A stretch of 64,000 nt of DNA from Candidatus Zhuqueibacterota bacterium (GCA_049322915.1 JBMOPW010000020.1:1-64000), one strand, 5' to 3'; counted from the first letter of the stretch, positions 1-64,000 are shown. Translations and numbers: made by a program. Notes: generated by a model from the sequence alone, not told the origin.

Positions 1-98
1 AGCCAATAATTTTTTCAGTCAAGCTTGCAAGTTCCATTACGCAGCCTCCTGTGATTTACACGATTATGTTTTGATTAACATGATAACGAGCTAAAGTT

Positions 99-165
99 AA
101 TTAATCCTGTCTATCCCAAACATCCTGTTATCCTGTCATTCTTAACCACCCTGTGATCGGTTACT
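99..165. mobile_element. Right end of a MITE-like element (same family as 17494-17759); left end lies outside the window
   Basis: ATCCTGTTATCCTGTCA (122-138) followed by CCCTGTGATCGGTTACT (149-165), matching the right hairpin arm and right TIR at 17717-17760. Confidence 0.75.
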
Positions 166-259
166 GATTTAACATCAAATAATCTATGGTTCGACCTGTT
201 GGCTCGGGTTCAGCGTTCTCGGCGGATTGAACCGCTCCTTCATTTCTCCGGCAAATTAA

Positions 260-289
260 CCACACACGATCCTCGCGAATCGTGTGTGG
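260..289 (-). terminator. Stem-loop downstream of the FHA gene
   Basis: 11-bp perfect stem CCACACACGAT / ATCGTGTGTGG; no strong U-tract. Confidence 0.4.
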
Positions 290-322
290 CGTTTGGGGGA
301 CTGAATGGAGAGAACGAGGAGA

Positions 323-778
323 TCAGCTCAATACCACCTGAAATTTCAATCGGCCTAACATCAATTCATCGCCATCTGAAATGGGGCACGGCGTGTTCGG
401 CGCCAGTTTCTCTTTATTCAAAAAAGTGAGATTCACGGATTGCAGGTCTTCGATGAAATAGGTATCACCGTGGTGCGTGATGCGCGCGTGTTTGCGGCTG
501 ACTCCATCTTCCTCAGCGCCGTAGACCGTCAGTTCGATGTCCGGGAAAATGGAACTGACCGGGTCTTCGCGGCCCAGGATAATTTCATCTTTGTCCGGCA
601 GGGGTATCTCTTCGCCGGTTGCGGCGACGATCAGTTTCAACGGGACGATGGCGACGGAGGAAAGACTGTTGGCTCCAGCCGTGACCGGAACCAGCATCTC
701 ATCCAGATCAGCGCCGCAGTTTTCGCAGTACAGCGCGCCGTCCATATTCTCGGTGTTGCATTCTTGACAGATTATCAT
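323..778 (-). CDS. Zinc-ribbon + FHA domain protein
   Basis: N-terminal CQEC..CENC; FHA motifs LGR, VSRKHARI, DLQSVNLTFLN; GGAGG before ATG at 778. Confidence 0.9.
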   Translation of the reverse strand: MIICQECNTENMDGALYCENCGADLDEMLVPVTAGANSLSSVAIVPLKLIVAATGEEIPLPDKDEIILGREDPVSSIFPDIELTVYGAEEDGVSRKHARITHHGDTYFIEDLQSVNLTFLNKEKLAPNTPCPISDGDELMLGRLKFQVVLS

Positions 779-886
779 TGTGACCTCCAAAATGTTGGTA
801 ATTAAATCCTGGACTTATTGATATATAATGTTTTAGATGAATGACCAGTTAATATTTTGTCGCCTATATTATTATTGGACATAGGC

Positions 887-914
887 GTAGTGGACGGTCG
901 CGACCGTCCGCTAC
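887..914. repeat. GTAG-type REP palindrome
   Basis: GTAGTGGACGGTCG/CGACCGTCCGCTAC, 28-bp palindrome with one mismatch and GTAG/CTAC ends. Confidence 0.7.
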
Positions 915-1077
915 AGATAGAAAGAAGTATTGAATTTATTGCACATGATTTCAACGGGTCATTCATAAGTTTAATAATCCTGTTTCCAGATAAAAAATTC
1001 AAACTCAGGACGTGATTGGTTTTTAGTGGATTTGCCATTGAGTAATAGTTGGAAATTGGCATTTGCCTTTTGGAATT

Positions 1078-2325
1078 TTAAAGTCGTTGTGTCAACTTTC
1101 GCGTCTCGTACCGAAGCTTTTTCGTTCCGGCAGCACTCATGGCGCCCTGCTGTTCCAACGCCCGGGCTTCGGTGAGTGCGGTATCGGCCAGTTCCACTTC
1201 GTTCAAATCGAGCAGTCGCGTGGCTGCCGCGCGCAGCTTCCGCGTCGCGCCGGCGATGTCGCCCAGTTGGGCCGCTTCCAGCGCCCGCGTCTGCAAGTTG
1301 TAGGCGCTCACCCGCTCCACCATGTTCATCACTTCCGGCGCAACACCGCTGCTCTTTCCGGGATCGGCGGAGAATTCCGCCACAACATCCTGCCTGATCC
1401 GCTGCTGAAATTTATTCTCGGACGGAATGTCGAACACCAGATCGACCTGACAGAGCCGAAATCGCCCCGGCTGGGCCGGCTGCATCGTAATTTCGGCCAA
1501 CAGACTCAGCCCGACTCCGCTCTCCAGCTCGCCCAGCGCTGCGGACAGCGTATTGGCGTCGATGGTTTTGAAATCCAGTTCGGCAATCGTTGGTATCACG
1601 CGGGAGATTTTTCGCAACGAGAAATGATCCGGGAAACGAATCACGATCTCCGCGTTCTGCGCATAGACATTCTGGATGGTCTTCAATTCGCTGGCGAACA
1701 GCGGAATGATATCGGCCGGGGTGGCAATATAATCAGAATGACCGTGGCTCATTTCGGCGATGCCATCCACCAGTTCCTCATTCCATTCATCGCCAACTCC
1801 CAGGGCGGTGATCAGCACATCCTTTTGAGCCGCCTCAACAGCCAGTTCAAAACAGGCCTGTTCGTCGCCATAGGTCTGGCCGTCGGTGAGCAGGATCATG
1901 CGGTTGATCTTATTGTCGGAGAAATGCTGCTCCAACTCCGCCAGTCCTGTGGAAATGCCGGTGGAAATGGCTGTGCCGTCTTTGGCGGTGAGCTGATTGA
2001 CCAGCGTTTTGAGCCGGTCTTTATCGCTCACCTCCTGGCTCGGCACCAGCACCTCGGCCTGTTCATTGAACGAAACCAGGCTGAGGAAGTCGGTGTCGGC
2101 CAGTCGATCGATGATGTTGCAGATTGCAGTTTTCACATTGGTAATTTTGGCGCCTTTCATGGATGCGCTTCTGTCCATCACCAGGCACAGATTGAGCGGC
2201 GCGCGTTCCTCAGCCGTCCGGCTGTTCGGCTTTGCATGAATGATCAGATAGCCGATCTGCGCCCTGTCTGACATTGGAAAAATGTCCTTATTCAATTTAT
2301 ATTCCAAAGAAATGGGATGAACCAT
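1078..2325 (-). CDS. von Willebrand factor A (vWA) domain protein
   Basis: MIDAS motif DRSASM, GTAI, LLTDG; helical C-terminal tail; GGAGG RBS. Confidence 0.9.
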   Translation of the reverse strand: MVHPISLEYKLNKDIFPMSDRAQIGYLIIHAKPNSRTAEERAPLNLCLVMDRSASMKGAKITNVKTAICNIIDRLADTDFLSLVSFNEQAEVLVPSQEVSDKDRLKTLVNQLTAKDGTAISTGISTGLAELEQHFSDNKINRMILLTDGQTYGDEQACFELAVEAAQKDVLITALGVGDEWNEELVDGIAEMSHGHSDYIATPADIIPLFASELKTIQNVYAQNAEIVIRFPDHFSLRKISRVIPTIAELDFKTIDANTLSAALGELESGVGLSLLAEITMQPAQPGRFRLCQVDLVFDIPSENKFQQRIRQDVVAEFSADPGKSSGVAPEVMNMVERVSAYNLQTRALEAAQLGDIAGATRKLRAAATRLLDLNEVELADTALTEARALEQQGAMSAAGTKKLRYETRKLTQRL

Positions 2326-2375
2326 AGCTGTTACCTCCTGATTTAGTGCATTGACATGGGGTGATTCGACTCAGT

Positions 2376-4034
2376 TTATTGGGTTGTCATATAGATCAAA
2401 CTAATGTTATCGACGCCGCCGTTCTCGTTGGCTGTCCGTACCAGTTCATCGACCGCGAGTTGCGGCTGCGGGAAAAGGGCTAATTTTTTTGCGATGTCGG
2501 ACTCGCGAATCATCTGCCACAGCCCGTCAGTGCAGAGCAGCAGGCCATCGCCTTTCTGCATATCCACCTGAAAGAAATAGGGGTGATTGGCCTGTTTTTC
2601 CAGATTGGACAAATTTTGCTTCAGGCGCGATTCGCCCAGAGCGCACAAAATTTGATTGCTCTGCGGATGGGTCCAGATTTCATGATACGGCAACTGGCCG
2701 ATTTTGTACAGCCGGTAGACCAGAGAATGGTCCTGCGTGATGAGTTGCAGCCGGTTGCCCCGAACGAGATAGGCGCGACCATCACCCACGTTCAGGATGT
2801 ACGCGCGATTGCGATACAGCAAAGCCAGGGTGATCGTTGTGCCCATCCCATTGTTCTGGATTTTGGCGCTGGCGTAAATGGTCTCGTTCGCGGCGAAGAC
2901 CGCATTTTCCAGAATGCGCCGGATGTCCGCGCTGGCGAGTTGGCCGTCCCCGGGAAGACCACCGCGAATTTCCCGCGTGATATGCTGAACGGCAATCCGG
3001 CTCGCTTCCTCGCCGGCCTCGTGTCCGCCCATGCCGTCGGCGACGATGTAAAATCCCAGCGGGCGCGCCACCGATTGAATGATGCTGGTATGCCCGAACA
3101 CCGCCAGACTGTCCTCGTTGAGAGAGCGGACAACGCCCGTGTCCGAGGCCAGCCCCACAGATACAGTCGCGCAGTCAGGCTGCGCCGTGACAGCGGTCGC
3201 CGGCTCGCCATCGAAGGGTTCGGTCAGGTCAGCCAACTCGCGCTGGAAAACATCGAACGAAGCGATATTCCCTTTGCTCACCCGGGCCAACAACCCCCGA
3301 AGAGATTGCACCGGACTCCGGCTGGCGGTCATGGTTGCCAGGAAATGCAGAAATGTCTCTGCGAAATTTTTCATATCCGAAACGTTCAATTGTGTATCCT
3401 GTCCGTTGCCGGCAACTGCCCGGGTGAAATTCAACACCAGCGGTCTGCCGGATGCGATGAAAATATCCTGCGGTTGCAATCCCACATTGAAAATGAACTG
3501 GCTGTGCAGGTAGGCCATAGTGGCGCTCAACTGCGCGAGCCATTCCCGCAGCGTTGCCGGGTCGACTTCGCGATGCACATCGGATAGCCGTTCTCCTGCG
3601 ATGTCCCGGCCCAGAACGTACCAGACGTCATCACCGGAGAACCGTTCGATGAATACCGGCAGGCCCGAATGGCGCAGTCGGCTCGACACCAGCAGTTCGA
3701 ACGGATCGGCGTCCGACCGGGCGCCTGCCAACAGCAGAAATGCATTGTCGCGCAGATCGAATCCGCAGGACGTGCAGAACAGCGCGGAGTCGGCGCTGCT
3801 TTTTTTCCCGCAATTGCCACAGGACCGATCGGAGCCATTTCCGGCGACGCGAAACGCAGAGAGATCACCCACCGGGGCCAGCGTTTCCAGTATCCGAAAG
3901 CGACCCTGTCCGATCTCCTGCGCGGCCGTCACATCGCGCCAACCAGTCGGCCCGACTTTCTGCGTGATATAGCGATTCTGTCGAATGACCTGTGACGTCA
4001 TCAAATTGGGAAATGTGGCAGTTGCGTTTTTCAT
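2376..4034 (-). CDS. Zinc ribbon + kinase-like (pseudokinase) + PP2C-type Ser/Thr phosphatase fusion
   Basis: CGNC..CTSC; kinase-like region with degenerate catalytic loop (YLHSQFIFNVGLQPQDI); PP2C motifs RSLNEDS, VADGMGGH, LCTDGLW, GGVDNIS. Confidence 0.85.
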   Translation of the reverse strand: MKNATATFPNLMTSQVIRQNRYITQKVGPTGWRDVTAAQEIGQGRFRILETLAPVGDLSAFRVAGNGSDRSCGNCGKKSSADSALFCTSCGFDLRDNAFLLLAGARSDADPFELLVSSRLRHSGLPVFIERFSGDDVWYVLGRDIAGERLSDVHREVDPATLREWLAQLSATMAYLHSQFIFNVGLQPQDIFIASGRPLVLNFTRAVAGNGQDTQLNVSDMKNFAETFLHFLATMTASRSPVQSLRGLLARVSKGNIASFDVFQRELADLTEPFDGEPATAVTAQPDCATVSVGLASDTGVVRSLNEDSLAVFGHTSIIQSVARPLGFYIVADGMGGHEAGEEASRIAVQHITREIRGGLPGDGQLASADIRRILENAVFAANETIYASAKIQNNGMGTTITLALLYRNRAYILNVGDGRAYLVRGNRLQLITQDHSLVYRLYKIGQLPYHEIWTHPQSNQILCALGESRLKQNLSNLEKQANHPYFFQVDMQKGDGLLLCTDGLWQMIRESDIAKKLALFPQPQLAVDELVRTANENGGVDNISLIYMTTQ

Positions 4035-4150
4035 GGGATTGCGCGTTCAGAATTCAGTTCAAAATTGGGATGAATTAATTCGTGCGACAGGGGAGGTGAA
4101 ACGTGAGTCCGGACATGCCGCCAGCTCGCGTTTCACTCCCAACTTCAGGA

Positions 4151-4831
4151 CTATTTGACCGGCACTTTCTTCTTCCCTCGACTTGATTTTTTGCGCAGAT
4201 ATTCCTGATAGTCCGGCTCGGTATCGTTATCGTCATCAGCGCCATTGGACGGCCTGCCGGCGAATGTGAATTTTTCACTGCGTCGCTTGCTTCGATAAGC
4301 TCGAAACGCTAACAGAGTCGCCAGGAACAGGACCGCGATTCCGCCATAGATATAGAATGATGCAGCGGATTTCGTCTCCGGCTCCGGAGCAGCCGCCGGC
4401 TCAATTGCGGGAATCTGCGCGGCCGCGGCTGTAGTCTGGATGGTGTCGGCGCGGCTCTCAGCGAAATAGGTCTCTTCGATGTCATGTCTGTCCAATCGCG
4501 CCAGAATATTCGTTTCATCCTGGATGAAAGCATTCACTTTGGACATGTACCGCGTGCGACGGATTTCTTTGATCACGCTCAAACGGGGCACAATCACCTC
4601 TTCGCCCGGGAAAACCAGGTTGCTGTTTGGCGCGCGATTGATGAGCGCCAGTTCCCGCCAGTAATCCGGATCACCGTAATATTTCTTGGCAATGGCGCTC
4701 AGGTATTCACCCTTTTGAATGGTATGCGTTTGAGGATCGTTGCTGAATAGCTTTTTACACCACAGGAACTGATCATGGGTATACCCGATGACCAGCAGCA
4801 GTACGACCAGTACGAAAATAATTTTCTTCAT
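4151..4831 (-). CDS. LysM-domain membrane-anchored protein
   Basis: N-terminal hydrophobic segment, HTIQKGEYLSAIAKKYYG LysM motif, C-terminal TM helix; GGAGG before ATG 4831. Confidence 0.85.
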   Translation of the reverse strand: MKKIIFVLVVLLLVIGYTHDQFLWCKKLFSNDPQTHTIQKGEYLSAIAKKYYGDPDYWRELALINRAPNSNLVFPGEEVIVPRLSVIKEIRRTRYMSKVNAFIQDETNILARLDRHDIEETYFAESRADTIQTTAAAAQIPAIEPAAAPEPETKSAASFYIYGGIAVLFLATLLAFRAYRSKRRSEKFTFAGRPSNGADDDNDTEPDYQEYLRKKSSRGKKKVPVK

Positions 4832-4885
4832 GACTTTTCCTCCAAAAATGAAATTGAGTGCAACATGGGTTGATGCACCTGTCTT

Positions 4886-4901
4886 TTCAAACGCCATGCC
4901 A
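4886..4901 (-). promoter_or_regulatory. Possible sigma-54 (-24/-12) promoter of the LysM gene
   Basis: Minus strand TGGCATG-GCGT-TTGAA resembles TGGCACG-N4-TTGC; TGT-N7-ACA-like sites upstream at 5002-5014 and 5105-5117. Confidence 0.4.
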
Positions 4902-5150
4902 CGGAGACTTGCTGATTTTGAAGGGAAATTAATTGCCAGAAAAACAGCGCATTAAATCTGGTGAAAAAAATGCGGCGACCGGAATGGACAACCCGGGTCG
5001 GTGTAAATTTTATATAGTGGGTGAACAGGGATTGATGGGAGCGTAACGCGGAAATCGGTGTGGCAAAGGATAAAATCTGTTTTGAACCGGGGAATCGGCT
5101 TTGGTGTAAAAATTACATGCTGCGCGTCCGAAGCGCGAGAGTGGAAGGGA

Positions 5151-5183
5151 GATCATACACGACCGCGACGATCGTGTATGATC
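5151..5183 (-). terminator. Stem-loop after the M48 peptidase gene
   Basis: 12-bp perfect stem GATCATACACGA / TCGTGTATGATC about 10 nt past the stop codon. Confidence 0.5.
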
Positions 5184-5192
5184 CGGGAAAAA

Positions 5193-6647
5193 TTATTTCA
5201 CGACGACTTTGATCATGGTATTGGCGCTCACCGTGTCGTCCAGGTTTCTGCCGTTGAGTATGGCAATCTCTTCCAGTTTGTCCTGGGCAACGCCGAACTG
5301 CTGCAGGGCAGTGCGCAGGCTGGTTTGGGACGTCGTCTTTTTAACGACGAGTTGGGCCGGCTTCACATTGATTTTGGTCGCATCGGTCAGATTTTTGAAT
5401 TGGGTCATTGTCTGATTGAAAGCAGGCAGGTATGTCGCAAGTTGCGCCTGAGTCGTGTAGCCGTGGAACGCAAAAATTTTACCGTCCTTCTGAATGAAGT
5501 AGGACGAAAAACTATACACCGCGCCTTCGTGAGTCAAATCGGAGACGACGTGCTGAGCGGTCAGGCCGTTGACGCGCGTGGCTTCCGATGTCCTGACAAC
5601 TGCGCCGCTGCTGGTGGAAAAGTTGGTTGCCGCCACGGCCGGCGTTGCATCCTGCGATACCGAGAACAGGATGACCGCGTCCTGTTTTTCATTGAAAATT
5701 TGAACCTGGGATGGCGTATTGTTCAATTGCCAGCCAGCCGGAACCGCGAACTGGAATCGAAGCTGCGGATGGTAGAATATGCCTCCCTCGACATAGCCCT
5801 GCTGCGGGTCTTCGCCGTAGATCATGCCATTTATTTTCGATAAGTAAGAATCTGCATTCACCTGAAATTGTCCGGCCGCGACTTTTGTCTGCCACGCCTG
5901 GGTATCCCGTTTCACAGCCGCGATTCGGTCCGGCGGATTGGGATGCGTGGAAAACCAGGCCGGCAGGCCACTGCGGTCACTGCCGGGATTGAGCCGCTCC
6001 AGCGTTTCGAAGAAATTGGCCATGTGGTTCGCGTCAAAGCCGGCCCTGGTGGAATATTCCACGCCCAGCGCATCGGCCTGGCGTTCATTGTCCCGGCTGA
6101 ATCGCAGGAACAGCATACCCACGCCAAAATTGGCAATGCCGGCGTACTTGCGAAACGTTTCGGACAAAGCCACGCCGAGTCCCAATCCCAATTGAGCCAC
6201 CTGGGCTTTGCTGTATTGCTGAGCCGAGTGCCGCGCAGTGACGTGACCGATTTCGTGCCCAAGCACGCCGGCCAGTTCGGCTTCATTATTCAGATAGGCC
6301 AGAATGCCTCGCGTGCAATACACGTAGCCCCCGGGCACGGCGAACGCGTTGATGACCGGGCTGTCCAGCAGTTTGAACGAAAATTGCAGATTGGAGCGAT
6401 GACTCAATTTCGCCATCTTTTGACCGATGGAATTGATGTATTCGCTCAAGCCGGGATTTTCGTACATGCCATAGGTCTGTAGAATTTCGCCGTCGGTCTG
6501 CTGCCCAAGTGTGATCTCATTGGTTTCAGTGAGCAGCATGAATTCCCGCTTTTGGGTTACCGGGTTCACCGCGCATGAAATCGCCCAGATGATGAGCCCG
6601 ACAAGGATGATGCTGACAACGGATTTGATGATGATGTTTCTGGTCAT
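5193..6647 (-). CDS. M48 family zinc metalloprotease (BepA/YfgC-like lipoprotein)
   Basis: Lipobox-like WAISC, NAFAVPGG, HEIGH (HExxH), ERQAD, STHP. Confidence 0.9.
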   Translation of the reverse strand: MTRNIIIKSVVSIILVGLIIWAISCAVNPVTQKREFMLLTETNEITLGQQTDGEILQTYGMYENPGLSEYINSIGQKMAKLSHRSNLQFSFKLLDSPVINAFAVPGGYVYCTRGILAYLNNEAELAGVLGHEIGHVTARHSAQQYSKAQVAQLGLGLGVALSETFRKYAGIANFGVGMLFLRFSRDNERQADALGVEYSTRAGFDANHMANFFETLERLNPGSDRSGLPAWFSTHPNPPDRIAAVKRDTQAWQTKVAAGQFQVNADSYLSKINGMIYGEDPQQGYVEGGIFYHPQLRFQFAVPAGWQLNNTPSQVQIFNEKQDAVILFSVSQDATPAVAATNFSTSSGAVVRTSEATRVNGLTAQHVVSDLTHEGAVYSFSSYFIQKDGKIFAFHGYTTQAQLATYLPAFNQTMTQFKNLTDATKINVKPAQLVVKKTTSQTSLRTALQQFGVAQDKLEEIAILNGRNLDDTVSANTMIKVVVK

Positions 6648-6744
6648 TTTTCCCTCGTAACTATGAAATGATTGAATACAATGCGCCGCCATATCGCCAG
6701 TTTCACCGTCGTACCGGCTGGCGCTGGAGGCAGTTCATGATAAA

Positions 6745-9405
6745 CTAATCAACGAAAAATCGATTCCGCATCATGCGATACATGTTCTCGTGATGGATCG
6801 GATCTTCCATCTTTTTTATATGACAAACGTCGCAATTCTGATTGGCGCCGATGGGATAGGGCCGACCGCTGTATTGCATGGGTTGAATGACGTCGCGATA
6901 GGTCCCGTACAGATTTTTCGCCGGATACAGCGCGTGCGTTGCGCCGTGACAGGCTTCGCAGCGAATGCCGGCGTTGTCGAATCGCATGCGATACAGTTCG
7001 GCCGGGTCTTCATTCCAGACATTGAAACCGCTGCTGCCCTCGCCGGGTTGTTCAAAATTTTCGTGACAGGTGAGGCAATCCGGCTCATTCAGCCAGGGCA
7101 TGCGGGGATTGACCTCGTCGCGGCTGGCGACGCGCGTCGGATGCAAATGGTTCAGCAATTCGCTCGTGCCTTTTTTATCCTTCTCATGGAGCAATAATGA
7201 AATGGCGTGTTCCTGGATTGTGCCGTGACAGGAAACGCAGTCCAACCCAAACTCGCTGTGCAGATCCCGCTGACAGCGCGTGGCGCCCAATTTGAACGCC
7301 GGGTGGCACAGGGCGCAGGCCGTGCCATCGGATTCGGAGATGTAGTTGGCGTGCCAGCCGTGCATTGCAGCGGAGAAATTGCGCAACTCCGGCTTGCCGG
7401 GCGCTGCCAGGGCCGGGTCCGCGTGACAACTCTGGCAGAGCTGCGGCTTGCCCCGCTGCGCCTGTTGATACAAATCCGTGCCGCTGATGCGGTCGTGGGC
7501 GCGCAGGATATTGGCGGCGGTTTCGTCGGATACCCCGGCCAGTCCATTGACTCGCCAATCGCCGCCGTGGCATTTCTTGCAGCCCATTTCCGTCGATGCC
7601 GGCGCAACGACTTTTGTCGACGCCACCAGATCGCCGGTGGTGCTGTAACGCGCCTCCACCGTGAAGACCGGATACGGATTGTACGAGCCATCCGCCCGAT
7701 ACGGCGCCACCGGTATTTTTTCAGCGACGAAAGCGGATCGCTCCTCGTTATAGGTGAATTTGCCGGATAGTCCCAGGCCGGCCAGCCCGATGTTGTTCTC
7801 CAGCGTCACGCCGAAATTTGCCGGCGCGTATTTCCAGAATTCAAGCGCATCGGCAGGATTTTCAAATCCGGGTTCCACTGCGTACGTGATCTCCACGCTT
7901 TCGGTCACCAGTTGCGGCACTTCTCCGCGCGCAAAGAGCTGGGCTTCCAGCGTATTGGCCGGAGGGAGAATGACGAACCAGCGGTCGCAATCGGAAATGC
8001 AGTGCATGCCCAGATCGTTCCAGACCAGCAGCAGAAATTTATCCTCATCCGGATGAAACGCCGGTATTTCCGTGGCATTCGAGCCCCGGTTGACGTGAAC
8101 CTCCTTTTCCGCGCCATCGCCTTTGCGATGGAGCCCGGAGACGATGTAGGCTGCCAGGGCTTCTTTCTCCGCAACGGCGCCGACGAACATCGGCATGTAG
8201 TTCAGTATTTTCCCCTGACCGGTCAGAGACGACATCAAGCCCTGCAGCGGGAACATCCCGGTTCGTTCCATGATATCGTTGCGAATCCCGTTCACCGTAT
8301 GGCAACTGAGGCATTGGATATTGAATAATTCGCGCCCGGCTTCGATACGATTTTCCGGAGTGATCTCTTTTATGGCGGTCCATTTCGCGTTGGCCAAAAT
8401 GCCATCGGCGTTGAGTCGCGGTATGTCCTGTTTCATCAATGACGTGGAATACATGAACTGGCTGATGACGAACGGTTTCCTGGCGATCTCCCGAACGTAT
8501 TCAAATCCGCCCATCCAGCACAGTCCAATGAACACCAGCCCGAACGACAGAATTTTCTGCACGCCCGAATTCGTTTTCAGCGAGAAATAGAGGCCGCCTG
8601 AAAAGACCAGCACGGTGGTCACGATCATCAGCATGACGAACGGCGATGTCTGGGGATTGAGCCCGAAGGCGGTTTCACGAATTTCCAGCGGCGCTGAAAA
8701 ATAATACCAGACGCCTCCGGCGATCATGCCGACTAACGAAAGCAGCAGCCATCGGCTACAGTACTTCAGCAGGATTGCGCGCAGATCGGTTTCTTTCTGA
8801 AATACTGTCGTGATGTAACCGAACAGGCCGGCGATCATGGTCGCCACGAACGTCCTGAAAATGAGGGACGGGAAAAAGGTGGGATTTAAAAATCCGTGCC
8901 AGAAGTTCCCGGTGACGAGCCATTTCCCGGGGGTGAGCATGAATGAGAGGATGCCGTTGATGATGAACAGGCTGAGCCAGGCGAACAGCGCGTACAGGAA
9001 GGCGATGGTCAACCGGCTCTTCTGCTCCAGCCGATCGAATTTGTAATGGTAGATGAGCAGGGCGACGATTTCGCCCAGGAAAAAGACCCACTCGATGGCC
9101 CACCCGAAGACGAACGCGTGAATCAGCTTCGACGTGGCGGCCGGGTGTACCAGCGCAATGATGAACCAGATGCCGACGCCGCTGACGCCGCCGAAGACCA
9201 TGGTGAGCAGCAGGAAAAACCAGGTGTGCGTTTTGACATAGCGATGAATCGCCGGGTTGCCTTCGCGAAAGCCCTTGCGATCGGTGAGCCACAGGAAAAT
9301 TCCGCCGCCAACCGCCAGATGGGCGATATAAACATGCAGAATGGAAATCAGCGCGATGAGTGAGCCGCCGCCAATTGTGGTGATTTCCCAGATCGGATAA
9401 TTCAT
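6745..9405 (-). CDS. Cytochrome bd subunit I (CydA)-like membrane domain fused to an octahaem cytochrome c
   Basis: N-terminal multi-TM region with HVYIAH, FGWAIEWVFF, EYVREIARKPF; eight CxxCH motifs (CLSCH, CKKCH, CQSCH, CALCH, CVSCH, CLTCH, CEACH, CDVCH). Confidence 0.8.
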   Translation of the reverse strand: MNYPIWEITTIGGGSLIALISILHVYIAHLAVGGGIFLWLTDRKGFREGNPAIHRYVKTHTWFFLLLTMVFGGVSGVGIWFIIALVHPAATSKLIHAFVFGWAIEWVFFLGEIVALLIYHYKFDRLEQKSRLTIAFLYALFAWLSLFIINGILSFMLTPGKWLVTGNFWHGFLNPTFFPSLIFRTFVATMIAGLFGYITTVFQKETDLRAILLKYCSRWLLLSLVGMIAGGVWYYFSAPLEIRETAFGLNPQTSPFVMLMIVTTVLVFSGGLYFSLKTNSGVQKILSFGLVFIGLCWMGGFEYVREIARKPFVISQFMYSTSLMKQDIPRLNADGILANAKWTAIKEITPENRIEAGRELFNIQCLSCHTVNGIRNDIMERTGMFPLQGLMSSLTGQGKILNYMPMFVGAVAEKEALAAYIVSGLHRKGDGAEKEVHVNRGSNATEIPAFHPDEDKFLLLVWNDLGMHCISDCDRWFVILPPANTLEAQLFARGEVPQLVTESVEITYAVEPGFENPADALEFWKYAPANFGVTLENNIGLAGLGLSGKFTYNEERSAFVAEKIPVAPYRADGSYNPYPVFTVEARYSTTGDLVASTKVVAPASTEMGCKKCHGGDWRVNGLAGVSDETAANILRAHDRISGTDLYQQAQRGKPQLCQSCHADPALAAPGKPELRNFSAAMHGWHANYISESDGTACALCHPAFKLGATRCQRDLHSEFGLDCVSCHGTIQEHAISLLLHEKDKKGTSELLNHLHPTRVASRDEVNPRMPWLNEPDCLTCHENFEQPGEGSSGFNVWNEDPAELYRMRFDNAGIRCEACHGATHALYPAKNLYGTYRDVIQPMQYSGRPYPIGANQNCDVCHIKKMEDPIHHENMYRMMRNRFFVD

Positions 9406-10475
9406 GAATTCAAACTCCTCTCTTCGCTGCGCTGAGCAAGTTTCAGCATGTAGGCGACCAGCGCCAGTCCGATGATGAAGATGGCAAAGAACAATGCCAT
9501 CACGCTGTATTGCGGCGCCACTTTCAAATCGTCCATCGAAAAGATATCCTGCAGGTACAGGGAGCGGAGATTGACGCGGTTAATGACCATCAGCAGGGCG
9601 ATCACGATGAGATGGATCGCCGTGACCATAAATTTTCCGCGGAACGCGGTGTAGATCGCGCTGAGCGTCATCAGAAAGGCGACTAACAAGACCAGCGAAT
9701 AGAAGAGATTGCCGCCCATGAACGCCTTGATGAAATCCGATGGAATGGCCAACAAAAACCAGATGCCCACCAGCACCTGCGCCGACGTGGCCACAGCGAA
9801 AATCCGCAGGTAAAGTTTCACATTCTCGCCGGTGGCAATGACGTCCCTGAAATGCCAGACGCCAGCCATGAAAAGCGCGGCTACCGCGATGGATGCGGTG
9901 AGAAAATGCAGATACCTCGGCGCAAGCGTCGGGTCGCCTAAGTTCAGCAGGGTTCCGTTGCGGTTCGCGAAATAGTCCCCCCAATGTTCCGGCTGGACCA
10001 TCAGGGTCATGTTATTGACGTAGATGAACGAAATGTACAACAACAGCAGGCTGGTCACTCCGATGGCAGTAATGGCCAGGGAGCGCCGGAGCGAATAATT
10101 CTTCGCGTGGATATAGGCGCCGTAATAGGCGAGGATTAAAAACGGGATGATGAGAATCCAGTACACCGCCATCAGCACGGAACTGGAATAAATGAGATGG
10201 CCGTAAATCACCTGAACGAACAGCAGCGGCGCCACGCCAAAGGTAATGCCCAGCGCGAACAGCGAAGGCAGTTTCGCCGTGAGCGCGTCGTGCATGGCTT
10301 CGGTCGCCGGCGAGTTCGGCTTGCTCAGTTGTGAGAAAAACAGGATGAGACTGCCCCCAACCACCACATTGATGATCAAAATGTGGATGAGGAACGTGAC
10401 GATATCCAGCGCCAGAAACAGCCAGGCTGGCGCTGGAATGGTATCCGGCGTGGGTATGAGAGACGTGGGATTCAA
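9402..10475 (-). CDS. Multi-TM membrane protein, probable second subunit of the bd-like oxidase
   Basis: About 9 hydrophobic helices, conserved-looking His (FLIHIL, PRYLHF), GVAPLLF; 4-nt overlap with the CydA-like gene. Confidence 0.7.
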   Translation of the reverse strand: MNPTSLIPTPDTIPAPAWLFLALDIVTFLIHILIINVVVGGSLILFFSQLSKPNSPATEAMHDALTAKLPSLFALGITFGVAPLLFVQVIYGHLIYSSSVLMAVYWILIIPFLILAYYGAYIHAKNYSLRRSLAITAIGVTSLLLLYISFIYVNNMTLMVQPEHWGDYFANRNGTLLNLGDPTLAPRYLHFLTASIAVAALFMAGVWHFRDVIATGENVKLYLRIFAVATSAQVLVGIWFLLAIPSDFIKAFMGGNLFYSLVLLVAFLMTLSAIYTAFRGKFMVTAIHLIVIALLMVINRVNLRSLYLQDIFSMDDLKVAPQYSVMALFFAIFIIGLALVAYMLKLAQRSEERSLNS

Positions 10476-10593
10476 ATCTTCCTCCAGTCGAAAAATGAAT
10501 GGGTTGACTCAGGTTTCCGAATGAAACTGCCAGCCTCGCAGGCCCGGTCATGGCGGTGCTGGCGTCGAACGAGGCGATTCCCCGGCAACGGTG

Positions 10594-12468
10594 TTAGCCC
10601 GGTTTTTTGAAAAATTCATTCAGCTTGTCTTTGGCTTTGTCTTCGAGCTTTTTCTTCTCTTCTTCAATGCGCTTCTCCAGGTCTTTCTTTCGCTTCTCGA
10701 CGTCATCGACGCGGGACTGTACCTGTTGATTCAGCTTCTCCACTTCAGCGTATATTTTCTTTTTATTCTCGTCGACCAATGTCTCGACCTCTTTGCGGCG
10801 TTTATCGGCTTCCGCGCGAACATAGTCTTCGACCTGCTGCTGAGCCTGGCGCAGATTTTTCTCCAAGGTATTTTTGATCTGCTGGGAAAGCACTTTATCG
10901 ACATTGGAATTCATGCCCAGGGAATAATCCGAACCGGTCCCGTGCATCCGAGCCGATACCGTCACATCGGTCAGCGCGGAGAGCACTTCGCGCACAACCT
11001 GCGAGACCCTGTCCCTGGCTTCGGTTTCGTAGGAGAAAGTCACCGGTCTGGCTGCGACGTTCAGTTTGATGTCGATGGCGTCGCCGATGAAAAATCCGGA
11101 CAGGGCGACATCCCCCTTTTTGGCGCTGATCGTCCGCGGGAAATATTTGCTCTGTTTCAATTTCACTTCGCCCAGACCAAAGTTCGCAGCGGTGAGCCAG
11201 AGCGAATCGCGCATCACATCCGTGGTGTGATCGAGACTGCCGCTGATGTCATAGGCATTGCCCGAAATTTTTTTGACATTGACAGAGAAACGGGTCGGCC
11301 GCGCGTACAGGCCCGGCTCCGTGGTGAGACCGGTCAAATTGCCTTCCAGAAAATAGGCGCGCGAGGTATCCCCTGCCGCTGTGGCCGCAGAAAATTTCGC
11401 CGTTCGAAGGAGAAATTCCGGATAGCGGTAATGGAACGGGAACCGAATATCCTGACCCTTGAATCGCGGGGGACTGGCTTTCTTTTCGCTGTGCATGGCT
11501 TTCTGCGCGTACGGCAAATACTTGCGCCCCAGCGCCACATAGTCCAAAAGCTTCTCCGTCTGGTTGACGATCGGTTCGCCGAACAGGAGCAGGCTCACGT
11601 CCTTCACATCCAGATCGCGCAGTTGGGCCAACTGCTGCGCCCGTTTAATATCGTCCTGCACGCCGGATTTGGCCTCGGTCAGTTTCGTCTGTATATCCGT
11701 AAACGTGGTCGTCAATGCCGTGTACTTGCCTTCGACGTCGCCCTTCAGCGACTTGATCTCCTTCTGAATATCCGTCAGCTTTTTCAGCGCCTCGGTCAGC
11801 CCGGCAATGTCCTTGATATTGTCGATATTGAGCGATTTGATATTGGCTTCCAGCTTCGCCAGCCGTTCGGCGTAGGGCGTTGTGTCGGCCTGCTTCCCCC
11901 AATACTCGAATGTGCTATCCGAGAAGGCCTTCAGTTTCCTGTATTGCTGCACCGACTCCAGATTGTCCACATTCACCAGGGAATCGATTTTCAGCTTTTT
12001 GCCGAGGCCGGATAAATCGAATACCGGCATATCTTTCATCTGCTGCGCCAATGCTGTCTTAGCTTTCTCGGCGAATCCCGGTTCCTCGTCCGAAGGCGGT
12101 TCCGGTTTTTTCGGAATGAACCCGTCGCTGGTTCGCTTCGTCCCGGTGCGCAGATTTTCCAGCGCCATTTCTTTGATGATCACGCGTTTCCAGAACAGGG
12201 GCCGTGTCTCCAGCACAAACGAGGCGCGGCCGGTTTCCACAATGTTGTGCCAGGTATTGTTCTTGTCAGCCACCTGAAGCCGATCCCAGGAGCAGGTGAG
12301 TTTGAACAGGCTGAAGTGGAAGTGATCGATCTCGACTTTTGCGCCGGCGACGGATTGGCCGATGGACTCCACCGCCCGTTCCAGATAACGGTCGCGGGTG
12401 AAAAAGGCGAATACCGCGAAAATAATGATAATGACGACCAGTATAATGATTCCTTTTTTTCGCATCAT
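10594..12468 (-). CDS. TIGR03545-like protein (N-terminal TM anchor, coiled-coil)
   Basis: GAKVEI motif after the TM anchor, Lys/Glu-rich C-terminal coil, paired with a TIGR03546-like gene. Confidence 0.7.
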   Translation of the reverse strand: MMRKKGIIILVVIIIIFAVFAFFTRDRYLERAVESIGQSVAGAKVEIDHFHFSLFKLTCSWDRLQVADKNNTWHNIVETGRASFVLETRPLFWKRVIIKEMALENLRTGTKRTSDGFIPKKPEPPSDEEPGFAEKAKTALAQQMKDMPVFDLSGLGKKLKIDSLVNVDNLESVQQYRKLKAFSDSTFEYWGKQADTTPYAERLAKLEANIKSLNIDNIKDIAGLTEALKKLTDIQKEIKSLKGDVEGKYTALTTTFTDIQTKLTEAKSGVQDDIKRAQQLAQLRDLDVKDVSLLLFGEPIVNQTEKLLDYVALGRKYLPYAQKAMHSEKKASPPRFKGQDIRFPFHYRYPEFLLRTAKFSAATAAGDTSRAYFLEGNLTGLTTEPGLYARPTRFSVNVKKISGNAYDISGSLDHTTDVMRDSLWLTAANFGLGEVKLKQSKYFPRTISAKKGDVALSGFFIGDAIDIKLNVAARPVTFSYETEARDRVSQVVREVLSALTDVTVSARMHGTGSDYSLGMNSNVDKVLSQQIKNTLEKNLRQAQQQVEDYVRAEADKRRKEVETLVDENKKKIYAEVEKLNQQVQSRVDDVEKRKKDLEKRIEEEKKKLEDKAKDKLNEFFKKPG

Positions 12469-12989
12469 TCACCTCCGAAGTCTCGAATTTTTTCATAGAG
12501 TTGCACGAGCTTGCTGCCCTTAATGACCTGAACGATCTTCCACTTTTTGACCCGTTCTTCCAGCCTGGTGCGGTAGACGACGACGAATTTCTTCATCCCC
12601 CAGAATAGCGGCAGGAAGAGCGCCAGTCCGCCGATGAAACTGCCCATCACCACGGTGTTGTTGAATCGGGTGAGCGGCGCCACCGGCATGTTGTACAGCG
12701 ATTCCCATATCCGATGCAGCGCCGGCAGCGTCAGCACAAAATGGCCGATGCTGTGAAACAGCGGATCCAGCAGATAGGCGCACATGCCGGCTAAAAGGAT
12801 GGCCACGGTTCCGGCGGCAAGGTTGATGTTCAATAGAATCAGCAGGAAAAACAGAACCAGTCCCTGCAGCGACCAGAACGGGATCAATCCGATGAAAAAT
12901 CCCAGGGCAAACCCTGCGGCAATTTGTCCGGGAGATTCCCCGGATCGGAATGCCTTGATGAATTTTGAGATAACTTTTATCCAGATCAT
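12465..12989 (-). CDS. TIGR03546-like / DUF2062 membrane protein
   Basis: SPGQIAAGFALG, DPLFHSIG, TRFNNTVVMGS; ATGA overlap with the downstream gene. Confidence 0.8.
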   Translation of the reverse strand: MIWIKVISKFIKAFRSGESPGQIAAGFALGFFIGLIPFWSLQGLVLFFLLILLNINLAAGTVAILLAGMCAYLLDPLFHSIGHFVLTLPALHRIWESLYNMPVAPLTRFNNTVVMGSFIGGLALFLPLFWGMKKFVVVYRTRLEERVKKWKIVQVIKGSKLVQLYEKIRDFGGE

Positions 12990-13462
12990 ATTTCGATCCT
13001 GATTTAATGAGTTGTTGCCGGGTGATTTAGGGTGAAGTCAATGATTACTGTTCAGTCAAGTCAGTCTAAAATTGGAGTACGATTCCTTTTTGCATCGCGT
13101 ATGAACATTCTGTCAAGGGAATCCGCTCCGATAAAATTTTTCTGGTGTATAAATTCCCGCAACCTGACTCAGCAGTCCTCGTTTTTGATTTTCAATGGTA
13201 AATTTGAAGCATGACAATGGAAATCGTGAGTCCTTCTGCCCGTGGGACAATGGATAACAATGGTGAAAATATAGCTGAAATTCCATGAAAAGTCAAGTTA
13301 TTTTTGAACAATAATAACAGGTTAGACTCAGGCATCCGGACCACAGATTGTCCGTTGACGGCTCACATCCCGGTCAGTCTCTGCGCCGTGCGCATCTCAA
13401 AATTTCCATTGTTTTTTTTATCCGGCAGCGATATATTGAAAGTACACGTACGAGGTAAAATC

Positions 13463-14632
13463 ATGACTGAAAAAAAACTATCAGACGCTGAAGCGATCCA
13501 TCGCCGGGCAACCATTGTGGACTTGCACGCCCATGCATCGTTGAAAGTGTCGCTGTTCCGGCGCGTCCTGACGGTCTCCATCGACGCCAGTCGCTCGTTC
13601 AATCCGTTTGCCATGCGGACGGATTTCATCAAGCAGCGCAAAGGCGGCATCGATGTGTACCTGTCCACGGTCTATGCGCCGGAGCGGGGGATTTACGAGG
13701 AATGTCATTTCATCAAAATCATGAAATATCTGATGCCGCTCACGTGGCGGAAAATTTACGGTCAGTCCTATTTCGACGCAGCCACCATGATGCTGGATGA
13801 AATGGAGAAAGCGGTTCAGAAGGCAAAGGATCCGGTGACTGGCGCTGCGGTCGCGCAGGTCGTCCGTTCTGTGGACGAATTGGACGCGCTGCTCGCCCGT
13901 CCGGAAGCCGGGCGGCCCATCGCGGTCATTCACAATCTCGAGGGCGCCCATTGCCTGGATGGCAGAGTGGATCATCTCGACGACTTCTTCACTCGCGGCG
14001 TCGCCTATCTCACCCTGGCCCACTTTTACGCCAACGATGCGGCCAATCCCTGTTTCCCGTATCCGGAGAGCATCCAGAAATTCGGCTGCTACCGCGGCAG
14101 CCGCGATCTGTCCCTCGGTCTGGGCAAAATTGGCGAGCAGGTGGTTGAACGGATGGTCGAATTGGGCATGATCATCGACATCACCCATTGCACGCCGCCA
14201 GCGAGGCGAAGGGTGTACGACATCGTTGCTGGCCGCGCCCCGGTGTTTGCGTCGCACATCGGAGCGTACGAGGTGAATCCCAATCCCTATAATTTGAAGG
14301 ACTGGGAGATAAAAACAATCGCCGACGCCGGCGGGGTGGTCGGCGTGATTTTCATGAATTACTGGCTGATGCCCCATGTGACCCGGCGCGGATTGGATTT
14401 CATCACCAAGACCATCAATCACATCATCCGGATTGGGGGCGTCGACTCAGCCGCGATTGGCAGTGATTTCGATGGTTTCACCGACCCGCCCGATGATCTG
14501 AAGGACGCTGCCGGCATGTTGAATCTGACGCAGCGATTGCTGGCCGAGCAGTACAGCGAGGAGCAGATCAATAAAATTTTGGGCGAAAATGCGCTGCGCA
14601 TGATTCGTCAGGGATGGGGCAAACGACGGTGA
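13463..14632 (+). CDS. Membrane dipeptidase (peptidase M19 family)
   Basis: DLHAH, LEGAH, DITH, ASH, IGSDFDG; GAGG before ATG 13463. Confidence 0.9.
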   Translation: MTEKKLSDAEAIHRRATIVDLHAHASLKVSLFRRVLTVSIDASRSFNPFAMRTDFIKQRKGGIDVYLSTVYAPERGIYEECHFIKIMKYLMPLTWRKIYGQSYFDAATMMLDEMEKAVQKAKDPVTGAAVAQVVRSVDELDALLARPEAGRPIAVIHNLEGAHCLDGRVDHLDDFFTRGVAYLTLAHFYANDAANPCFPYPESIQKFGCYRGSRDLSLGLGKIGEQVVERMVELGMIIDITHCTPPARRRVYDIVAGRAPVFASHIGAYEVNPNPYNLKDWEIKTIADAGGVVGVIFMNYWLMPHVTRRGLDFITKTINHIIRIGGVDSAAIGSDFDGFTDPPDDLKDAAGMLNLTQRLLAEQYSEEQINKILGENALRMIRQGWGKRR

Positions 14633-14680
14633 AATCGCAAATGCGGGTGATTCAGAGACAGGATAAGTCGGGAGCCCGGT

Positions 14681-17005
14681 TCATGCCTGCTGCGCCGCAT
14701 TGACGGAAACGACCGTGACCTGTTCAATGGCTCTGAAAAGACTTTCCGGCTCGACCGGTTTGGTCAGGAAGTCATTCATGCCAAATGAGAGACATTTGTC
14801 CCTGTCAGATTTGGACGCATGCGCGGTGAGCGCAATGATGGGAATTTCCGGATCGATGGCCGGGACGCTGCCGCTGCGTATTCTGCGGGTTGTCTCGAAG
14901 CCGTCCATTTCCGGCATTTGAATATCCATAAGAATCAGATCGATGTGACTGTTCCGGGTCAGAATATCCAGCGCTTCCACGCCGTTGTTGGCAATCAGTG
15001 TCTGGTGTCCGACATTTACAAGTATCATGGACGTGACTTTTTGGTTGATGATATTGTCTTCCACAATCAGGATGGTGTAGTTCTTTTTCTCAAGGACGAC
15101 GACAGCCGGCTCCTGTGGCTCAACTGCCTGTTTCAATTCAACCTTATCTACATTGATGGTGAAATGGAACGTACTGCCACGGTCGGTTTCGCTCTCAACC
15201 CGGATTTCGCCGCCCATCAGGTGTATCAATTTCCTGGAAATGGAAAGACCAATGCCTGTGCCGCCATACCGCCGGGTGAACGTGCCATCAACCTGGTAGA
15301 AACAATCGAAAATAAATTCAACCTTGTCTTTGGGAATGCCGATGCCAGTGTCCGCGATGGAGAATTGCAGGACAATCTGGTCAATGTTGCATTTCCTCGA
15401 AATGACGTTTTTGCGGAATTCGTCCGGAAGGTCGACTGAAAAGGTGATGGTTCCGCGTTCAGTGAATTTGAGCGAGTTGTCCAGCAATTCCTGAAATATT
15501 TGTTTGAGCCGGACTGCGTCGCCCTTCACGAGCAGAGGCACATCCGGATTGATTTGGCAGAGGATGTCGATTCGCTTCAACTGGGCTTTGGGTCGGAAGT
15601 TATCCAGCGTTTCCTCAATGAGTTGTTTGAGGTTGAAATTCACCGGCGCTAATCCCAGGTTCTGGTTTTCGATGTCGGTGAAGTCCAGCAGCTTGTTGAG
15701 CAGATCGAGCAGTTCGGCGGCCGAGGCTCTGGCGGTCTTCAAAAAGTCCTGTTGCTTGCCGGACATCGAGGTCAGCGCCAGTTCCAGCATGCCCACAATG
15801 CCGTTCATGGGCGTGCGGAGCTCGTGGCTCATATTGGCGAGGAATTGGCTCTTCACGCGATTGGCGGATTCTGCAGCAAGCTTCGCTTTTTCCAGCGCCT
15901 CGCTCGTGAGTTTGATTCGCGTGATGTCCCTGGAAATGCCGACAATTTTATCCAGTTCCCCGGCGTCATTCAGAATCGGCACTTTCGTCATGGACACCCA
16001 GCGGCTATTGCCGTTGGGCAGGGTTTCATTCTCGATTTTCCCGATGATGGGCTGTTTCGTCGCCCGGATGTATTCATCGTCCAGGAACGACTTTTCAGCG
16101 AATTCCCGCGTGAATATCTCGTAGTCAGTCTTGCCCAGAATATCTTCCTGCGCATTCACCCCCGGCAATGATGTGAACGCTTTGTTGATGCGAATATACT
16201 GCTTGGCTTTGTCTTTGAAATAGATCAGATCCGGGATATTGTCCAGCAGGGACTGAAGCAAATCCCGCTCGGACTTGAGGGCATCTCTCATGAAGGCGCT
16301 TTCCAGGACTCCTTTGGAAAGCGACGTGGTCATCAGCAAAATCAGGCCCAGATACGAATATTCGAACAGATAGATGGAACTGTAATATTGTTTATACACG
16401 GCGTAATCGTTGGAAGCTGCCAGTACGAGCAGGGCGAAGGATAGGAAAAATGGAAACGTTTTCCGCTTGCTGCGATGGAGGAGATATGTTTTTACCGTGG
16501 CGATGGCCAGAAAAATGAGCACGGAAAAAATGGAGGTCATGCTGAGCAGGTCGGTAACCGGCCCGCCTTTTATTTCGTTATAGACAATTTCAACGTCAAA
16601 AGGCAGATGAACCGTTTTCACCATCGGGTGATCGAATTGCCAGGAGAGCGGACTGCTATCGAACAGAGTGAAGACGCAGGCTGAAACGATGATGGCGGAA
16701 AAAATTCTCAAGGGAATTTTCCTGCCCACGTTCACATATTCGTGGATGAACCAGATGAGCAGCAACGCGCCCATGCTGTAAAAAAATGGCTGCTTGGATT
16801 GCCAGAAGCTGCCCTCGGCAACGGTTGATGAATTATAAAGAAAGGCTATGACAATGTCGTTCATCCCGATAAAGAAACATGCAAGCGCAAAGGCCAGGTC
16901 CTTGCGATACTTGACGCCACCTTTGAAATAGATGATCAGGTGGTAAAGCCCGATGTAAAATGACAGGGTAGCGATGATCAGCGGTGGCAGCGCGATTGTT
17001 TTCAT
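14681..17005 (-). CDS. Hybrid sensor histidine kinase (multi-TM, PAS, HisKA, HATPase, receiver)
   Basis: About 7 TM helices, PAS (DNIPDLIYFKD), FLANMSHELRTP, DTGIG, GTGIGL, LMDIQMPEMDG; start uncertain (ORF open to 17122). Confidence 0.9.
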   Translation of the reverse strand: MKTIALPPLIIATLSFYIGLYHLIIYFKGGVKYRKDLAFALACFFIGMNDIVIAFLYNSSTVAEGSFWQSKQPFFYSMGALLLIWFIHEYVNVGRKIPLRIFSAIIVSACVFTLFDSSPLSWQFDHPMVKTVHLPFDVEIVYNEIKGGPVTDLLSMTSIFSVLIFLAIATVKTYLLHRSKRKTFPFFLSFALLVLAASNDYAVYKQYYSSIYLFEYSYLGLILLMTTSLSKGVLESAFMRDALKSERDLLQSLLDNIPDLIYFKDKAKQYIRINKAFTSLPGVNAQEDILGKTDYEIFTREFAEKSFLDDEYIRATKQPIIGKIENETLPNGNSRWVSMTKVPILNDAGELDKIVGISRDITRIKLTSEALEKAKLAAESANRVKSQFLANMSHELRTPMNGIVGMLELALTSMSGKQQDFLKTARASAAELLDLLNKLLDFTDIENQNLGLAPVNFNLKQLIEETLDNFRPKAQLKRIDILCQINPDVPLLVKGDAVRLKQIFQELLDNSLKFTERGTITFSVDLPDEFRKNVISRKCNIDQIVLQFSIADTGIGIPKDKVEFIFDCFYQVDGTFTRRYGGTGIGLSISRKLIHLMGGEIRVESETDRGSTFHFTINVDKVELKQAVEPQEPAVVVLEKKNYTILIVEDNIINQKVTSMILVNVGHQTLIANNGVEALDILTRNSHIDLILMDIQMPEMDGFETTRRIRSGSVPAIDPEIPIIALTAHASKSDRDKCLSFGMNDFLTKPVEPESLFRAIEQVTVVSVNAAQQA

Positions 17006-17493
17006 AAGGGCACTGTGTGCGTTGTTGTTCACCGAAACGATGAAATGGAAAATTGACCGACAGAAATTGAATTTTGTACGCCTGGCGCCCATGCGCCAAT
17101 TCTGTCGGGAACGGCTAATCAAGGCGCGCCACAGATCCTTTGCATTCGGAATGGAGAAGCAAATTTGTCCCGGTCAGCGCGCTTTAATGTATTCTAATAT
17201 CGGAAGTAAAGGTAATTTCTTGATTCAAATTTTTCACAGACCCATTGCAGGTCACGCCCGGCAAAAAGATTGATCCGCCGTAAGTCTGCCAGCTAAATTG
17301 AGCGATTGGCTTTTGGCGTTAACAACAAAAACTATTAACCTTGATTTGAAGTTTCTCATACAAAATCAGGTTCGTTGATATTTGACGAATCGCTTGCACT
17401 ATTCAGGTTTAAAATTTAAAAGTTCCCGGTTCAAGGTTTACGAGAGAAAAGATGTTACTATTTGGCAATTACTCAGCTTCCGTATTCCAGAAG

Positions 17494-17759
17494 GTAACCG
17501 ATCACAGGGATTGAATGTTGTCAGGAGTTTTATTGACAGGATAACAGGATCGAAAGGATTTACAGGATAAATTTCTGGCTTTTATGTCTAATAAACATAG
17601 ACAATGGCTTCTCTGATAGCCTTGCCTGTTTCTTGAACAAAGATCACTTGACTATCAGACCCGTGCCTTGATCAACGAGACAAAAACCTAGATCAATTAT
17701 CATGTCCATCCTTAACATCCTGTTATCCTGTCAGCTTTTGCATCCCTGTGATCGGTTAC
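17494..17759. mobile_element. Composite MITE: 18-bp perfect TIRs enclosing an ACAGGAT-family hairpin
   Basis: GTAACCGATCACAGGGAT (17494-17511) / ATCCCTGTGATCGGTTAC (17742-17759); direct repeat TCCAGAAG at 17486-17493 and 17760-17767; inner 17-bp perfect IR 17534-17550 / 17717-17733. Confidence 0.85.
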
Positions 17760-17973
17760 TCCAGAAGCCGCTGAAGCGGTTGGTACAATGTTGAACCAGC
17801 GCCATGCTTCAGCATGGTGATATTTTGAACGCTGAACCAGACAACCTGCATGGCAACCGGGGGCTTGTATGTAACGCACTATTATTTCGTTAGCTGAGCG
17901 CTGCACGCTGACCGCTTATTTTACGTACCAATTAATTCACTGAGTACAAAGGAAGGTTGAAAGGAGAAAAGGA

Positions 17974-19212
17974 ATGAGTCCACTCACCGAAGAGAAGCAG
18001 ACGATTAAAGCGATGATTGCCGATGGCCGAAGCAGAGGCGTCGGCTATTTTTATCTGGAAGATGAGCGATTCACCGGCCGAACGATTCGCATGGCCGGAC
18101 GCGATGTCCTGAACTTCGGAAATTGCAGCTATCTGGGCCTGGAAATTCACCCGGATGTGAAACAGGGTGTCATCGATGCTGCGGAGCGACATGGCTCTCT
18201 GCTGTCGAATTCCCGGTCCTACTTCTCATCCCGGCTGTATCGAGAGCTGGAACAGCACCTGGCGCTGATCTTTCCCGGCTTTCAGGTGGTAAGCACCACC
18301 ACAACGCTCGGCCACTGCTCAGTCCTGCCGCTGATGATCGAGGCGGGCGATGCGATTATTTTGGATCAATACGCCCACAACAGCCTGCGCATGGCCGCCA
18401 TGCTGTGCAAGGCAAATGGCACGGAATTGGTCACCTGCCGCCACAATGACATGAACCATTTGCTACAGGTTTTTCGCCGGCAGCATGGAAAAGGCGCGCG
18501 CAATGTCTGGTATGTGGGCGATGGCGTGTACAGCATGCAGGGCAATAAGCTCAACATCGCGGAGCTGCTGGCATTGTTGAATGAGCATGAGCGCCTTTTT
18601 GCCTACATCGATGACGCCCACGGGATGAGCTGGACCGGGGCCAAGGGCGCCGGTTTCATTCTCGGGCATTATGGGATTCACCCCAAAATGATCGTGGCGA
18701 TTTCCATGTGCAAATCATTTGCTGCCTTTGGCGGCGTCATCATTTTTCCTGATGCGGAGTGGGCGGACCTGGTCCGGCTGCTGGGTCAATCGCTCATCTT
18801 CTCTGCGCCCATTCCGCCGCCAATTCTGGGCGCTGCCATTGCTTCGGCAAAAATCCATCTGTCCGACATGTTGCCGCAATACCAGGACGAATTGCTGGAG
18901 CGAATCGTCCGTTTCCGCGAAGGATGCATGCAGAAGGGCATCCCCCTGGGCACCCGGGACGTCACCCCGATCCAATTCATCGAAGTCGGCGATAACCGCG
19001 CTGTGTACGCATTGCTGGAAAAGCTGATCGAAAGCGGCATTTTTGTCACTGCTGCTATTTACCCGGCCATGCCGAAAAAACACGGCGGCATCAGGGTGAA
19101 CATCACCCGACATCTTTCGTTCGAGGACATCGACTATCTGGTGGACAGGATCAGGGTGGTTGCTGTGGATCAGTATCGCTTTGTCACGGAGCACGGGCAG
19201 AAAATCGATTGA
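17974..19212 (+). CDS. PLP-dependent class II aminotransferase (alpha-oxoamine synthase, BioF/SPT/CqsA superfamily)
   Basis: NFGNCSYLGL, DQYAHNS, HNDM, DGVYSMQG, DDAHG, PLP Lys in MCKSF. Confidence 0.85.
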   Translation: MSPLTEEKQTIKAMIADGRSRGVGYFYLEDERFTGRTIRMAGRDVLNFGNCSYLGLEIHPDVKQGVIDAAERHGSLLSNSRSYFSSRLYRELEQHLALIFPGFQVVSTTTTLGHCSVLPLMIEAGDAIILDQYAHNSLRMAAMLCKANGTELVTCRHNDMNHLLQVFRRQHGKGARNVWYVGDGVYSMQGNKLNIAELLALLNEHERLFAYIDDAHGMSWTGAKGAGFILGHYGIHPKMIVAISMCKSFAAFGGVIIFPDAEWADLVRLLGQSLIFSAPIPPPILGAAIASAKIHLSDMLPQYQDELLERIVRFREGCMQKGIPLGTRDVTPIQFIEVGDNRAVYALLEKLIESGIFVTAAIYPAMPKKHGGIRVNITRHLSFEDIDYLVDRIRVVAVDQYRFVTEHGQKID

Positions 19213-19262
19213 GGGACACCGCCGGACATGGATATTCATTTGAACCGGCGCGCGACAGCCAT

Positions 19263-19291
19263 AGCCCGCATCTCAACGGACGCGGGCTTTT
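19263..19291 (+). terminator. Intrinsic terminator between convergent genes
   Basis: AGCCCGC...GCGGGCT stem followed by a short T run. Confidence 0.55.
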
Positions 19292-19296
19292 GCTAC

Positions 19297-20424
19297 TCAC
19301 GCTCCCTGTTCGTCGCCGGGGCGCCGGATCGCGTTGAGAATATTGCCCAGATCATCGGAGTGATAGATCTTCCGCTCGATGGTGATAAATAAGTCCGAGT
19401 TGCGTTTCAGCAATTCTTTGCATTCGCAGGTGGTCTCTGATATTTCCCATTTGATGAGCCGAATCGAGCCTCGGTCCAGTTCGATGCCGGTGATGCCGTC
19501 TTTGTACACGCAGCAGCCGGAGTTGAAATAGCAGGGGACTGGCGCCGGGCCCAGTCGATTGGCGCTTTTGTCCCTGGCTAGTTCTTCCCTGGATTCGCTG
19601 AGGATGCTGGTCAATTTTTCAAGGAGGGCCGGTTTCAAAAATTGCAGCGTGAGCGAGTCCTCCATGTTGGTGATGCGCTCGATTTTATCGCGGATCTGTC
19701 CAATTCGTGAGAACGATTTGAACATGGTGCGGTGGGTATGCCCGGCGATGAGCAGCAGTTTTTTTTGATTCGCCCATTCGTACAATAATTTATCGCGGTT
19801 CCCGCGGATCACATTATTGGTGGCTGCGCGGTCGTAGACTAACTGGTATTTTTGCAAAATAGGCAGCAGCGGCTTGGTCAGTCCCCAGCGCTGCAAATAC
19901 CGCCAGACGTATCGCACAATAAACCGCTCGAATGGCGATTCCGGCGGTGCGCCCTGATGACCGTGCAACATGAAAATCTGATCGCCCAGCAGTACCGCTT
20001 CATGGACCTGAATCGCGCCCAGGTATGGCGACAGGAACTGAGCCACTGCGGCCGGATCGCTCCATTCCAGATCGTGATTTCCCAATATCCGCAGATAGCG
20101 ATGCTCATCGACGAAGCGGCGTTCCATGGCGTAGGCCGTGTCCTGATACTCTCGCGTGATCGCCGGATAATCGGCTTCCATCCCTTCCTCGATATCCCCG
20201 TTGAGCACCAGGGTGTAGCCCTTTTGGTAATACATCGCGAGCGCGTAACAGTAAATCATTTCGTTCACTTTGAAATCGTCATTGCCTTTTTTATCGCAGC
20301 GATGCAAATCGCTGAAAATGACATAGCGATCCTTTCGGAAATCGAAGTCAGGAATTCGAAACGCATTGGCATACACGTGGTCGAGAGTGTGAAATGTATT
20401 CCGGCGCTCTTCCTGGAATGTCAT
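19297..20424 (-). CDS. Calcineurin-like metallophosphoesterase
   Basis: SDLH, NGD, GNHD, HGH, GHTH, NSG motifs. Confidence 0.85.
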   Translation of the reverse strand: MTFQEERRNTFHTLDHVYANAFRIPDFDFRKDRYVIFSDLHRCDKKGNDDFKVNEMIYCYALAMYYQKGYTLVLNGDIEEGMEADYPAITREYQDTAYAMERRFVDEHRYLRILGNHDLEWSDPAAVAQFLSPYLGAIQVHEAVLLGDQIFMLHGHQGAPPESPFERFIVRYVWRYLQRWGLTKPLLPILQKYQLVYDRAATNNVIRGNRDKLLYEWANQKKLLLIAGHTHRTMFKSFSRIGQIRDKIERITNMEDSLTLQFLKPALLEKLTSILSESREELARDKSANRLGPAPVPCYFNSGCCVYKDGITGIELDRGSIRLIKWEISETTCECKELLKRNSDLFITIERKIYHSDDLGNILNAIRRPGDEQGA

Positions 20425-20718
20425 GACAGCGCTCCTTTTTTAATGACTCAGTAAGAATATTGCAACGCGCAATCGACCCTTTCGGTCGCGCTCTGGATTG
20501 ACTGGCTGCTAAAAAGATAATTGAATCAGAAGCAAAAGTCAAATCATTTTTTTGGCGGGTTGCCCGGATTCTGACCCGGACAGGGATGCTTGCGGAGTCC
20601 CCAACAGAGAATGCACTGTCATTGCGTGGAAATATCGCTTGATTACCATCGAATTTTAAGGTAAATTCATCGGCAGCAAATCGGGCAGTTCAGACAGGAA
20701 TTAAAATAAAGGATAGCC

Positions 20719-21234
20719 ATGGAAGAGATCGTCATTTTGGTGGATAGCAAGGATAACGAAATCGGTCGCGAGGAGAAGATGAAAGCCCATGAAAACGGCG
20801 TCTTGCATCGGGCCTTCTCGGTGTTCATTTTCAATCGTGACGGAGAGATGCTGTTGCAGCAGCGGGCGATGAATAAATACCATTCCGCTGGTTTGTGGAC
20901 CAACGCCTGTTGCAGTCACCCGCGGCCGGGCGAGACGATTGAGGAAGCGGCTCACCGCCGGCTGAAGGAAGAAATGGGATTCGACTGCCAGCTCGAACGG
21001 AAATTCCATTTCATCTATCGGGCGGAATTTGATAATGGTTTGATTGAGCACGAGTTCGATCACGTGCTGTTTGGAACATACTCCGGCCGCATCGATTTCA
21101 ACCCGGACGAGGTGGCGAATGTCAGATGGATATCCATTGAGGACTTGAGGGAGGAGTTGATCAAGCGCCCGGAATATTATACCGTCTGGTTCAAAATCGC
21201 TTTTGAAGAAGTGGACACCTTTTTAGCGCAGTGA
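20719..21234 (+). CDS. idi: Isopentenyl-diphosphate delta-isomerase, type 1
   Basis: LHRAFSVFIFN, WTNACCSHP, EHEFDH. Confidence 0.95.
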   Translation: MEEIVILVDSKDNEIGREEKMKAHENGVLHRAFSVFIFNRDGEMLLQQRAMNKYHSAGLWTNACCSHPRPGETIEEAAHRRLKEEMGFDCQLERKFHFIYRAEFDNGLIEHEFDHVLFGTYSGRIDFNPDEVANVRWISIEDLREELIKRPEYYTVWFKIAFEEVDTFLAQ

Positions 21235-21242
21235 CGCGCCGG

Positions 21243-21695
21243 CTATCGCTCCGAGTTGGTTTTTGAATGATGCCCATACAAAAAGAGGATGGCCGCGAAT
21301 AGCAGAACATCCTGAATCAGGCGCAGAACCCCGATTCGAGCGCCTTCGCCATCGATAGAAAAACAGCCGCAGGAGATATCCAATCCGCGAACCAGCGCCG
21401 AGACCATGGCCAGAATGAACATGAAACTCAGTCCTGCCAGCGTCAGCAGCGCGCCGCCCCGCTTTTTGGCGACGATCAGGGCCAACCCGCTCATCACTTC
21501 CAGCCACGGGAGCACCACCGCCGCCACCGTCACCAGCAGATAGGGGAGCAGACGGTAATTGTCGATGTCCATTGCGAATTTCGCCGGGTCGATGATTTTG
21601 CTCCCGCCGGCGCCGATGAAAATGATCGCCACCAGCCACGTGGTCGACGTGACGATGATCTGCCGCACAGAGCCCCTATTCATGGCGCGCTCCAT
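21243..21695 (-). CDS. MauE/DoxX family membrane protein
   Basis: Four TM helices, LPWLE, RGLDISCGCF. Confidence 0.85.
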   Translation of the reverse strand: MERAMNRGSVRQIIVTSTTWLVAIIFIGAGGSKIIDPAKFAMDIDNYRLLPYLLVTVAAVVLPWLEVMSGLALIVAKKRGGALLTLAGLSFMFILAMVSALVRGLDISCGCFSIDGEGARIGVLRLIQDVLLFAAILFLYGHHSKTNSER

Positions 21696-22233
21696 TTCCC
21701 GACACCCGAAAGCCGGCCTCTGTCCAGCCCTTCAACCCATCGTGATAAATTGTGATGTAGTCAAACCCTTCAATGAGCAGTTCGTACGCCAGCAGCTCCG
21801 ACTGGTCGCAGCCGGGACTGTCGCAGTAACAGATGAGCCAGACATTGCGCGGCAGCGAATCCACAACCGCCGCATAGTCGGCGAAACGCTGGTAAGGAAT
21901 ATTCACGGCGCCGGGAATGTGCGATGCCGCGTACAGGCTCTCGGATCGCGCATCGACGAGAATTCCGATCCGTTTTTTCATCATCTGCGCCACCTGATCC
22001 GTGCTGATGATGCGCGGTTCAGGGCTCTCATTGTGTGCAGCGCCGGATGGATCGATCGACACGCCGGGCAGGTCCGCGGCCAGTAACGTGTCCGGGGCAA
22101 ATTGCAGCGGTGGGCGAATATTGGTAATTTTCACTCCATTGGGGTGAAAGGTGTTCACGGAAATCCCCACCACGCTCGCCGCTGCGATGAGAATGACCGC
22201 TTCCTGCATGATTTTTCCGGGGATGAGTTTCAC
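21676..22233 (-). CDS. Rhodanese-like domain protein with N-terminal TM
   Basis: VDARS, HIPGAVNIP, CYCDSPGC, GLKGW. Confidence 0.85.
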   Translation of the reverse strand: MKLIPGKIMQEAVILIAAASVVGISVNTFHPNGVKITNIRPPLQFAPDTLLAADLPGVSIDPSGAAHNESPEPRIISTDQVAQMMKKRIGILVDARSESLYAASHIPGAVNIPYQRFADYAAVVDSLPRNVWLICYCDSPGCDQSELLAYELLIEGFDYITIYHDGLKGWTEAGFRVSGNGARHE

Positions 22234-22382
22234 AGGTGTCTTCCTCGAATGAATTAAAAAGGGTGCTCCATAATCTATGATCGTGCTGGATTTTTATCCA
22301 GCGTGGGCAATGGCCGGGACGTGTGTCCCCGAATATGCGTACTGTTCGGGATCAGTTTTCGACGCCACAATCCGATTGAACC

Positions 22383-23933
22383 TTATCGTTCCGGATAGCC
22401 GGTGATTTCCTTGATCGACTGGTATAACGACTTCAGATGGGTGTACATTTTTTTGTAAACGCGATGATACAGGGCGTTGTACAACTCAGCGTTACGCGGA
22501 TTGGGCTCAAACGTGTGGCCGATTCGGGTCATTTCCTGCACCGCTGTCGCAAAGTCCCGGTGGATGCCCAACCCGACGGCGCAATCGATGGCCGCTCCTA
22601 ACCCGGAGGTCTCGTAGGTGCTGGATCGGACCGTCGGCAGATTGAATATATCCGCGGTGATCTGCATGGCCTGGTTGCTCTGGGACCCGCCGCCGGACAC
22701 GCGAACTTCATTGATTTTAATTCTGGAGCGCTTCTGCGTCTTTTCTGTGCCCTCGCGCAGCGCGTACGCCAGTCCCTCCAGAATGGCCTGATAAATATGC
22801 GCGCGGCCGTGAACGTCGCCAAATCCGATGATGGCGCCTTTGGCCTCCGGCCCGGGGATTTTCACGCCGGGCGCCCAGTATGGCTGAAGCATCAATCCCA
22901 TCGATCCCGGCTGAATCTCCTGCACCAGCTCGTCGAACAGCGACTCCACTGACACATTGTTTTTCGAAGCCAGCTCTTTCTCCCTGTGTCCGAATTCTTC
23001 CTTGAACCAGCTCACCATCCAGAAACCGCGGAATATCTGAATTTCTGTGTTGTAGGTTTTAGGCACGGCGCTGGGATAGGGCGGGATGAACGGGATCACT
23101 TCGAGGTATTTCGGCGTCGTGATGGACGTCGTGCAAGTGGTGCCGTAGCTGAGACAGGCGATGTTCGGCTTGATGCTGCCGCTGCCAAGAATTTCGCAGG
23201 CCTTATCCGCAGCCGCCGCAATGATGGGCGTGCCGGCCGGAATGCCGGTGGCTTCCGCCGCTGCCGCAGTCACCCGGCCCATTTCCTGCGCCTGATCCAC
23301 CAGCGTCGGCAGTTTGTCCATGTCAATGGGAAACAGCTTGCGGTTCAAATGGCCTTTCTTTGCCCAGTGCATGTGTTTGTAATCAAAAGGCACGTAGCCC
23401 ACCTGACAGCCGACAGAGTCCACATACTCGCCGCTCAACAAATAGGTCAGATAGCCGGACAGAAACAGAAACTTGTGCGTCCTGTCCCATATCTCGGGCT
23501 GATTTTTCATGATCCAGTTGGCTTCACTTTCGGCGTGGGCGAAGCGCACCGCATAATCCATGTCGACGGCCCGATAGATGAAATTGACGATCGGATTGAC
23601 CACCTGCTCCAGGGCAATGCGACGCTGGTCCAGCCAGTGGATAGCAGGCCGCAGCGGCTTTCCAGTCTCGTCGAGGTTCACGAGTGTGCTGCGCTGGGTG
23701 GTGAGACTCAGCGCTTTGATCTGCGGTTTCGAATCGCAGAGTTGCCAGAGCTGGTGACACGCTGCGCAGAGGTTCTCCCAATAATACAGGGGATCCTGTT
23801 CAGCCCAGCCTGGCTTTGGAGATTTGTACGGCTCGATTTCAACTTTAGATTTGTAGAGAAGATTGCCCTGAAAATCGAATAGCATGGCGCGAATGCTCTG
23901 TGTGCCGCAATCGATGGCCATTAAGGTTTCCAT
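22383..23933 (-). CDS. FGGY-family carbohydrate kinase
   Basis: AIDCGTQSIRA, GWAEQDP, WLDQR, SGGGSQS, QITADIF. Confidence 0.9.
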   Translation of the reverse strand: METLMAIDCGTQSIRAMLFDFQGNLLYKSKVEIEPYKSPKPGWAEQDPLYYWENLCAACHQLWQLCDSKPQIKALSLTTQRSTLVNLDETGKPLRPAIHWLDQRRIALEQVVNPIVNFIYRAVDMDYAVRFAHAESEANWIMKNQPEIWDRTHKFLFLSGYLTYLLSGEYVDSVGCQVGYVPFDYKHMHWAKKGHLNRKLFPIDMDKLPTLVDQAQEMGRVTAAAAEATGIPAGTPIIAAAADKACEILGSGSIKPNIACLSYGTTCTTSITTPKYLEVIPFIPPYPSAVPKTYNTEIQIFRGFWMVSWFKEEFGHREKELASKNNVSVESLFDELVQEIQPGSMGLMLQPYWAPGVKIPGPEAKGAIIGFGDVHGRAHIYQAILEGLAYALREGTEKTQKRSRIKINEVRVSGGGSQSNQAMQITADIFNLPTVRSSTYETSGLGAAIDCAVGLGIHRDFATAVQEMTRIGHTFEPNPRNAELYNALYHRVYKKMYTHLKSLYQSIKEITGYPER

Positions 23934-24294
23934 GGTTGCCTCAAAGTTTGGTGGCGAAATATGTCTCCGGGATTTGGAAATCGTAGCAGTTCATGAACTC
24001 ACGAAATATATAAGATCAGAACATCAATTTCAAGTAAAAGTTTTCGCATTGCTGCTCTTGCAACAGGAAAAGGCGCCGGGATCCGGGTGCAATGGCCGGC
24101 AAGCGCCGTTCACAGGTGGAGCGAAAATAGACTCGAAAGTGAATTCCTGGTTTGTTGGAGCCAAAGAGGCAGCAGCGGCGATGAGGCGCTTTTTTAGGGA
24201 GAGAGAACTTGTAGGTTTTTCCGGCGACTGGCACGACGACCGGCGCAATTGAAGCCGTTGCGATTCATCCATCTGGAGCGTGGCTGGTACATGG

Positions 24295-24346
24295 AAAAAA
24301 AGCCCTTTCAGTGGCCGATAAAAATCGCAGTGTCCACTGAAAGGGC
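24295..24346 (-). terminator. Intrinsic terminator
   Basis: 13-bp stem GCCCTTTCAGTGG / CCACTGAAAGGGC followed by T7 on the minus strand. Confidence 0.7.
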
Positions 24347-24354
24347 GGGAGGTA

Positions 24355-24693
24355 CTAATCGATCACAGTGCCGCTGATATCCTGAACTTCATCGTGCTGT
24401 TTGGGTTTGAAAAACTTGTCCTGGAATCTCTTTTTCATGTGCGCGTCGTGATTGTGCGAGTTCGTGTGCGGGAAAGATTTGAACAGGATATGAGCCAGCA
24501 CAATCAATCCCCATGCCTGCCAGAACGTAATCGTGGTCAGGCCGAAAATGTCCGGCATCAGCCAGTTCCACAGCCACATGACGATGAAGCCGAACAGCAG
24601 CGCCATGCCGGCGGCAAAGATGACCCCAAGAATCACCATCCCGATGATGGCGAAGATGCTTTTCGTTTTTTTCAAATGCTTGAATTTTTCCAT
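24355..24693 (-). CDS. Small membrane protein co-transcribed with an ECF sigma factor
   Basis: VMWLWNWLMPDIFGLTTITFWQAWGL; directly downstream of the sigma gene. Confidence 0.75.
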   Translation of the reverse strand: MEKFKHLKKTKSIFAIIGMVILGVIFAAGMALLFGFIVMWLWNWLMPDIFGLTTITFWQAWGLIVLAHILFKSFPHTNSHNHDAHMKKRFQDKFFKPKQHDEVQDISGTVID

Positions 24694-24702
24694 CTGACAC
24701 CT

Positions 24703-25251
24703 CTAAGTTTCTAACATGGTTTTTCGAATCTGAATTAATTTGCTCTGAAGAAATTGAACAGCATAGCGTTTCCGCGCGAGCAGGGTGTTCACAGACTCGC
24801 CGGTCTGCTCGGCCAGTTCGCGAAATGTTCTTCCTTCAACCACCTGCTGGATGAAGACGAATCGCTGTTTCTCCGGCAGTTCATCCACAGCGGCCCAGAT
24901 TGCGTTCACCAGAAAGTCCCGACTGTCGTCATCGAGATCCTCGGGGAATTGCTCGGCCAACACATCCTGGAATCGCAGGCCGTTTTCGGCCGGGGCGTCC
25001 AGCGACACCGTGGGCAATCGCCGTTTTCGATACCAATCGATGATCTTGTTTCTGGCCACAGTGAACAACCAGCCAGCCAGATTATCAATGGACTCCAGGA
25101 CATTCAGGCTGCTCATGGCCTGGACGTAGACATCCTGCAGCAAATCCTCGGATTCTTCCACTGAGCGGATTTTCGACCGGATGAAGGCGAACAGAATCGC
25201 GTGTTCCGCTTCGAAGCTTTGTCTGATCCTATGTTCTTGTTCAATTCTCAT
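24703..25251 (-). CDS. ECF-type RNA polymerase sigma-70 factor
   Basis: SEDLLQDV, WLFTVARNKIIDWYR, region 4 LPEKQR..ELAE. Confidence 0.9.
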   Translation of the reverse strand: MRIEQEHRIRQSFEAEHAILFAFIRSKIRSVEESEDLLQDVYVQAMSSLNVLESIDNLAGWLFTVARNKIIDWYRKRRLPTVSLDAPAENGLRFQDVLAEQFPEDLDDDSRDFLVNAIWAAVDELPEKQRFVFIQQVVEGRTFRELAEQTGESVNTLLARKRYAVQFLQSKLIQIRKTMLET

Positions 25252-25413
25252 TTCATTTACAATGACGTTGAGGGTGGAAAATTATTGTATTTTTTTTTAA
25301 AGAATAATCAAAAATCATGATTATGTCAAGAAAATTTCTTGGCTCGGAAAGAGGACTTAATTATTTCTTGCCATAAAAAAAGTACTTGCATTTTAAATAA
25401 AAAAGCTTATTTT

Positions 25414-25430
25414 ATAATAACAATTATTAT
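25414..25430. promoter_or_regulatory. Fur/Per-type operator upstream of the regulator
   Basis: ATAATAA-CAA-TTATTAT 7-3-7 palindrome. Confidence 0.7.
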
Positions 25431-25453
25431 CTAAAAATGAATCGGGAATATCA

Positions 25454-25897
25454 ATGGATCAGAATACGCGAACTGAACTGCTCAACCAGTTTTTTGATAA
25501 GTGTCGACAGGCTAAATTGAGTGTGACGCCGCAACGCCTGGCAGTCTATAAAGCATTGGTGAATCACGACAATCACCCGAGCCCGGACATGATTTACAAA
25601 GACATGCTGCCGGATTTCCCGACCATCTCATTCGCTACGGTTTATAAAATACTGGAGACGTTCGAACAACATGGAATCATTTCAAAGGTAACTTCGCTGC
25701 ATAATACATTGCGATACGATCCGTTGAAAGAGCGCCACCATCATATTATTTGTTCGAAATGCAAAAAAATCATTGATATAAAAAGTAAGGATCTGGATGA
25801 ATTGCCGATTCCCCCGGAAGTAAAAAAAGGCAATCGACTCATCGATTTTTCCGTTCATTTCAATGTGATTTGCAGCGAGTGTCGGAAAGGAGACTAA
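25454..25897 (+). CDS. perR: Fur-family transcriptional repressor, probably PerR
   Basis: TPQRLAV, HPS, ATVYK, RYD, HHHIICSKC, CSEC; next to catalase. Confidence 0.8.
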   Translation: MDQNTRTELLNQFFDKCRQAKLSVTPQRLAVYKALVNHDNHPSPDMIYKDMLPDFPTISFATVYKILETFEQHGIISKVTSLHNTLRYDPLKERHHHIICSKCKKIIDIKSKDLDELPIPPEVKKGNRLIDFSVHFNVICSECRKGD

Positions 25898-25912
25898 ATT
25901 TTTTTGCCTATC

Positions 25913-25933
25913 ATATAATAATAATTATTATAT
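25913..25933. promoter_or_regulatory. Fur/Per-type operator upstream of catalase
   Basis: ATATAATAA-TAA-TTATTATAT palindrome. Confidence 0.7.
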
Positions 25934-25985
25934 AAAATAAATAACTAAACAATATAGTTTCAAATTTCATTGAAGGAGAATGCAC

Positions 25986-27428
25986 ATGAGTAAAGAAAAA
26001 AAATTAACCACAGCAGCCGGCATCCCGGTGAGCGATAGTCAAAATTCGCTCACAGCCGGCGAACGCGGTCCCACGTTAATGCAGGACCATATTTTATTGG
26101 AGAAGTTAGCGCATTTCAATCGGGAGCGAATTCCGGAGCGGGTGGTTCACGCCAAAGCGGCCGGAGCGCACGGTATCCTGACAATCACGAACGATATCAC
26201 CAGATACACGAAAGCGAAGATATTCTCGAAGGTCGGGAAAAAGACGGAGATGTTTGGTCGGTTTTCAACAGTTGCCGGTGAAAAAGGATCGGCGGATACA
26301 GTTCGCGATGTCCGCGGCTTTGCGCTGAAATTCTACACTGAAGAAGGCAACTGGGATCTGGTTGGCAACAACACGCCGGTGTTCTTCATTCGGGACGCCA
26401 TGAAATTCCCTGACTTCATTCACACGCAAAAAAGGGTTCCCCAAACAAATTTACGCTCGGAAACCATGTGGTGGGATTTCTGGTCACAGGTGCCGGAATC
26501 TCTGCACCAGGTCACCATCCTGTTTTCGGATCGCGGCACGCCCAAAGGAATTCCGTACATGAACGGCTACGGGAGTCACACCTATAGCTTCATCAGCGCC
26601 AGGAATGAGCGGTTTTGGGTGAAGTTTCATTTCAAAACAAAACAGGGCATTCAAAATATGACGCCGCAGGAAGCGGATGAAATTGCCGGCAAGGATCCTG
26701 ACTATCATACCCGTCAGTTGTTTGAGATGATCGAGCGCGGTGAATATCCGAAATGGACGTTCTATGTGCAGGTGATGCCGGAATCAGCGGCAGCGAATTA
26801 TCGCTGGAATCCATTCGATTTGACAAAAGTGTGGCCTCACGCAGATTATCCACTCATCGAAGTGGGCACGATGGAATTGAACCGAAATCCGGAAAATTAC
26901 TTTGCCGAGGTGGAGCAGTCCGCATTTTCGCCGGCCAATATTGTGCCCGGAATTTCTTTCTCGCCCTGCAAGATGTTGCAGGCGAGAATTTTCGAGTACG
27001 CAGACGCCCATCGCTATCGCCTCGGCGTGAATTATGAGAGCCTTCCGATCAACCGCCCCAAAAACGTTGAGGTCAACAATTACCAGCGCGATGGTTATAT
27101 GCGATTCGATGGAAATGCCGGCGCGGCTGTGAATTATGAGCCAAACAGCTTTGGCGGACCCAAAGAGGATTCTGCATTCAGCGAACCACCGTTAAAAATA
27201 TTTGGCGATGCGGATCGGTACGACCAAAAGCGGGGTGTTGACGATGATTATGTTCAGCCGGGCAACCTGTTTCGGCTGATGTCGCCGGAAGAGCAGCAGC
27301 GACTGATCAAAAACATTGTCGGCGCGCTGAAAAATGTACCAAAGGAAATTCAAAGTAAAATGGTCGATCATTTCAGTAAAGCGGATAAGGCGTACGGAGA
27401 CGGTGTGGCCAAAGGGTTGGGACTTTAA
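25986..27428 (+). CDS. katA: Monofunctional haem catalase
   Basis: [17 protein letters not shown] active site, RIFEYADAH proximal ligand; AAGGAG RBS. Confidence 0.95.
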
Positions 27429-27474
27429 CGATAATCATAGCATTTTTCAAGCTGCAATACCATGAATTAATTTT

Positions 27475-27513
27475 CGCCCCGATGTCGTGATGACATATCG
27501 GGGCGTTTTTTTT
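27475..27513 (+). terminator. Intrinsic terminator after catalase
   Basis: CGCCCCGAT...ATCGGGGCG followed by T8. Confidence 0.85.
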
Positions 27514-27624
27514 GCAATGAAAAATCCCTATAATTTGGGATTGAATCGTATAAATGTTACATCAATTTAAAAAAATAGAAATAGATTGATTTTTTAATAT
27601 TCTTTTGTTATTTTTGCTTTAACT

Positions 27625-30519
27625 ATGAATAACTCCATTGAAATATCGCCTTACCATGTAAAATATTTTGCGTATGAGCTCACCAAGCAAAGCTCATCAG
27701 ACAGCCTGCAAAAATTAGCCACAACGTTGGTAGATGCGCAAGTTGACCTTAATCCTCACCAGGTGGAAGCAGCGTTATTTGCCTTTCATTCACCATTATC
27801 CAAAGGCGCAATCTTAGCAGATGAAGTCGGCTTAGGAAAAACAATTGAAGCCGGTTTAGTTATATCCCAGAAATGGGCGGAACGAAAGCGGAAAATTTTA
27901 ATCATTGTCCCTTCCAACCTGCGCAAGCAATGGTATCAGGAATTGAATGATAAGTTTTTCTTACCGTCGACAATTTTAGAAACCGCATCGTTCAATGCCG
28001 GGATTAAAAATGGCAATCTAAATCCCTTTGACCGGAAAGATATCATCATCTGTTCCTATCATTTTGCCAGGGCAAAAGACGCTTATCTTCAACACATGCA
28101 CTGGGATTTGGTTGTCATTGACGAAGCACATCGACTGAGGAATGTCTACAAAGCCAGCAATAAAATCGCCAATGCCATAAAAAACGCAGTTGCGACGTCC
28201 CCGAAATTATTGCTGACAGCGACGCCACTGCAGAACTCGTTATTAGAACTTTATGGTCTGGTTAGTATTATTGATGATTACACATTTGGGGATTTGAAAA
28301 GTTTTAAAAGCCAATTCTCCCGGCTTACTGAAGACGGGAATTATGCCGATATTCGAGCGCGCTTGCAACCTATTTGCCAACGAACGCTGCGAAGGCAAGT
28401 GATCGAGTATATCAAGTTTACCAATCGTACGGCAATCACTCAGGAATTTTACCCGACCGAAGAAGAACAACGCCTTTATGAGTTAGTCTCTCTTTACCTG
28501 CAGCGGGACCGTTTGTACGCGCTACCAAAAAGTCAGCGCCATTTGATGACTCTTATCCTGCGTCGATTATTGGCGTCATCCACCTACGCAATTGCCGGGA
28601 CGCTGAAAGCACTGCACGAAAAGCTCGAAATTGTCTATAACGAAAAAAAACAGGTTGAGAACGCTCAGTTCGATGTGGCTGATTTTGAAACGATGGATGA
28701 GCTTGCTGAAGAATGGAATGACGAATCCGCTGAACCGGCGTTTTACGATAAACAAGAAGCGGAGCTAACGGAAGAAGATTATCGGAATATCCGGCAGGAA
28801 GTGAGCGACCTGCGTGAGTTTGAACTGCTGGCAGATACAATCATAAAAAATTCCAAAGGCGAAGTCTTGTTAACCGCTTTAAAACGAGGTTTTGCTGAAA
28901 CTGAACGATTGGGCGCGCCTAAAAAAGCTGTGATCTTCACCGAATCACGGCGAACGCAGCAATATTTAAAAAATCTGCTGGAACAAACTGAGTTCGCCGG
29001 ATCGTTGGTTTTGTTTAACGGAACCAATACCGATCCTGAATCGACGACAATTTATCATACGTGGTTAAATAAACATGACGGCACCGACCAAATTACCGGT
29101 TCCCGAACCGCCGACAAACGGGCAGCGATTATTGATTATTTTAAAGATGACGCCACGATTTTAATCGCCACTGAAGCCGCGGCTGAAGGTATCAATCTCC
29201 AGTTCTGCTCGCTGGTAGTGAATTATGATTTGCCCTGGAATCCGCAGCGCATCGAACAACGCATTGGTCGTTGCCATCGGTACGGGCAAAAATTCGATGT
29301 CGTTGTGGTTAATTTTTTAAATAAAAGCAATGCTGCTGATCAACGCGTGTATGAATTGCTCGATCAAAAATTTAAATTGTTCAGCGGCGTGTTCGGCGCC
29401 AGCGACGAAGTGCTTGGTTCGCTGGAATCGGGCGTTGATTTTGAAAAACGAATCGCACGGATTTACCAGAACTGCCGGACAACGGAAGAAATCCAGCGCT
29501 CGTTCGATGAATTACAGCAGGACCTGGAATCTGAAATTTCCCATCGTATGAAAAATACCCGTCAGGAACTGCTGGAAAATTTTGATGAAGAAGTTCATGA
29601 AAAGCTCCGTGTCAATTTACAGGAAAGCCGTTTTTACCTGAATAAATATGAGAATTGGTTGTGGCAGGTCACGAAGTATTTCCTGAAACCGTATGCCCGA
29701 TTTGATGGCGGCGAATATTCTTTTACGCTCATTAAAAATCCATTTCCCGATGAACACATCCATCCCGGTCCCTACCGCATTGGAAAAAATGTGGCAGATG
29801 CCAATATCTATCGCATCGGTCATCCATTGGCGCAACGGATCATTCAGTTGACGAAAAACGAGCCGCTGCAACCGGCTGAATTAATTTTTAAGTACTCCGA
29901 TACATCGCTGAAAATATCCATTCTCGAGACATTAGTGCAAAAGAGTGGTTGGATGAAAGTGATAAATTATACCATTCAATCATTCGAGACAGAGGATTAT
30001 GTGTTATTGGCCGCGTTTGATGATGAAGGGCATATCCTCGAAAACGATCAATGTCAGCGGCTGTTTTCCTGCCCGGCTTCAGTAAATAAAATTTCAGTTG
30101 ATCAGGAATTACCTGACACCAGGCGAAAATTTGATGAGCTATTTCATGCCCGGCAAACCGAAATTCTGAGACAAAATACCGAACGGAATACTTACTTTTT
30201 CGAGTATGAAATGGACAAATTAGAAAAATGGGCGGACGATTTGAAAAGCAGTCTCGAACTTGAATTGAAAAATCTGGATAAAGAAATCAGGTTCCGGAAA
30301 ACAGAAGCCAAAAAATTAATCAATCTGGAAGCAAAAGTTGAAGCGCAGCGGCTCATCAAAGATATGGAAAAGAAGCGCAATCAACTCAGAAAAAATCTGT
30401 TTGAAGCCCAGGATGATGTGGACGCCAAAAAGGAAGAACTGATCGAAACCATCGAAGCGAGAATGAAACAGAATACAACAGCGTCTGAATTATTTACTGT
30501 GCGCTGGAAATTAATTTGA
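27625..30519 (+). CDS. SNF2-family helicase/ATPase associated with type III RM
   Basis: LADEVGLGKT, DEAH, LTATP, EGINLQ, WNPQRIEQRIGR; C-terminal coiled coil. Confidence 0.9.
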   Translation: MNNSIEISPYHVKYFAYELTKQSSSDSLQKLATTLVDAQVDLNPHQVEAALFAFHSPLSKGAILADEVGLGKTIEAGLVISQKWAERKRKILIIVPSNLRKQWYQELNDKFFLPSTILETASFNAGIKNGNLNPFDRKDIIICSYHFARAKDAYLQHMHWDLVVIDEAHRLRNVYKASNKIANAIKNAVATSPKLLLTATPLQNSLLELYGLVSIIDDYTFGDLKSFKSQFSRLTEDGNYADIRARLQPICQRTLRRQVIEYIKFTNRTAITQEFYPTEEEQRLYELVSLYLQRDRLYALPKSQRHLMTLILRRLLASSTYAIAGTLKALHEKLEIVYNEKKQVENAQFDVADFETMDELAEEWNDESAEPAFYDKQEAELTEEDYRNIRQEVSDLREFELLADTIIKNSKGEVLLTALKRGFAETERLGAPKKAVIFTESRRTQQYLKNLLEQTEFAGSLVLFNGTNTDPESTTIYHTWLNKHDGTDQITGSRTADKRAAIIDYFKDDATILIATEAAAEGINLQFCSLVVNYDLPWNPQRIEQRIGRCHRYGQKFDVVVVNFLNKSNAADQRVYELLDQKFKLFSGVFGASDEVLGSLESGVDFEKRIARIYQNCRTTEEIQRSFDELQQDLESEISHRMKNTRQELLENFDEEVHEKLRVNLQESRFYLNKYENWLWQVTKYFLKPYARFDGGEYSFTLIKNPFPDEHIHPGPYRIGKNVADANIYRIGHPLAQRIIQLTKNEPLQPAELIFKYSDTSLKISILETLVQKSGWMKVINYTIQSFETEDYVLLAAFDDEGHILENDQCQRLFSCPASVNKISVDQELPDTRRKFDELFHARQTEILRQNTERNTYFFEYEMDKLEKWADDLKSSLELELKNLDKEIRFRKTEAKKLINLEAKVEAQRLIKDMEKKRNQLRKNLFEAQDDVDAKKEELIETIEARMKQNTTASELFTVRWKLI

Positions 30520-30578
30520 TATTTCCATTTATTTTATTAAACGTGTGTTACCCTGAAAAAAACTATCCTGAGGTCGTT

Positions 30579-31595
30579 ATGAAAGATTTAACCGCTTCGC
30601 ATGTTCATCGGCAAAATGTCCTGAATAACCGATATGCTCTCGAAGAAATTCAAAAAGTAGCAGATATAAAGGGTATTTTGTTTGAAGGTGAATATCGAAT
30701 GACGAAAAAGCAAACCGCTGATTTTTTTGAAATCGATGAACGAACGATCGACCGCTATTTGGACAAATATGATGCAGAATTAAGACAAAACGGCTATGAA
30801 GTTTTACGGGGTAATAAATTAAATAAATTTAAATTAACACTTCAAAATATGGCTGTGACAGACATTCATGTCGGTCACAAAACTGTGAATTTAGCCGTAT
30901 TCAATTTTCGTTCTTTCCTGAATCTTGCCATGTTGCTTGTGGAGAGCGAAAAAGCGCGTGTTTTGCGCGGCGTCATTCTTGATATTACCATCGATGCCAT
31001 AAACAAACGAACCGGCGGTGGCGCCAAATATATCAATCAACGCGACGAAGATTTTATTGTAAGTTATTTCCGGGGTGAGCATTACCGCCGCGAGTTTACC
31101 GATGCGCTAAAAGATTGTGTCGATATGGGCAAAGCCAAATACGCCATCTATACCAATAAAATTTACCGCAGTATTTTTAAAGAGAATGCGGATGAATATC
31201 GACAGGTGCTAAAGTTAAAAGCCAGCGAGCAGGTTCGTGATACCATGTACAGTGAAATTCTCGATCTGATCGCTTCGTACGAAGCTGGTTTTGGCGATGA
31301 AATCCAAAAAGCATATCAGCAAAAAGGACGAAAGTTGACGCCATTTGAAGTCGATCGGTTGTTCGCCGATTTTGAAAACCAACGCTTATGGAAACCGTTG
31401 CGGGACAATGCCCGGCAGAAAATGGCCAGCCGCGATCTCGGTTTTCGTGACGCGCTCCATCAAAAGCTGGAAGCATACGTCGATGCCATCGATGCTGTTG
31501 ACTTTGACCGCTTCCTGGGTGAAAAGAGCAAATCGTTACAGGAACGGCTTGAAGAAAATGAGGACGTGTTCAAGCGGCTGAAGGAGCGGGAATGA
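30579..31595 (+). CDS. Hypothetical (possibly DNA-binding) protein coupled to a Doc toxin
   Basis: 338-aa ORF with GAGG RBS; HTH-like TKKQTADFFEIDERTIDRY; ATGA overlap with the Fic gene. Confidence 0.7.
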   Translation: MKDLTASHVHRQNVLNNRYALEEIQKVADIKGILFEGEYRMTKKQTADFFEIDERTIDRYLDKYDAELRQNGYEVLRGNKLNKFKLTLQNMAVTDIHVGHKTVNLAVFNFRSFLNLAMLLVESEKARVLRGVILDITIDAINKRTGGGAKYINQRDEDFIVSYFRGEHYRREFTDALKDCVDMGKAKYAIYTNKIYRSIFKENADEYRQVLKLKASEQVRDTMYSEILDLIASYEAGFGDEIQKAYQQKGRKLTPFEVDRLFADFENQRLWKPLRDNARQKMASRDLGFRDALHQKLEAYVDAIDAVDFDRFLGEKSKSLQERLEENEDVFKRLKERE

Positions 31596-32035
31596 GGCTG
31601 TTTTATATCGATCTGGAACAGGCAATTCAAATTCATGAAAAGACCATTGAAATCAGCGGCGGCGGTGTGTCGGGTCATTTGAACATCGAGCAGTTGGACA
31701 GCGTGCTGACTCATATTCAGAATGACGATTATTACCCGTCGTTTATCGATAAGCTCACCCATCTGGTATTCGCTGTCAATCGCTTTCACTGTTTTCAGGA
31801 CGGTAATAAACGGCTTTCCATTTCGCTGGGCATTCAGTTTCTGAACCTGAACGGCTATTTGTACTGCATCAACCGCTTCGTGCAGGAAATGGAAAACCTG
31901 AGCTACCATGTTGCCGCTGGTCGTATCGATGATGCACTGCTGCGGCGGGTCATGGAATCGATTATTTATGAACGTGATTTTTCTGAAGCACTGAAATTGG
32001 AAATATTATCCTGTATGGATGATAGCAATTTGTAA
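31592..32035 (+). CDS. Fic/Doc (death-on-curing) family protein
   Basis: HCFQDGNKR Doc-type motif. Confidence 0.9.
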   Translation: MRLFYIDLEQAIQIHEKTIEISGGGVSGHLNIEQLDSVLTHIQNDDYYPSFIDKLTHLVFAVNRFHCFQDGNKRLSISLGIQFLNLNGYLYCINRFVQEMENLSYHVAAGRIDDALLRRVMESIIYERDFSEALKLEILSCMDDSNL

Positions 32036-32045
32036 AATGAATCTG

Positions 32046-32150
32046 ATAAAACACGGATGACGCGGATAACGCGGATTCGCACGGATAAATGAACCGATGC
32101 CTTTTTTATATCCGCGAAAATCCGTTCAATCCGTGTCATCCGCGTTCTAT
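32046..32150. repeat. CRCGGAT-family long hairpin element
   Basis: Left arm of four CRCGGAT subunits, right arm ending ATCCGTGTCATCCGCGTTCTAT; same family as the 51403 array. Confidence 0.8.
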
Positions 32151-32177
32151 GTTTTAAATTTTTAATGGAGACGATTG

Positions 32178-33821
32178 ATGCCCGATAAACAAAAACTCGA
32201 ACTCACCTGGATTGGCAAAAACGAGCAGCCCAAACTGGAGCCGCGCATTTTAATCGAAGCCAGGGAAAAATCCTACGGCGACCCCACGACCGAAAACATG
32301 CTGATTCATGGCGATAATTTGCTGGCGCTCAAGGCTTTGGAACAGGATTTTGCCGGCAAGATCAAGTGTATTTATATTGATCCGCCGTACAACACGGGCA
32401 ATGCGTTTGAGCATTATGACGATGGTCTGGAGCATTCGATCTGGTTGAATTTGATGAAGCCGCGACTGGAACTGTTGCGCAAGCTGCTTCGGGAAGATGG
32501 CTCGATCTGGATTTCCATTGATGACGATGAATCGCATTATTTAAAAGTGTTGTGCGATGAAATATTCGGACGTAAAAATTTTGTTGCTAATGTAATTTGG
32601 GAAAAAAAATATTCCCCACAGAACGATGCAAAATGGCTGTCTGATAGTCATGATCACATTTTAGCCTATTCGAAAAATAAAGAAATATGGAGACCTTATC
32701 TGCTTCCACGTACTGATGAAATGAATGAAAGATACAAAAATCCAGATAATGATCCTCGAGGTTTATGGAAATCTAGTGGATTAGATGTTAAGACCTATAC
32801 GGCATCATGTGATTATCCAATTACTACACCTTCGGGTAGAGTAGTTAATCCCCCTGGTAGCTCATGCTGGCGTGTTACAAAAACTCGCTTTGATGAACTT
32901 GTAAAGGATAATAGAATATGGTTTGGGCCATCAGGTAATAACGTTCCATCTATTAAGCGTTTTTTAACTGAAGTTAAGCAAGGAAGTGTTAGTAAAACGA
33001 TTTGGTATAGAACTGAAGTTGGTGACAATCAGGAAGCCAAGAAAGAAACGTTAAATTTTAATGATAATGAAGTTTTTGCAACTCCGAAACCAGAGCGATT
33101 GCTACAAAGAGTGTTGCTTCTTGGCAGTCAGGAAGGAGATATAATTTTAGATTCTTTTCTCGGCTCAGGCACAACCGCCGCCGTCGCCCATAAAATGAAC
33201 CGCAAATGGATCGGCATCGAATTGGGCGAGCACTGCACCACCCATTGCCTGCCGCGCTTACAAAAAGTGGTGGATGGCAGTGACCAGGGCGGCATTTCCA
33301 AAGCCGTGCACTGGTTAGGTGGCGGCGGTTTCAAATTCTACGAAATGGCGCCCAGCCTGCTCAAAAAAGATAAATACGATAACTGGGTCATCGACGAAAA
33401 ATACAACGCCGACATGCTGGCGGCTGCCATGGCAAAACACGAGGGCTTTACCTATTTCCCGGATGCGGACGTGTTCTGGAAACAGGGGCAATCCACGGAA
33501 AAGGATTTCATTTTTACAACAACTCAATTTGTCACGCTGGAGTTCATCGATAAAATTCATGATGACATGAAACCGGGTGAAAGCCTGCTCATCGCCTGCA
33601 AATCGTTTCAGGAGAAATGCCGGGGACGGTACGACAATATCACGATCAAGAAAATTCCCAATATGCTGTTGGGTCGCTGCGAATTCGGCAAAGACGATTA
33701 CAGCCTGAACATCATCAACATGCCGCGCGACCCCAACGAACCGGAATTTGTTCCGCCCGGTCCTGACGAACCGGCGCAACCCAAAGAAGAAACCACGCAC
33801 CAGGGCAATTTATTTGACTGA
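32178..33821 (+). CDS. mod: Type III restriction-modification adenine methyltransferase subunit
   Basis: GDNLLALK, IYIDPPYNTG (motif IV), TPKPE, DSFLGSGTT (motif I). Confidence 0.92.
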   Translation: MPDKQKLELTWIGKNEQPKLEPRILIEAREKSYGDPTTENMLIHGDNLLALKALEQDFAGKIKCIYIDPPYNTGNAFEHYDDGLEHSIWLNLMKPRLELLRKLLREDGSIWISIDDDESHYLKVLCDEIFGRKNFVANVIWEKKYSPQNDAKWLSDSHDHILAYSKNKEIWRPYLLPRTDEMNERYKNPDNDPRGLWKSSGLDVKTYTASCDYPITTPSGRVVNPPGSSCWRVTKTRFDELVKDNRIWFGPSGNNVPSIKRFLTEVKQGSVSKTIWYRTEVGDNQEAKKETLNFNDNEVFATPKPERLLQRVLLLGSQEGDIILDSFLGSGTTAAVAHKMNRKWIGIELGEHCTTHCLPRLQKVVDGSDQGGISKAVHWLGGGGFKFYEMAPSLLKKDKYDNWVIDEKYNADMLAAAMAKHEGFTYFPDADVFWKQGQSTEKDFIFTTTQFVTLEFIDKIHDDMKPGESLLIACKSFQEKCRGRYDNITIKKIPNMLLGRCEFGKDDYSLNIINMPRDPNEPEFVPPGPDEPAQPKEETTHQGNLFD

Positions 33822-33823
33822 AT

Positions 33824-33890
33824 TTTGGAGTGATTTGATCCCGCCTTCTGCGGGACAAATCATACGGCGACACGGTCGCCGCACTCCAAA
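33824..33890. repeat. REP-like hairpin interrupted by a nested smaller hairpin
   Basis: TTTGGAGTG..CGGCGAC-ACG-GTCGCCG-CACTCCAAA with a 32-nt palindromic insert at 33833-33864. Confidence 0.7.
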
Positions 33891-33917
33891 CGACTCAAAA
33901 AATAAGGAATTTTTACC

Positions 33918-36590
33918 ATGAATCGCATCGCCACATCCATAAAGAACCGACTGAGCTTACGGCCGCCGCAAACCGAAAGTCTGGCAATTTTAGCGGAACT
34001 ATGTGACCAATTCTCCCTGAAAAAAGATAGCGACCTGGCGACCGCGTTGCAACAGGTGCAGGAACGTTACCCAACGTGCAGCGATTTCGAACGCAGTTTC
34101 CCGTCCATCTGTTTTGCCCTGGCCACCGGCGTTGGCAAAACGCGGCTGATGGGCGCGTTTGTCGCTTATTTGTATTTAGCCAAAGGTATCAAAAACTTTT
34201 TTGTGCTGGCGCCCAACCTGACCATTTACAATAAACTGATCGACGATTTCGGCAATCCCAATCATCCCAAGTATGTGTTCAAGGGCATTGGTGAATTTGT
34301 CCATAACCAGCCGCGCGTGATCACCGGCGACAATTACCAGTACGCGTCCCAGCTCGATGTGTTTGCCGATGAAATTCATCTCAATATTTTCAACATCTCC
34401 AAAATAAACGCGGAGACGCGCAGCGGCAGCACGCCGCGCATCAAACGGTTGTCCGAGTATCTGGGCGAATCGTATTTCAGATACCTTTCGGGGTTGAAAG
34501 ATCTGGTGCTGCTGATGGATGAATCGCATCATTACCGCGCCGACCGCGGCATGCAGGTGATCAACGAACTCAATCCGGTGCTGGGGCTGGAACTGACCGC
34601 CACGCCGCAGGTGGAACGCAGCGGCGGTACTGTGAAATTTAAAAATGTCGTCTATGAATATGCGTTAGCCAAAGCCATTTCGGATGGATTCGTCAAAGAG
34701 CCGGCCGTGGCGACCCGAGAGGATTTTAAACCAGCGCAATTTTCCACCGAAGAGCTGGATCGGATCAAACTGGAAGACGGCGTGCGCATCCACGAGGATA
34801 CCAAAGTGGCGCTGGATATTTTTGCCCGCGACACCAAGACCAATAAAGTAAAGCCCTTTGTGCTGGTGGTTGCCAAAGACACCAATCACGCCGCCGCGCT
34901 GCGGGAGCTAATCGTTTCCAACTCATTTTTTGATGGCTACTATGCCGACAAAGTGATGGAAATTGACTCCAACCAGCGAGGCAGCGAAAAAGAGGAGAAT
35001 ATTCAAAACCTGCTGTCAGTGGAACAGACCGAGAATAAAATTGAAATCGTCATTCACGTGAACATGTTGAAAGAAGGCTGGGACGTCACCAACCTGTACA
35101 CCATCATTCCCCTGCGCACAGCGGCGGCGTTGACATTGCGGGAACAGACGATTGGCCGCGGCTTGCGCCTGCCTTATGGCAAACGCACCGGCAACGCCAA
35201 AGCCGATAAACTGACGATAGTGGCGCATGACCGGTTTCAGGAAATTATCGACGAAGCGAACAAACCCGGCTCCATCATCCGCAAGGAAAATATCATTATC
35301 ATCGACGAACATGAATTGAACCAGACGAAACAGGTGGTGACTTCGAGCTTTAAATATGTGAGCGTGTTTGAACAGGAGCAGAAGAAGATCGAGCAAATCA
35401 AAGATGTCCGTGAAAAGCAGAACGCGCAGGAACAGCTTGAGATAAAAAAAATAATTTTTGAAACCCTGCCCGAACTTAACCGCGATGTTAATTCCGTGGA
35501 TGAGCTAACCAAAACGGAAATCAAAGCCATTGCCGTAAAGCGCATCCAGGCAAAATTCGAAATTCAAGTGCAGCGGGATATGTTTTCCGGTGAAGTTGCC
35601 AAACAGGTAGAGCAGAGCTACGACGAGATAGCGAAAGAATTCGCACGGCATATCATCGAAATCCCGCGCATCACCATTATGCAGTCTGAGCAGGTTGATT
35701 CCGGTTTTTACGATTTTGATCTGGATGTGCAGAATTTGAACTACCAACCCGGATCCGAGGAAATCATCATACAAACGTTGCGTAATGGAGAAATTGAGTA
35801 TGTCGAGTCATCAGACCGGCGAATACGTTACAGCAGTCTTGAAAATATAATCGTTTCCGAGCTGATGAACCACGCTGAAATTGATTATGATGCGCACGCT
35901 GAATTGCTTTTTAAGCTGGCGCACCAGGCGGTAGAAAAATTCCGCAGCTATCTGGAAGAAGATAAAATCGCCAACGTCATTTTGTATCATAAACGGGATA
36001 TTGGCAAATACATTCACGTGCAGCTCATGGAACATTTTTATTACAAGACGCCAGATTTTCAGGAACCCATTGTTCGGCCCTTCACTCGAATCGAAACGCA
36101 AAATCTATCAAAATATACTGTCGATAAAATTTATGATTTTCGGGAGACAATCACGCCGGCAAATACCATTCCGAGCAAAGTGTTCAGTGGTTTTAAAAAG
36201 GCGTGTCATGACTTGTACAAATTCGATTCGAAAACCGAGAAAGATTTTGCCATCATTTTGGAGCAAAATGCCAACGTACTCAAGTGGCTTCGTCCGGCAG
36301 TGAATCAATTCAATATCTATTACAATCATAATTCGCAACGCTATTGCCCGGATTTTGTTGCGGAGACAAATGATTCACTTTATCTCATCGAAACTAAAAA
36401 AGAAAAGGACATAGAAAGCAGAGAAGTCCAGGAAAAGTCATTGGCTGCCGTACTTTATTGTACCCATGCGACGAACTTCACCCAAAAGCATCATGGAAAA
36501 CCCTGGAAATATGTGTTACTGCCCCACGATGCAGTCCAGATCAATATGAGCTTTAATACATTGGTTCAGCAGTTTGAGTATCAGGTTTGA
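33918..36590 (+). CDS. res: Type III restriction endonuclease subunit
   Basis: LATGVGKT, DESHH, LTATP, LKEGWD, QTIGRGLR, C-terminal PDF..ETK nuclease motif. Confidence 0.92.
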   Translation: MNRIATSIKNRLSLRPPQTESLAILAELCDQFSLKKDSDLATALQQVQERYPTCSDFERSFPSICFALATGVGKTRLMGAFVAYLYLAKGIKNFFVLAPNLTIYNKLIDDFGNPNHPKYVFKGIGEFVHNQPRVITGDNYQYASQLDVFADEIHLNIFNISKINAETRSGSTPRIKRLSEYLGESYFRYLSGLKDLVLLMDESHHYRADRGMQVINELNPVLGLELTATPQVERSGGTVKFKNVVYEYALAKAISDGFVKEPAVATREDFKPAQFSTEELDRIKLEDGVRIHEDTKVALDIFARDTKTNKVKPFVLVVAKDTNHAAALRELIVSNSFFDGYYADKVMEIDSNQRGSEKEENIQNLLSVEQTENKIEIVIHVNMLKEGWDVTNLYTIIPLRTAAALTLREQTIGRGLRLPYGKRTGNAKADKLTIVAHDRFQEIIDEANKPGSIIRKENIIIIDEHELNQTKQVVTSSFKYVSVFEQEQKKIEQIKDVREKQNAQEQLEIKKIIFETLPELNRDVNSVDELTKTEIKAIAVKRIQAKFEIQVQRDMFSGEVAKQVEQSYDEIAKEFARHIIEIPRITIMQSEQVDSGFYDFDLDVQNLNYQPGSEEIIIQTLRNGEIEYVESSDRRIRYSSLENIIVSELMNHAEIDYDAHAELLFKLAHQAVEKFRSYLEEDKIANVILYHKRDIGKYIHVQLMEHFYYKTPDFQEPIVRPFTRIETQNLSKYTVDKIYDFRETITPANTIPSKVFSGFKKACHDLYKFDSKTEKDFAIILEQNANVLKWLRPAVNQFNIYYNHNSQRYCPDFVAETNDSLYLIETKKEKDIESREVQEKSLAAVLYCTHATNFTQKHHGKPWKYVLLPHDAVQINMSFNTLVQQFEYQV

Positions 36591-36609
36591 CAAGAAATAA
36601 AATCAATAA

Positions 36610-36880
36610 AAGAAATTCTTTCTCGATCTATTAAAACGAGGAAATGTGAATAAACTATACTTCACAGGCATGTTCACCCACGGCGAATCGGAGTTTTTCA
36701 TCAGTTAAATCGATCCGGTCAGCCATACCGTGCGTAAATATTAGCCCGATTTCCTGGTTCAGGACAACTCGGGCAATTGGACTTTGTTCGAGATCAAAGC
36801 AGATTGCATGATCGACGATCCAGTGAATGCTGCCAAAGAACGATATGCCGCCCAAATGGGATTCGAGAATCAGATGCGGT
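36610..36880 (+). pseudogene. Decayed C-terminal fragment of a second restriction (Res-like) nuclease
   Basis: Frame from 36601 reads LYFTGMFTHGESEFFIS*IDPVSHTVRKY*PDFLVQ..LFEIK with two in-frame stops and a PD..ExK motif. Confidence 0.7.
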
Positions 36881-37262
36881 GCTGTCCAGTATCGATGTCG
36901 GATTGATTTTGAATTATTCTCCATCGCAAGTCAGTCAACTGCGCCAACAGTGGGAGAAAGATCACCAGGAAACCTTGCCATCCAGGGGCAGCTACCACGA
37001 TTTGGGGCGGACGTTTACTCATAAACAGCAAATCGTTGCCTATCATCTTGAGGGCTTGATGCCATCAGAAATCGCCCGTAAAACAGATCATGATCCTGCC
37101 TGTATGGATCGCTATATCAGAGATTTTGAAAGAACAGTCCCATTCTTCGAAGAAGGTCAACCCATTGCCAAGATTGCCTTCTACACGCGGCTGAGTGAAT
37201 CGTTGAAAAAAGAATACCGAAAAATTTATGAACAAACAATTGGCTGCTATAAAAAGACATAG
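36872..37262 (+). pseudogene. DUF1670-like C-terminal fragment, 5'-truncated (mobile-element associated)
   Basis: LPSRGSYHDLGRTFTHKQQIV and EIARKTDH..DRYIRDF resemble DUF1670; no credible start, abuts the Res relic. Confidence 0.55.
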
Positions 37263-37547
37263 TTTCTGATAATTCCTTTTGAGTAGGGGTCAATTGATAC
37301 TATTGAATATTGAAATAAAACTTAAGCTCTTATTTTTGAAATTCGTCCGGCGTGCGATGCCTTTATGCATCGCAGACATCGCACTCCACGGTAACATTTC
37401 ATTATATCCCATCGACCGCTTTTCATTTTAGAATTTTAGGTAACGTTTTTATAAATTAGTCGTTCCCGCCATGCATTGAAAAAAGCGAACGGCCAGACGC
37501 TCCCTGTGTCCGCCAAAATCTACCCCGAATTATCCGACACGCGGCGC

Positions 37548-38528
37548 TCAGGTATTCCGAATCCGTTCCAATATCTCCCGCACAAAATCCGTCTTTGCCA
37601 GAGTATAGCGCTCCCGGTCGTGATGGAATTCTGCGGCCAATGACTGCTTCAGCGCGGCGTAGCGATTCGCATCTGCCGGATGCCGGCGCAGGTGATCGCG
37701 GAAGGCAAGTCCCTGCCACAGACGGTGCCCGGCCGGGGCGATGTGAATATGAACGATGCGCTGGCCCATGGGCCGGTTCCTCTTCAATAAAAAAATATGG
37801 TCGGAGAACCACCAATACTCCCATTCGCCGGAATCCAGCAGCGGACTCACGCGACGTTCGACCGCGTCCACCGACGGGCATTCCACCAGCACGTCGATGA
37901 TGGGCTTGGCCGGCAGGCACGGGATGGCGGTGCTGCCGAAATGTTCGATTCGCCGCGCCATGTCCGGGCCGAGGAATTGCCGCAGCCAGTCGGCGACCTG
38001 CTGAAACTGCCGCGGCCAGTCCGGGTTGTACGCCGCCAGCGCGATGGAATCATCGAACTCGCGCTGCTTCGATCTATCCACGTGAGCTAGGCCGGTCAGC
38101 CTGAAATCGTGGGGACCTTCGCCGGCCACGGCCGCCGCTTCCGGCAGCGAGGTTGCCGCAAATTCGCCAATCACTCGCGCCGGCGGCCCGGCAGTGACAT
38201 GCTGCCAGCGCCAGTCAATCTCATGTTCGGACAGCAGCGATGTCCGGCCATCGTGCGCATGCCTGAGACGCCAGCAGTGCGCCTCCAATTCCCATGCGAC
38301 CAGCCCCGGCGGTATCGGTTCGATGTGTTCGACTTCAATGCCGAAAAATTGAAAAACCTGCTCGTTGCGAAGCGGCAGTTGAAATCCCACGTATCGGGTC
38401 ACTGTCGCCGCGCCGGTCACGTCGCGCAGCAGTCGGTCGAACAGCTCGCCATAAAACGCAAGTCCTTCCGGGGACTGGCTATCGGCCGGGAGAATTCTCT
38501 GGCCCCCAATCATTGTCAAGCATGTCAT
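37548..38528 (-). CDS. GrpB-family nucleotidyltransferase-fold protein with an N-terminal extension
   Basis: YNPDWP, IEHFGSTAIP, AKPIIDVLV, FRDHLR, YTLAKTDFV. Confidence 0.85.
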   Translation of the reverse strand: MTCLTMIGGQRILPADSQSPEGLAFYGELFDRLLRDVTGAATVTRYVGFQLPLRNEQVFQFFGIEVEHIEPIPPGLVAWELEAHCWRLRHAHDGRTSLLSEHEIDWRWQHVTAGPPARVIGEFAATSLPEAAAVAGEGPHDFRLTGLAHVDRSKQREFDDSIALAAYNPDWPRQFQQVADWLRQFLGPDMARRIEHFGSTAIPCLPAKPIIDVLVECPSVDAVERRVSPLLDSGEWEYWWFSDHIFLLKRNRPMGQRIVHIHIAPAGHRLWQGLAFRDHLRRHPADANRYAALKQSLAAEFHHDRERYTLAKTDFVREILERIRNT

Positions 38529-38555
38529 TCGAATCGTTGCGCTTTCTTCATCACG

Positions 38556-38927
38556 TTACGAAACCGGTGTCGCGGACTCATTTCCGCGGTTCGACTCCTG
38601 CGACAGCACCACCCACAATGTATAAATCCCCAGAGCGGTGCCGATGGGCAAAAGGGGCAGACTCAAAATTCCAAGAATCATGGCCATGACCCTGGCCCAA
38701 TTTTGACGTTTCAAAAGACCAATCCCGGCAATAATTCCCGGCAGCGCAACGAGCGCGCAAAACCCGGCCAGAATGACGCCGACAATCAGGGTGATTCGCA
38801 TGGCGTCATCGTCGCCGGACAGGATGCCTCCGCCAACAATGGCTGTAAACAGAAATGCGGCCGACAAAATTCCCAGCGCGCCAAAGACGATATACATCAC
38901 TCCCAAAACCTGAATATGTTTTTCCAT
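38556..38927 (-). CDS. Small hypothetical membrane protein
   Basis: 3-4 TM helices, GIGLLKRQNWAR, PIGTALGIY. Confidence 0.75.
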   Translation of the reverse strand: MEKHIQVLGVMYIVFGALGILSAAFLFTAIVGGGILSGDDDAMRITLIVGVILAGFCALVALPGIIAGIGLLKRQNWARVMAMILGILSLPLLPIGTALGIYTLWVVLSQESNRGNESATPVS

Positions 38928-38972
38928 GGAATTCCTCTCTCCTTCGAATGTGATATCTTTCAATCCGGCTGC

Positions 38973-40415
38973 TCAGCGGCATACCTCAACAATCCAGTCG
39001 CCGATGATGGCCATGGCTGCCGGGGCCATAGTCTCTTCGATTTTCCCATAATCCATTGGCGCTCCGCTGGTGCTTGTCTGGAACAGGTGGTTTAAATCCG
39101 GGATTTCGCGAATCGTGACGCGGTTGTTGCCGGCATCTTTCAACGCTTTTTCAATGGCGGTCAAATTTTCTTTGGGCGGAACCTGTAAATCCTTGCCTCC
39201 GTTGATCGCCAGAACCGGGCACTTCACCTGGCCTAAAACGATGCGCGGATCATAGGTGAGAAAATAGCGGAACCACGGCGTCAGGATTCGTTTCGCCTGA
39301 CCCCGGGCAATCTCTTCCACGTCGCCGGCTTGCTTTCTTTCTTCATCGGTCATTTTTTCGAACGACTTTTTGACGATGTCTTTGATTTTGATGGTTGCGA
39401 GGGAGTCATTCGGTTCTGACTTCATGATTGTAAAAAGCTGCTCCTGTTGAACCCGGTTCTCCTCGATCGCTTCCTCGGATTGGCCGCTGGCGCGGGAGAT
39501 CAACGCGGCCTGGAGATACAATATCTCTTCGCCGGTCAGGCCCGGTCCCGCCATGAGCACAATGAACGCCACATCGCCGGACCTGGCCGCCGCCATGGGC
39601 GCGATCAATCCACCTTCGCTATGGCCGATGAGCCCGATTTTGGATTTATCAATTCGGGGATGATTTTTCAAAAACTGAACGCCAGCCAGGACATCCGAGG
39701 CAAAATCCTCGGAGGTGGACTGATTGACTGAACCGCCGGTCCCGCCAACGCCGCGGTCATCCACGCGAAGGACGGCAATTCCCCGGCGCGTCAGATAGTC
39801 CGACAACACGAGGAACGGCTTGTGATTGAACAGGCTTTCGTCCCGATCCTGCGCGCCGGAGCCTGAAATGAGCAGCACCGCAGGAAACGGGCCATCCCCG
39901 CGCGGGCTGGTCAATGTGCCGGTAATTTGAATTGCCGCCGTCTCATTTCTATAGCTGACTTCTTCTTCATCGTAGGGATAGGGTTTTTGTGGCAGTTGCG
40001 GTCTTTTGATCTCCGGCGCTTTATCGACCTTGGTCAATTTCAAAGGTAATGACATGCCGCCCTGATTCCAGTGGCCATTGAAGATCAGGCTGTCCGCGAC
40101 AAATTTGCCTTCGTAGAAGCCTCGCACCACAGCCACATCAAATCGGAGACTGTCGCCGTTGAATTTCACTTTATCAATCGGGATGCCAAAGGCGCCCTGG
40201 TCCGGGCTGTCCATCGTCGCTGCCCATGCGCCGGTCGAATCGGCTGACAGGTGAACCACCAGCCGCAGTTCCATCGCTTGAATTTTCAGCGCGCCCTGCC
40301 AGACGCCGGTGATATCGACTGTCTCGCCGGCGCCGGTTGCGGCTGATAGCCCGCGCGTTGCGAGCAGGGAAATCAGCAAAAACACCGTCGGGATAATAAC
40401 ACGGAATCGTTTCAT
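38973..40415 (-). CDS. Secreted alpha/beta-fold hydrolase
   Basis: Signal peptide, DSPDQG, SGSGAQDRDE, GHSEGG nucleophile elbow, KDLQV, LNHLFQ. Confidence 0.9.
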   Translation of the reverse strand: MKRFRVIIPTVFLLISLLATRGLSAATGAGETVDITGVWQGALKIQAMELRLVVHLSADSTGAWAATMDSPDQGAFGIPIDKVKFNGDSLRFDVAVVRGFYEGKFVADSLIFNGHWNQGGMSLPLKLTKVDKAPEIKRPQLPQKPYPYDEEEVSYRNETAAIQITGTLTSPRGDGPFPAVLLISGSGAQDRDESLFNHKPFLVLSDYLTRRGIAVLRVDDRGVGGTGGSVNQSTSEDFASDVLAGVQFLKNHPRIDKSKIGLIGHSEGGLIAPMAAARSGDVAFIVLMAGPGLTGEEILYLQAALISRASGQSEEAIEENRVQQEQLFTIMKSEPNDSLATIKIKDIVKKSFEKMTDEERKQAGDVEEIARGQAKRILTPWFRYFLTYDPRIVLGQVKCPVLAINGGKDLQVPPKENLTAIEKALKDAGNNRVTIREIPDLNHLFQTSTSGAPMDYGKIEETMAPAAMAIIGDWIVEVCR

Positions 40416-40634
40416 CTCTTGCTCCTCTCTGTAAATGTCCGTTCCGGCAGATTGCGCCGGAGATTGTTATTCCTGAAAATGAATGTCAGGTCGAAGATAA
40501 TTCGTTTCTGTCCGAAAATACCAAAATTAGCTAAGGGGTTGATATTCTCAAACTTCATTACTTCAGACCTCATCTCCTAAAACCGTTCTTACCCTGCGGG
40601 CAAGAAGGGGAACATCTGTTCTCCCTCTCCTTTT

Positions 40635-40910
40635 AGGCTTACCCTTACCCATATCTTTTCTAACGCAGAGACCGCAGAGGTACGCAGCGTTTTGGTATTG
40701 AAAAAAAGCTGTTTGCAAATTTATGAGACCAGGTATTTTCCTGGTTATTCTGGTCTTCTGTGACTATGGGTGAACATGATTTTCATTGGTTGATTGAAAA
40801 TTTTAATATCACTCAGACCAATTCAAAGATAGTCTTTGCTCTGCGCCCTTCGCGACCTCTGCGTTTCATTTGATTGTAATATCCCCCAACGTATGGGTGT
40901 GGATTAGCCT
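40635..40910. mobile_element. Composite MITE (imperfect 20-bp TIRs, CGCAGAG-family hairpin cargo) inserted into a REP-like element
   Basis: AGGCTTACCCTTACCCATAT vs reverse complement AGGCTAATCCACACCCATAC (15/20); TTTT(A) on both flanks; inner AACGCAGAG.. / ..CTCTGCGTT. Confidence 0.65.
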
Positions 40911-41107
40911 TTTTAGACAGGGTTGGGGTGAGGTCAATATTAGCAGTTTTCAGACTGACACTAATTCGTGACAAAAGAACCAAGCTAGTCGAGATCGATG
41001 CTGCCCGTCCCGGTGCAGAACGCAGGGACGGGCAGCACGCGCGAAGATCGTCATGCGGTATTCATTCAGCTTGCGAAGCCCAGCCATTCGGGATTCGGAT
41101 GGTCAGT

Positions 41108-43003
41108 TCACTTCAGTTTTTGGATCTCCTGTTCCAGCATGGTCACCAGTTCATCGAACTGGGCGATGACGGCTTTGACAGGCTCCGGTTTGGAAAGATC
41201 GACTCCGGCTTTTTTCAACTGCTCCATCGGATAATCATTGCCCCCGGATTTGAGCAGAGTGAGGTAACGATCCAGCGCCGCCTGGCGTTCTTTCTTCGGG
41301 CCTTTGGTCACATCATCGTAAATCTGCGCCGATGAAGCAAAGCAGGTCGCGTATTGATAGACGTAAAACGGCGCATTGTAAAAATGCCCGATCCGCGCCC
41401 AGACCACATCCAGCAGTTCGTCATCGACGATGGAATCGCCATAGTAGGCGTCGAACAGTTCGTGCATGATCTGGTTGAGGGTTTGCGCGGTGATCGGCTG
41501 GCCTTGCTCCACCAGTTCGTGGACTTGCAGTTCATAATCGGCCAGCAGCGTCTGGAAATAAAATGTGCCGGTGATGCCGCGGATGGCCTGTTGCAGCAAG
41601 GCAATGCGCTCTTTGGGGTCTTTGGTCTGAGCCAACAGGTAATCCAGCAGCAGCCGCTCATTGAACGTGGAAGCGACTTCCGCCACAAAAATAGTGTACG
41701 AATGGTTGGCGAAGGGCTGATTTTCGCTGGACAGCAGCGAATGCATGGTATGGCCCAACTCGTGTCCCAGCGTGAAAACGTCATCCAGGGTTTCGCTATA
41801 ATTCAACAGCATGTAGGGATGCACGCCATAGACATTCGCGGAATAGGCGCCAGGCCGTTTGCCGGTATTTTCAAACACATCGATCCAGCCACCTTCCAGG
41901 GCGAGCTTGTATTTTTCGTTGTATTCCTTGCCCAGCGGTTTGATCGATTCCATGACCCATTTCTTCGCCTGCTCGTACGAGTAGGTTTTGTTGAAATCCG
42001 TGAGGCCGATGGAACCATCGTAGTTGTGATATTCTTCCAATCCCAGCACCTTCTTTCGCAGGGCGGTGTAGCGCTGAAGCGGCGCGGTATTGGCCTTCAC
42101 CGTATTGACGAGATTGGTGTACACCTCCAACGGGATGTTATCGCTGTCCAGCGCCGATTCCAGGGTTGAGGCATAATTCCGGGACTGCGCCCCGGCCCAA
42201 TCGCGCTGGCAGATTGAATTGTAGACAGCAGCATAGGTATTTTTGGTCGCGTCGTACACTTTGTAATGCGCTTCAAAGGCCAGCTTGCGATCCGCCTGAT
42301 TGGGATAGGTCGCCAGCACGAGACTGTAATTTCCACTGGTCATTTTCAATTCGGCGCCGGTGGAGAACTGCACTGATGGGAATTGAATATCCGACGTGGA
42401 CAATTCGGAATAGATGGACTGCGGCGTCCCGTTGAATTGGCTGTAAAATGAGAGCAGTCTCTCTTTGTCCTCATCCAGCACATGGGTTTGCTGCCGGTAC
42501 AGATTTTCCAGTCCGAACCGATAGGGCGCCTGGCCTTCAGTGCTATCCAGCCACAGCTTCATCGTGTCCCAGGGAATTTGCAGAATTTCAGGATTGATCC
42601 AGGAAGTGGCTGTTCCAAATTTAGCGAACAGAATTTGCACCTGTTGTAACCGCGCGGAAATTTCCTGATTGCGGGTGTCCGTATCCCGGGTGAATTGGGG
42701 ATAGCGGTACACGCGGTACGCCAGAATATTCATGTCATCCTGCAATTTGAGCGCATTCAAAAGCTGGTCCGCGCCGTTGCCGAGCGTCCCTTTCAATGCA
42801 ATGATCTTATCCATTTTCGTCTGCAAATCCGCCAGGCCTTTTTCCCATTCCTGCCAATTCGCGTAAATATCGTTCAAATCCCATTTGTACGCTTCTGAAA
42901 TTTCAGCTCGATTTTGTGATCGTTGTTGTGCCATCATTGCTCCTGCAAAAAGAAAAGTGAACAGAATCAACACCCATAACGCCAGGTTCATTTTTTTGTA
43001 CAT
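41108..43003 (-). CDS. pepF: Oligoendopeptidase F (M3B) with signal peptide
   Basis: YKWDLNDIY, GKRPGAYS, HELGHTMHS, VAEVAS, FYVYQYAT; GGAGG before ATG 43003. Confidence 0.92.
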   Translation of the reverse strand: MYKKMNLALWVLILFTFLFAGAMMAQQRSQNRAEISEAYKWDLNDIYANWQEWEKGLADLQTKMDKIIALKGTLGNGADQLLNALKLQDDMNILAYRVYRYPQFTRDTDTRNQEISARLQQVQILFAKFGTATSWINPEILQIPWDTMKLWLDSTEGQAPYRFGLENLYRQQTHVLDEDKERLLSFYSQFNGTPQSIYSELSTSDIQFPSVQFSTGAELKMTSGNYSLVLATYPNQADRKLAFEAHYKVYDATKNTYAAVYNSICQRDWAGAQSRNYASTLESALDSDNIPLEVYTNLVNTVKANTAPLQRYTALRKKVLGLEEYHNYDGSIGLTDFNKTYSYEQAKKWVMESIKPLGKEYNEKYKLALEGGWIDVFENTGKRPGAYSANVYGVHPYMLLNYSETLDDVFTLGHELGHTMHSLLSSENQPFANHSYTIFVAEVASTFNERLLLDYLLAQTKDPKERIALLQQAIRGITGTFYFQTLLADYELQVHELVEQGQPITAQTLNQIMHELFDAYYGDSIVDDELLDVVWARIGHFYNAPFYVYQYATCFASSAQIYDDVTKGPKKERQAALDRYLTLLKSGGNDYPMEQLKKAGVDLSKPEPVKAVIAQFDELVTMLEQEIQKLK

Positions 43004-43261
43004 GGTTCTTTGCCTCCAGCTTCGTTTGTTAGTCATTCTACCTCGTTGTGATTTATGAAATGATCGTTCGCCCATTGTGTTACGATATTCGTTTTGCCCC
43101 GATTCGCCCATTCAAAAAAGACATCTGATTTCAATTTCCCGGATGACGTTCCGGGTGAGCGTCGGTTCCTCGAATCGCCTTTGCGACATTTTCCCGAACA
43201 GCCGCAGAAACGCAATTCCCGGCGCAGTGGGGCTGACGTGCCGGGAACCGAACGCCATCGC

Positions 43262-44152
43262 TCACCGCAAGCGCGGATCCAGTGCATCGCGGAGGCCTTC
43301 GCCGATCAGGTTGTACCCCAGCACCGTGACGAAAATCGCCAGCCCGGGGAACAGGGTCATCCACCAGGCGAACTGCATCACCGTGCGGCCCTGCGCCAGG
43401 ATATTCCCCCAACTCGGCGTCGGCGGCTGAACGCCCAGACCCAGAAACGACAGCCCGGATTCGACCAGAATGGCTGCTGCCACACCCAGCGTGATGGCCA
43501 CAAACACCGGGGCGAGGACATTGGGAATGATATGGCGCCAGATGATGCGCCAGCGCCCAATGCCCAGCGCAATCGCCGCCTGCACATAATCGCGCTCGCG
43601 AATCGACAGCACTTCGGCGCGAACCATCCGCGCCAATCCCGGCCAACTGGTAATGGCGATCACAATCATCACGTTGTAAATATTGGGCTCCAGCATGGCG
43701 ATGACCATCAGCAGCAGGAAGAACGAAGGAATGCACAGCACCAGATCAACGAAGCGCATGAGCAGGTTATCGATCTTGCCGCCGAAAAAGCCGGCCAGCG
43801 CGCCGATAATGACGCCCAACACGCCGGCCAGGCCGGACGAAATGAATCCCACACTCATGGAGATGCGCGCGCCGAACATCACGCGGGCAAAGACGTCGCG
43901 GCCGTTCATGTCGGTCCCGAAGGGATGGTTCCACGATGGGGACTGATAAATCTCCGCCAGATTGATCTCGTTCGGATCATGCCGCGAAATGAGCGGACTG
44001 AAAATCGCGCCCAGCGAGAGCGCGAAAATGACCAATGCTCCGACCACTGCCAGTTTATTTCTGCAATATTGCCGGAAGATGATTCGAAACATGGACGTGG
44101 ATTGGCTTTTCTTCCGTTCCACGGTTTGTGTCACGTCGCTTGTTTCACTCAT
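43262..44152 (-). CDS. oppC: Oligopeptide ABC transporter permease
   Basis: HPFGTDMNGRD, EAA-like DYVQAAIALG, HIIPN, LGLGVQPPTPSWG. Confidence 0.88.
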   Translation of the reverse strand: MSETSDVTQTVERKKSQSTSMFRIIFRQYCRNKLAVVGALVIFALSLGAIFSPLISRHDPNEINLAEIYQSPSWNHPFGTDMNGRDVFARVMFGARISMSVGFISSGLAGVLGVIIGALAGFFGGKIDNLLMRFVDLVLCIPSFFLLLMVIAMLEPNIYNVMIVIAITSWPGLARMVRAEVLSIRERDYVQAAIALGIGRWRIIWRHIIPNVLAPVFVAITLGVAAAILVESGLSFLGLGVQPPTPSWGNILAQGRTVMQFAWWMTLFPGLAIFVTVLGYNLIGEGLRDALDPRLR

Positions 44153-45119
44153 ATTTAATCCTCGGATCGACAATTCCGTATAGAATATCCGCCAACAGAT
44201 TTCCGAACAGCAGCAGGAACACGGAGAAGACGGACGTGCCCATTATCAACGGATAATCGCGCGCTAACACGGCCTGATACGCCAGTCGCCCCATGCCGGG
44301 CCAGGCAAAAATCGTTTCCACAATGACGCTGCCGCCAATCAGCCCCGGCAGGCTCAGCCCAAAAATGGTGACGATGGGCAGCAGGGCATTGCGCAGCGCG
44401 TGTTTGTAAATCACTTTCCCCTCGCTCAATCCTTTGGCGCGCGCTGTGGTGATGTAATCCTGCCGAACGATTTCCAGCATGCTGGAGCGCGTGTATCGGG
44501 ACAGCCAGGCCAGCCCGGCGAACGAAAGCACAAACACCGGCAGAATCGCGTGGCTGGCGATGTCCCAGGTTTTGTCCCAGAACGACAGATTCGAATAATC
44601 CAGCAGCAGCGAATGCATGCCTGAAATGGGCAGCCAGCCGAGCTTGACGGAGAAAATCATAATCAGCAGCAGCGCCAGCCAGAAGCTGGGAATCGCCATG
44701 CCGATGAAAACGAACACTGTGGAAATTTTATCGAAAACAGAGTACTGCTTCACTGCGGAGAGAATGCCGATGGGCACCGCAAAAATGTAGATGAGCAACA
44801 GCGCGGCAATATTGAGGATGATGGTGTTGGGCAGCGTCGCGAAAATCTGATCCAGCACCGGCCGGCTATCTTTGAACGAAACCCCGAAATCCAGCACAAC
44901 CATTTTCCTGAGCCAGTTCCAATACTGCACGTGCAACGGCTTGTCCAGCCCATAAATTTTTTCCAGACGCTCGGCAGCGATGGCCATGCCCGGACGCATT
45001 TGCGCTTCGAGGTCCGAGGGCTTGCCCGGCGCGAGATGGATGATCAGAAAAGTGATGATGGTGATGCCGAAATAGAGCGGGATGAGCGTCAGAATCCTGC
45101 GGATGATGAAATTGCGCAT
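44145..45119 (-). CDS. oppB: Oligopeptide ABC transporter permease
   Basis: YGLDKPL, QDYITTARAKGL, HALRNA, WPGMG, RDYP. Confidence 0.88.
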   Translation of the reverse strand: MRNFIIRRILTLIPLYFGITIITFLIIHLAPGKPSDLEAQMRPGMAIAAERLEKIYGLDKPLHVQYWNWLRKMVVLDFGVSFKDSRPVLDQIFATLPNTIILNIAALLLIYIFAVPIGILSAVKQYSVFDKISTVFVFIGMAIPSFWLALLLIMIFSVKLGWLPISGMHSLLLDYSNLSFWDKTWDIASHAILPVFVLSFAGLAWLSRYTRSSMLEIVRQDYITTARAKGLSEGKVIYKHALRNALLPIVTIFGLSLPGLIGGSVIVETIFAWPGMGRLAYQAVLARDYPLIMGTSVFSVFLLLFGNLLADILYGIVDPRIKYE

Positions 45120-45243
45120 GAATATTTCTCGAATGTTGTTAGTGAGATGGATTCATTGGATTGATGAGTGAACAATGAAAAATATGGGTGCCCGGCCCGG
45201 TTCAACCGGCCGGGCGCGTTACAATCGAATGCGCGGTTCACCC

Positions 45244-48200
45244 CTATTCGATGATGACCATTTTCCGAACAAAATTTTCACCACCGGTTTTCAACTGGTA
45301 GAAGTACACGCCGGTGGGCGCGTGACGATGCGTCTCGTCGGCGCCGTCCCAGATGATCTGGTAAACGCCGGCTGCCTGACGTTCGGAATTGACCAGCGTT
45401 TTCACTGCATGGCCCAGCACATCGTACACAACCAATTGGACAGCATGGTCACCGGCCGGCACCTCGTACCGAATTGTGGTCATGGCATTGAATGGATTGG
45501 GATAATTCTGATGCAGCGCAACGTGCGTCGGCGCGACCACTGTCACCCCGACTTCCGGCGAGTAACTGACCTGCCCGTCGAAATCCTGCTGCTGCAACCG
45601 ATACGTCCACTGGCCGGCTGCGATATTCTGATCCACAAAAGTATAATCATGCGGGATGGCCGTTGTGCCGTTTCCGGCGACAAATCCGATACGCTGAAAT
45701 TCGCCGGCTGTTTCGTTTTTCTTCTGAATGAAAAAGCCGTAATTGTTGGACTCGGTCGCAGTGCGCCATTCCAGTTGGACTGCGCCATCGGCGAGGAACG
45801 CATTGAACGACGTCAATTCCACCGGCACAACGCCCAGGACGGTGATGGTCCCATTTTCCGTGGTCCGGTCAATGGCTCCGCCGTTGAATTGCATGCCGGC
45901 GAAGGTGATATCGCTGCTCGTCCCGTCCGCGCCAATGACGTTAAACTTGAGATAGATCAGCGGCCCATCTCCGACCAGCGGCGTGCTTCCGCTGGCATTC
46001 ACCGTGAATCCGCCGGAGAAGGTGTACACGGCCGGCATTCCCCAGATTTCCGTGAGGCTGCCGACAATGTCCACGCCTTTGAACTCCAGCACCGAGGCGT
46101 TGTAGCGCAAAGTCATCACATAGTTTTTCACGCCAAAGCCGGTCACAGCGGAAACCGCAGCCGGGGTATGCAGCGAACTCATCGATGGCTTGGTGCTGTC
46201 CGGAATGGAAACATGAATCACCGGCTCAAGCGGCTCTGTCACAGTGATGCGGCCATTCTGATTCGCCGTGACCGGATAGCCATAGTTGAACTGGACAACG
46301 TCGAAGACCAACTCCGTGCTCTGGCCGGGATCGCCAATCACATCGAACGCAAGTCCCACAAGCCCACCGGCGCCGCTGAGCGGCTCTGTCCCGGACATGG
46401 TCAGTTTTAGCCAGCCGTTTTTCGTCTGGAATGAAAAATTGCTCCAGCCGCTGGTCAACATGCCCTCTGTCGAATAAGCGGTGGCCGCGATAATCGTTTC
46501 GTCGAATGACACCTCTACGGTGCACGATGTGATATCCAGTCCGGTCACATCATCCACCTGCACCGGCATTACGAGCGAACTGTTCACCTCGGCCGTCGTC
46601 TGCGGCATTGAGACTGCAACCACGTGCGACGCTGTGGTCAGGAAATGCCCGTCGGCTGCGACGGCGAGCGGATATCCGTCATTGAACATCGCTTCGATGA
46701 AATGCAGCGAACTCTCACTGGCTTCGACGCCGGCAGCGGTGACATTCAGATAAACCAGGACGCCGGCTCCGGCAAGCGGCGTAGCGCCGTTTAGCGCGAT
46801 CGTCATTGTATCGTTGCTCAGCGCGACCAGCGGCGCATCCCAGCCCTGGGCCAGCGTGTTTGCAGTGACAACCTCCAGCAGCGACACAACCTGGGGATTG
46901 TATTGAACTGAAAATTGCACCGCTGTGATGGCTTCTCCCTTCAAATCGCCGATGCGCACCGGAATTTGAATGCGCGATTTGGCCGGGGCAGATGTGTCCG
47001 GCAAGGACATGGCGATTTCAACCGCCGGACTATAGCCATGACTTGAATACCGCGCCGTGAGCGGATGCCGGTAATGATTGGCGATGGTCTCGCCGGTCGC
47101 CCGCGGCTGGTTTTTTGGCAGGAAATAGGCCGTGTACGGCAGACTGAAGCCTCCCTCTATTTTCGTCCCGGTGAATAAAATGCCGGTATCGCCGTACGCT
47201 TTTCTATCCCCGGTATCCGAAGTATTATCTGCGGTTTTTCCGTTGGCGTTTTCATTGTCGTAGTAATAAAGCGTGTACGCTGCGCCGCTCGGCGGAGTGA
47301 ATTCGTTGATCATCACAAACGAACCGGCGTTGCCGGAGCAGAGGTACCAGTTGAGGTCCGGCAGTGGATAAATCACCTTCGAAGCCACACCACCATCGCC
47401 GTCGATCACAATGTCCACATTATTGGGATTATTGAACAACATGCCCACAGCATTGGCATTCAAATCGAACGATTGCCGGACAAGGCTGATTCCGTATTCT
47501 GAAGTGAGCGACTTGGTGGTGCCCAGACCGACCACGTTGTACGGGTAATATCGGGTTTTGAACGTCCCGACTGTGATGGCCACTCCCTGAAATTCAGCTT
47601 CGTACAAAATATCGCGGATGGTGCGAATGGGCCCGGTTTTGAATTTGATGCCTTTATCGATCAAATCCGGCTCCGCCATCTGAAACGGATAAATCGTGTA
47701 ATAATTGCCATTCACCCGCGCCTTTTGCCGATCCAGAAAATCCAGGCCATTGCCGCCGGCACTGCCGGGGACTTTCCAACTGTTGGCAACGCCGCCGCCT
47801 TTGCCGTTGCCGTCCCGCGGCGTGTGTCCTTCGGTGTAGCCCGCGGCGTGAATCGTGTCTGTGGCGGTCCCGGATGACGGGACGTACCGCATGTACACCG
47901 GCAAGTTGGGATCCGGGACTAATGTTGTCGACCGGTACACGTAGACATATTTGTAATTCAGGGAATCGTCCGGATTGGTGACCTGAATTTGATAGCGCCC
48001 ATACCGGCGCGAATCGCTGTCGTCAATCCACTGGAAGGCGCGGGCCGTATCCCCGGCGTCGCCGGCCATGAAAACGATTTCATCCACCCAGTCGATGACG
48101 TCGTTGTAATCGGCGTCAAAATATCCTTCATCGCCGTCCAATTGATCGATTTGAATTGTGATTTGCCGCCACTGATTTTCCGCCTTGTTGAAGGAATAAA

Positions 48201-48363
48201 GGAAAATCTGATTGATCGGAACAGTGATGAATGCCGGCATGTATCCCCCGTTTATGACAACGGCCTCTTTGTTCCTGAATTCATCCCAGCTTTGACCGAG
48301 AACGGTGACAGGGATGGCTGCGAAGAGCAATCCCCAAAGCACTACCGCGTTTATTTTCTTCAT
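45244..48363 (-). CDS. Secreted protein: unknown N-terminal domain, three cohesin-like domains, FlgD-Ig/T9SS-type C-terminal domain
   Basis: Signal peptide; three repeats of S(M/I)P..(V/T)P..(Y/F)(N/D)..L.G.G.L..F; PVELTSF..W.TATESNNYGF; LHQNYPNPFN. Confidence 0.8.
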   Translation of the reverse strand: MKKINAVVLWGLLFAAIPVTVLGQSWDEFRNKEAVVINGGYMPAFITVPINQIFLYSFNKAENQWRQITIQIDQLDGDEGYFDADYNDVIDWVDEIVFMAGDAGDTARAFQWIDDSDSRRYGRYQIQVTNPDDSLNYKYVYVYRSTTLVPDPNLPVYMRYVPSSGTATDTIHAAGYTEGHTPRDGNGKGGGVANSWKVPGSAGGNGLDFLDRQKARVNGNYYTIYPFQMAEPDLIDKGIKFKTGPIRTIRDILYEAEFQGVAITVGTFKTRYYPYNVVGLGTTKSLTSEYGISLVRQSFDLNANAVGMLFNNPNNVDIVIDGDGGVASKVIYPLPDLNWYLCSGNAGSFVMINEFTPPSGAAYTLYYYDNENANGKTADNTSDTGDRKAYGDTGILFTGTKIEGGFSLPYTAYFLPKNQPRATGETIANHYRHPLTARYSSHGYSPAVEIAMSLPDTSAPAKSRIQIPVRIGDLKGEAITAVQFSVQYNPQVVSLLEVVTANTLAQGWDAPLVALSNDTMTIALNGATPLAGAGVLVYLNVTAAGVEASESSLHFIEAMFNDGYPLAVAADGHFLTTASHVVAVSMPQTTAEVNSSLVMPVQVDDVTGLDITSCTVEVSFDETIIAATAYSTEGMLTSGWSNFSFQTKNGWLKLTMSGTEPLSGAGGLVGLAFDVIGDPGQSTELVFDVVQFNYGYPVTANQNGRITVTEPLEPVIHVSIPDSTKPSMSSLHTPAAVSAVTGFGVKNYVMTLRYNASVLEFKGVDIVGSLTEIWGMPAVYTFSGGFTVNASGSTPLVGDGPLIYLKFNVIGADGTSSDITFAGMQFNGGAIDRTTENGTITVLGVVPVELTSFNAFLADGAVQLEWRTATESNNYGFFIQKKNETAGEFQRIGFVAGNGTTAIPHDYTFVDQNIAAGQWTYRLQQQDFDGQVSYSPEVGVTVVAPTHVALHQNYPNPFNAMTTIRYEVPAGDHAVQLVVYDVLGHAVKTLVNSERQAAGVYQIIWDGADETHRHAPTGVYFYQLKTGGENFVRKMVIIE

Positions 48364-48554
48364 AAACACTTTTCCTCTTTGGCTTCATTTGAAATGGACG
48401 ATGCGGCATGCACTCACGAGAAAAATGGAGAGTCGCCGCGCCCGGATTGTTACTATAAATTCACGAATTTTTCATCAATATAAACAAATCTTTTTTGAAA
48501 ATCAATTTGTATTTCATTCGGAAATCATCTGATTGTCCGGCGAAACAGGCCGGC

Positions 48555-48593
48555 AAAAAATAATAAAACCACAGCGATGCACTGTGGTTTTAT
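48555..48593 (-). terminator. Intrinsic terminator
   Basis: ATAAAACCACAG / CTGTGGTTTTAT stem with a T-rich tail on the minus strand. Confidence 0.65.
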
Positions 48594-48620
48594 CAGGGTC
48601 AAATTAATCTGGACAACCAG

Positions 48621-50597
48621 CTATCTGAGGATGAGCATCTTTCGTGTCTCCTCAAAGTTCCCGGCCGTGAGCCGGTACAGGTAGGTTCCAGCCGCTACAT
48701 TCAGACCGCGCCGATCTTTGCCATTCCAGAGAACCTGATACGAACCGGCGCTCTGGCTCGCGTGGACGAGGCGGGCAATTTCATCGCCGAGGAGATTGTA
48801 AATCCTCAAATCCACCAGCACTGCGGAACCCGTCTCCGGAATCTGGTATCGGATGACCGTCTCCGGGTTGAACGGATTGGGATAGTTTTGCTCCAATCGG
48901 AACGACGCCGGCACGGTGATTTGCTCCTCGGCCACGCCAACCGGCAGAACGGTCACTGCCACAATCTGTGAGTAGGCGAAATTGCCGCTCAGGCCAATCT
49001 GTTTCAGACGGTAGGAATAATCTCCCACGACAACGGTAGTGTCCATGAACGCATAGACATGCGGTGAAGTGGTCGTACCAAAGCCATCGACAAATCCGAT
49101 TTTCTCCCAGTCGCCTGCTGCGCCTGTTTTGCGCTCAATGTCGAAACCGGCGTTCGCAATTTCAGAGGCGGTTGTCCAGTTCAGTTCGACGATACTTGTA
49201 CTCACGACTTCGGCTGTGAAAGTGGTCAAATCCACGACCTGGAATTCGACCGGCGCGATTTCGATCGACATTGGCGATTGGAAATTTCTGGCCAATGACT
49301 CGCCGACTGCAGGATCGGAATTGCCCGGCAGGAAGAACGATTTGTAGGCGAACCGCAGATTACCCACGATCTTCGTGCCGGCGCTTTGAATCAGAATGCC
49401 GGACTCGCCGAAAGCGCGCATGTCCCCGGTGTCTTCGCCCTCGTCGCTGAGCGTCGAATCATCTTTGAAATAGATCGAGTGCGTCTCGCCCAGCGAATCG
49501 ATTTTGAACAAATAGACGAACGTTCCCTGAAGGCCGGTGGAGAGGAACCAGTTCACGCCGTGCAGGTCCAGACTGTCGTCGAAAGACGATGTGTCCGGCG
49601 CGGGATTGCCGTCGATGACAATGCCCTGGGTATTGTAGGGATTGTAGAACTTCATCCCGGCGGCCTGTTCATTCAAATCGAACGATTGTTTGATGTAGTC
49701 GACCGAGTCCTTTTCCTGAACCCTGAACGACAGCCCGCCCGATTCCATTGAGTAGGGATAGTATTCCAGCGGCAAGGAAAATTCTTTTGCCTCGATGCCC
49801 TGAATGGCAACAGTCCACGTGACCTCCCGCAGCACGCGAACAGGGCCATCCTTGAAATTCACTGCCGGCGGAAATTCCTGCAAAAAATTCTCCCGGATGG
49901 TCGCCGGCATCACCACTTCAGAGCCGCCGAAACTGATATGCAGCATCAAATCCACGTGCAGTTTCTGCCTGTCCAGTATATCTTCCCCGTTGCCGCCGGC
50001 CGCCACCGGAATGGACAGATAGTCCGGAATTCCTTTGGTGTGCCCTTCAGAATAACTCGCTCCGTGTATGAAATCCGCGCCCTGGTCGTCGGGATCCGAA
50101 CTTGGCGCATAGCTGATATAGTCTTGCATGGCCGGATCGTGCGTCAGGGTTTTTGAACGATAGATGTACACCAGGGCCTGCTCATCCATGTGAGCCGTGT
50201 CGGTGATGGCAATGATGAACCGGCCATATTGCCGCGAGTCCTGATCCTCAATCCAGATGAGACCAGACGCCTCATCCCCCATGTCCCGCGCCATAAAAAT
50301 GATCTCATCGGTTGAATCCAGATCGCCATCGTTGCCGGAATAGGCGTAGCGTCCATCGTCGAGTCTCTCGTCGATCTGAGACGGAATCTGCGACCAGCCA
50401 TTCTGCGCGGCATCGTAGCGGTACAGGAATAGCTCCGAAATGGGGGCGTTCAACAGATCCGGGAACTGCTCGCCCCGGATGATGATGGGTTCATAGTCGC
50501 GCGTTGTATTCCAGCGGAGACTCTGCGACGCTGCGCTGGTGACGGTGACAGCGATGATAATGATCAATACCGTCCAATAGAAATTCTTGAATCTCAT
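48621..50597 (-). CDS. Secreted paralogue of the adjacent gene, lacking the cohesin-like domains
   Basis: Signal peptide; shared blocks QIDE/QIDQ, DEI.FMA.D.GD, GGNG.D.LDRQK, QSFDLN; LEQNYPNPFNP; AGGAGG RBS. Confidence 0.8.
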   Translation of the reverse strand: MRFKNFYWTVLIIIIAVTVTSAASQSLRWNTTRDYEPIIIRGEQFPDLLNAPISELFLYRYDAAQNGWSQIPSQIDERLDDGRYAYSGNDGDLDSTDEIIFMARDMGDEASGLIWIEDQDSRQYGRFIIAITDTAHMDEQALVYIYRSKTLTHDPAMQDYISYAPSSDPDDQGADFIHGASYSEGHTKGIPDYLSIPVAAGGNGEDILDRQKLHVDLMLHISFGGSEVVMPATIRENFLQEFPPAVNFKDGPVRVLREVTWTVAIQGIEAKEFSLPLEYYPYSMESGGLSFRVQEKDSVDYIKQSFDLNEQAAGMKFYNPYNTQGIVIDGNPAPDTSSFDDSLDLHGVNWFLSTGLQGTFVYLFKIDSLGETHSIYFKDDSTLSDEGEDTGDMRAFGESGILIQSAGTKIVGNLRFAYKSFFLPGNSDPAVGESLARNFQSPMSIEIAPVEFQVVDLTTFTAEVVSTSIVELNWTTASEIANAGFDIERKTGAAGDWEKIGFVDGFGTTTSPHVYAFMDTTVVVGDYSYRLKQIGLSGNFAYSQIVAVTVLPVGVAEEQITVPASFRLEQNYPNPFNPETVIRYQIPETGSAVLVDLRIYNLLGDEIARLVHASQSAGSYQVLWNGKDRRGLNVAAGTYLYRLTAGNFEETRKMLILR

Positions 50598-50972
50598 GGT
50601 GATCCTCCTTGCTGAATTCAAAAGATAATGAACTGTTTGCTTGTGCATCTCCGTTTCGAGTCGGTGATCCGAATGAATGAAGAACGATGAACCGAGTCAT
50701 CGTGTCGGCGAAATGTAGTCACGCCGCTGCATTCCAACAGTGTTGTTAGTCACAATTATAAAAAACTTAACCAATAATTTTTTTGCAACAATACCTCTGG
50801 CTCCCGGGCAGCGCCCCCTCCCCGCTGTGATCGGATTGCAAATCACTAGGCCGAATCAGGGGCTGTATGCTGCCGGTACGGACAAACATTCATGGACAAT
50901 TTAAATATTTTTTTCAAAATAGCAATAACTTTTTATTAACACTTGATCATAAATATCGGTTTAAAAAATGAC

Positions 50973-51018
50973 TTGACTTTGAACCATAATATTTTTATAT
51001 TTTGCCAATTAACGAAAT
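50973..51018 (+). promoter_or_regulatory. Sigma-70 promoter of arsR overlapped by a putative ArsR operator
   Basis: TTGACT-17 nt-TATATT; imperfect palindrome ATTTTG-N8-CGAAAT at 50999-51018. Confidence 0.7.
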
Positions 51019-51032
51019 GATGAGGAGCAATC

Positions 51033-51377
51033 ATGGATCAATTAGTCAGAATTTTCAAGGCGCTGGGCGATAAGAATCGGCTGCGCATCGTGAAGATGTT
51101 GCAATGCCGATCGCTGTGCGTCTGCGAAATAACGGCAGTTCTGGAACTGGCCACGTCGACAGTTTCTAAACATTTGAGTATTTTGAAAGAAGCGGAAATT
51201 ATCACCGATAAAAAAAGCGGTAAGTGGGTGGATTATCATCTGGTAGCCGATCCCAAAAATATTTTCGTCACCGCCTTCCTGCCGCTCATCACCTTCTGGC
51301 TGAATGATGACGAGCAGATGAAAGCCGATCTGGAAAAATTAAAATCGACCAATCGGATAGAATTATGCAAAATATAA
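51033..51377 (+). CDS. arsR: ArsR/SmtB transcriptional repressor
   Basis: FKALGDKNRLRI, LCVCEI metal-binding box, STVSKHL. Confidence 0.92.
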   Translation: MDQLVRIFKALGDKNRLRIVKMLQCRSLCVCEITAVLELATSTVSKHLSILKEAEIITDKKSGKWVDYHLVADPKNIFVTAFLPLITFWLNDDEQMKADLEKLKSTNRIELCKI

Positions 51378-51402
51378 TCCGGGTGGTAGCGTCAGAAAAG
51401 AC

Positions 51403-52108
51403 ATAGAACGCGGATGACACGGATTACACTGATCTTCGCGGATTTTTATTTGGTCCTTATCCGCGTAAACCCGCGTCATCAGCGTAATCCGCGTTCTATA
51501 AAATCTTTACCTATTTTCCCAGGTACCCAACTACCTAAAACATTTCGACATTTTGCTGAAGAAATATTTGAAGTAACCAGCGCTGGATTGGAGCGCGGAT
51601 GACACGGATTACACTGATCTTCGCGGATTTTTATTTGGTCTTTATCCGCGTAAACCCGCGTCATCAGCGTAATCCGCGTTCTATAAAATCTTTGCCTATT
51701 TACCCAGTTACCCAATTATCTAAAACATTTCGACATTTTGCTGGAGAAATATTTGAAGTGACCAGCGCTGGATTGGAGCGCGGATGACACAGATTACACT
51801 GATCTTCGCGGATTTTTATTTGGTCTTTATCCGCGTAAACCCGTGTTATCAGCGTAATCCGCGTTCTATAAATTCTTTGCCTATTTACCCAGGTACCCAA
51901 CTACCTAAAACATTTCGACATTTTGCTGGAGAAAAATTTGAAGTGACCAGTGCCGGATTGGAGCGCGGATGACACGGATTACACTGATCTTCGCGGATTT
52001 TTATCTGGTCTTTATCCGCGTAAACCCGCGTCATCAGCGTAATCCGCGTTCTATAAAATCTTTGCCTATTTACCCGGTTACCCAATTACCTAAAACATTT
52101 CGACATTT
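51403..52108. repeat. Tandem array, about 3.8 copies of a 185-bp unit (hairpin + 8-mer run + arsC fragment)
   Basis: Units start at 51409, 51594, 51779 and 51964; near-identical copies. Confidence 0.95.
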
Positions 52109-52135
52109 AACGAAGCAAATGAAAGAGCAAATTTG

Positions 52136-52561
52136 ATGAAGGAAAAAATACTCGTCTTATGCACCGGCAACTCCTGCCGCTCCCAGATGGCTGAGGGATA
52201 TTTTCGACATTTTGCTGGAGAAAAATTTGAAGTGACCAGCGCTGGCTTGGAGCCGAGTGTGGTCAATCCGAAAGCCATTCAGGTGATGCTGGAAGATGGC
52301 GTGGATATTTCCAGCCATACGTCCAAAGATGTGGAGCAATTCATTGGGCAAAATTTTAATTATATCATTACGGTTTGTGACAATGCGAAGGAACGCTGTC
52401 CGTTTTTCCCAGGACAGGCGGAGCGGATTCTCTGGAGTTTTGTGGATCCGGCCGGTGCGCAAGGGAGCGAAGCAGAAATTTTTGCGATGTTCCGAAAAGT
52501 GAGGGATCAAATTCGGGAAAGGATAAAAGAGTTTTTGAATGAATTTGAATTGTCAATTTAA
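52136..52561 (+). CDS. arsC: Thioredoxin-dependent arsenate reductase (LMW-PTP fold)
   Basis: CTGNSCRSQMAEG P-loop, CDNAKERCP, DP. Confidence 0.93.
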   Translation: MKEKILVLCTGNSCRSQMAEGYFRHFAGEKFEVTSAGLEPSVVNPKAIQVMLEDGVDISSHTSKDVEQFIGQNFNYIITVCDNAKERCPFFPGQAERILWSFVDPAGAQGSEAEIFAMFRKVRDQIRERIKEFLNEFELSI

Positions 52562-52565
52562 CATC

Positions 52566-52598
52566 ACCCTTTCTAAGGTTTGCTACCTTTGAAAGGGT
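52566..52598. repeat. Short REP-like hairpin between arsC and acr3
   Basis: ACCCTTTCTAAGGT / ACCTTTGAAAGGGT. Confidence 0.5.
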
Positions 52599-52625
52599 AA
52601 AAGATAAAAAAATTTTGGAGGAACA

Positions 52626-53672
52626 ATGAGTAGTCATGTAGCCCAACGACTGTCATTTCTGGATCGATTTCTGACGCTGTGGATTTTTCTGGCGATGGCG
52701 GTTGGCGTTGGTTCAGGTTACTTCTTTCCCAGCATTGTGGATTTCTGGCATAAGTTTCAGGTGGGAACGACCAATATTCCCATTGCTATCGGATTGATTT
52801 TAATGATGTACCCGCCGCTGGCAAAAGTGAAGTATGAAGAATTGGGACAGGTTTTTCGCAATTGGAAAGTGCTGGGATTATCACTGGTGCAGAACTGGAT
52901 CGTGGGTCCAGTGTTGATGTTCCTACTTGCAATCGTTTTTCTGCGCGGCTATCCCGAATACATGTACGGCCTGATCCTGATCGGGCTGGCGCGATGTATC
53001 GCCATGGTGATCGTCTGGAACGAACTGGCAAAGGGCGATTCTGAATACGCCGCCGGCCTGGTAGCGTTCAATTCCATTTTCCAGGTGCTGTTCTTTTCAG
53101 TGTACGCCTACGTGTTCATCACTATTCTGCCGACGTGGTTTGGCCTGAAAGGAACCACCGTGGAAATAACCATCGGGCAGATCGCCGAAAGCGTTTTCAT
53201 CTATCTGGGTATCCCGTTCATCGCCGGTATCATCACTCGATTTTCACTCATCAATCTGAAAAATAAAGAATGGTATCACACCAAATTCATCCCGAAAATT
53301 AGCCCCATCACGCTGATCGCCCTGTTGTTCACCATCATTGTGATGTTCTCACTGAAGGGCGAGTTCATCGTGCAACTGCCGCTGGATGTGGTGCGCATCG
53401 CCATTCCACTATTGATCTATTTTGTGGTGATGTTTCTGCTCTCCTTTTTTATGAGCAAAAGGGTCGGCGCCAATTATGCCCAATCGGCAACGCTGTCGTT
53501 CACTGCTGCCAGCAATAATTTCGAGCTGGCAATTGCCGTAGCAGTGGCTGTTTTCGGCATCCAATCGGGCGAGGCGTTTGCAGCGGTAATCGGTCCGCTG
53601 GTGGAAGTCCCTGCGTTGATTAGTCTGGTGAATGTGGCATTATGGTTCCAAAAGAAGTATTTTCGGAAATGA
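52626..53672 (+). CDS. acr3: ACR3-family arsenite efflux transporter
   Basis: [46 protein letters not shown]. Confidence 0.95.
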
Positions 53673-53737
53673 AATTCAAAGAAGCCAAGCTTCTGAAATG
53701 AGTTATTTCTTAACGACTGAGCAGGGGAAAAACAATC

Positions 53738-53976
53738 ATGATTATAAAAGTTTTAGGCACAGGTTGTCCCAACTGTTTAAAGCTGGAAGAACTGGAAAAA
53801 AAGCGGTTCAAGAGCTGAATATAAACGCCGAATTTGTTAAGGTTAAAGAAATTGATAAAATTTTAGAGTATGGAATCGCGCGAACTCCTGGCCTGGTGAT
53901 CAATGAAATAGTGAAATCATCAGGAAGAATTCCTACCATTGATCAGATCAAAACCCTTATTCATGAATCGCTGTGA
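53738..53976 (+). pseudogene. Small redox-active disulphide protein (MTH895/ArsE-like), split by a frameshift at an A7 run
   Basis: MIIKVLGTGCPNCLKLEEL in frame 0 continues as KKAVQELN..TPGLVIN..SSGRIP in the -1 frame at 53796-53803. Confidence 0.8.
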
Positions 53977-53997
53977 AAACGAAAAGGAAATTTGAAT

Positions 53998-54663
53998 ATG
54001 AAAAAAGTTTATCTCTTATTATCCCAGATTATGCAATTGCCACAAAGACCCCAAGGCTCAAAGAAAAAATTTACAAAATATTATAATCATTTTTTGAGAA
54101 AAACTTTTTCACTTTTTTATCCTTTAATTTTAAAAAATAAACCAAGTTTTTTCTTTGTGATTCTTGGCGCCTTCGAGACGTTGAGGCAATTTTTTAAATT
54201 GCATAATTTGGGATTATTAGTGGGACTATGGATTTTGTTTGCTTTCGCATGTGGCAAGAACGATGCCCAGACGACAACTGAGTCCTCAACGAAAGTAGCT
54301 CAAACTGATTCGGTGAAAATAGATTCGACAAAAACCGATTCAACACAAGCATCAACTCCTAAAGTCACTTTTGTCGAACTGGGATCGGTCAATTGTGTCC
54401 CCTGCAAAATGATGCAGCCTGTGATGAAGGCCATCGAAGAAGAATTCGGCGATCAAATCGAAATCGTGTTTCATGATGTCTGGAAAGATCGGGCGCCAGC
54501 GGAAAAGTATCGCATTCGAATCATTCCCACCCAGGTCTTTCTTGATGAGTCGGGCAAAGAATTCCTTCGCCATGAAGGCTATTTTCCTAAGGAAGAAATT
54601 GAAAAATTGCTGACCGATAAAGGTTTGAAGAAAAAAAATCCGATCAAACCAAACAAAAGTTAG
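53998..54663 (+). CDS. Thioredoxin-family lipoprotein with an in-frame MITE in its signal peptide
   Basis: ELGSVNCVPCKMMQP, IPTQVF; removing the insert gives MKKVYLLLVGLWILFAFA-C. Confidence 0.85.
   Translation: MKKVYLLLSQIMQLPQRPQGSKKKFTKYYNHFLRKTFSLFYPLILKNKPSFFFVILGAFETLRQFFKLHNLGLLVGLWILFAFACGKNDAQTTTESSTKVAQTDSVKIDSTKTDSTQASTPKVTFVELGSVNCVPCKMMQPVMKAIEEEFGDQIEIVFHDVWKDRAPAEKYRIRIIPTQVFLDESGKEFLRHEGYFPKEEIEKLLTDKGLKKKNPIKPNKS
54022..54213. mobile_element. Composite MITE, 192 bp, 17-bp TIRs, TTATTA target-site duplication
   Basis: TCCCAGATTATGCAATT / AATTGCATAATTTGGGA (16/17); TTATTA at 54016-54021 and 54214-54219; inner hairpin 54037-54189. Confidence 0.9.
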
Positions 54664-54671
54664 GGGGCTGG

Positions 54672-55367
54672 ATGCTGACAAGTCTTTTTACCTGGCTAAC
54701 CAATGTCATTCAAGGTCAACCATACTTTGCCATTTTCGCTGCTTTTCTCTGGGGAATTTTGAGCATCCTGCTCAGCCCCTGTCACCTGTCCAGTATTCCG
54801 CTGATCATCGGCTTCATCGATAAGCAGGGACATGGCTCGGTCAAACGGGCGTTCTGGCTCTCGCTGTTGTTTGCCGTTGGAATTTTGGTAACGATTGCCG
54901 CCATCGGCATCATCACTGCCTCGCTGGGCAGACTTATGGGCGATGTTGGCAATGTCGGAAATTACCTGGTGGCGATTGTCTTTTTCCTGGTGGGGCTATA
55001 CCTGCTTGATATAATACCCGCACTGTGGAGTGGCGCCACAGGGACGAACGTAAAGCAAAAAGGGCTGGCTGCGGCCTTTTTATTAGGCTTGATCTTTGGA
55101 ATTGGACTGGGTCCCTGCACATTTGCCTACATGGCGCCAATGTTGGGAGTGGCGTTTCAGGTTGCCGCCACCCAACTGCTGTTTGCCATTACGCTGTTAG
55201 CCGCCTTTGGCGTGGGGCATTGCTCGGTGATTGTGTTGGCAGGCACACTGATCGAAAAAGTCCAGCACTATTTGAATTGGACTGAAAAAACAAGAGGGGC
55301 GATCATCGTTCGCCGAATCTGTGGCGTTCTGGTTATATTAGGTGGAATTTATTTGATAATAAATTAG
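54672..55367 (+). CDS. ccdA: CcdA/DsbD transmembrane disulphide-transfer protein
   Basis: LSPCHLSSIP and GPCTFAY cysteines, 6 TM helices. Confidence 0.85.
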   Translation: MLTSLFTWLTNVIQGQPYFAIFAAFLWGILSILLSPCHLSSIPLIIGFIDKQGHGSVKRAFWLSLLFAVGILVTIAAIGIITASLGRLMGDVGNVGNYLVAIVFFLVGLYLLDIIPALWSGATGTNVKQKGLAAAFLLGLIFGIGLGPCTFAYMAPMLGVAFQVAATQLLFAITLLAAFGVGHCSVIVLAGTLIEKVQHYLNWTEKTRGAIIVRRICGVLVILGGIYLIIN

Positions 55368-55513
55368 GACACGGATTCAACTGATCCAACAGATTTGTAT
55401 GGAATTTTTCTGACTGTTGTAAAAATTGAAATGTAACAGGCAAATTATTTCTTTCGTCTCACATCTGCCGTCTCACGTTTCACTTTTAAAGCGATCTGTT
55501 CAATCGGTGTTCC
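55367..55513. repeat. Degenerate CRCGGAT-family hairpin
   Basis: GGACACGGATTCAACTGAT... / ...ATCTGTTCAATCGGTGTTCC. Confidence 0.5.
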
Positions 55514-55535
55514 ATAAAAAATTATAGGAGCAACA

Positions 55536-56708
55536 ATGAAAGACCGTACCAAATTAACCATCATCATTACGACATTTTTAGCTGCGTATTTTATTCCATT
55601 CAGTAAAACGAATGTTCAAAAAGCGCTGCTGGAAGCCCTTTTCATGCTGCAGGACTATGCCCGTGAGCATGTGCTGTTCTGCCTGGTGCCAGCGTTCTTC
55701 ATCGCTGGTGCGATCTCTGTTTTTGTGAATCAGGCAGCCGTCCTGAAATATTTTGGCGCCCAGGCAAATAAAATCCTATCGTACAGCGTGGCATCAATTT
55801 CAGGGACGATTCTGGCGGTCTGCTCCTGTACGGTGTTGCCGCTGTTTGCCGGAATTTACAAACGCGGTGCAGGCATTGGTCCTGCCACGGCATTTCTATA
55901 TTCAGGTCCGGCCATCAATGTGCTGGCGATTATCCTGACTGCACGCGTTTTGGGACCAGAATTGGGCATTGCCCGAGCCGTGGGCGCTATCGCTTTTTCA
56001 GTGATCATCGGGTTGGCAATGGCATTCATCTATCGCAAAGAAGAAAAAGAGCGGAATGCAAAATCGATCAATTTCGCCCAGGGCATGGAAGAAGCCATGC
56101 GGCCGCTATGGAAAAATGGGTTATTCTTTTTTACTCTGGTGCTGATCCTCATCTTTGCCGCCTGGGGCAAGCCGGCCCAGCCAGTGGGTTTCTGGAATTT
56201 CGTTTTTCAGATCAAATGGTATCTCACCATCGTCTTGCTCGGCTTGCTGGGCTGGCAACTGTGGCGCTGGTTTAAAAAGGATGAATTGAGCCAATGGGTG
56301 AGCCAGACCTGGTTCTTCGCCTGGCAGATTCTACCGCTATTGTTCGGTGGCGTGCTCGTTGCTGGATTCTTGATGGGCCGACCCAATACCGATTTGGGCA
56401 TCATCCCTTCCAGTTGGATTCAAACCGCCGTCGGGGGCAATTCCCTGTGGGCGAACTTATTGGCCTCTGTTGCTGGTGCTCTGATGTATTTCGCCACCCT
56501 GACCGAAGTTCCCATTCTGCAGGGGCTGCTCGGCAGCGGCATGGGTAAAGGCCCTGCGCTGGCGTTGCTACTGGCAGGACCTGCGTTGAGCCTGCCCAGC
56601 ATGCTGGTTATTCGCAGCGTGATCGGTACAAAAAAGATGCTAACTTATATTGCGCTGGTGGTTATCATGGCCACTGTGACGGGGATGGTGTTTGGAGGAA
56701 TTTTTTGA
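55536..56708 (+). CDS. ArsP/DUF318 permease
   Basis: HVLFCLVPAFFIAG, AVCSCTVLP, FLYSGPAIN, YFATLTEVP. Confidence 0.85.
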   Translation: MKDRTKLTIIITTFLAAYFIPFSKTNVQKALLEALFMLQDYAREHVLFCLVPAFFIAGAISVFVNQAAVLKYFGAQANKILSYSVASISGTILAVCSCTVLPLFAGIYKRGAGIGPATAFLYSGPAINVLAIILTARVLGPELGIARAVGAIAFSVIIGLAMAFIYRKEEKERNAKSINFAQGMEEAMRPLWKNGLFFFTLVLILIFAAWGKPAQPVGFWNFVFQIKWYLTIVLLGLLGWQLWRWFKKDELSQWVSQTWFFAWQILPLLFGGVLVAGFLMGRPNTDLGIIPSSWIQTAVGGNSLWANLLASVAGALMYFATLTEVPILQGLLGSGMGKGPALALLLAGPALSLPSMLVIRSVIGTKKMLTYIALVVIMATVTGMVFGGIF

Positions 56709-56819
56709 TGATTTTACTGTGTCTGAAGATTTTGGCACAGGGATTTAGAAGGGTGAAACGACGATGCATTGTGTGGTTTTATTGACAAGCTGATGGATTA
56801 CTTAGCGCTGAAGGTCTAA

Positions 56820-57173
56820 ATGATGCAAAACAGCATAATGATTATTCTTGCCTGTTCGGGAGCTTCCAATACAGGGGCGTACTCTGACAAAGTTGCCAGA
56901 AAATTGATGAAAGATGGCCATGCCAAAATGCTCTGCCTTGCCCGATTTGCCGTCGATTCAGTCTTCGCTGAAGATAGTAAATCCGAATTGAGTTTCGGCG
57001 CTCGCATTGTGGTGCTGGACGGCTGCCCCATCAATTGCGCTGAAAAAATTTTAAAAAAAAACAGAATAGAAACGTTTGAACATATCAATATCACCGATTT
57101 TGGCATCGTCAAAGGAAAGACGCCGGTGACCGAAGCGAAGATAAATTATATCTGTGCATTTGTAAAACGGTAG
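56820..57173 (+). CDS. DGC-domain putative zinc-binding protein
   Basis: ACSGASNTG, LCLA, LDGCPINCA. Confidence 0.85.
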   Translation: MMQNSIMIILACSGASNTGAYSDKVARKLMKDGHAKMLCLARFAVDSVFAEDSKSELSFGARIVVLDGCPINCAEKILKKNRIETFEHINITDFGIVKGKTPVTEAKINYICAFVKR

Positions 57174-57264
57174 CGAATCGGCTGGAGTCCATTCACTGAA
57201 ATCGCATGGATGCTGGCCGAAGTCGATAATTTGAATATACATTTTTTATGAAAGGAAATGAAAT

Positions 57265-57885
57265 ATGAAATCAAACAAACATTATCCGCCGGACTGGGCC
57301 TTCGAATTCCACGGTCATCGTTGTCCATTCATGCCCATTGGTTATCGCATGGGGAAATTAGTGTTGAATTATCTGGGAGTTGAGCGAGAAAAAGATCATG
57401 GTTTCTTTGTCTTCCCGGAGCTGGGCGAAGGTCATCCCCAGACCTGCATGATGGACGGCATACAAGCTGCAACAGGCGCTACGTATGGCAAGGTGATGAT
57501 GGAAAAAACGTATTGGGGTAAATTGGCAGCCACTTTTTATCATCCGCAAAAGGGAGCGGTGCGCTATTCATTAAAAACCGATTTTATCGACGCCATGGGA
57601 AAATTCGAATTTTTTAGCTATCGCAAGCGCGGTGTGGAGCCGTCACTTATTCCGTCAGCAATTACCGAAGAAGTCATCACCTGGATGTTTGAACAATCGG
57701 ATGAAGATATCTTCAAAGTCGAGCCCAAACCGGATTTCAAATTTGCCCCGGTAAAAGGCTCGTTCAACAAAGCTAAATGCAGCCTGTGCGATGAGTATGT
57801 TTTTGAGCGCTATTTACGGATTAAAGATGGTAAACCAGTCTGCATCCCGTGCTCCGGCTATTTGAAATCAAACCAGGTCGCATAG
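57265..57885 (+). CDS. FmdE-family protein with C-terminal zinc finger
   Basis: FHGHRCP, CMMDGIQAATG, CSLC..CIPC. Confidence 0.85.
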   Translation: MKSNKHYPPDWAFEFHGHRCPFMPIGYRMGKLVLNYLGVEREKDHGFFVFPELGEGHPQTCMMDGIQAATGATYGKVMMEKTYWGKLAATFYHPQKGAVRYSLKTDFIDAMGKFEFFSYRKRGVEPSLIPSAITEEVITWMFEQSDEDIFKVEPKPDFKFAPVKGSFNKAKCSLCDEYVFERYLRIKDGKPVCIPCSGYLKSNQVA

Positions 57886-57907
57886 AAACCAGAGAAGGAT
57901 TGGCTCC

Positions 57908-58681
57908 ATGGATTTAAACATGACACTGCTGATCGGTGTTGCCTTTGTCTTTATAATCGCATTCATTTTTTCGATGTTCGGTCAGGGCGGTGGCTCGGTC
58001 TATTCTCCGCTGTTGATTCTGCTGGGTTACAATGTGCTGCTTGCCACGTCCACATCGCTGGTGTTGAATCTCATCACATCGCTATCGGCGGGCTATATTT
58101 TCTACCGCCAAAAGATGATCGATTATAAAGCGTCCTTCACCTTTGTGCCTGGCATTTCCATCGGCGCGTTTGTTGGCGGCGCTGTATCGAAATATTTTAA
58201 TACGATTATTTTTTTCTGGCTGTTCGTGGTTTTCCTGATTGTCCTGGGCGCGAGGATGATTAATGCCTACCGGGAAAAGGGGAAAACTGAAGAAAAACCG
58301 CCCGAAAAACTTTCGCCGGGCATGTATGCGCTCATTGCCGTTTTCGGCCTGACAGTGGGATTCGTCTCCGGCTTGCTGGGAGTCGGCGGCGGGATTTTGA
58401 TTGTTCCGTTTATGGTCTATGTTTGCAAGTACCCCACCAAAATTGCCGCTGGTTCGTCGCATTTGATCATCTCGTTTTCGGCGTTGGCGGGAATCATCGG
58501 CCATGCGTCATCACACCAGCTCGATATTCCATTGATTGTAATAACCGGCATTGCAGTGCTTATCGGTGGAAATCTCGGGGCGAGATTCAGCATGCGGTTC
58601 AAATCGAAAATAATCAAAGTCGGACTGGGTCTGCTGATGTGGGCGCTTGCGGCGCAGCTTTTGGTGAAGCTGCTCCAATAA
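57908..58681 (+). CDS. TauE/SafE (TSUP) family exporter
   Basis: GQGGGSVYSP and SGLLGVGGGILIVP repeats, 8 TM helices. Confidence 0.88.
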   Translation: MDLNMTLLIGVAFVFIIAFIFSMFGQGGGSVYSPLLILLGYNVLLATSTSLVLNLITSLSAGYIFYRQKMIDYKASFTFVPGISIGAFVGGAVSKYFNTIIFFWLFVVFLIVLGARMINAYREKGKTEEKPPEKLSPGMYALIAVFGLTVGFVSGLLGVGGGILIVPFMVYVCKYPTKIAAGSSHLIISFSALAGIIGHASSHQLDIPLIVITGIAVLIGGNLGARFSMRFKSKIIKVGLGLLMWALAAQLLVKLLQ

Positions 58682-58889
58682 AAGCTATAAAGTGAAATAC
58701 TTCCCGCTGATGTTTTGAGTTTCTCAGAACGAAAGATGATCGTGTTTTTAACAGCAAAAATATTCGCGTGGATCGTCTAATTTCTTTCTTGCCCGGGTTG
58801 TCCAATATCCATTCGATACCGAAGCCAACCCAATAGTCCACGCACAGTTTAAGTTGCTCGGTTTTGATGGTACGCCTAAAATATGCAGC

Positions 58890-59383
58890 AACGCCGCCGG
58901 AGTCACCGCTGTTTTTTTCCGCTGGCTCATGATTATTGTTTTGGCTGGCTTATTCATTCATATTATTCTGGATTTCTTTGCTCGCTTAGGCGTGCGCCGA
59001 TCAGAAAATTTAACAGAAACAGTGACGGAAAAATCGGGCTGCGCCAGAAACGTCCCCAGTTCAGACGATTCTCTTTTTTTGAAAAATTCGACTACTGAGC
59101 AGTGTTCTGGGGCTGCGTCATTATGATCGTTTCGGGCATGGCATTGTGGACACCGGAGATTTTTCGAATGGTGATTCCATCGTTCTCACCTGCCATTTTT
59201 GAGGCCATGAAAGAAGCACACGCCCATGAAGCCGTGCTGGCAGTACTGGCGATTTTTATCTGGCACATTTACAATGTTCACTTTCGTCCCGACCGATTTC
59301 CGGGCACGCTTTTCTGGATGCACGGACGAGTGAGTCAGCAAAAAATAGTGAACGAGCATCCGCTGGAAGCGGTTGAAAATTAA
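58890..59383 (+). pseudogene. Relic of a di-haem cytochrome b (FdnI-like) gene
   Basis: PQFRRFSFFEKFDY*AVFWG (TGA at 59096-59098 where Trp is expected), HAHEAVLA, WHIYNVH, EHPLE; upstream TM helix in another frame. Confidence 0.7.
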
Positions 59384-59500
59384 CAGATCATTAATTTATA
59401 GATAGAGCATCGATGCCTGTCGTCACGGTTTCATGCTGCAAATACTAAATATCGCTACGAGAATCAGTTTAACTTAAGATGTTGAAAGCATTCTCTAAAA

Positions 59501-60064
59501 ATGAATGATAGTAAGAAGATCTCCAAAGTACCAGTCAGTAATACCACTGACTTTCGGGCGATATTCGATCAGTATCAGCATCTGGTTTACAATATCAGTT
59601 ACCGCATGACCGGGAATCGTGAAGATGCTGAGGACGCTACCCAGGATGTCTTTTTAAGAATTCACCGCTCTATCAACCGGTTTAGAGGCGACGCCAAATT
59701 GTCGTCGTGGGTCTACCGCATTGCAGTGAACACCTGTCTGAACCGGGAGCGGCGAAAAAAGCTGGCTTCCTGGGTATCGCTGGATTTTCTAATGCAGGAG
59801 GAGCCTGAATCCCAGCCGCTCTCGGAGGAGACGCCGGATCGTCACATGGAAATCAGCGAAACCGAGCGTCTTATCCAGCAGGCAATTCAATCCCTGCCCG
59901 CACGCCAGAAGACTGCAATCGTTCTGCATCGCTATGAAAATTTGTCCTACGAAGATATCGCCGGCGTCATGGAGATCAGCCTTTCCGCCGTGGAGTCTCT
60001 ACTGCACCGCGCCAAAGAAAATTTATCTCAAAAACTACTCTCCTTAAAAAAAGATCTTTTTTAA
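59501..60064 (+). CDS. ECF-type sigma-70 factor
   Basis: DAEDATQDVF, SSWVYRIAVN, LSYEDIA, VESLLHRAK. Confidence 0.92.
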   Translation: MNDSKKISKVPVSNTTDFRAIFDQYQHLVYNISYRMTGNREDAEDATQDVFLRIHRSINRFRGDAKLSSWVYRIAVNTCLNRERRKKLASWVSLDFLMQEEPESQPLSEETPDRHMEISETERLIQQAIQSLPARQKTAIVLHRYENLSYEDIAGVMEISLSAVESLLHRAKENLSQKLLSLKKDLF

Positions 60065-60218
60065 ACGCAAGGTTTTTGGAAACCGCGGGTCTTATATTCA
60101 GGAGGTTGGATAAAATAACTCACCCTTTTGCTTTATCCGATAGGCTGCAAACCACGAAAATGAACATCATCTCTGAGGAGGTGAATTTATCCTACCTCCT
60201 TTAGAACAGGAAAAAAAG

Positions 60219-60695
60219 ATGAAACACAAGCTGATCCGGAAAAAACTGCTGCGTTATCTGGATAATGATTTGCCAGAAAATGAGCAGCAGGAGATACAAG
60301 CGCACATGATGGAATGTCCGTCGTGTCGCGCGCATCTGCAATGGCTAAAGTCTTCATGGCAGACGGAGCAATCGATTTCGCGGATTACGGCGCCGCCATT
60401 TTTATGGACACGGTTTATAGCTCGCTTGAATAGAGAGGAACGATCGCCCATGATTGTGCGAATCGCCGGGCAATTTCTTCAGTATGCTCGTCCCGCCATC
60501 GTCATGGCGGTCATCGTTCTGATGGTTTATATTGGTGTGCAATTCGGTCAAAAAATCATTCTACCGAAAACGGAATCCACGCTATCGGGCGTTCAAACGT
60601 CACAGATCCGGACAGAATTTGGCATGGATTATTTTTCCGCATTACCGCCGGGGTCGGTGGGCGAGCCGATTATACCATTGACTGAAAATAAATGA
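60219..60695 (+). CDS. Zinc-finger anti-sigma factor
   Basis: HMMECPSC (HxxxCxxC) and one TM helix. Confidence 0.85.
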   Translation: MKHKLIRKKLLRYLDNDLPENEQQEIQAHMMECPSCRAHLQWLKSSWQTEQSISRITAPPFLWTRFIARLNREERSPMIVRIAGQFLQYARPAIVMAVIVLMVYIGVQFGQKIILPKTESTLSGVQTSQIRTEFGMDYFSALPPGSVGEPIIPLTENK

Positions 60696-60703
60696 GGGTG
60701 TCG

Positions 60704-61186
60704 ATGAAAAAAAGAATTTTACTCTACCTGGCTATCCTTATTACTCTGGTAAATTTATCAGCGCTGGGCGCGATCCTGTATCAGCGTTATAAAATTGCTC
60801 AGCCCTGCGAATCGGGAAACGGTTTTGACAGGGTGAAAAAACAGGTGAAACTGACAGCCGTTCAGATCGAACAGTTCCAGGTCTATCGACAGGTTTTTCA
60901 CGCCGAGCTGGATTCGCTGGATCGATTACTGGCAACGGAACGCCGTTTACTGGCAGAAGAAATCCGTGCTGTCAAACCGGACAGCGCCCGAATCGCCGCA
61001 GTCGTGGAGGGGATTGGTCAATTGCAGCAGCAATCCCAATATCGGGTCATTGAACATTTTTTTCAGATCAAACAAATCCTGACGCCCGAGCAGCAGGAAC
61101 AGTTTTTCAATATTGTGCTGGAACGCTTCGTTGGCCGGCAGCAATTTCCCGGCTTATCACGAATGCGACAGGATGAGATGAATTAG
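60704..61186 (+). CDS. Spy/CpxP/ZraP-like periplasmic metal-sensor or chaperone
   Basis: N-terminal TM, LTAVQ and ILTPEQ (LTxxQ) motifs. Confidence 0.8.
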   Translation: MKKRILLYLAILITLVNLSALGAILYQRYKIAQPCESGNGFDRVKKQVKLTAVQIEQFQVYRQVFHAELDSLDRLLATERRLLAEEIRAVKPDSARIAAVVEGIGQLQQQSQYRVIEHFFQIKQILTPEQQEQFFNIVLERFVGRQQFPGLSRMRQDEMN

Positions 61187-61340
61187 GGAGTGAGATAAAA
61201 TAATTCTATCATTCACCATCTTAAGGGACGTGAATTAAATAACTCTCCCTTTTATGAATGATCCTTGCTCATAGAAAGTCAAGATTGCTTTATCAAATGA
61301 GTAACTTAATTAATTCACAGTCCTAAACTTTTTATTTATT

Positions 61341-62729
61341 ATGATTGATAAACGTGGGAAAGTTCGCTTTTCTCACTCCCTAAATGAAATTCAGGAGAAC
61401 AAAGCCTTGATCAACAGGAAAGAATTAGCGCTGATCTGGATGACGATTATTCTTACTGCGATCCCCATATTCGCGCAGCAGTCGGAACCGCCGTTATTAA
61501 CGTTAGAACAGTGCCTGAGCATCGCACTCGAAAATAATCCCCGGCTACTGGCATCGCACTCATCGGTTCAGGAGAGCGAAGCCCGGGTCGACGAGATGCG
61601 GGCTGGTTTTTATCCCATGCTTGATTTTAATGCATCTGCCAGCCGCTCTTTTTACGAGATAAAAACTGGCAGCAGCGGTTCAACCACTCTCGATAATATG
61701 AGAGCTGGTATTTACGCCCATTATCCAATTTTCCAGGGATTTCAAACAGTGGCTTCAACGAAAGCCGCGCAAGCTGGCTATCAAGCCAGTCAGGCGCAGT
61801 ATCGCAGCGATGAGGCGGAGCTGGCGCTGAACGTCACCGAAGCCTATTACCGCTTGCTGCAGGCCGAACGTCTGGCTACCGTTGCTGAAAAGTCGCTGGA
61901 GCGCGCGCACATGCATTTGAGCTATGCCAATGCCCGATTTGAAACCGGGTTGGCTTCCCGATCCGATATTCTGAAAGCAAAGGTGGAACACTCCAATGCA
62001 GAATTGGCGTTGATTCGCGCCCGGAATGTTCATCTGGCAGCGGCAGGTCAGTTGAATGGATTGCTGGGTCGCAAAGCTTATCACCTCATTCGCATCGTGG
62101 ATAATCTGGATAGCGACGTTTCCGGAATCCATCGTGATTCGCTCCTGGTTCGCCCGGTTGTCCAGCGATTGGTTGAGATGGCGTATCAATCGCGTCCGGA
62201 ATTACGGAAAATGGAACAACAGGTGAAAGCCCAGCGGTCGGCGATCCGGGTGGCAAAAAGCGACTATTTTCCATCCCTTGCTCTAGATGGCAATTATACC
62301 TATTCCGGCGACGCGACATCGAATTTACAGGGTTCAACTTATATTGGACTCAGCCTGAGTTTTCCGTTGTTCAGCGGTTTTGCCCGTCCAGCGCGGGTAG
62401 CACAGGAAAATTGGGCGCTGCACGGTATTGAACAGCAACACCTGGCATTGCAGCTTCAGATTAGCATAGAAGTGTGGAACGCCTATCTTGCGGTCAAGGA
62501 AGCAGCAGAGCGGATTGGCAACAGCAAAATTTTTTATGAAAACGCACTGGAAAATTCCAGCATTGCCGAAGGGGAATACCGCGAAGGCGTGGGCTCGATG
62601 CTGGATGTGATCGATGCCCAGACCGCGCTGGTAACTGCAGAACAGAGCGCTATTGAAGCGTTAGCAGATTATAAAATTGCTTTGGCTAATCTGAACCGGA
62701 CAACCGGCTTTAATTGGAAGAATGATTGA
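61341..62729 (+). CDS. TolC-family outer-membrane efflux protein
   Basis: LTLEQCLSIALENNP, repeated YP..L, GVGSMLDVIDAQ; true start may be TTG at 61407. Confidence 0.88.
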   Translation: MIDKRGKVRFSHSLNEIQENKALINRKELALIWMTIILTAIPIFAQQSEPPLLTLEQCLSIALENNPRLLASHSSVQESEARVDEMRAGFYPMLDFNASASRSFYEIKTGSSGSTTLDNMRAGIYAHYPIFQGFQTVASTKAAQAGYQASQAQYRSDEAELALNVTEAYYRLLQAERLATVAEKSLERAHMHLSYANARFETGLASRSDILKAKVEHSNAELALIRARNVHLAAAGQLNGLLGRKAYHLIRIVDNLDSDVSGIHRDSLLVRPVVQRLVEMAYQSRPELRKMEQQVKAQRSAIRVAKSDYFPSLALDGNYTYSGDATSNLQGSTYIGLSLSFPLFSGFARPARVAQENWALHGIEQQHLALQLQISIEVWNAYLAVKEAAERIGNSKIFYENALENSSIAEGEYREGVGSMLDVIDAQTALVTAEQSAIEALADYKIALANLNRTTGFNWKND

Positions 62730-62771
62730 TCGGCGCATGATTTTTTAAGGGGTTCATTGATGGCTAAAAAT

Positions 62772-63286
62772 TGGCAGAATAATCGGTCGGCAGAATGATT
62801 TTGTGAAAATGGATTGTTGGCAATTAACAATGAACTTCGTCATCAGATAAATTTTAAACATGATCAAGCTTGCTTTGCTGGGGTGACAGCAACAAAGAAA
62901 TAATTATTCTGCCGTGAAATCATTCTGCCATAATAACTGAATCATTAATTGGCAGAATAAGTGGTCGGCAGGATGATTTTGTGAAAATGGCTTATTGGCA
63001 CTTAACAATGAACATCGTCATCAGATAAATTTTAAACCTGATCGCCCTTGTTTCGCTGAAGTGATGGCAACAAAAAAATAATTATTCTGCCGTTAAATCA
63101 TTCTGCCAAAATAACTGAATCATTAAATGGCAGAATAATCGGTCGGCAGGATGATTTTGTGAAAATGGCTTATTGGCACTTAACAATGAACATCGTCATC
63201 AGATAAATTTTAAACCTGATCGCCCTTGCTTCGCTGAAGTGATGGCAACAAAAAAATAATTATACTGCCGTGAAATCATTCTGCCA
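62772..63286. repeat. Tandem array of three 178-bp units, each a GGCAGAAT-family hairpin
   Basis: Units start at 62772, 62950 and 63128; TGGCAGAATAA..GGCAG(A/G)ATGATTT / AATTAT(T/A)CTGCC..AAATCATTCTGCCA. Confidence 0.95.
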
Positions 63287-63305
63287 TACTAAAGGAAAAT
63301 GCAAA

Positions 63306-64000
63306 ATGAAAAAAATCTACATTGTCGCAGGCATATTTATTAGTTTAGCGGTGTTGGTGATCTGGGGCAGCTCCTTCCTGCGCGAGAAACAGGATACCGA
63401 TAGCATCCGAAAAACTATCGTAGTCACGCGACGGGACATTGGTTCCAGCGTACTGGCGACCGGGATTATCAAACCCATGGTGGGCGCCGAAGTGCGCGTC
63501 GGCTCGCGTGCATCCGGAATCGTCAGGAGCCTGCATGCCAATATTGGCGACCTGGTGCAGAGGGGACAGGTTCTTGCCGAATTAGACCCCACGGAATTGC
63601 AGGCTAAATACGACCAGGCGCTGGCGGCGCGGGAAAATGCCCGCGCCAATTTTGAATACGCCAAACTGGATCTGGATCGGCAGCGTTCGCTTTTGAAGCA
63701 GAATTTTATATCCCGGAACCAGCTCGATCTGGCGGAGAAAACCTTTGAGATCAACCAGTCGCAACTGAAGCAGGCAGATGCCAATCTGGCTTACGCCAGA
63801 GTGCAATTGGATTACACCAAAATTACCGCTCCCATTTCCGGTGTTGTGGCATCGGTGTCCACCCAGGAAGGCGAGACCGTCGCCGCCAGTTTTGCCGCAC
63901 CCACTTTTGTTACCATTATTGATCTGGAGCGCCTGGAGGTCTGGGCGTATGTGGACGAGACGGATATCGGCCGGATTCAGGAAAGACAAACCGCAATCTT
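63306..64000 (+). CDS. MacA-like RND efflux periplasmic adaptor (partial, runs off the window)
   Basis: MKKIYIVAG TM, ATGIIKP..EVRVGSRASG, GDLVQRGQVLAELD, ITAPISGVV; absent from the ORF track because it has no stop in the window. Confidence 0.88.
   Translation, partial: MKKIYIVAGIFISLAVLVIWGSSFLREKQDTDSIRKTIVVTRRDIGSSVLATGIIKPMVGAEVRVGSRASGIVRSLHANIGDLVQRGQVLAELDPTELQAKYDQALAARENARANFEYAKLDLDRQRSLLKQNFISRNQLDLAEKTFEINQSQLKQADANLAYARVQLDYTKITAPISGVVASVSTQEGETVAASFAAPTFVTIIDLERLEVWAYVDETDIGRIQERQTAI

Follow-up and report, generated by a model that had tools for sequence, protein, structure and literature searches.

Nested non-autonomous mobile elements and word-built hairpins in a genomic stretch of a Candidatus Zhuqueibacterota bacterium

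The window analysed here, a stretch of 64,000 nt from a Candidatus Zhuqueibacterota bacterium (GCA_049322915.1 JBMOPW010000020.1:1-64000), contains a number of short mobile DNA elements that have no genes and are nested within each other. Taken as a whole, it is probably a mosaic of nested, non-autonomous mobile elements and not a single coordinated system, best explained by cassette cargo, MITE ends, nesting and arrays that arose by segmental duplication. The hairpins with arms built of short words are, judged from their sequence, reduced copies of a cassette in which a small gene for a GxxExxY protein, a predicted nuclease of the PD-(D/E)XK type, is normally present. The two-layer mobile system proposed in a first-pass annotation was borne out insofar as an outer layer (TIR and TSD) and an inner layer (word hairpin) are separable modules, but nothing indicates a functional system, active capture or targeting.

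All five hairpin families recognised in that annotation (ACAGGAT, CRCGGAT, CGCAGAG, CACAAAG and GGCAGAAT words) were found in the window at the places proposed. A scan for word arms detected 10 loci, whereas 20 dinucleotide shuffles gave 1.65 on average (range 0-6); two of the 10 loci look like chance, and the CGCAGAG and CACAAAG families were missed by the scan. All hairpin copies of the window are intergenic, several of them located inside operons (ars genes, efflux pump, restriction-modification genes). As already annotated, no transposase is encoded in the window (none among 48 window ORFs scanned against Pfam). Three of the families are indeed enclosed by TIRs with flanking repeats, and the corresponding elements (266, 276 and 190 nt) have TSDs of 8 bp (17494-17759), 4 bp (40635-40910) and 5 bp (54023-54212). 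All three are MITEs, being short, devoid of a transposase gene and present in multiple copies in the genome, with TIRs and TSDs that are consistent across copies. The observations that the annotation had named as contrary to its proposal were looked for and none was made: the TIRs are present in multiple copies, with consistent TSDs, and seven empty sites were found for the 40635 element. Empty/filled polymorphism between strains was not seen.

The element at 17494..17759 is a 266-nt MITE with IS66-type TIRs (GTAACCGATCACAGGG) and a gene-less ACAGGAT-word hairpin as cargo (fold z -8.8), of which three copies are found in the genome. It is flanked by the 8-bp TSD TCCAGAAG (left copy at 17486..17493, right copy at 17760-17767). 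The left word arm (17534..17570) has its partner at 17697-17733, the arms being 37 nt long and 84% complementary.

IS66-type TIRs also enclose a 584-nt unit, a complete cassette with a 126-aa GxxExxY ORF at positions 77-457 and without a transposase. The window begins within such a unit, which is interrupted by the contig start and spans about 1-165; window positions 1-164 correspond to positions 421-584 of the unit with a 99.4% match. The truncated copy comprises the first 12 codons of the GxxExxY gene on the minus strand (1..37), the right ACAGGAT-word arm (99..138), recognised by repeat analysis and sequence, and the TIR GTAACCGATCACAGGG on the minus strand (149..164, sequence match). About 15 near-identical copies of the unit with 8-bp duplications were found in the genome, four full copies sharing 98.3-99.0% identity, and approximately 21 contig ends fall inside the unit. 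In four out of five full copies the TSDs agree at at least 7 of 8 positions. A 65-nt insertion that breaks the GxxExxY gene is common to about half of the copies, which were still amplified; since the gene is broken in these copies, the 584-nt units were most likely moved in trans.

In this genome, the TIR GTAAYYGATCACAGGG encloses families of 584, 266, 247 and 148 nt, all with 8-bp TSDs, and in the 148-nt family the TIR leads directly into GTTCA words. Among the genomes compared, IS66-type ends were found together with ACAGGAT words in G000, G003, G004 and G023, at a similar spacing of 25-40 nt between words and end in the four genomes, with CACAGAA words in G003 and with CCTTATT words in G015, while several families with such ends have no words at all. 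The recurrent combination of ACAGGAT words and IS66-type ends in four genomes may go back to one old capture or could reflect a non-random affinity.

The ends of both 17494-17759 and the 584-nt unit show inverted repeats starting with GTAA and 8-bp direct repeats, as described for the IS66 family (PMC11946415, PMC12898284). The search for a full-length IS element with the same TIRs, suggested in the first-pass annotation, yielded one IS66 element for ends of the 17494-17759 type. In the relative G024 (contig C5, 782-3219), the same 16-mer TIR with one mismatch (GTATCCGATCACAGGG at both ends) bounds a 2438-nt element encoding a DDE_Tnp_IS66 protein (PF03050, E 1.2e-32; single instance). DUF6444, zf-IS66 and DDE_Tnp_IS66 domains are found in one ORF of this element, in addition to a DruA-like ORF; the accessory ORFs TnpA/TnpB of canonical IS66 were not seen in it and its ends carry no ACAGGAT words. 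Without TnpA/TnpB, the element fits the single-ORF ISBst12 group described within the IS66 family (PMC12898284). PF03050 matches were obtained in 8 of 31 genomes, among them the three richest in TIR copies (G015, 136; G004, 94; G003, 69). Transposase and matching TIRs are located on one contig in only one relative, the other IS66 matches lying on short contigs without ends. No match to an IS66 transposase was obtained in this assembly (96% complete), nor was one found in G001 and G006, both of which carry the TIR; therefore, no driver for the recent amplification of the 584-nt unit was found here.

The link to GxxExxY genes, which had been put forward as a hypothesis only, was confirmed. In this genome, ACAGGAT, CRCGGAT, CGCAGAG or CAGGAT-type arms lie on both sides of GxxExxY genes, and in the relatives inverted arms flank 17 of 29 GxxExxY loci compared to 3 of 106 shifted controls, the word sequences varying from locus to locus. 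An ACAGGAT-armed GxxExxY cassette without such a TIR is present in G025, its protein being 65% identical to that of the 584-nt unit. Active capture or targeting by IS ends, as proposed earlier, was not supported: most GxxExxY cassettes are not wrapped by TIRs (none of 30 sampled loci), and many IS66-ended MITEs have no word hairpin. Genes for four-helix-bundle proteins (PF05635), which were also sought between word arms, are likewise flanked by such arms in this genome. A link to RAYT genes did not hold, the flanking inverted-repeat scores (18-22) of all four Y1_Tnp genes in the whole genome being at background level and word arms being absent. Small hairpins are inserted in cassettes and MITEs at many places.

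The GxxExxY protein matched TIGR04256 (E 5.4e-41, 139.6 bits compared to a cut-off of 35) as well as PF13366. Of 29 sequences, 27-29 retain D66, E76 and K78, with D66 and K78 being invariant and E76 nearly so. The structure model (pLDDT 92.9) had Cas4 SSO0001 as top match in the PDB (E 2.5e-4), followed by Hjc resolvases, and lambda exonuclease matched as well. With D...ExK catalytic residues and, according to the model, a PD-(D/E)XK nuclease fold, the protein is a predicted nuclease.

The hairpin carrier at 40635-40910 is TIR-bounded as annotated earlier, but is itself nested in a further MITE, termed X (40504..40960). X has a GTGTCTGTCCGAAAA-like TIR with 75 matches in the genome and a 7-bp TSD (ATAATTC / CTAATTC at 40497-40503 and 40961-40967); without its insert it is approximately 177 nt long. 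The inserted MITE E2 (40635..40910, TIR AGGCTTACCCTTACCCATA) is located at the central palindrome of X and is flanked by TTTT at 40631-40634 and 40911-40914. Its left CGCAGAG-word arm (40664..40689) has a partner at 40839-40863, with steps of 9-10 nt, and the number of words differs between E2 copies, in 9-nt steps. About 20 copies of E2 with 85-94% identity were found in the genome, the long ones containing the further inserts Y and Z. Compared to X::E2, seven empty copies of X exist elsewhere in the genome, with a 4-nt overlap at the empty sites. In G000, G006 and G007, E2-type elements occupy the centres of palindromes; their ends enclose CGCAGAG words in G000 and G007 and unrelated cargo in G006. 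Outside E2, CGCAGAG arms flank a GxxExxY gene at C5:28729 and C19:95490.

For the third element, E3 (TIR CCCAGATTATGCAAT), the limits were redrawn from 54022-54213 to 54023..54212. Its 5-bp TSD (ATTAT) is located at 54018-54022 and 54213-54217, and the CACAAAG-type word arms (54039-54063 and 54153-54187) lie inside, the TIR adjoining the word arm. The family comprises about eight diverged genome copies with AT-rich 5-bp TSDs. All complete copies seen, from three genera, combine the TIR with CACAAAG words, and this family gives no evidence for the separability of the two layers. An autonomous partner was found neither for E2-type nor for E3-type ends in the genome and the relatives.

The remaining hairpins are naked. 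A CRCGGAT-word hairpin with four 9-nt words per arm (32046..32150, fold z -3.5) lies between genes for Fic and a DNA methylase, a second one at 51403-51499 folds with z -4.65, and a degenerate one with a 110-nt loop and a weak fold (55367..55512, z -1.8) is found between genes encoding a DsbD-like protein and an ArsP permease. The second belongs to a tandem array on the plus strand (51403..52108) of 3.8 units of 185 nt between arsR-like and arsC-like genes. Each unit consists of the CRCGGAT hairpin, 41 nt and a 52-nt copy of the downstream arsC-like (LMWPc) gene, the source of which was located at 52202..52253 on the plus strand by repeat and Pfam analysis. An 11-nt direct repeat, TTTCGACATTT, occurs at 52098-52108 and 52202-52212, and the unit 51410-51594 equals 51965-52108 joined to 52213-52253, which corresponds to today's 3' copy with the 104 nt between the direct repeats removed. 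A further array on the plus strand (62769..63292), located between outer-membrane efflux and HlyD-type genes, contains 2.9 units of 178 nt with GGCAGAAT-word hairpins (words 16-17 nt apart, loop of approximately 95 nt, weak fold with z -1.95); dispersed copies of the arms occur in 11 of 30 relatives. Head-to-tail arrays of the naked families thus exist as described, but the CRCGGAT family occurs chiefly in dispersed form (27 left-type and 26 right-type arms genome-wide). The proposed tandem amplification specific to naked hairpins was not upheld, both arrays being generic segmental duplications.

According to the mechanism favoured here, gene-less word hairpins, with two to four short words per arm in steps of about 9 nt, would derive from 'hairpin cassettes', which in complete form have a gene for a predicted GxxExxY nuclease (PD-(D/E)XK fold) or for a four-helix-bundle protein between like arms. 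The outer layer of TIR and TSD would represent ordinary MITEs derived from DDE transposons, of the IS66 type in the case of 17494-17759 and the 584-nt unit (end at 1-165). These MITEs would merely happen to hold a hairpin as interior cargo and be mobilised in trans by a transposase recognising the outer ends only, with the cassette hitch-hiking. The MITEs of this genome probably land preferentially in the palindrome centres of other repeats, which would lead to nests of up to four elements (X, E2, Y, Z) with word arms inside each, while both tandem arrays probably arose from local segmental duplication by slippage or unequal exchange. No evidence for functional coupling between the layers was found, and nesting together with passive hitch-hiking suffices as an explanation.

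Active coupling would imply either that cassettes home, via their nuclease, into the interior of MITEs and IS elements or into hairpin loops, or that cassette hairpins attract the transposases of MITEs, giving a parasitic system of three tiers, with the cassette on the MITE and the MITE on the IS. The E2-type insertions at palindrome centres in three genomes, the four kinds of word hairpin inside IS66-ended MITEs, the many small hairpins within cassettes and MITEs and the resemblance of the modelled nuclease to structure-specific nucleases such as Hjc would be in line with this. We nevertheless regard it as unlikely, given the sampled GxxExxY loci free of TIRs and the many IS66-ended families free of word hairpins; moreover, no MITE backbone was seen in two versions that differ by a word hairpin at a single internal position, and the 372-nt and 474-nt pair of G015 looks like a deletion between word repeats.

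Quite improbable is a single layer, in which the word arms would be subterminal binding sites of the TIR-reading transposase, as in IS21 or Tn7-like ends, so that ordinary MITEs with complex ends would carry no separate cargo. Such an arrangement could account for the E3 family, for the TIR continuing into GTTCA words in the 148-nt family and for the similar spacing, in four genomes, between ACAGGAT words and the IS66-type end, but the transposase-bearing element of G024 has the TIR and no words, the IS66-type TIR is also combined with three other word types or with none, the same words accompany GxxExxY genes without a TIR, and CGCAGAG words are present between some pairs of E2-type ends and missing between others. 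A host function, with hairpins kept between operon genes as regulatory or structural sequences (terminators, mRNA stabilisers, protein-binding sites) and mobility being incidental or past, is highly improbable. It would agree with the intergenic and partly intra-operonic position of all window copies and with intergenic sites of relatives at which word hairpins from different families cluster together, and is opposed by the multi-copy families with TSDs and empty sites, by word sequences that change from locus to locus, by copies that interrupt genes and other repeats, and by the lack of any Rfam match in the window.

MIC231, of the IS4 family, is an example of a mobile insertion cassette. Bacterial IS-derived MITEs and mobile insertion cassettes (MICs) are described as short elements in many copies, with IS-type TIRs and TSDs and no transposase, that depend for their movement on a cognate transposase acting in trans (PMC3129680). 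The elements described here are likewise short and multi-copy, with IS-type TIRs, TSDs and no transposase, and the 584-nt unit is a mobile insertion cassette in having IS ends around a passenger gene. In contrast to MICs, its passenger is a candidate selfish unit (word-arm hairpin and GxxExxY nuclease) and not a host-benefit gene, and the cognate IS for the IS66-type ends was found only in the relative G024 and not in this assembly. The GTAA start of the terminal repeat, the 8-bp direct repeats and the single ORF of the G024 DDE protein are shared with the ISBst12 group of IS66, whereas the consensus start given in the published descriptions is GTAAGCG (PMC11946415, PMC12898284) and GTAACCG or GTAATTG was found here. 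The DruA-like ORF and the lack of visible TnpA/TnpB accessory genes set the G024 element apart from canonical IS66.

In REP/REPIN-RAYT systems, a small gene is described as flanked by inverted palindromic repeats, with gene-less repeat copies dispersed between genes (PMC3337134, PMC3116915). A gene between inverted repeats and dispersed gene-less copies in the same genome are found here as well, but the gene encodes a predicted PD-(D/E)XK nuclease in place of a Y1 HUH transposase, the arms consist of tandem 7-9-nt words that differ by locus, and the four Y1_Tnp genes lack such arms. The intervening sequences in 23S rRNA of Leptospira and Coxiella contain a small four-helix-bundle 'S23p' ORF between inverted arms, an arrangement similar to the PF05635 genes with flanking word arms; the copies described here are, however, not located in rRNA genes and some are wrapped by transposon ends. 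IS1397 and ISKpn1 insert into the loops of REP (BIME) sequences, and nested small dispersed repeats were reportedly described in cyanobacteria by Elhai and co-workers in 2008. As in these cases, mobile elements land in the loops of palindromic repeats and thereby form nests, while the ends of the elements differ and nesting extends here to as many as four elements (X, E2, Y and Z).

All repeat features named in the first-pass annotation are present in the window, which comprises the opening 64 kb of contig C20 in an assembly of 6.25 Mb and 45 contigs. Repeat finders returned the inverted ACAGGAT arms at 17534-17570 and 17697-17733 (37 nt, 84% complementary), a related ACAGGAT arm at 99-138 and two tandem arrays at 51409-52108 (185 nt, 3.8 copies) and 62769-63292 (178 nt, 2.9 copies). 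Single-strand folding was far above that of shuffled sequence at 17494-17759 (z -8.8), 32044-32150 (z -3.5) and 51403-51499 (z -4.65), and weakly above it at 55365-55514 (z -1.8) and in the 178-nt unit (z -1.95). A scan for inverted arms built of tandem short words gave 10 loci in the window, whereas 20 dinucleotide shuffles averaged 1.65 and never exceeded 6; this is a rough control, since two of the ten loci look like chance and two of the families were missed. De novo censuses that targeted word hairpins and long inverted repeats yielded 5 and 39 loci but overlooked known copies, their criteria being too strict or ungapped; searches were therefore run family by family. Scanning the window against Rfam and for tRNAs gave no matches, and a Pfam scan found no transposase among its 48 ORFs, in agreement with the earlier claim.

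The hairpins of the window are all intergenic, several of them within operons. They are located at arsR/arsC-like genes, two thioredoxin-type genes, DsbD-like/ArsP genes, genes of the outer-membrane efflux/HlyD type, and between Fic and methylase genes. The latter case, a single CRCGGAT hairpin, belongs to a stretch of low GC content (24000-37300; 0.42-0.49 compared to about 0.53 elsewhere) encoding an SNF2 helicase, a Fic protein, an N6/N4 DNA methylase and a ResIII helicase; the stretch probably represents an island for restriction-modification or defence. In a row of arsenic-type genes at 51033-56708 (ArsR, LMW phosphatase/ArsC-like, SBF/ACR3-like carrier, thioredoxins, DsbD-like, ArsP permease), four of the spaces between genes hold a repeat element.

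In BLAST searches against the whole genome, all three wrapped elements (17494-17759, 40635-40910 and 54022-54213) are multi-copy. The 266-nt element at 17494-17759 is bounded by the TIR GTAACCGATCACAGGG and an 8-bp duplication (TCCAGAAG) and has two additional copies, one of them divided over two contig ends. Its TIR also bounds families of 584, 247 and 148 nt in the same genome, most of them with clear 8-bp duplications. These ends (GTAAYYGATCACAGGG) start with GTAA and generate 8-bp duplications, features described for the IS66 family and the single-ORF ISBst12 group in PMC11946415 and PMC12898284. The IS66-type 16-mer is present in 18 of 31 genomes, most often in the relatives G015 (136 copies), G004 (94) and G003 (69); a reversed control pattern gave 0 matches.

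The 584-nt unit is represented in the window by its right end (1-165, 99.4% identical to unit positions 421-584). Its IS66-type TIRs are outermost, ACAGGAT-word arms follow inside, and between the arms a 126-aa protein matching TIGR04256 ('GxxExxY protein', E 5.4e-41) is encoded on the minus strand. Four full copies share 98.3-99.0% identity, a fifth is at 91%, and four of these five are bordered by duplications in which at least 7 of the 8 positions agree. Contig ends stop in the left end of the unit ten times and in the right end 11 times (approximately 21), which suggests about 15 copies in the genome. Roughly half of the copies have in common a 65-nt hairpin, inserted at position 369, by which the gene is broken; amplification of the unit thus followed the break. 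This fits a movement in trans, in which the unit would have been mobilised through its outer ends. The GxxExxY cassettes of the genome outside the 584-nt unit are single-copy. The 65-nt hairpin (arms CACCCCGTGTAATA / TATTACACGGGGT) is itself a repeat at which contigs end, and is found at C7:98780-99428, C15:16378-16821 and several contig ends.

The driver of the 584-nt unit is absent from the assembly, which is the main gap. A full-length IS element with the same TIRs, as the first-pass annotation had proposed to look for, was found for the IS66-type ends in the relative G024 and not in the genome studied here; for E2-type ends none was found in this genome or beside the ends in relatives. In G024, two copies of the 16-mer (one mismatch) lie 2438 nt apart and enclose a DruA-like ORF and a protein of 468 aa in which DUF6444, zf-IS66 and DDE_Tnp_IS66 domains (E 1.2e-32) were identified. 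This is the only copy with transposase and TIRs on a single contig, and no ACAGGAT words are present at its ends. The DruA-like (Druantia) ORF (PF14236, E 3.2e-39) is located upstream of the transposase in this element (L039 on contig C5, 782-3219), and the insertion site is an IS4-type (DDE_Tnp_1_4) transposase gene. PF03050 was detected in eight of the 31 genomes, among them the three richest in TIR copies, and in none of the genome studied here, its same-genus relative G001 and G006. No ends are shared between the MITEs and the small IS contigs of the genome (IS4-like, IS91, IS21-like, DDE_5, ISAzo13).

The second wrapped element, E2 (40635-40910), has about 20 copies of 85-94% identity, between which the number of words within the arms differs in 9-nt steps; its end sequence begins AGGCTTACCC. 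The flanks of E2 are themselves repeated, as E2 is nested in another MITE, X (40504-40960; GTGTCTGTCCGAAAA-like TIR, 7-bp duplication ATAATTC/CTAATTC). E2 is missing from seven other X copies in the genome, and these empty sites place the insertion point at the central palindrome of X, CTCC-TTTT-AGGAG, with a 4-nt overlap. Longer E2 copies contain two further nested MITEs, Y and Z; the genome holds 75, 99 and 120 matches to the ends of X, Y and Z, respectively. MITE Z (about 60 copies, TSD CTAA) has the end sequence CCTGAATTATTCATGA, and Z-type end pairs 2.5 kb apart (C14:855690-858212) and 0.87 kb apart (C26:164124-164990) are possible longer relatives. The third wrapped element, E3, is better bounded by 54023-54212 than by 54022-54213, with the TIR CCCAAATAATGCAAT and a 5-bp duplication (ATTAT); this TIR and 5-bp AT-rich duplications (e.g. 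TTTAA) are common to the copies in its own genome, G004 and G006.

No autonomous partner of the E2-type ends was found in the genome, and no transposase adjoins them in the five of 31 genomes in which they are present. A scan of wider genome contigs gave mostly chance matches, plus repeated ends in one Chloroflexota and one Bacillota MAG; in both, these ends lie at contig ends with unassembled interiors, which a two-step walk did not recover. The TIR matches start a contig-breaking repeat at loci L101, L104, L113, L158 and L163 (Chloroflexota) and L103, L127 and L130 (Bacillota). Since the flanks are conserved as well in the Chloroflexota MAG (GTAGCCCGTCC...), target-specific insertion is suggested there.

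GxxExxY genes outside the 584-nt unit are likewise bordered by word arms, so the link to such genes, formerly a hypothesis, is real. Among 21 PF13366 matches in the genome, many of which are fragments, the gene at C34:451790-452125 lies within a cluster of CRCGGAT hairpins, those at C5:28729 and C19:95490 have CGCAGAG arms, that at C13:111106-111396 adjoins a tandem array of CAGGAT-type hairpins, and that at C1:78382-78720 has ATCCT words. The dense word-hairpin clusters or tandem arrays at C34:451449-452700 and C13:110800-111060 contain smaller GC hairpins (GCGGAACGTCCGCC type) inserted into word arms. Among relatives, GxxExxY genes occur in 26 of 31 genomes, and an inverted-repeat score of at least 30 was obtained at the flanks of 17 of 29 scorable loci compared to 3 of 106 shifted control positions. 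The arms there consist of about three words of approximately 9 nt of the type CRCxxxx, varying from locus to locus (CGCAGAG, CACAGAG, CACGAAG, CGCAAAG, CACGAAT, CACGGAT, CAGGAT, GCTAATT). The protein retains G22, G24, E27, Y30, D66, E76 and K78, and the best structural match of its model (pLDDT 92.9) is Cas4 SSO0001 (E 2.5e-4, TM 0.61), followed by Hjc resolvases and lambda-type exonucleases; a PDB sequence search gave no real match. Word arms also flank two of the three four-helix-bundle (PF05635) genes of the genome, so that word arms accompany two unrelated kinds of small gene; at C20:203685-203999 and C26:184381-184701 (23S_rRNA_IVP) the arms have a 7-8-nt period (TCAGCGT..., GATGGCGGATGCCAGAT...). 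The proposed link to RAYT genes was not borne out: word arms are lacking at the flanks of all four Y1_Tnp genes in the genome, where inverted-repeat scores (18-22) do not rise above background.

The two-layer architecture is real. Outer modules with IS66-type and E2-type ends are separable from the cargo. IS66-type ends enclose ACAGGAT arms with a gene (584 nt here; 565 nt in G004) or without (266 nt here; 231 and 127/156 nt in G003; 113 nt in G023), CACAGAA arms (G003, 151 nt), CCTTATT/AAGGT arms (G015, 474 nt) and other small word-less hairpins (247 nt here; several families in G004; 157/181 nt in G015; about 180 nt in G001). Conversely, within 500 nt of the 30 GxxExxY loci sampled there is no IS66-, E2-, E3- or X-type end, and the protein in this sample closest to that of the 584-nt unit (G025, 65% identity) lies between the same ACAGGAT arms with no TIR. 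In G007, E2-type ends accompany CGCAGAG words; in G006, where the target is a palindrome of the same kind, they enclose an unrelated interior. That the word arms might be subterminal sites of the transposase was rejected for both kinds of ends on account of this separability. For E3-type ends no such separation was seen, as every complete copy, in three genera, has CACAAAG-type arms.

The tandem amplification of naked hairpins proposed earlier did not hold for the 185-nt array. Its unit consists of a CRCGGAT hairpin, 41 nt and 52 nt repeating 52202-52253 of the arsC-like gene, and an 11-nt direct repeat (TTTCGACATTT) is present at 52098-52108 and 52202-52212. The unit corresponds precisely to 51965-52108 joined to 52213-52253. 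The array therefore derives from a tandem duplication of hairpin-to-gene DNA with a deletion between the 11-mers, which is generic recombination and not hairpin transposition. A DGR or retron origin of the repeated arsC piece was rejected by eye, the differences between copies not being adenine-specific and the surroundings containing no reverse transcriptase. The 178-nt array (62769-63292) occurs once in the genome; its arms recur as a family of dispersed naked hairpins in 11 of 30 relatives, where other word hairpins often adjoin them. An exact empty site could not be drawn in G001, in which coding DNA is about 70% identical, intergenic DNA unalignable and the element absent. Contigs of sequencing run X1, which probably represents the source sample, are interrupted at the MITE nest and the array, and those of X2 are short low-depth pieces; no filled/empty polymorphism was seen at any joint in either.

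A passive process is the simplest reading: hairpin cassettes are caught in ordinary MITEs, these nest at palindromes, and local duplications add copies; a coordinated system did not emerge. A more far-reaching explanation, which we consider rather unlikely, would make the word-arm cassettes, with GxxExxY or four-helix-bundle genes enclosed by arms of tandem 7-9-nt words, an undescribed selfish DNA that uses other parasites as vehicles, in a parasitism of three tiers whose layers would have a non-random affinity for one another. The cassette would sit in a MITE mobilised by an IS66-type transposase that is absent or distant, hairpin loops would serve as landing pads and give rise to multi-level nests, and the cruciform of the word arms would be the substrate of the cassette's own predicted Hjc/Cas4-like nuclease.

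Passive capture, nesting and duplication explain the confusing intergenic repeats of an uncultured phylum as nested MITEs and hairpin cassettes, which aids annotation. The widespread GxxExxY hairpin cassettes gain a concrete, testable route of spread, trans-mobilisation in IS66-ended MITEs with 8-bp duplications; the data show that this route does not depend on an intact nuclease gene. Natural pairs for experiments are available, with the same ends and different cargo or the same cargo with and without ends. A PD-(D/E)XK survey of 2012 entered PF13366 as of unknown function, none of the papers listed in literature searches, judged by title or abstract, described such cassettes, and the cargo class of word-arm hairpin cassettes appears to be unpublished. 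The assignment of the outer ends to IS66 is new information, and the kinds of element themselves, namely MITEs, MICs (mobile insertion cassettes) plus nested repeats, are already known.
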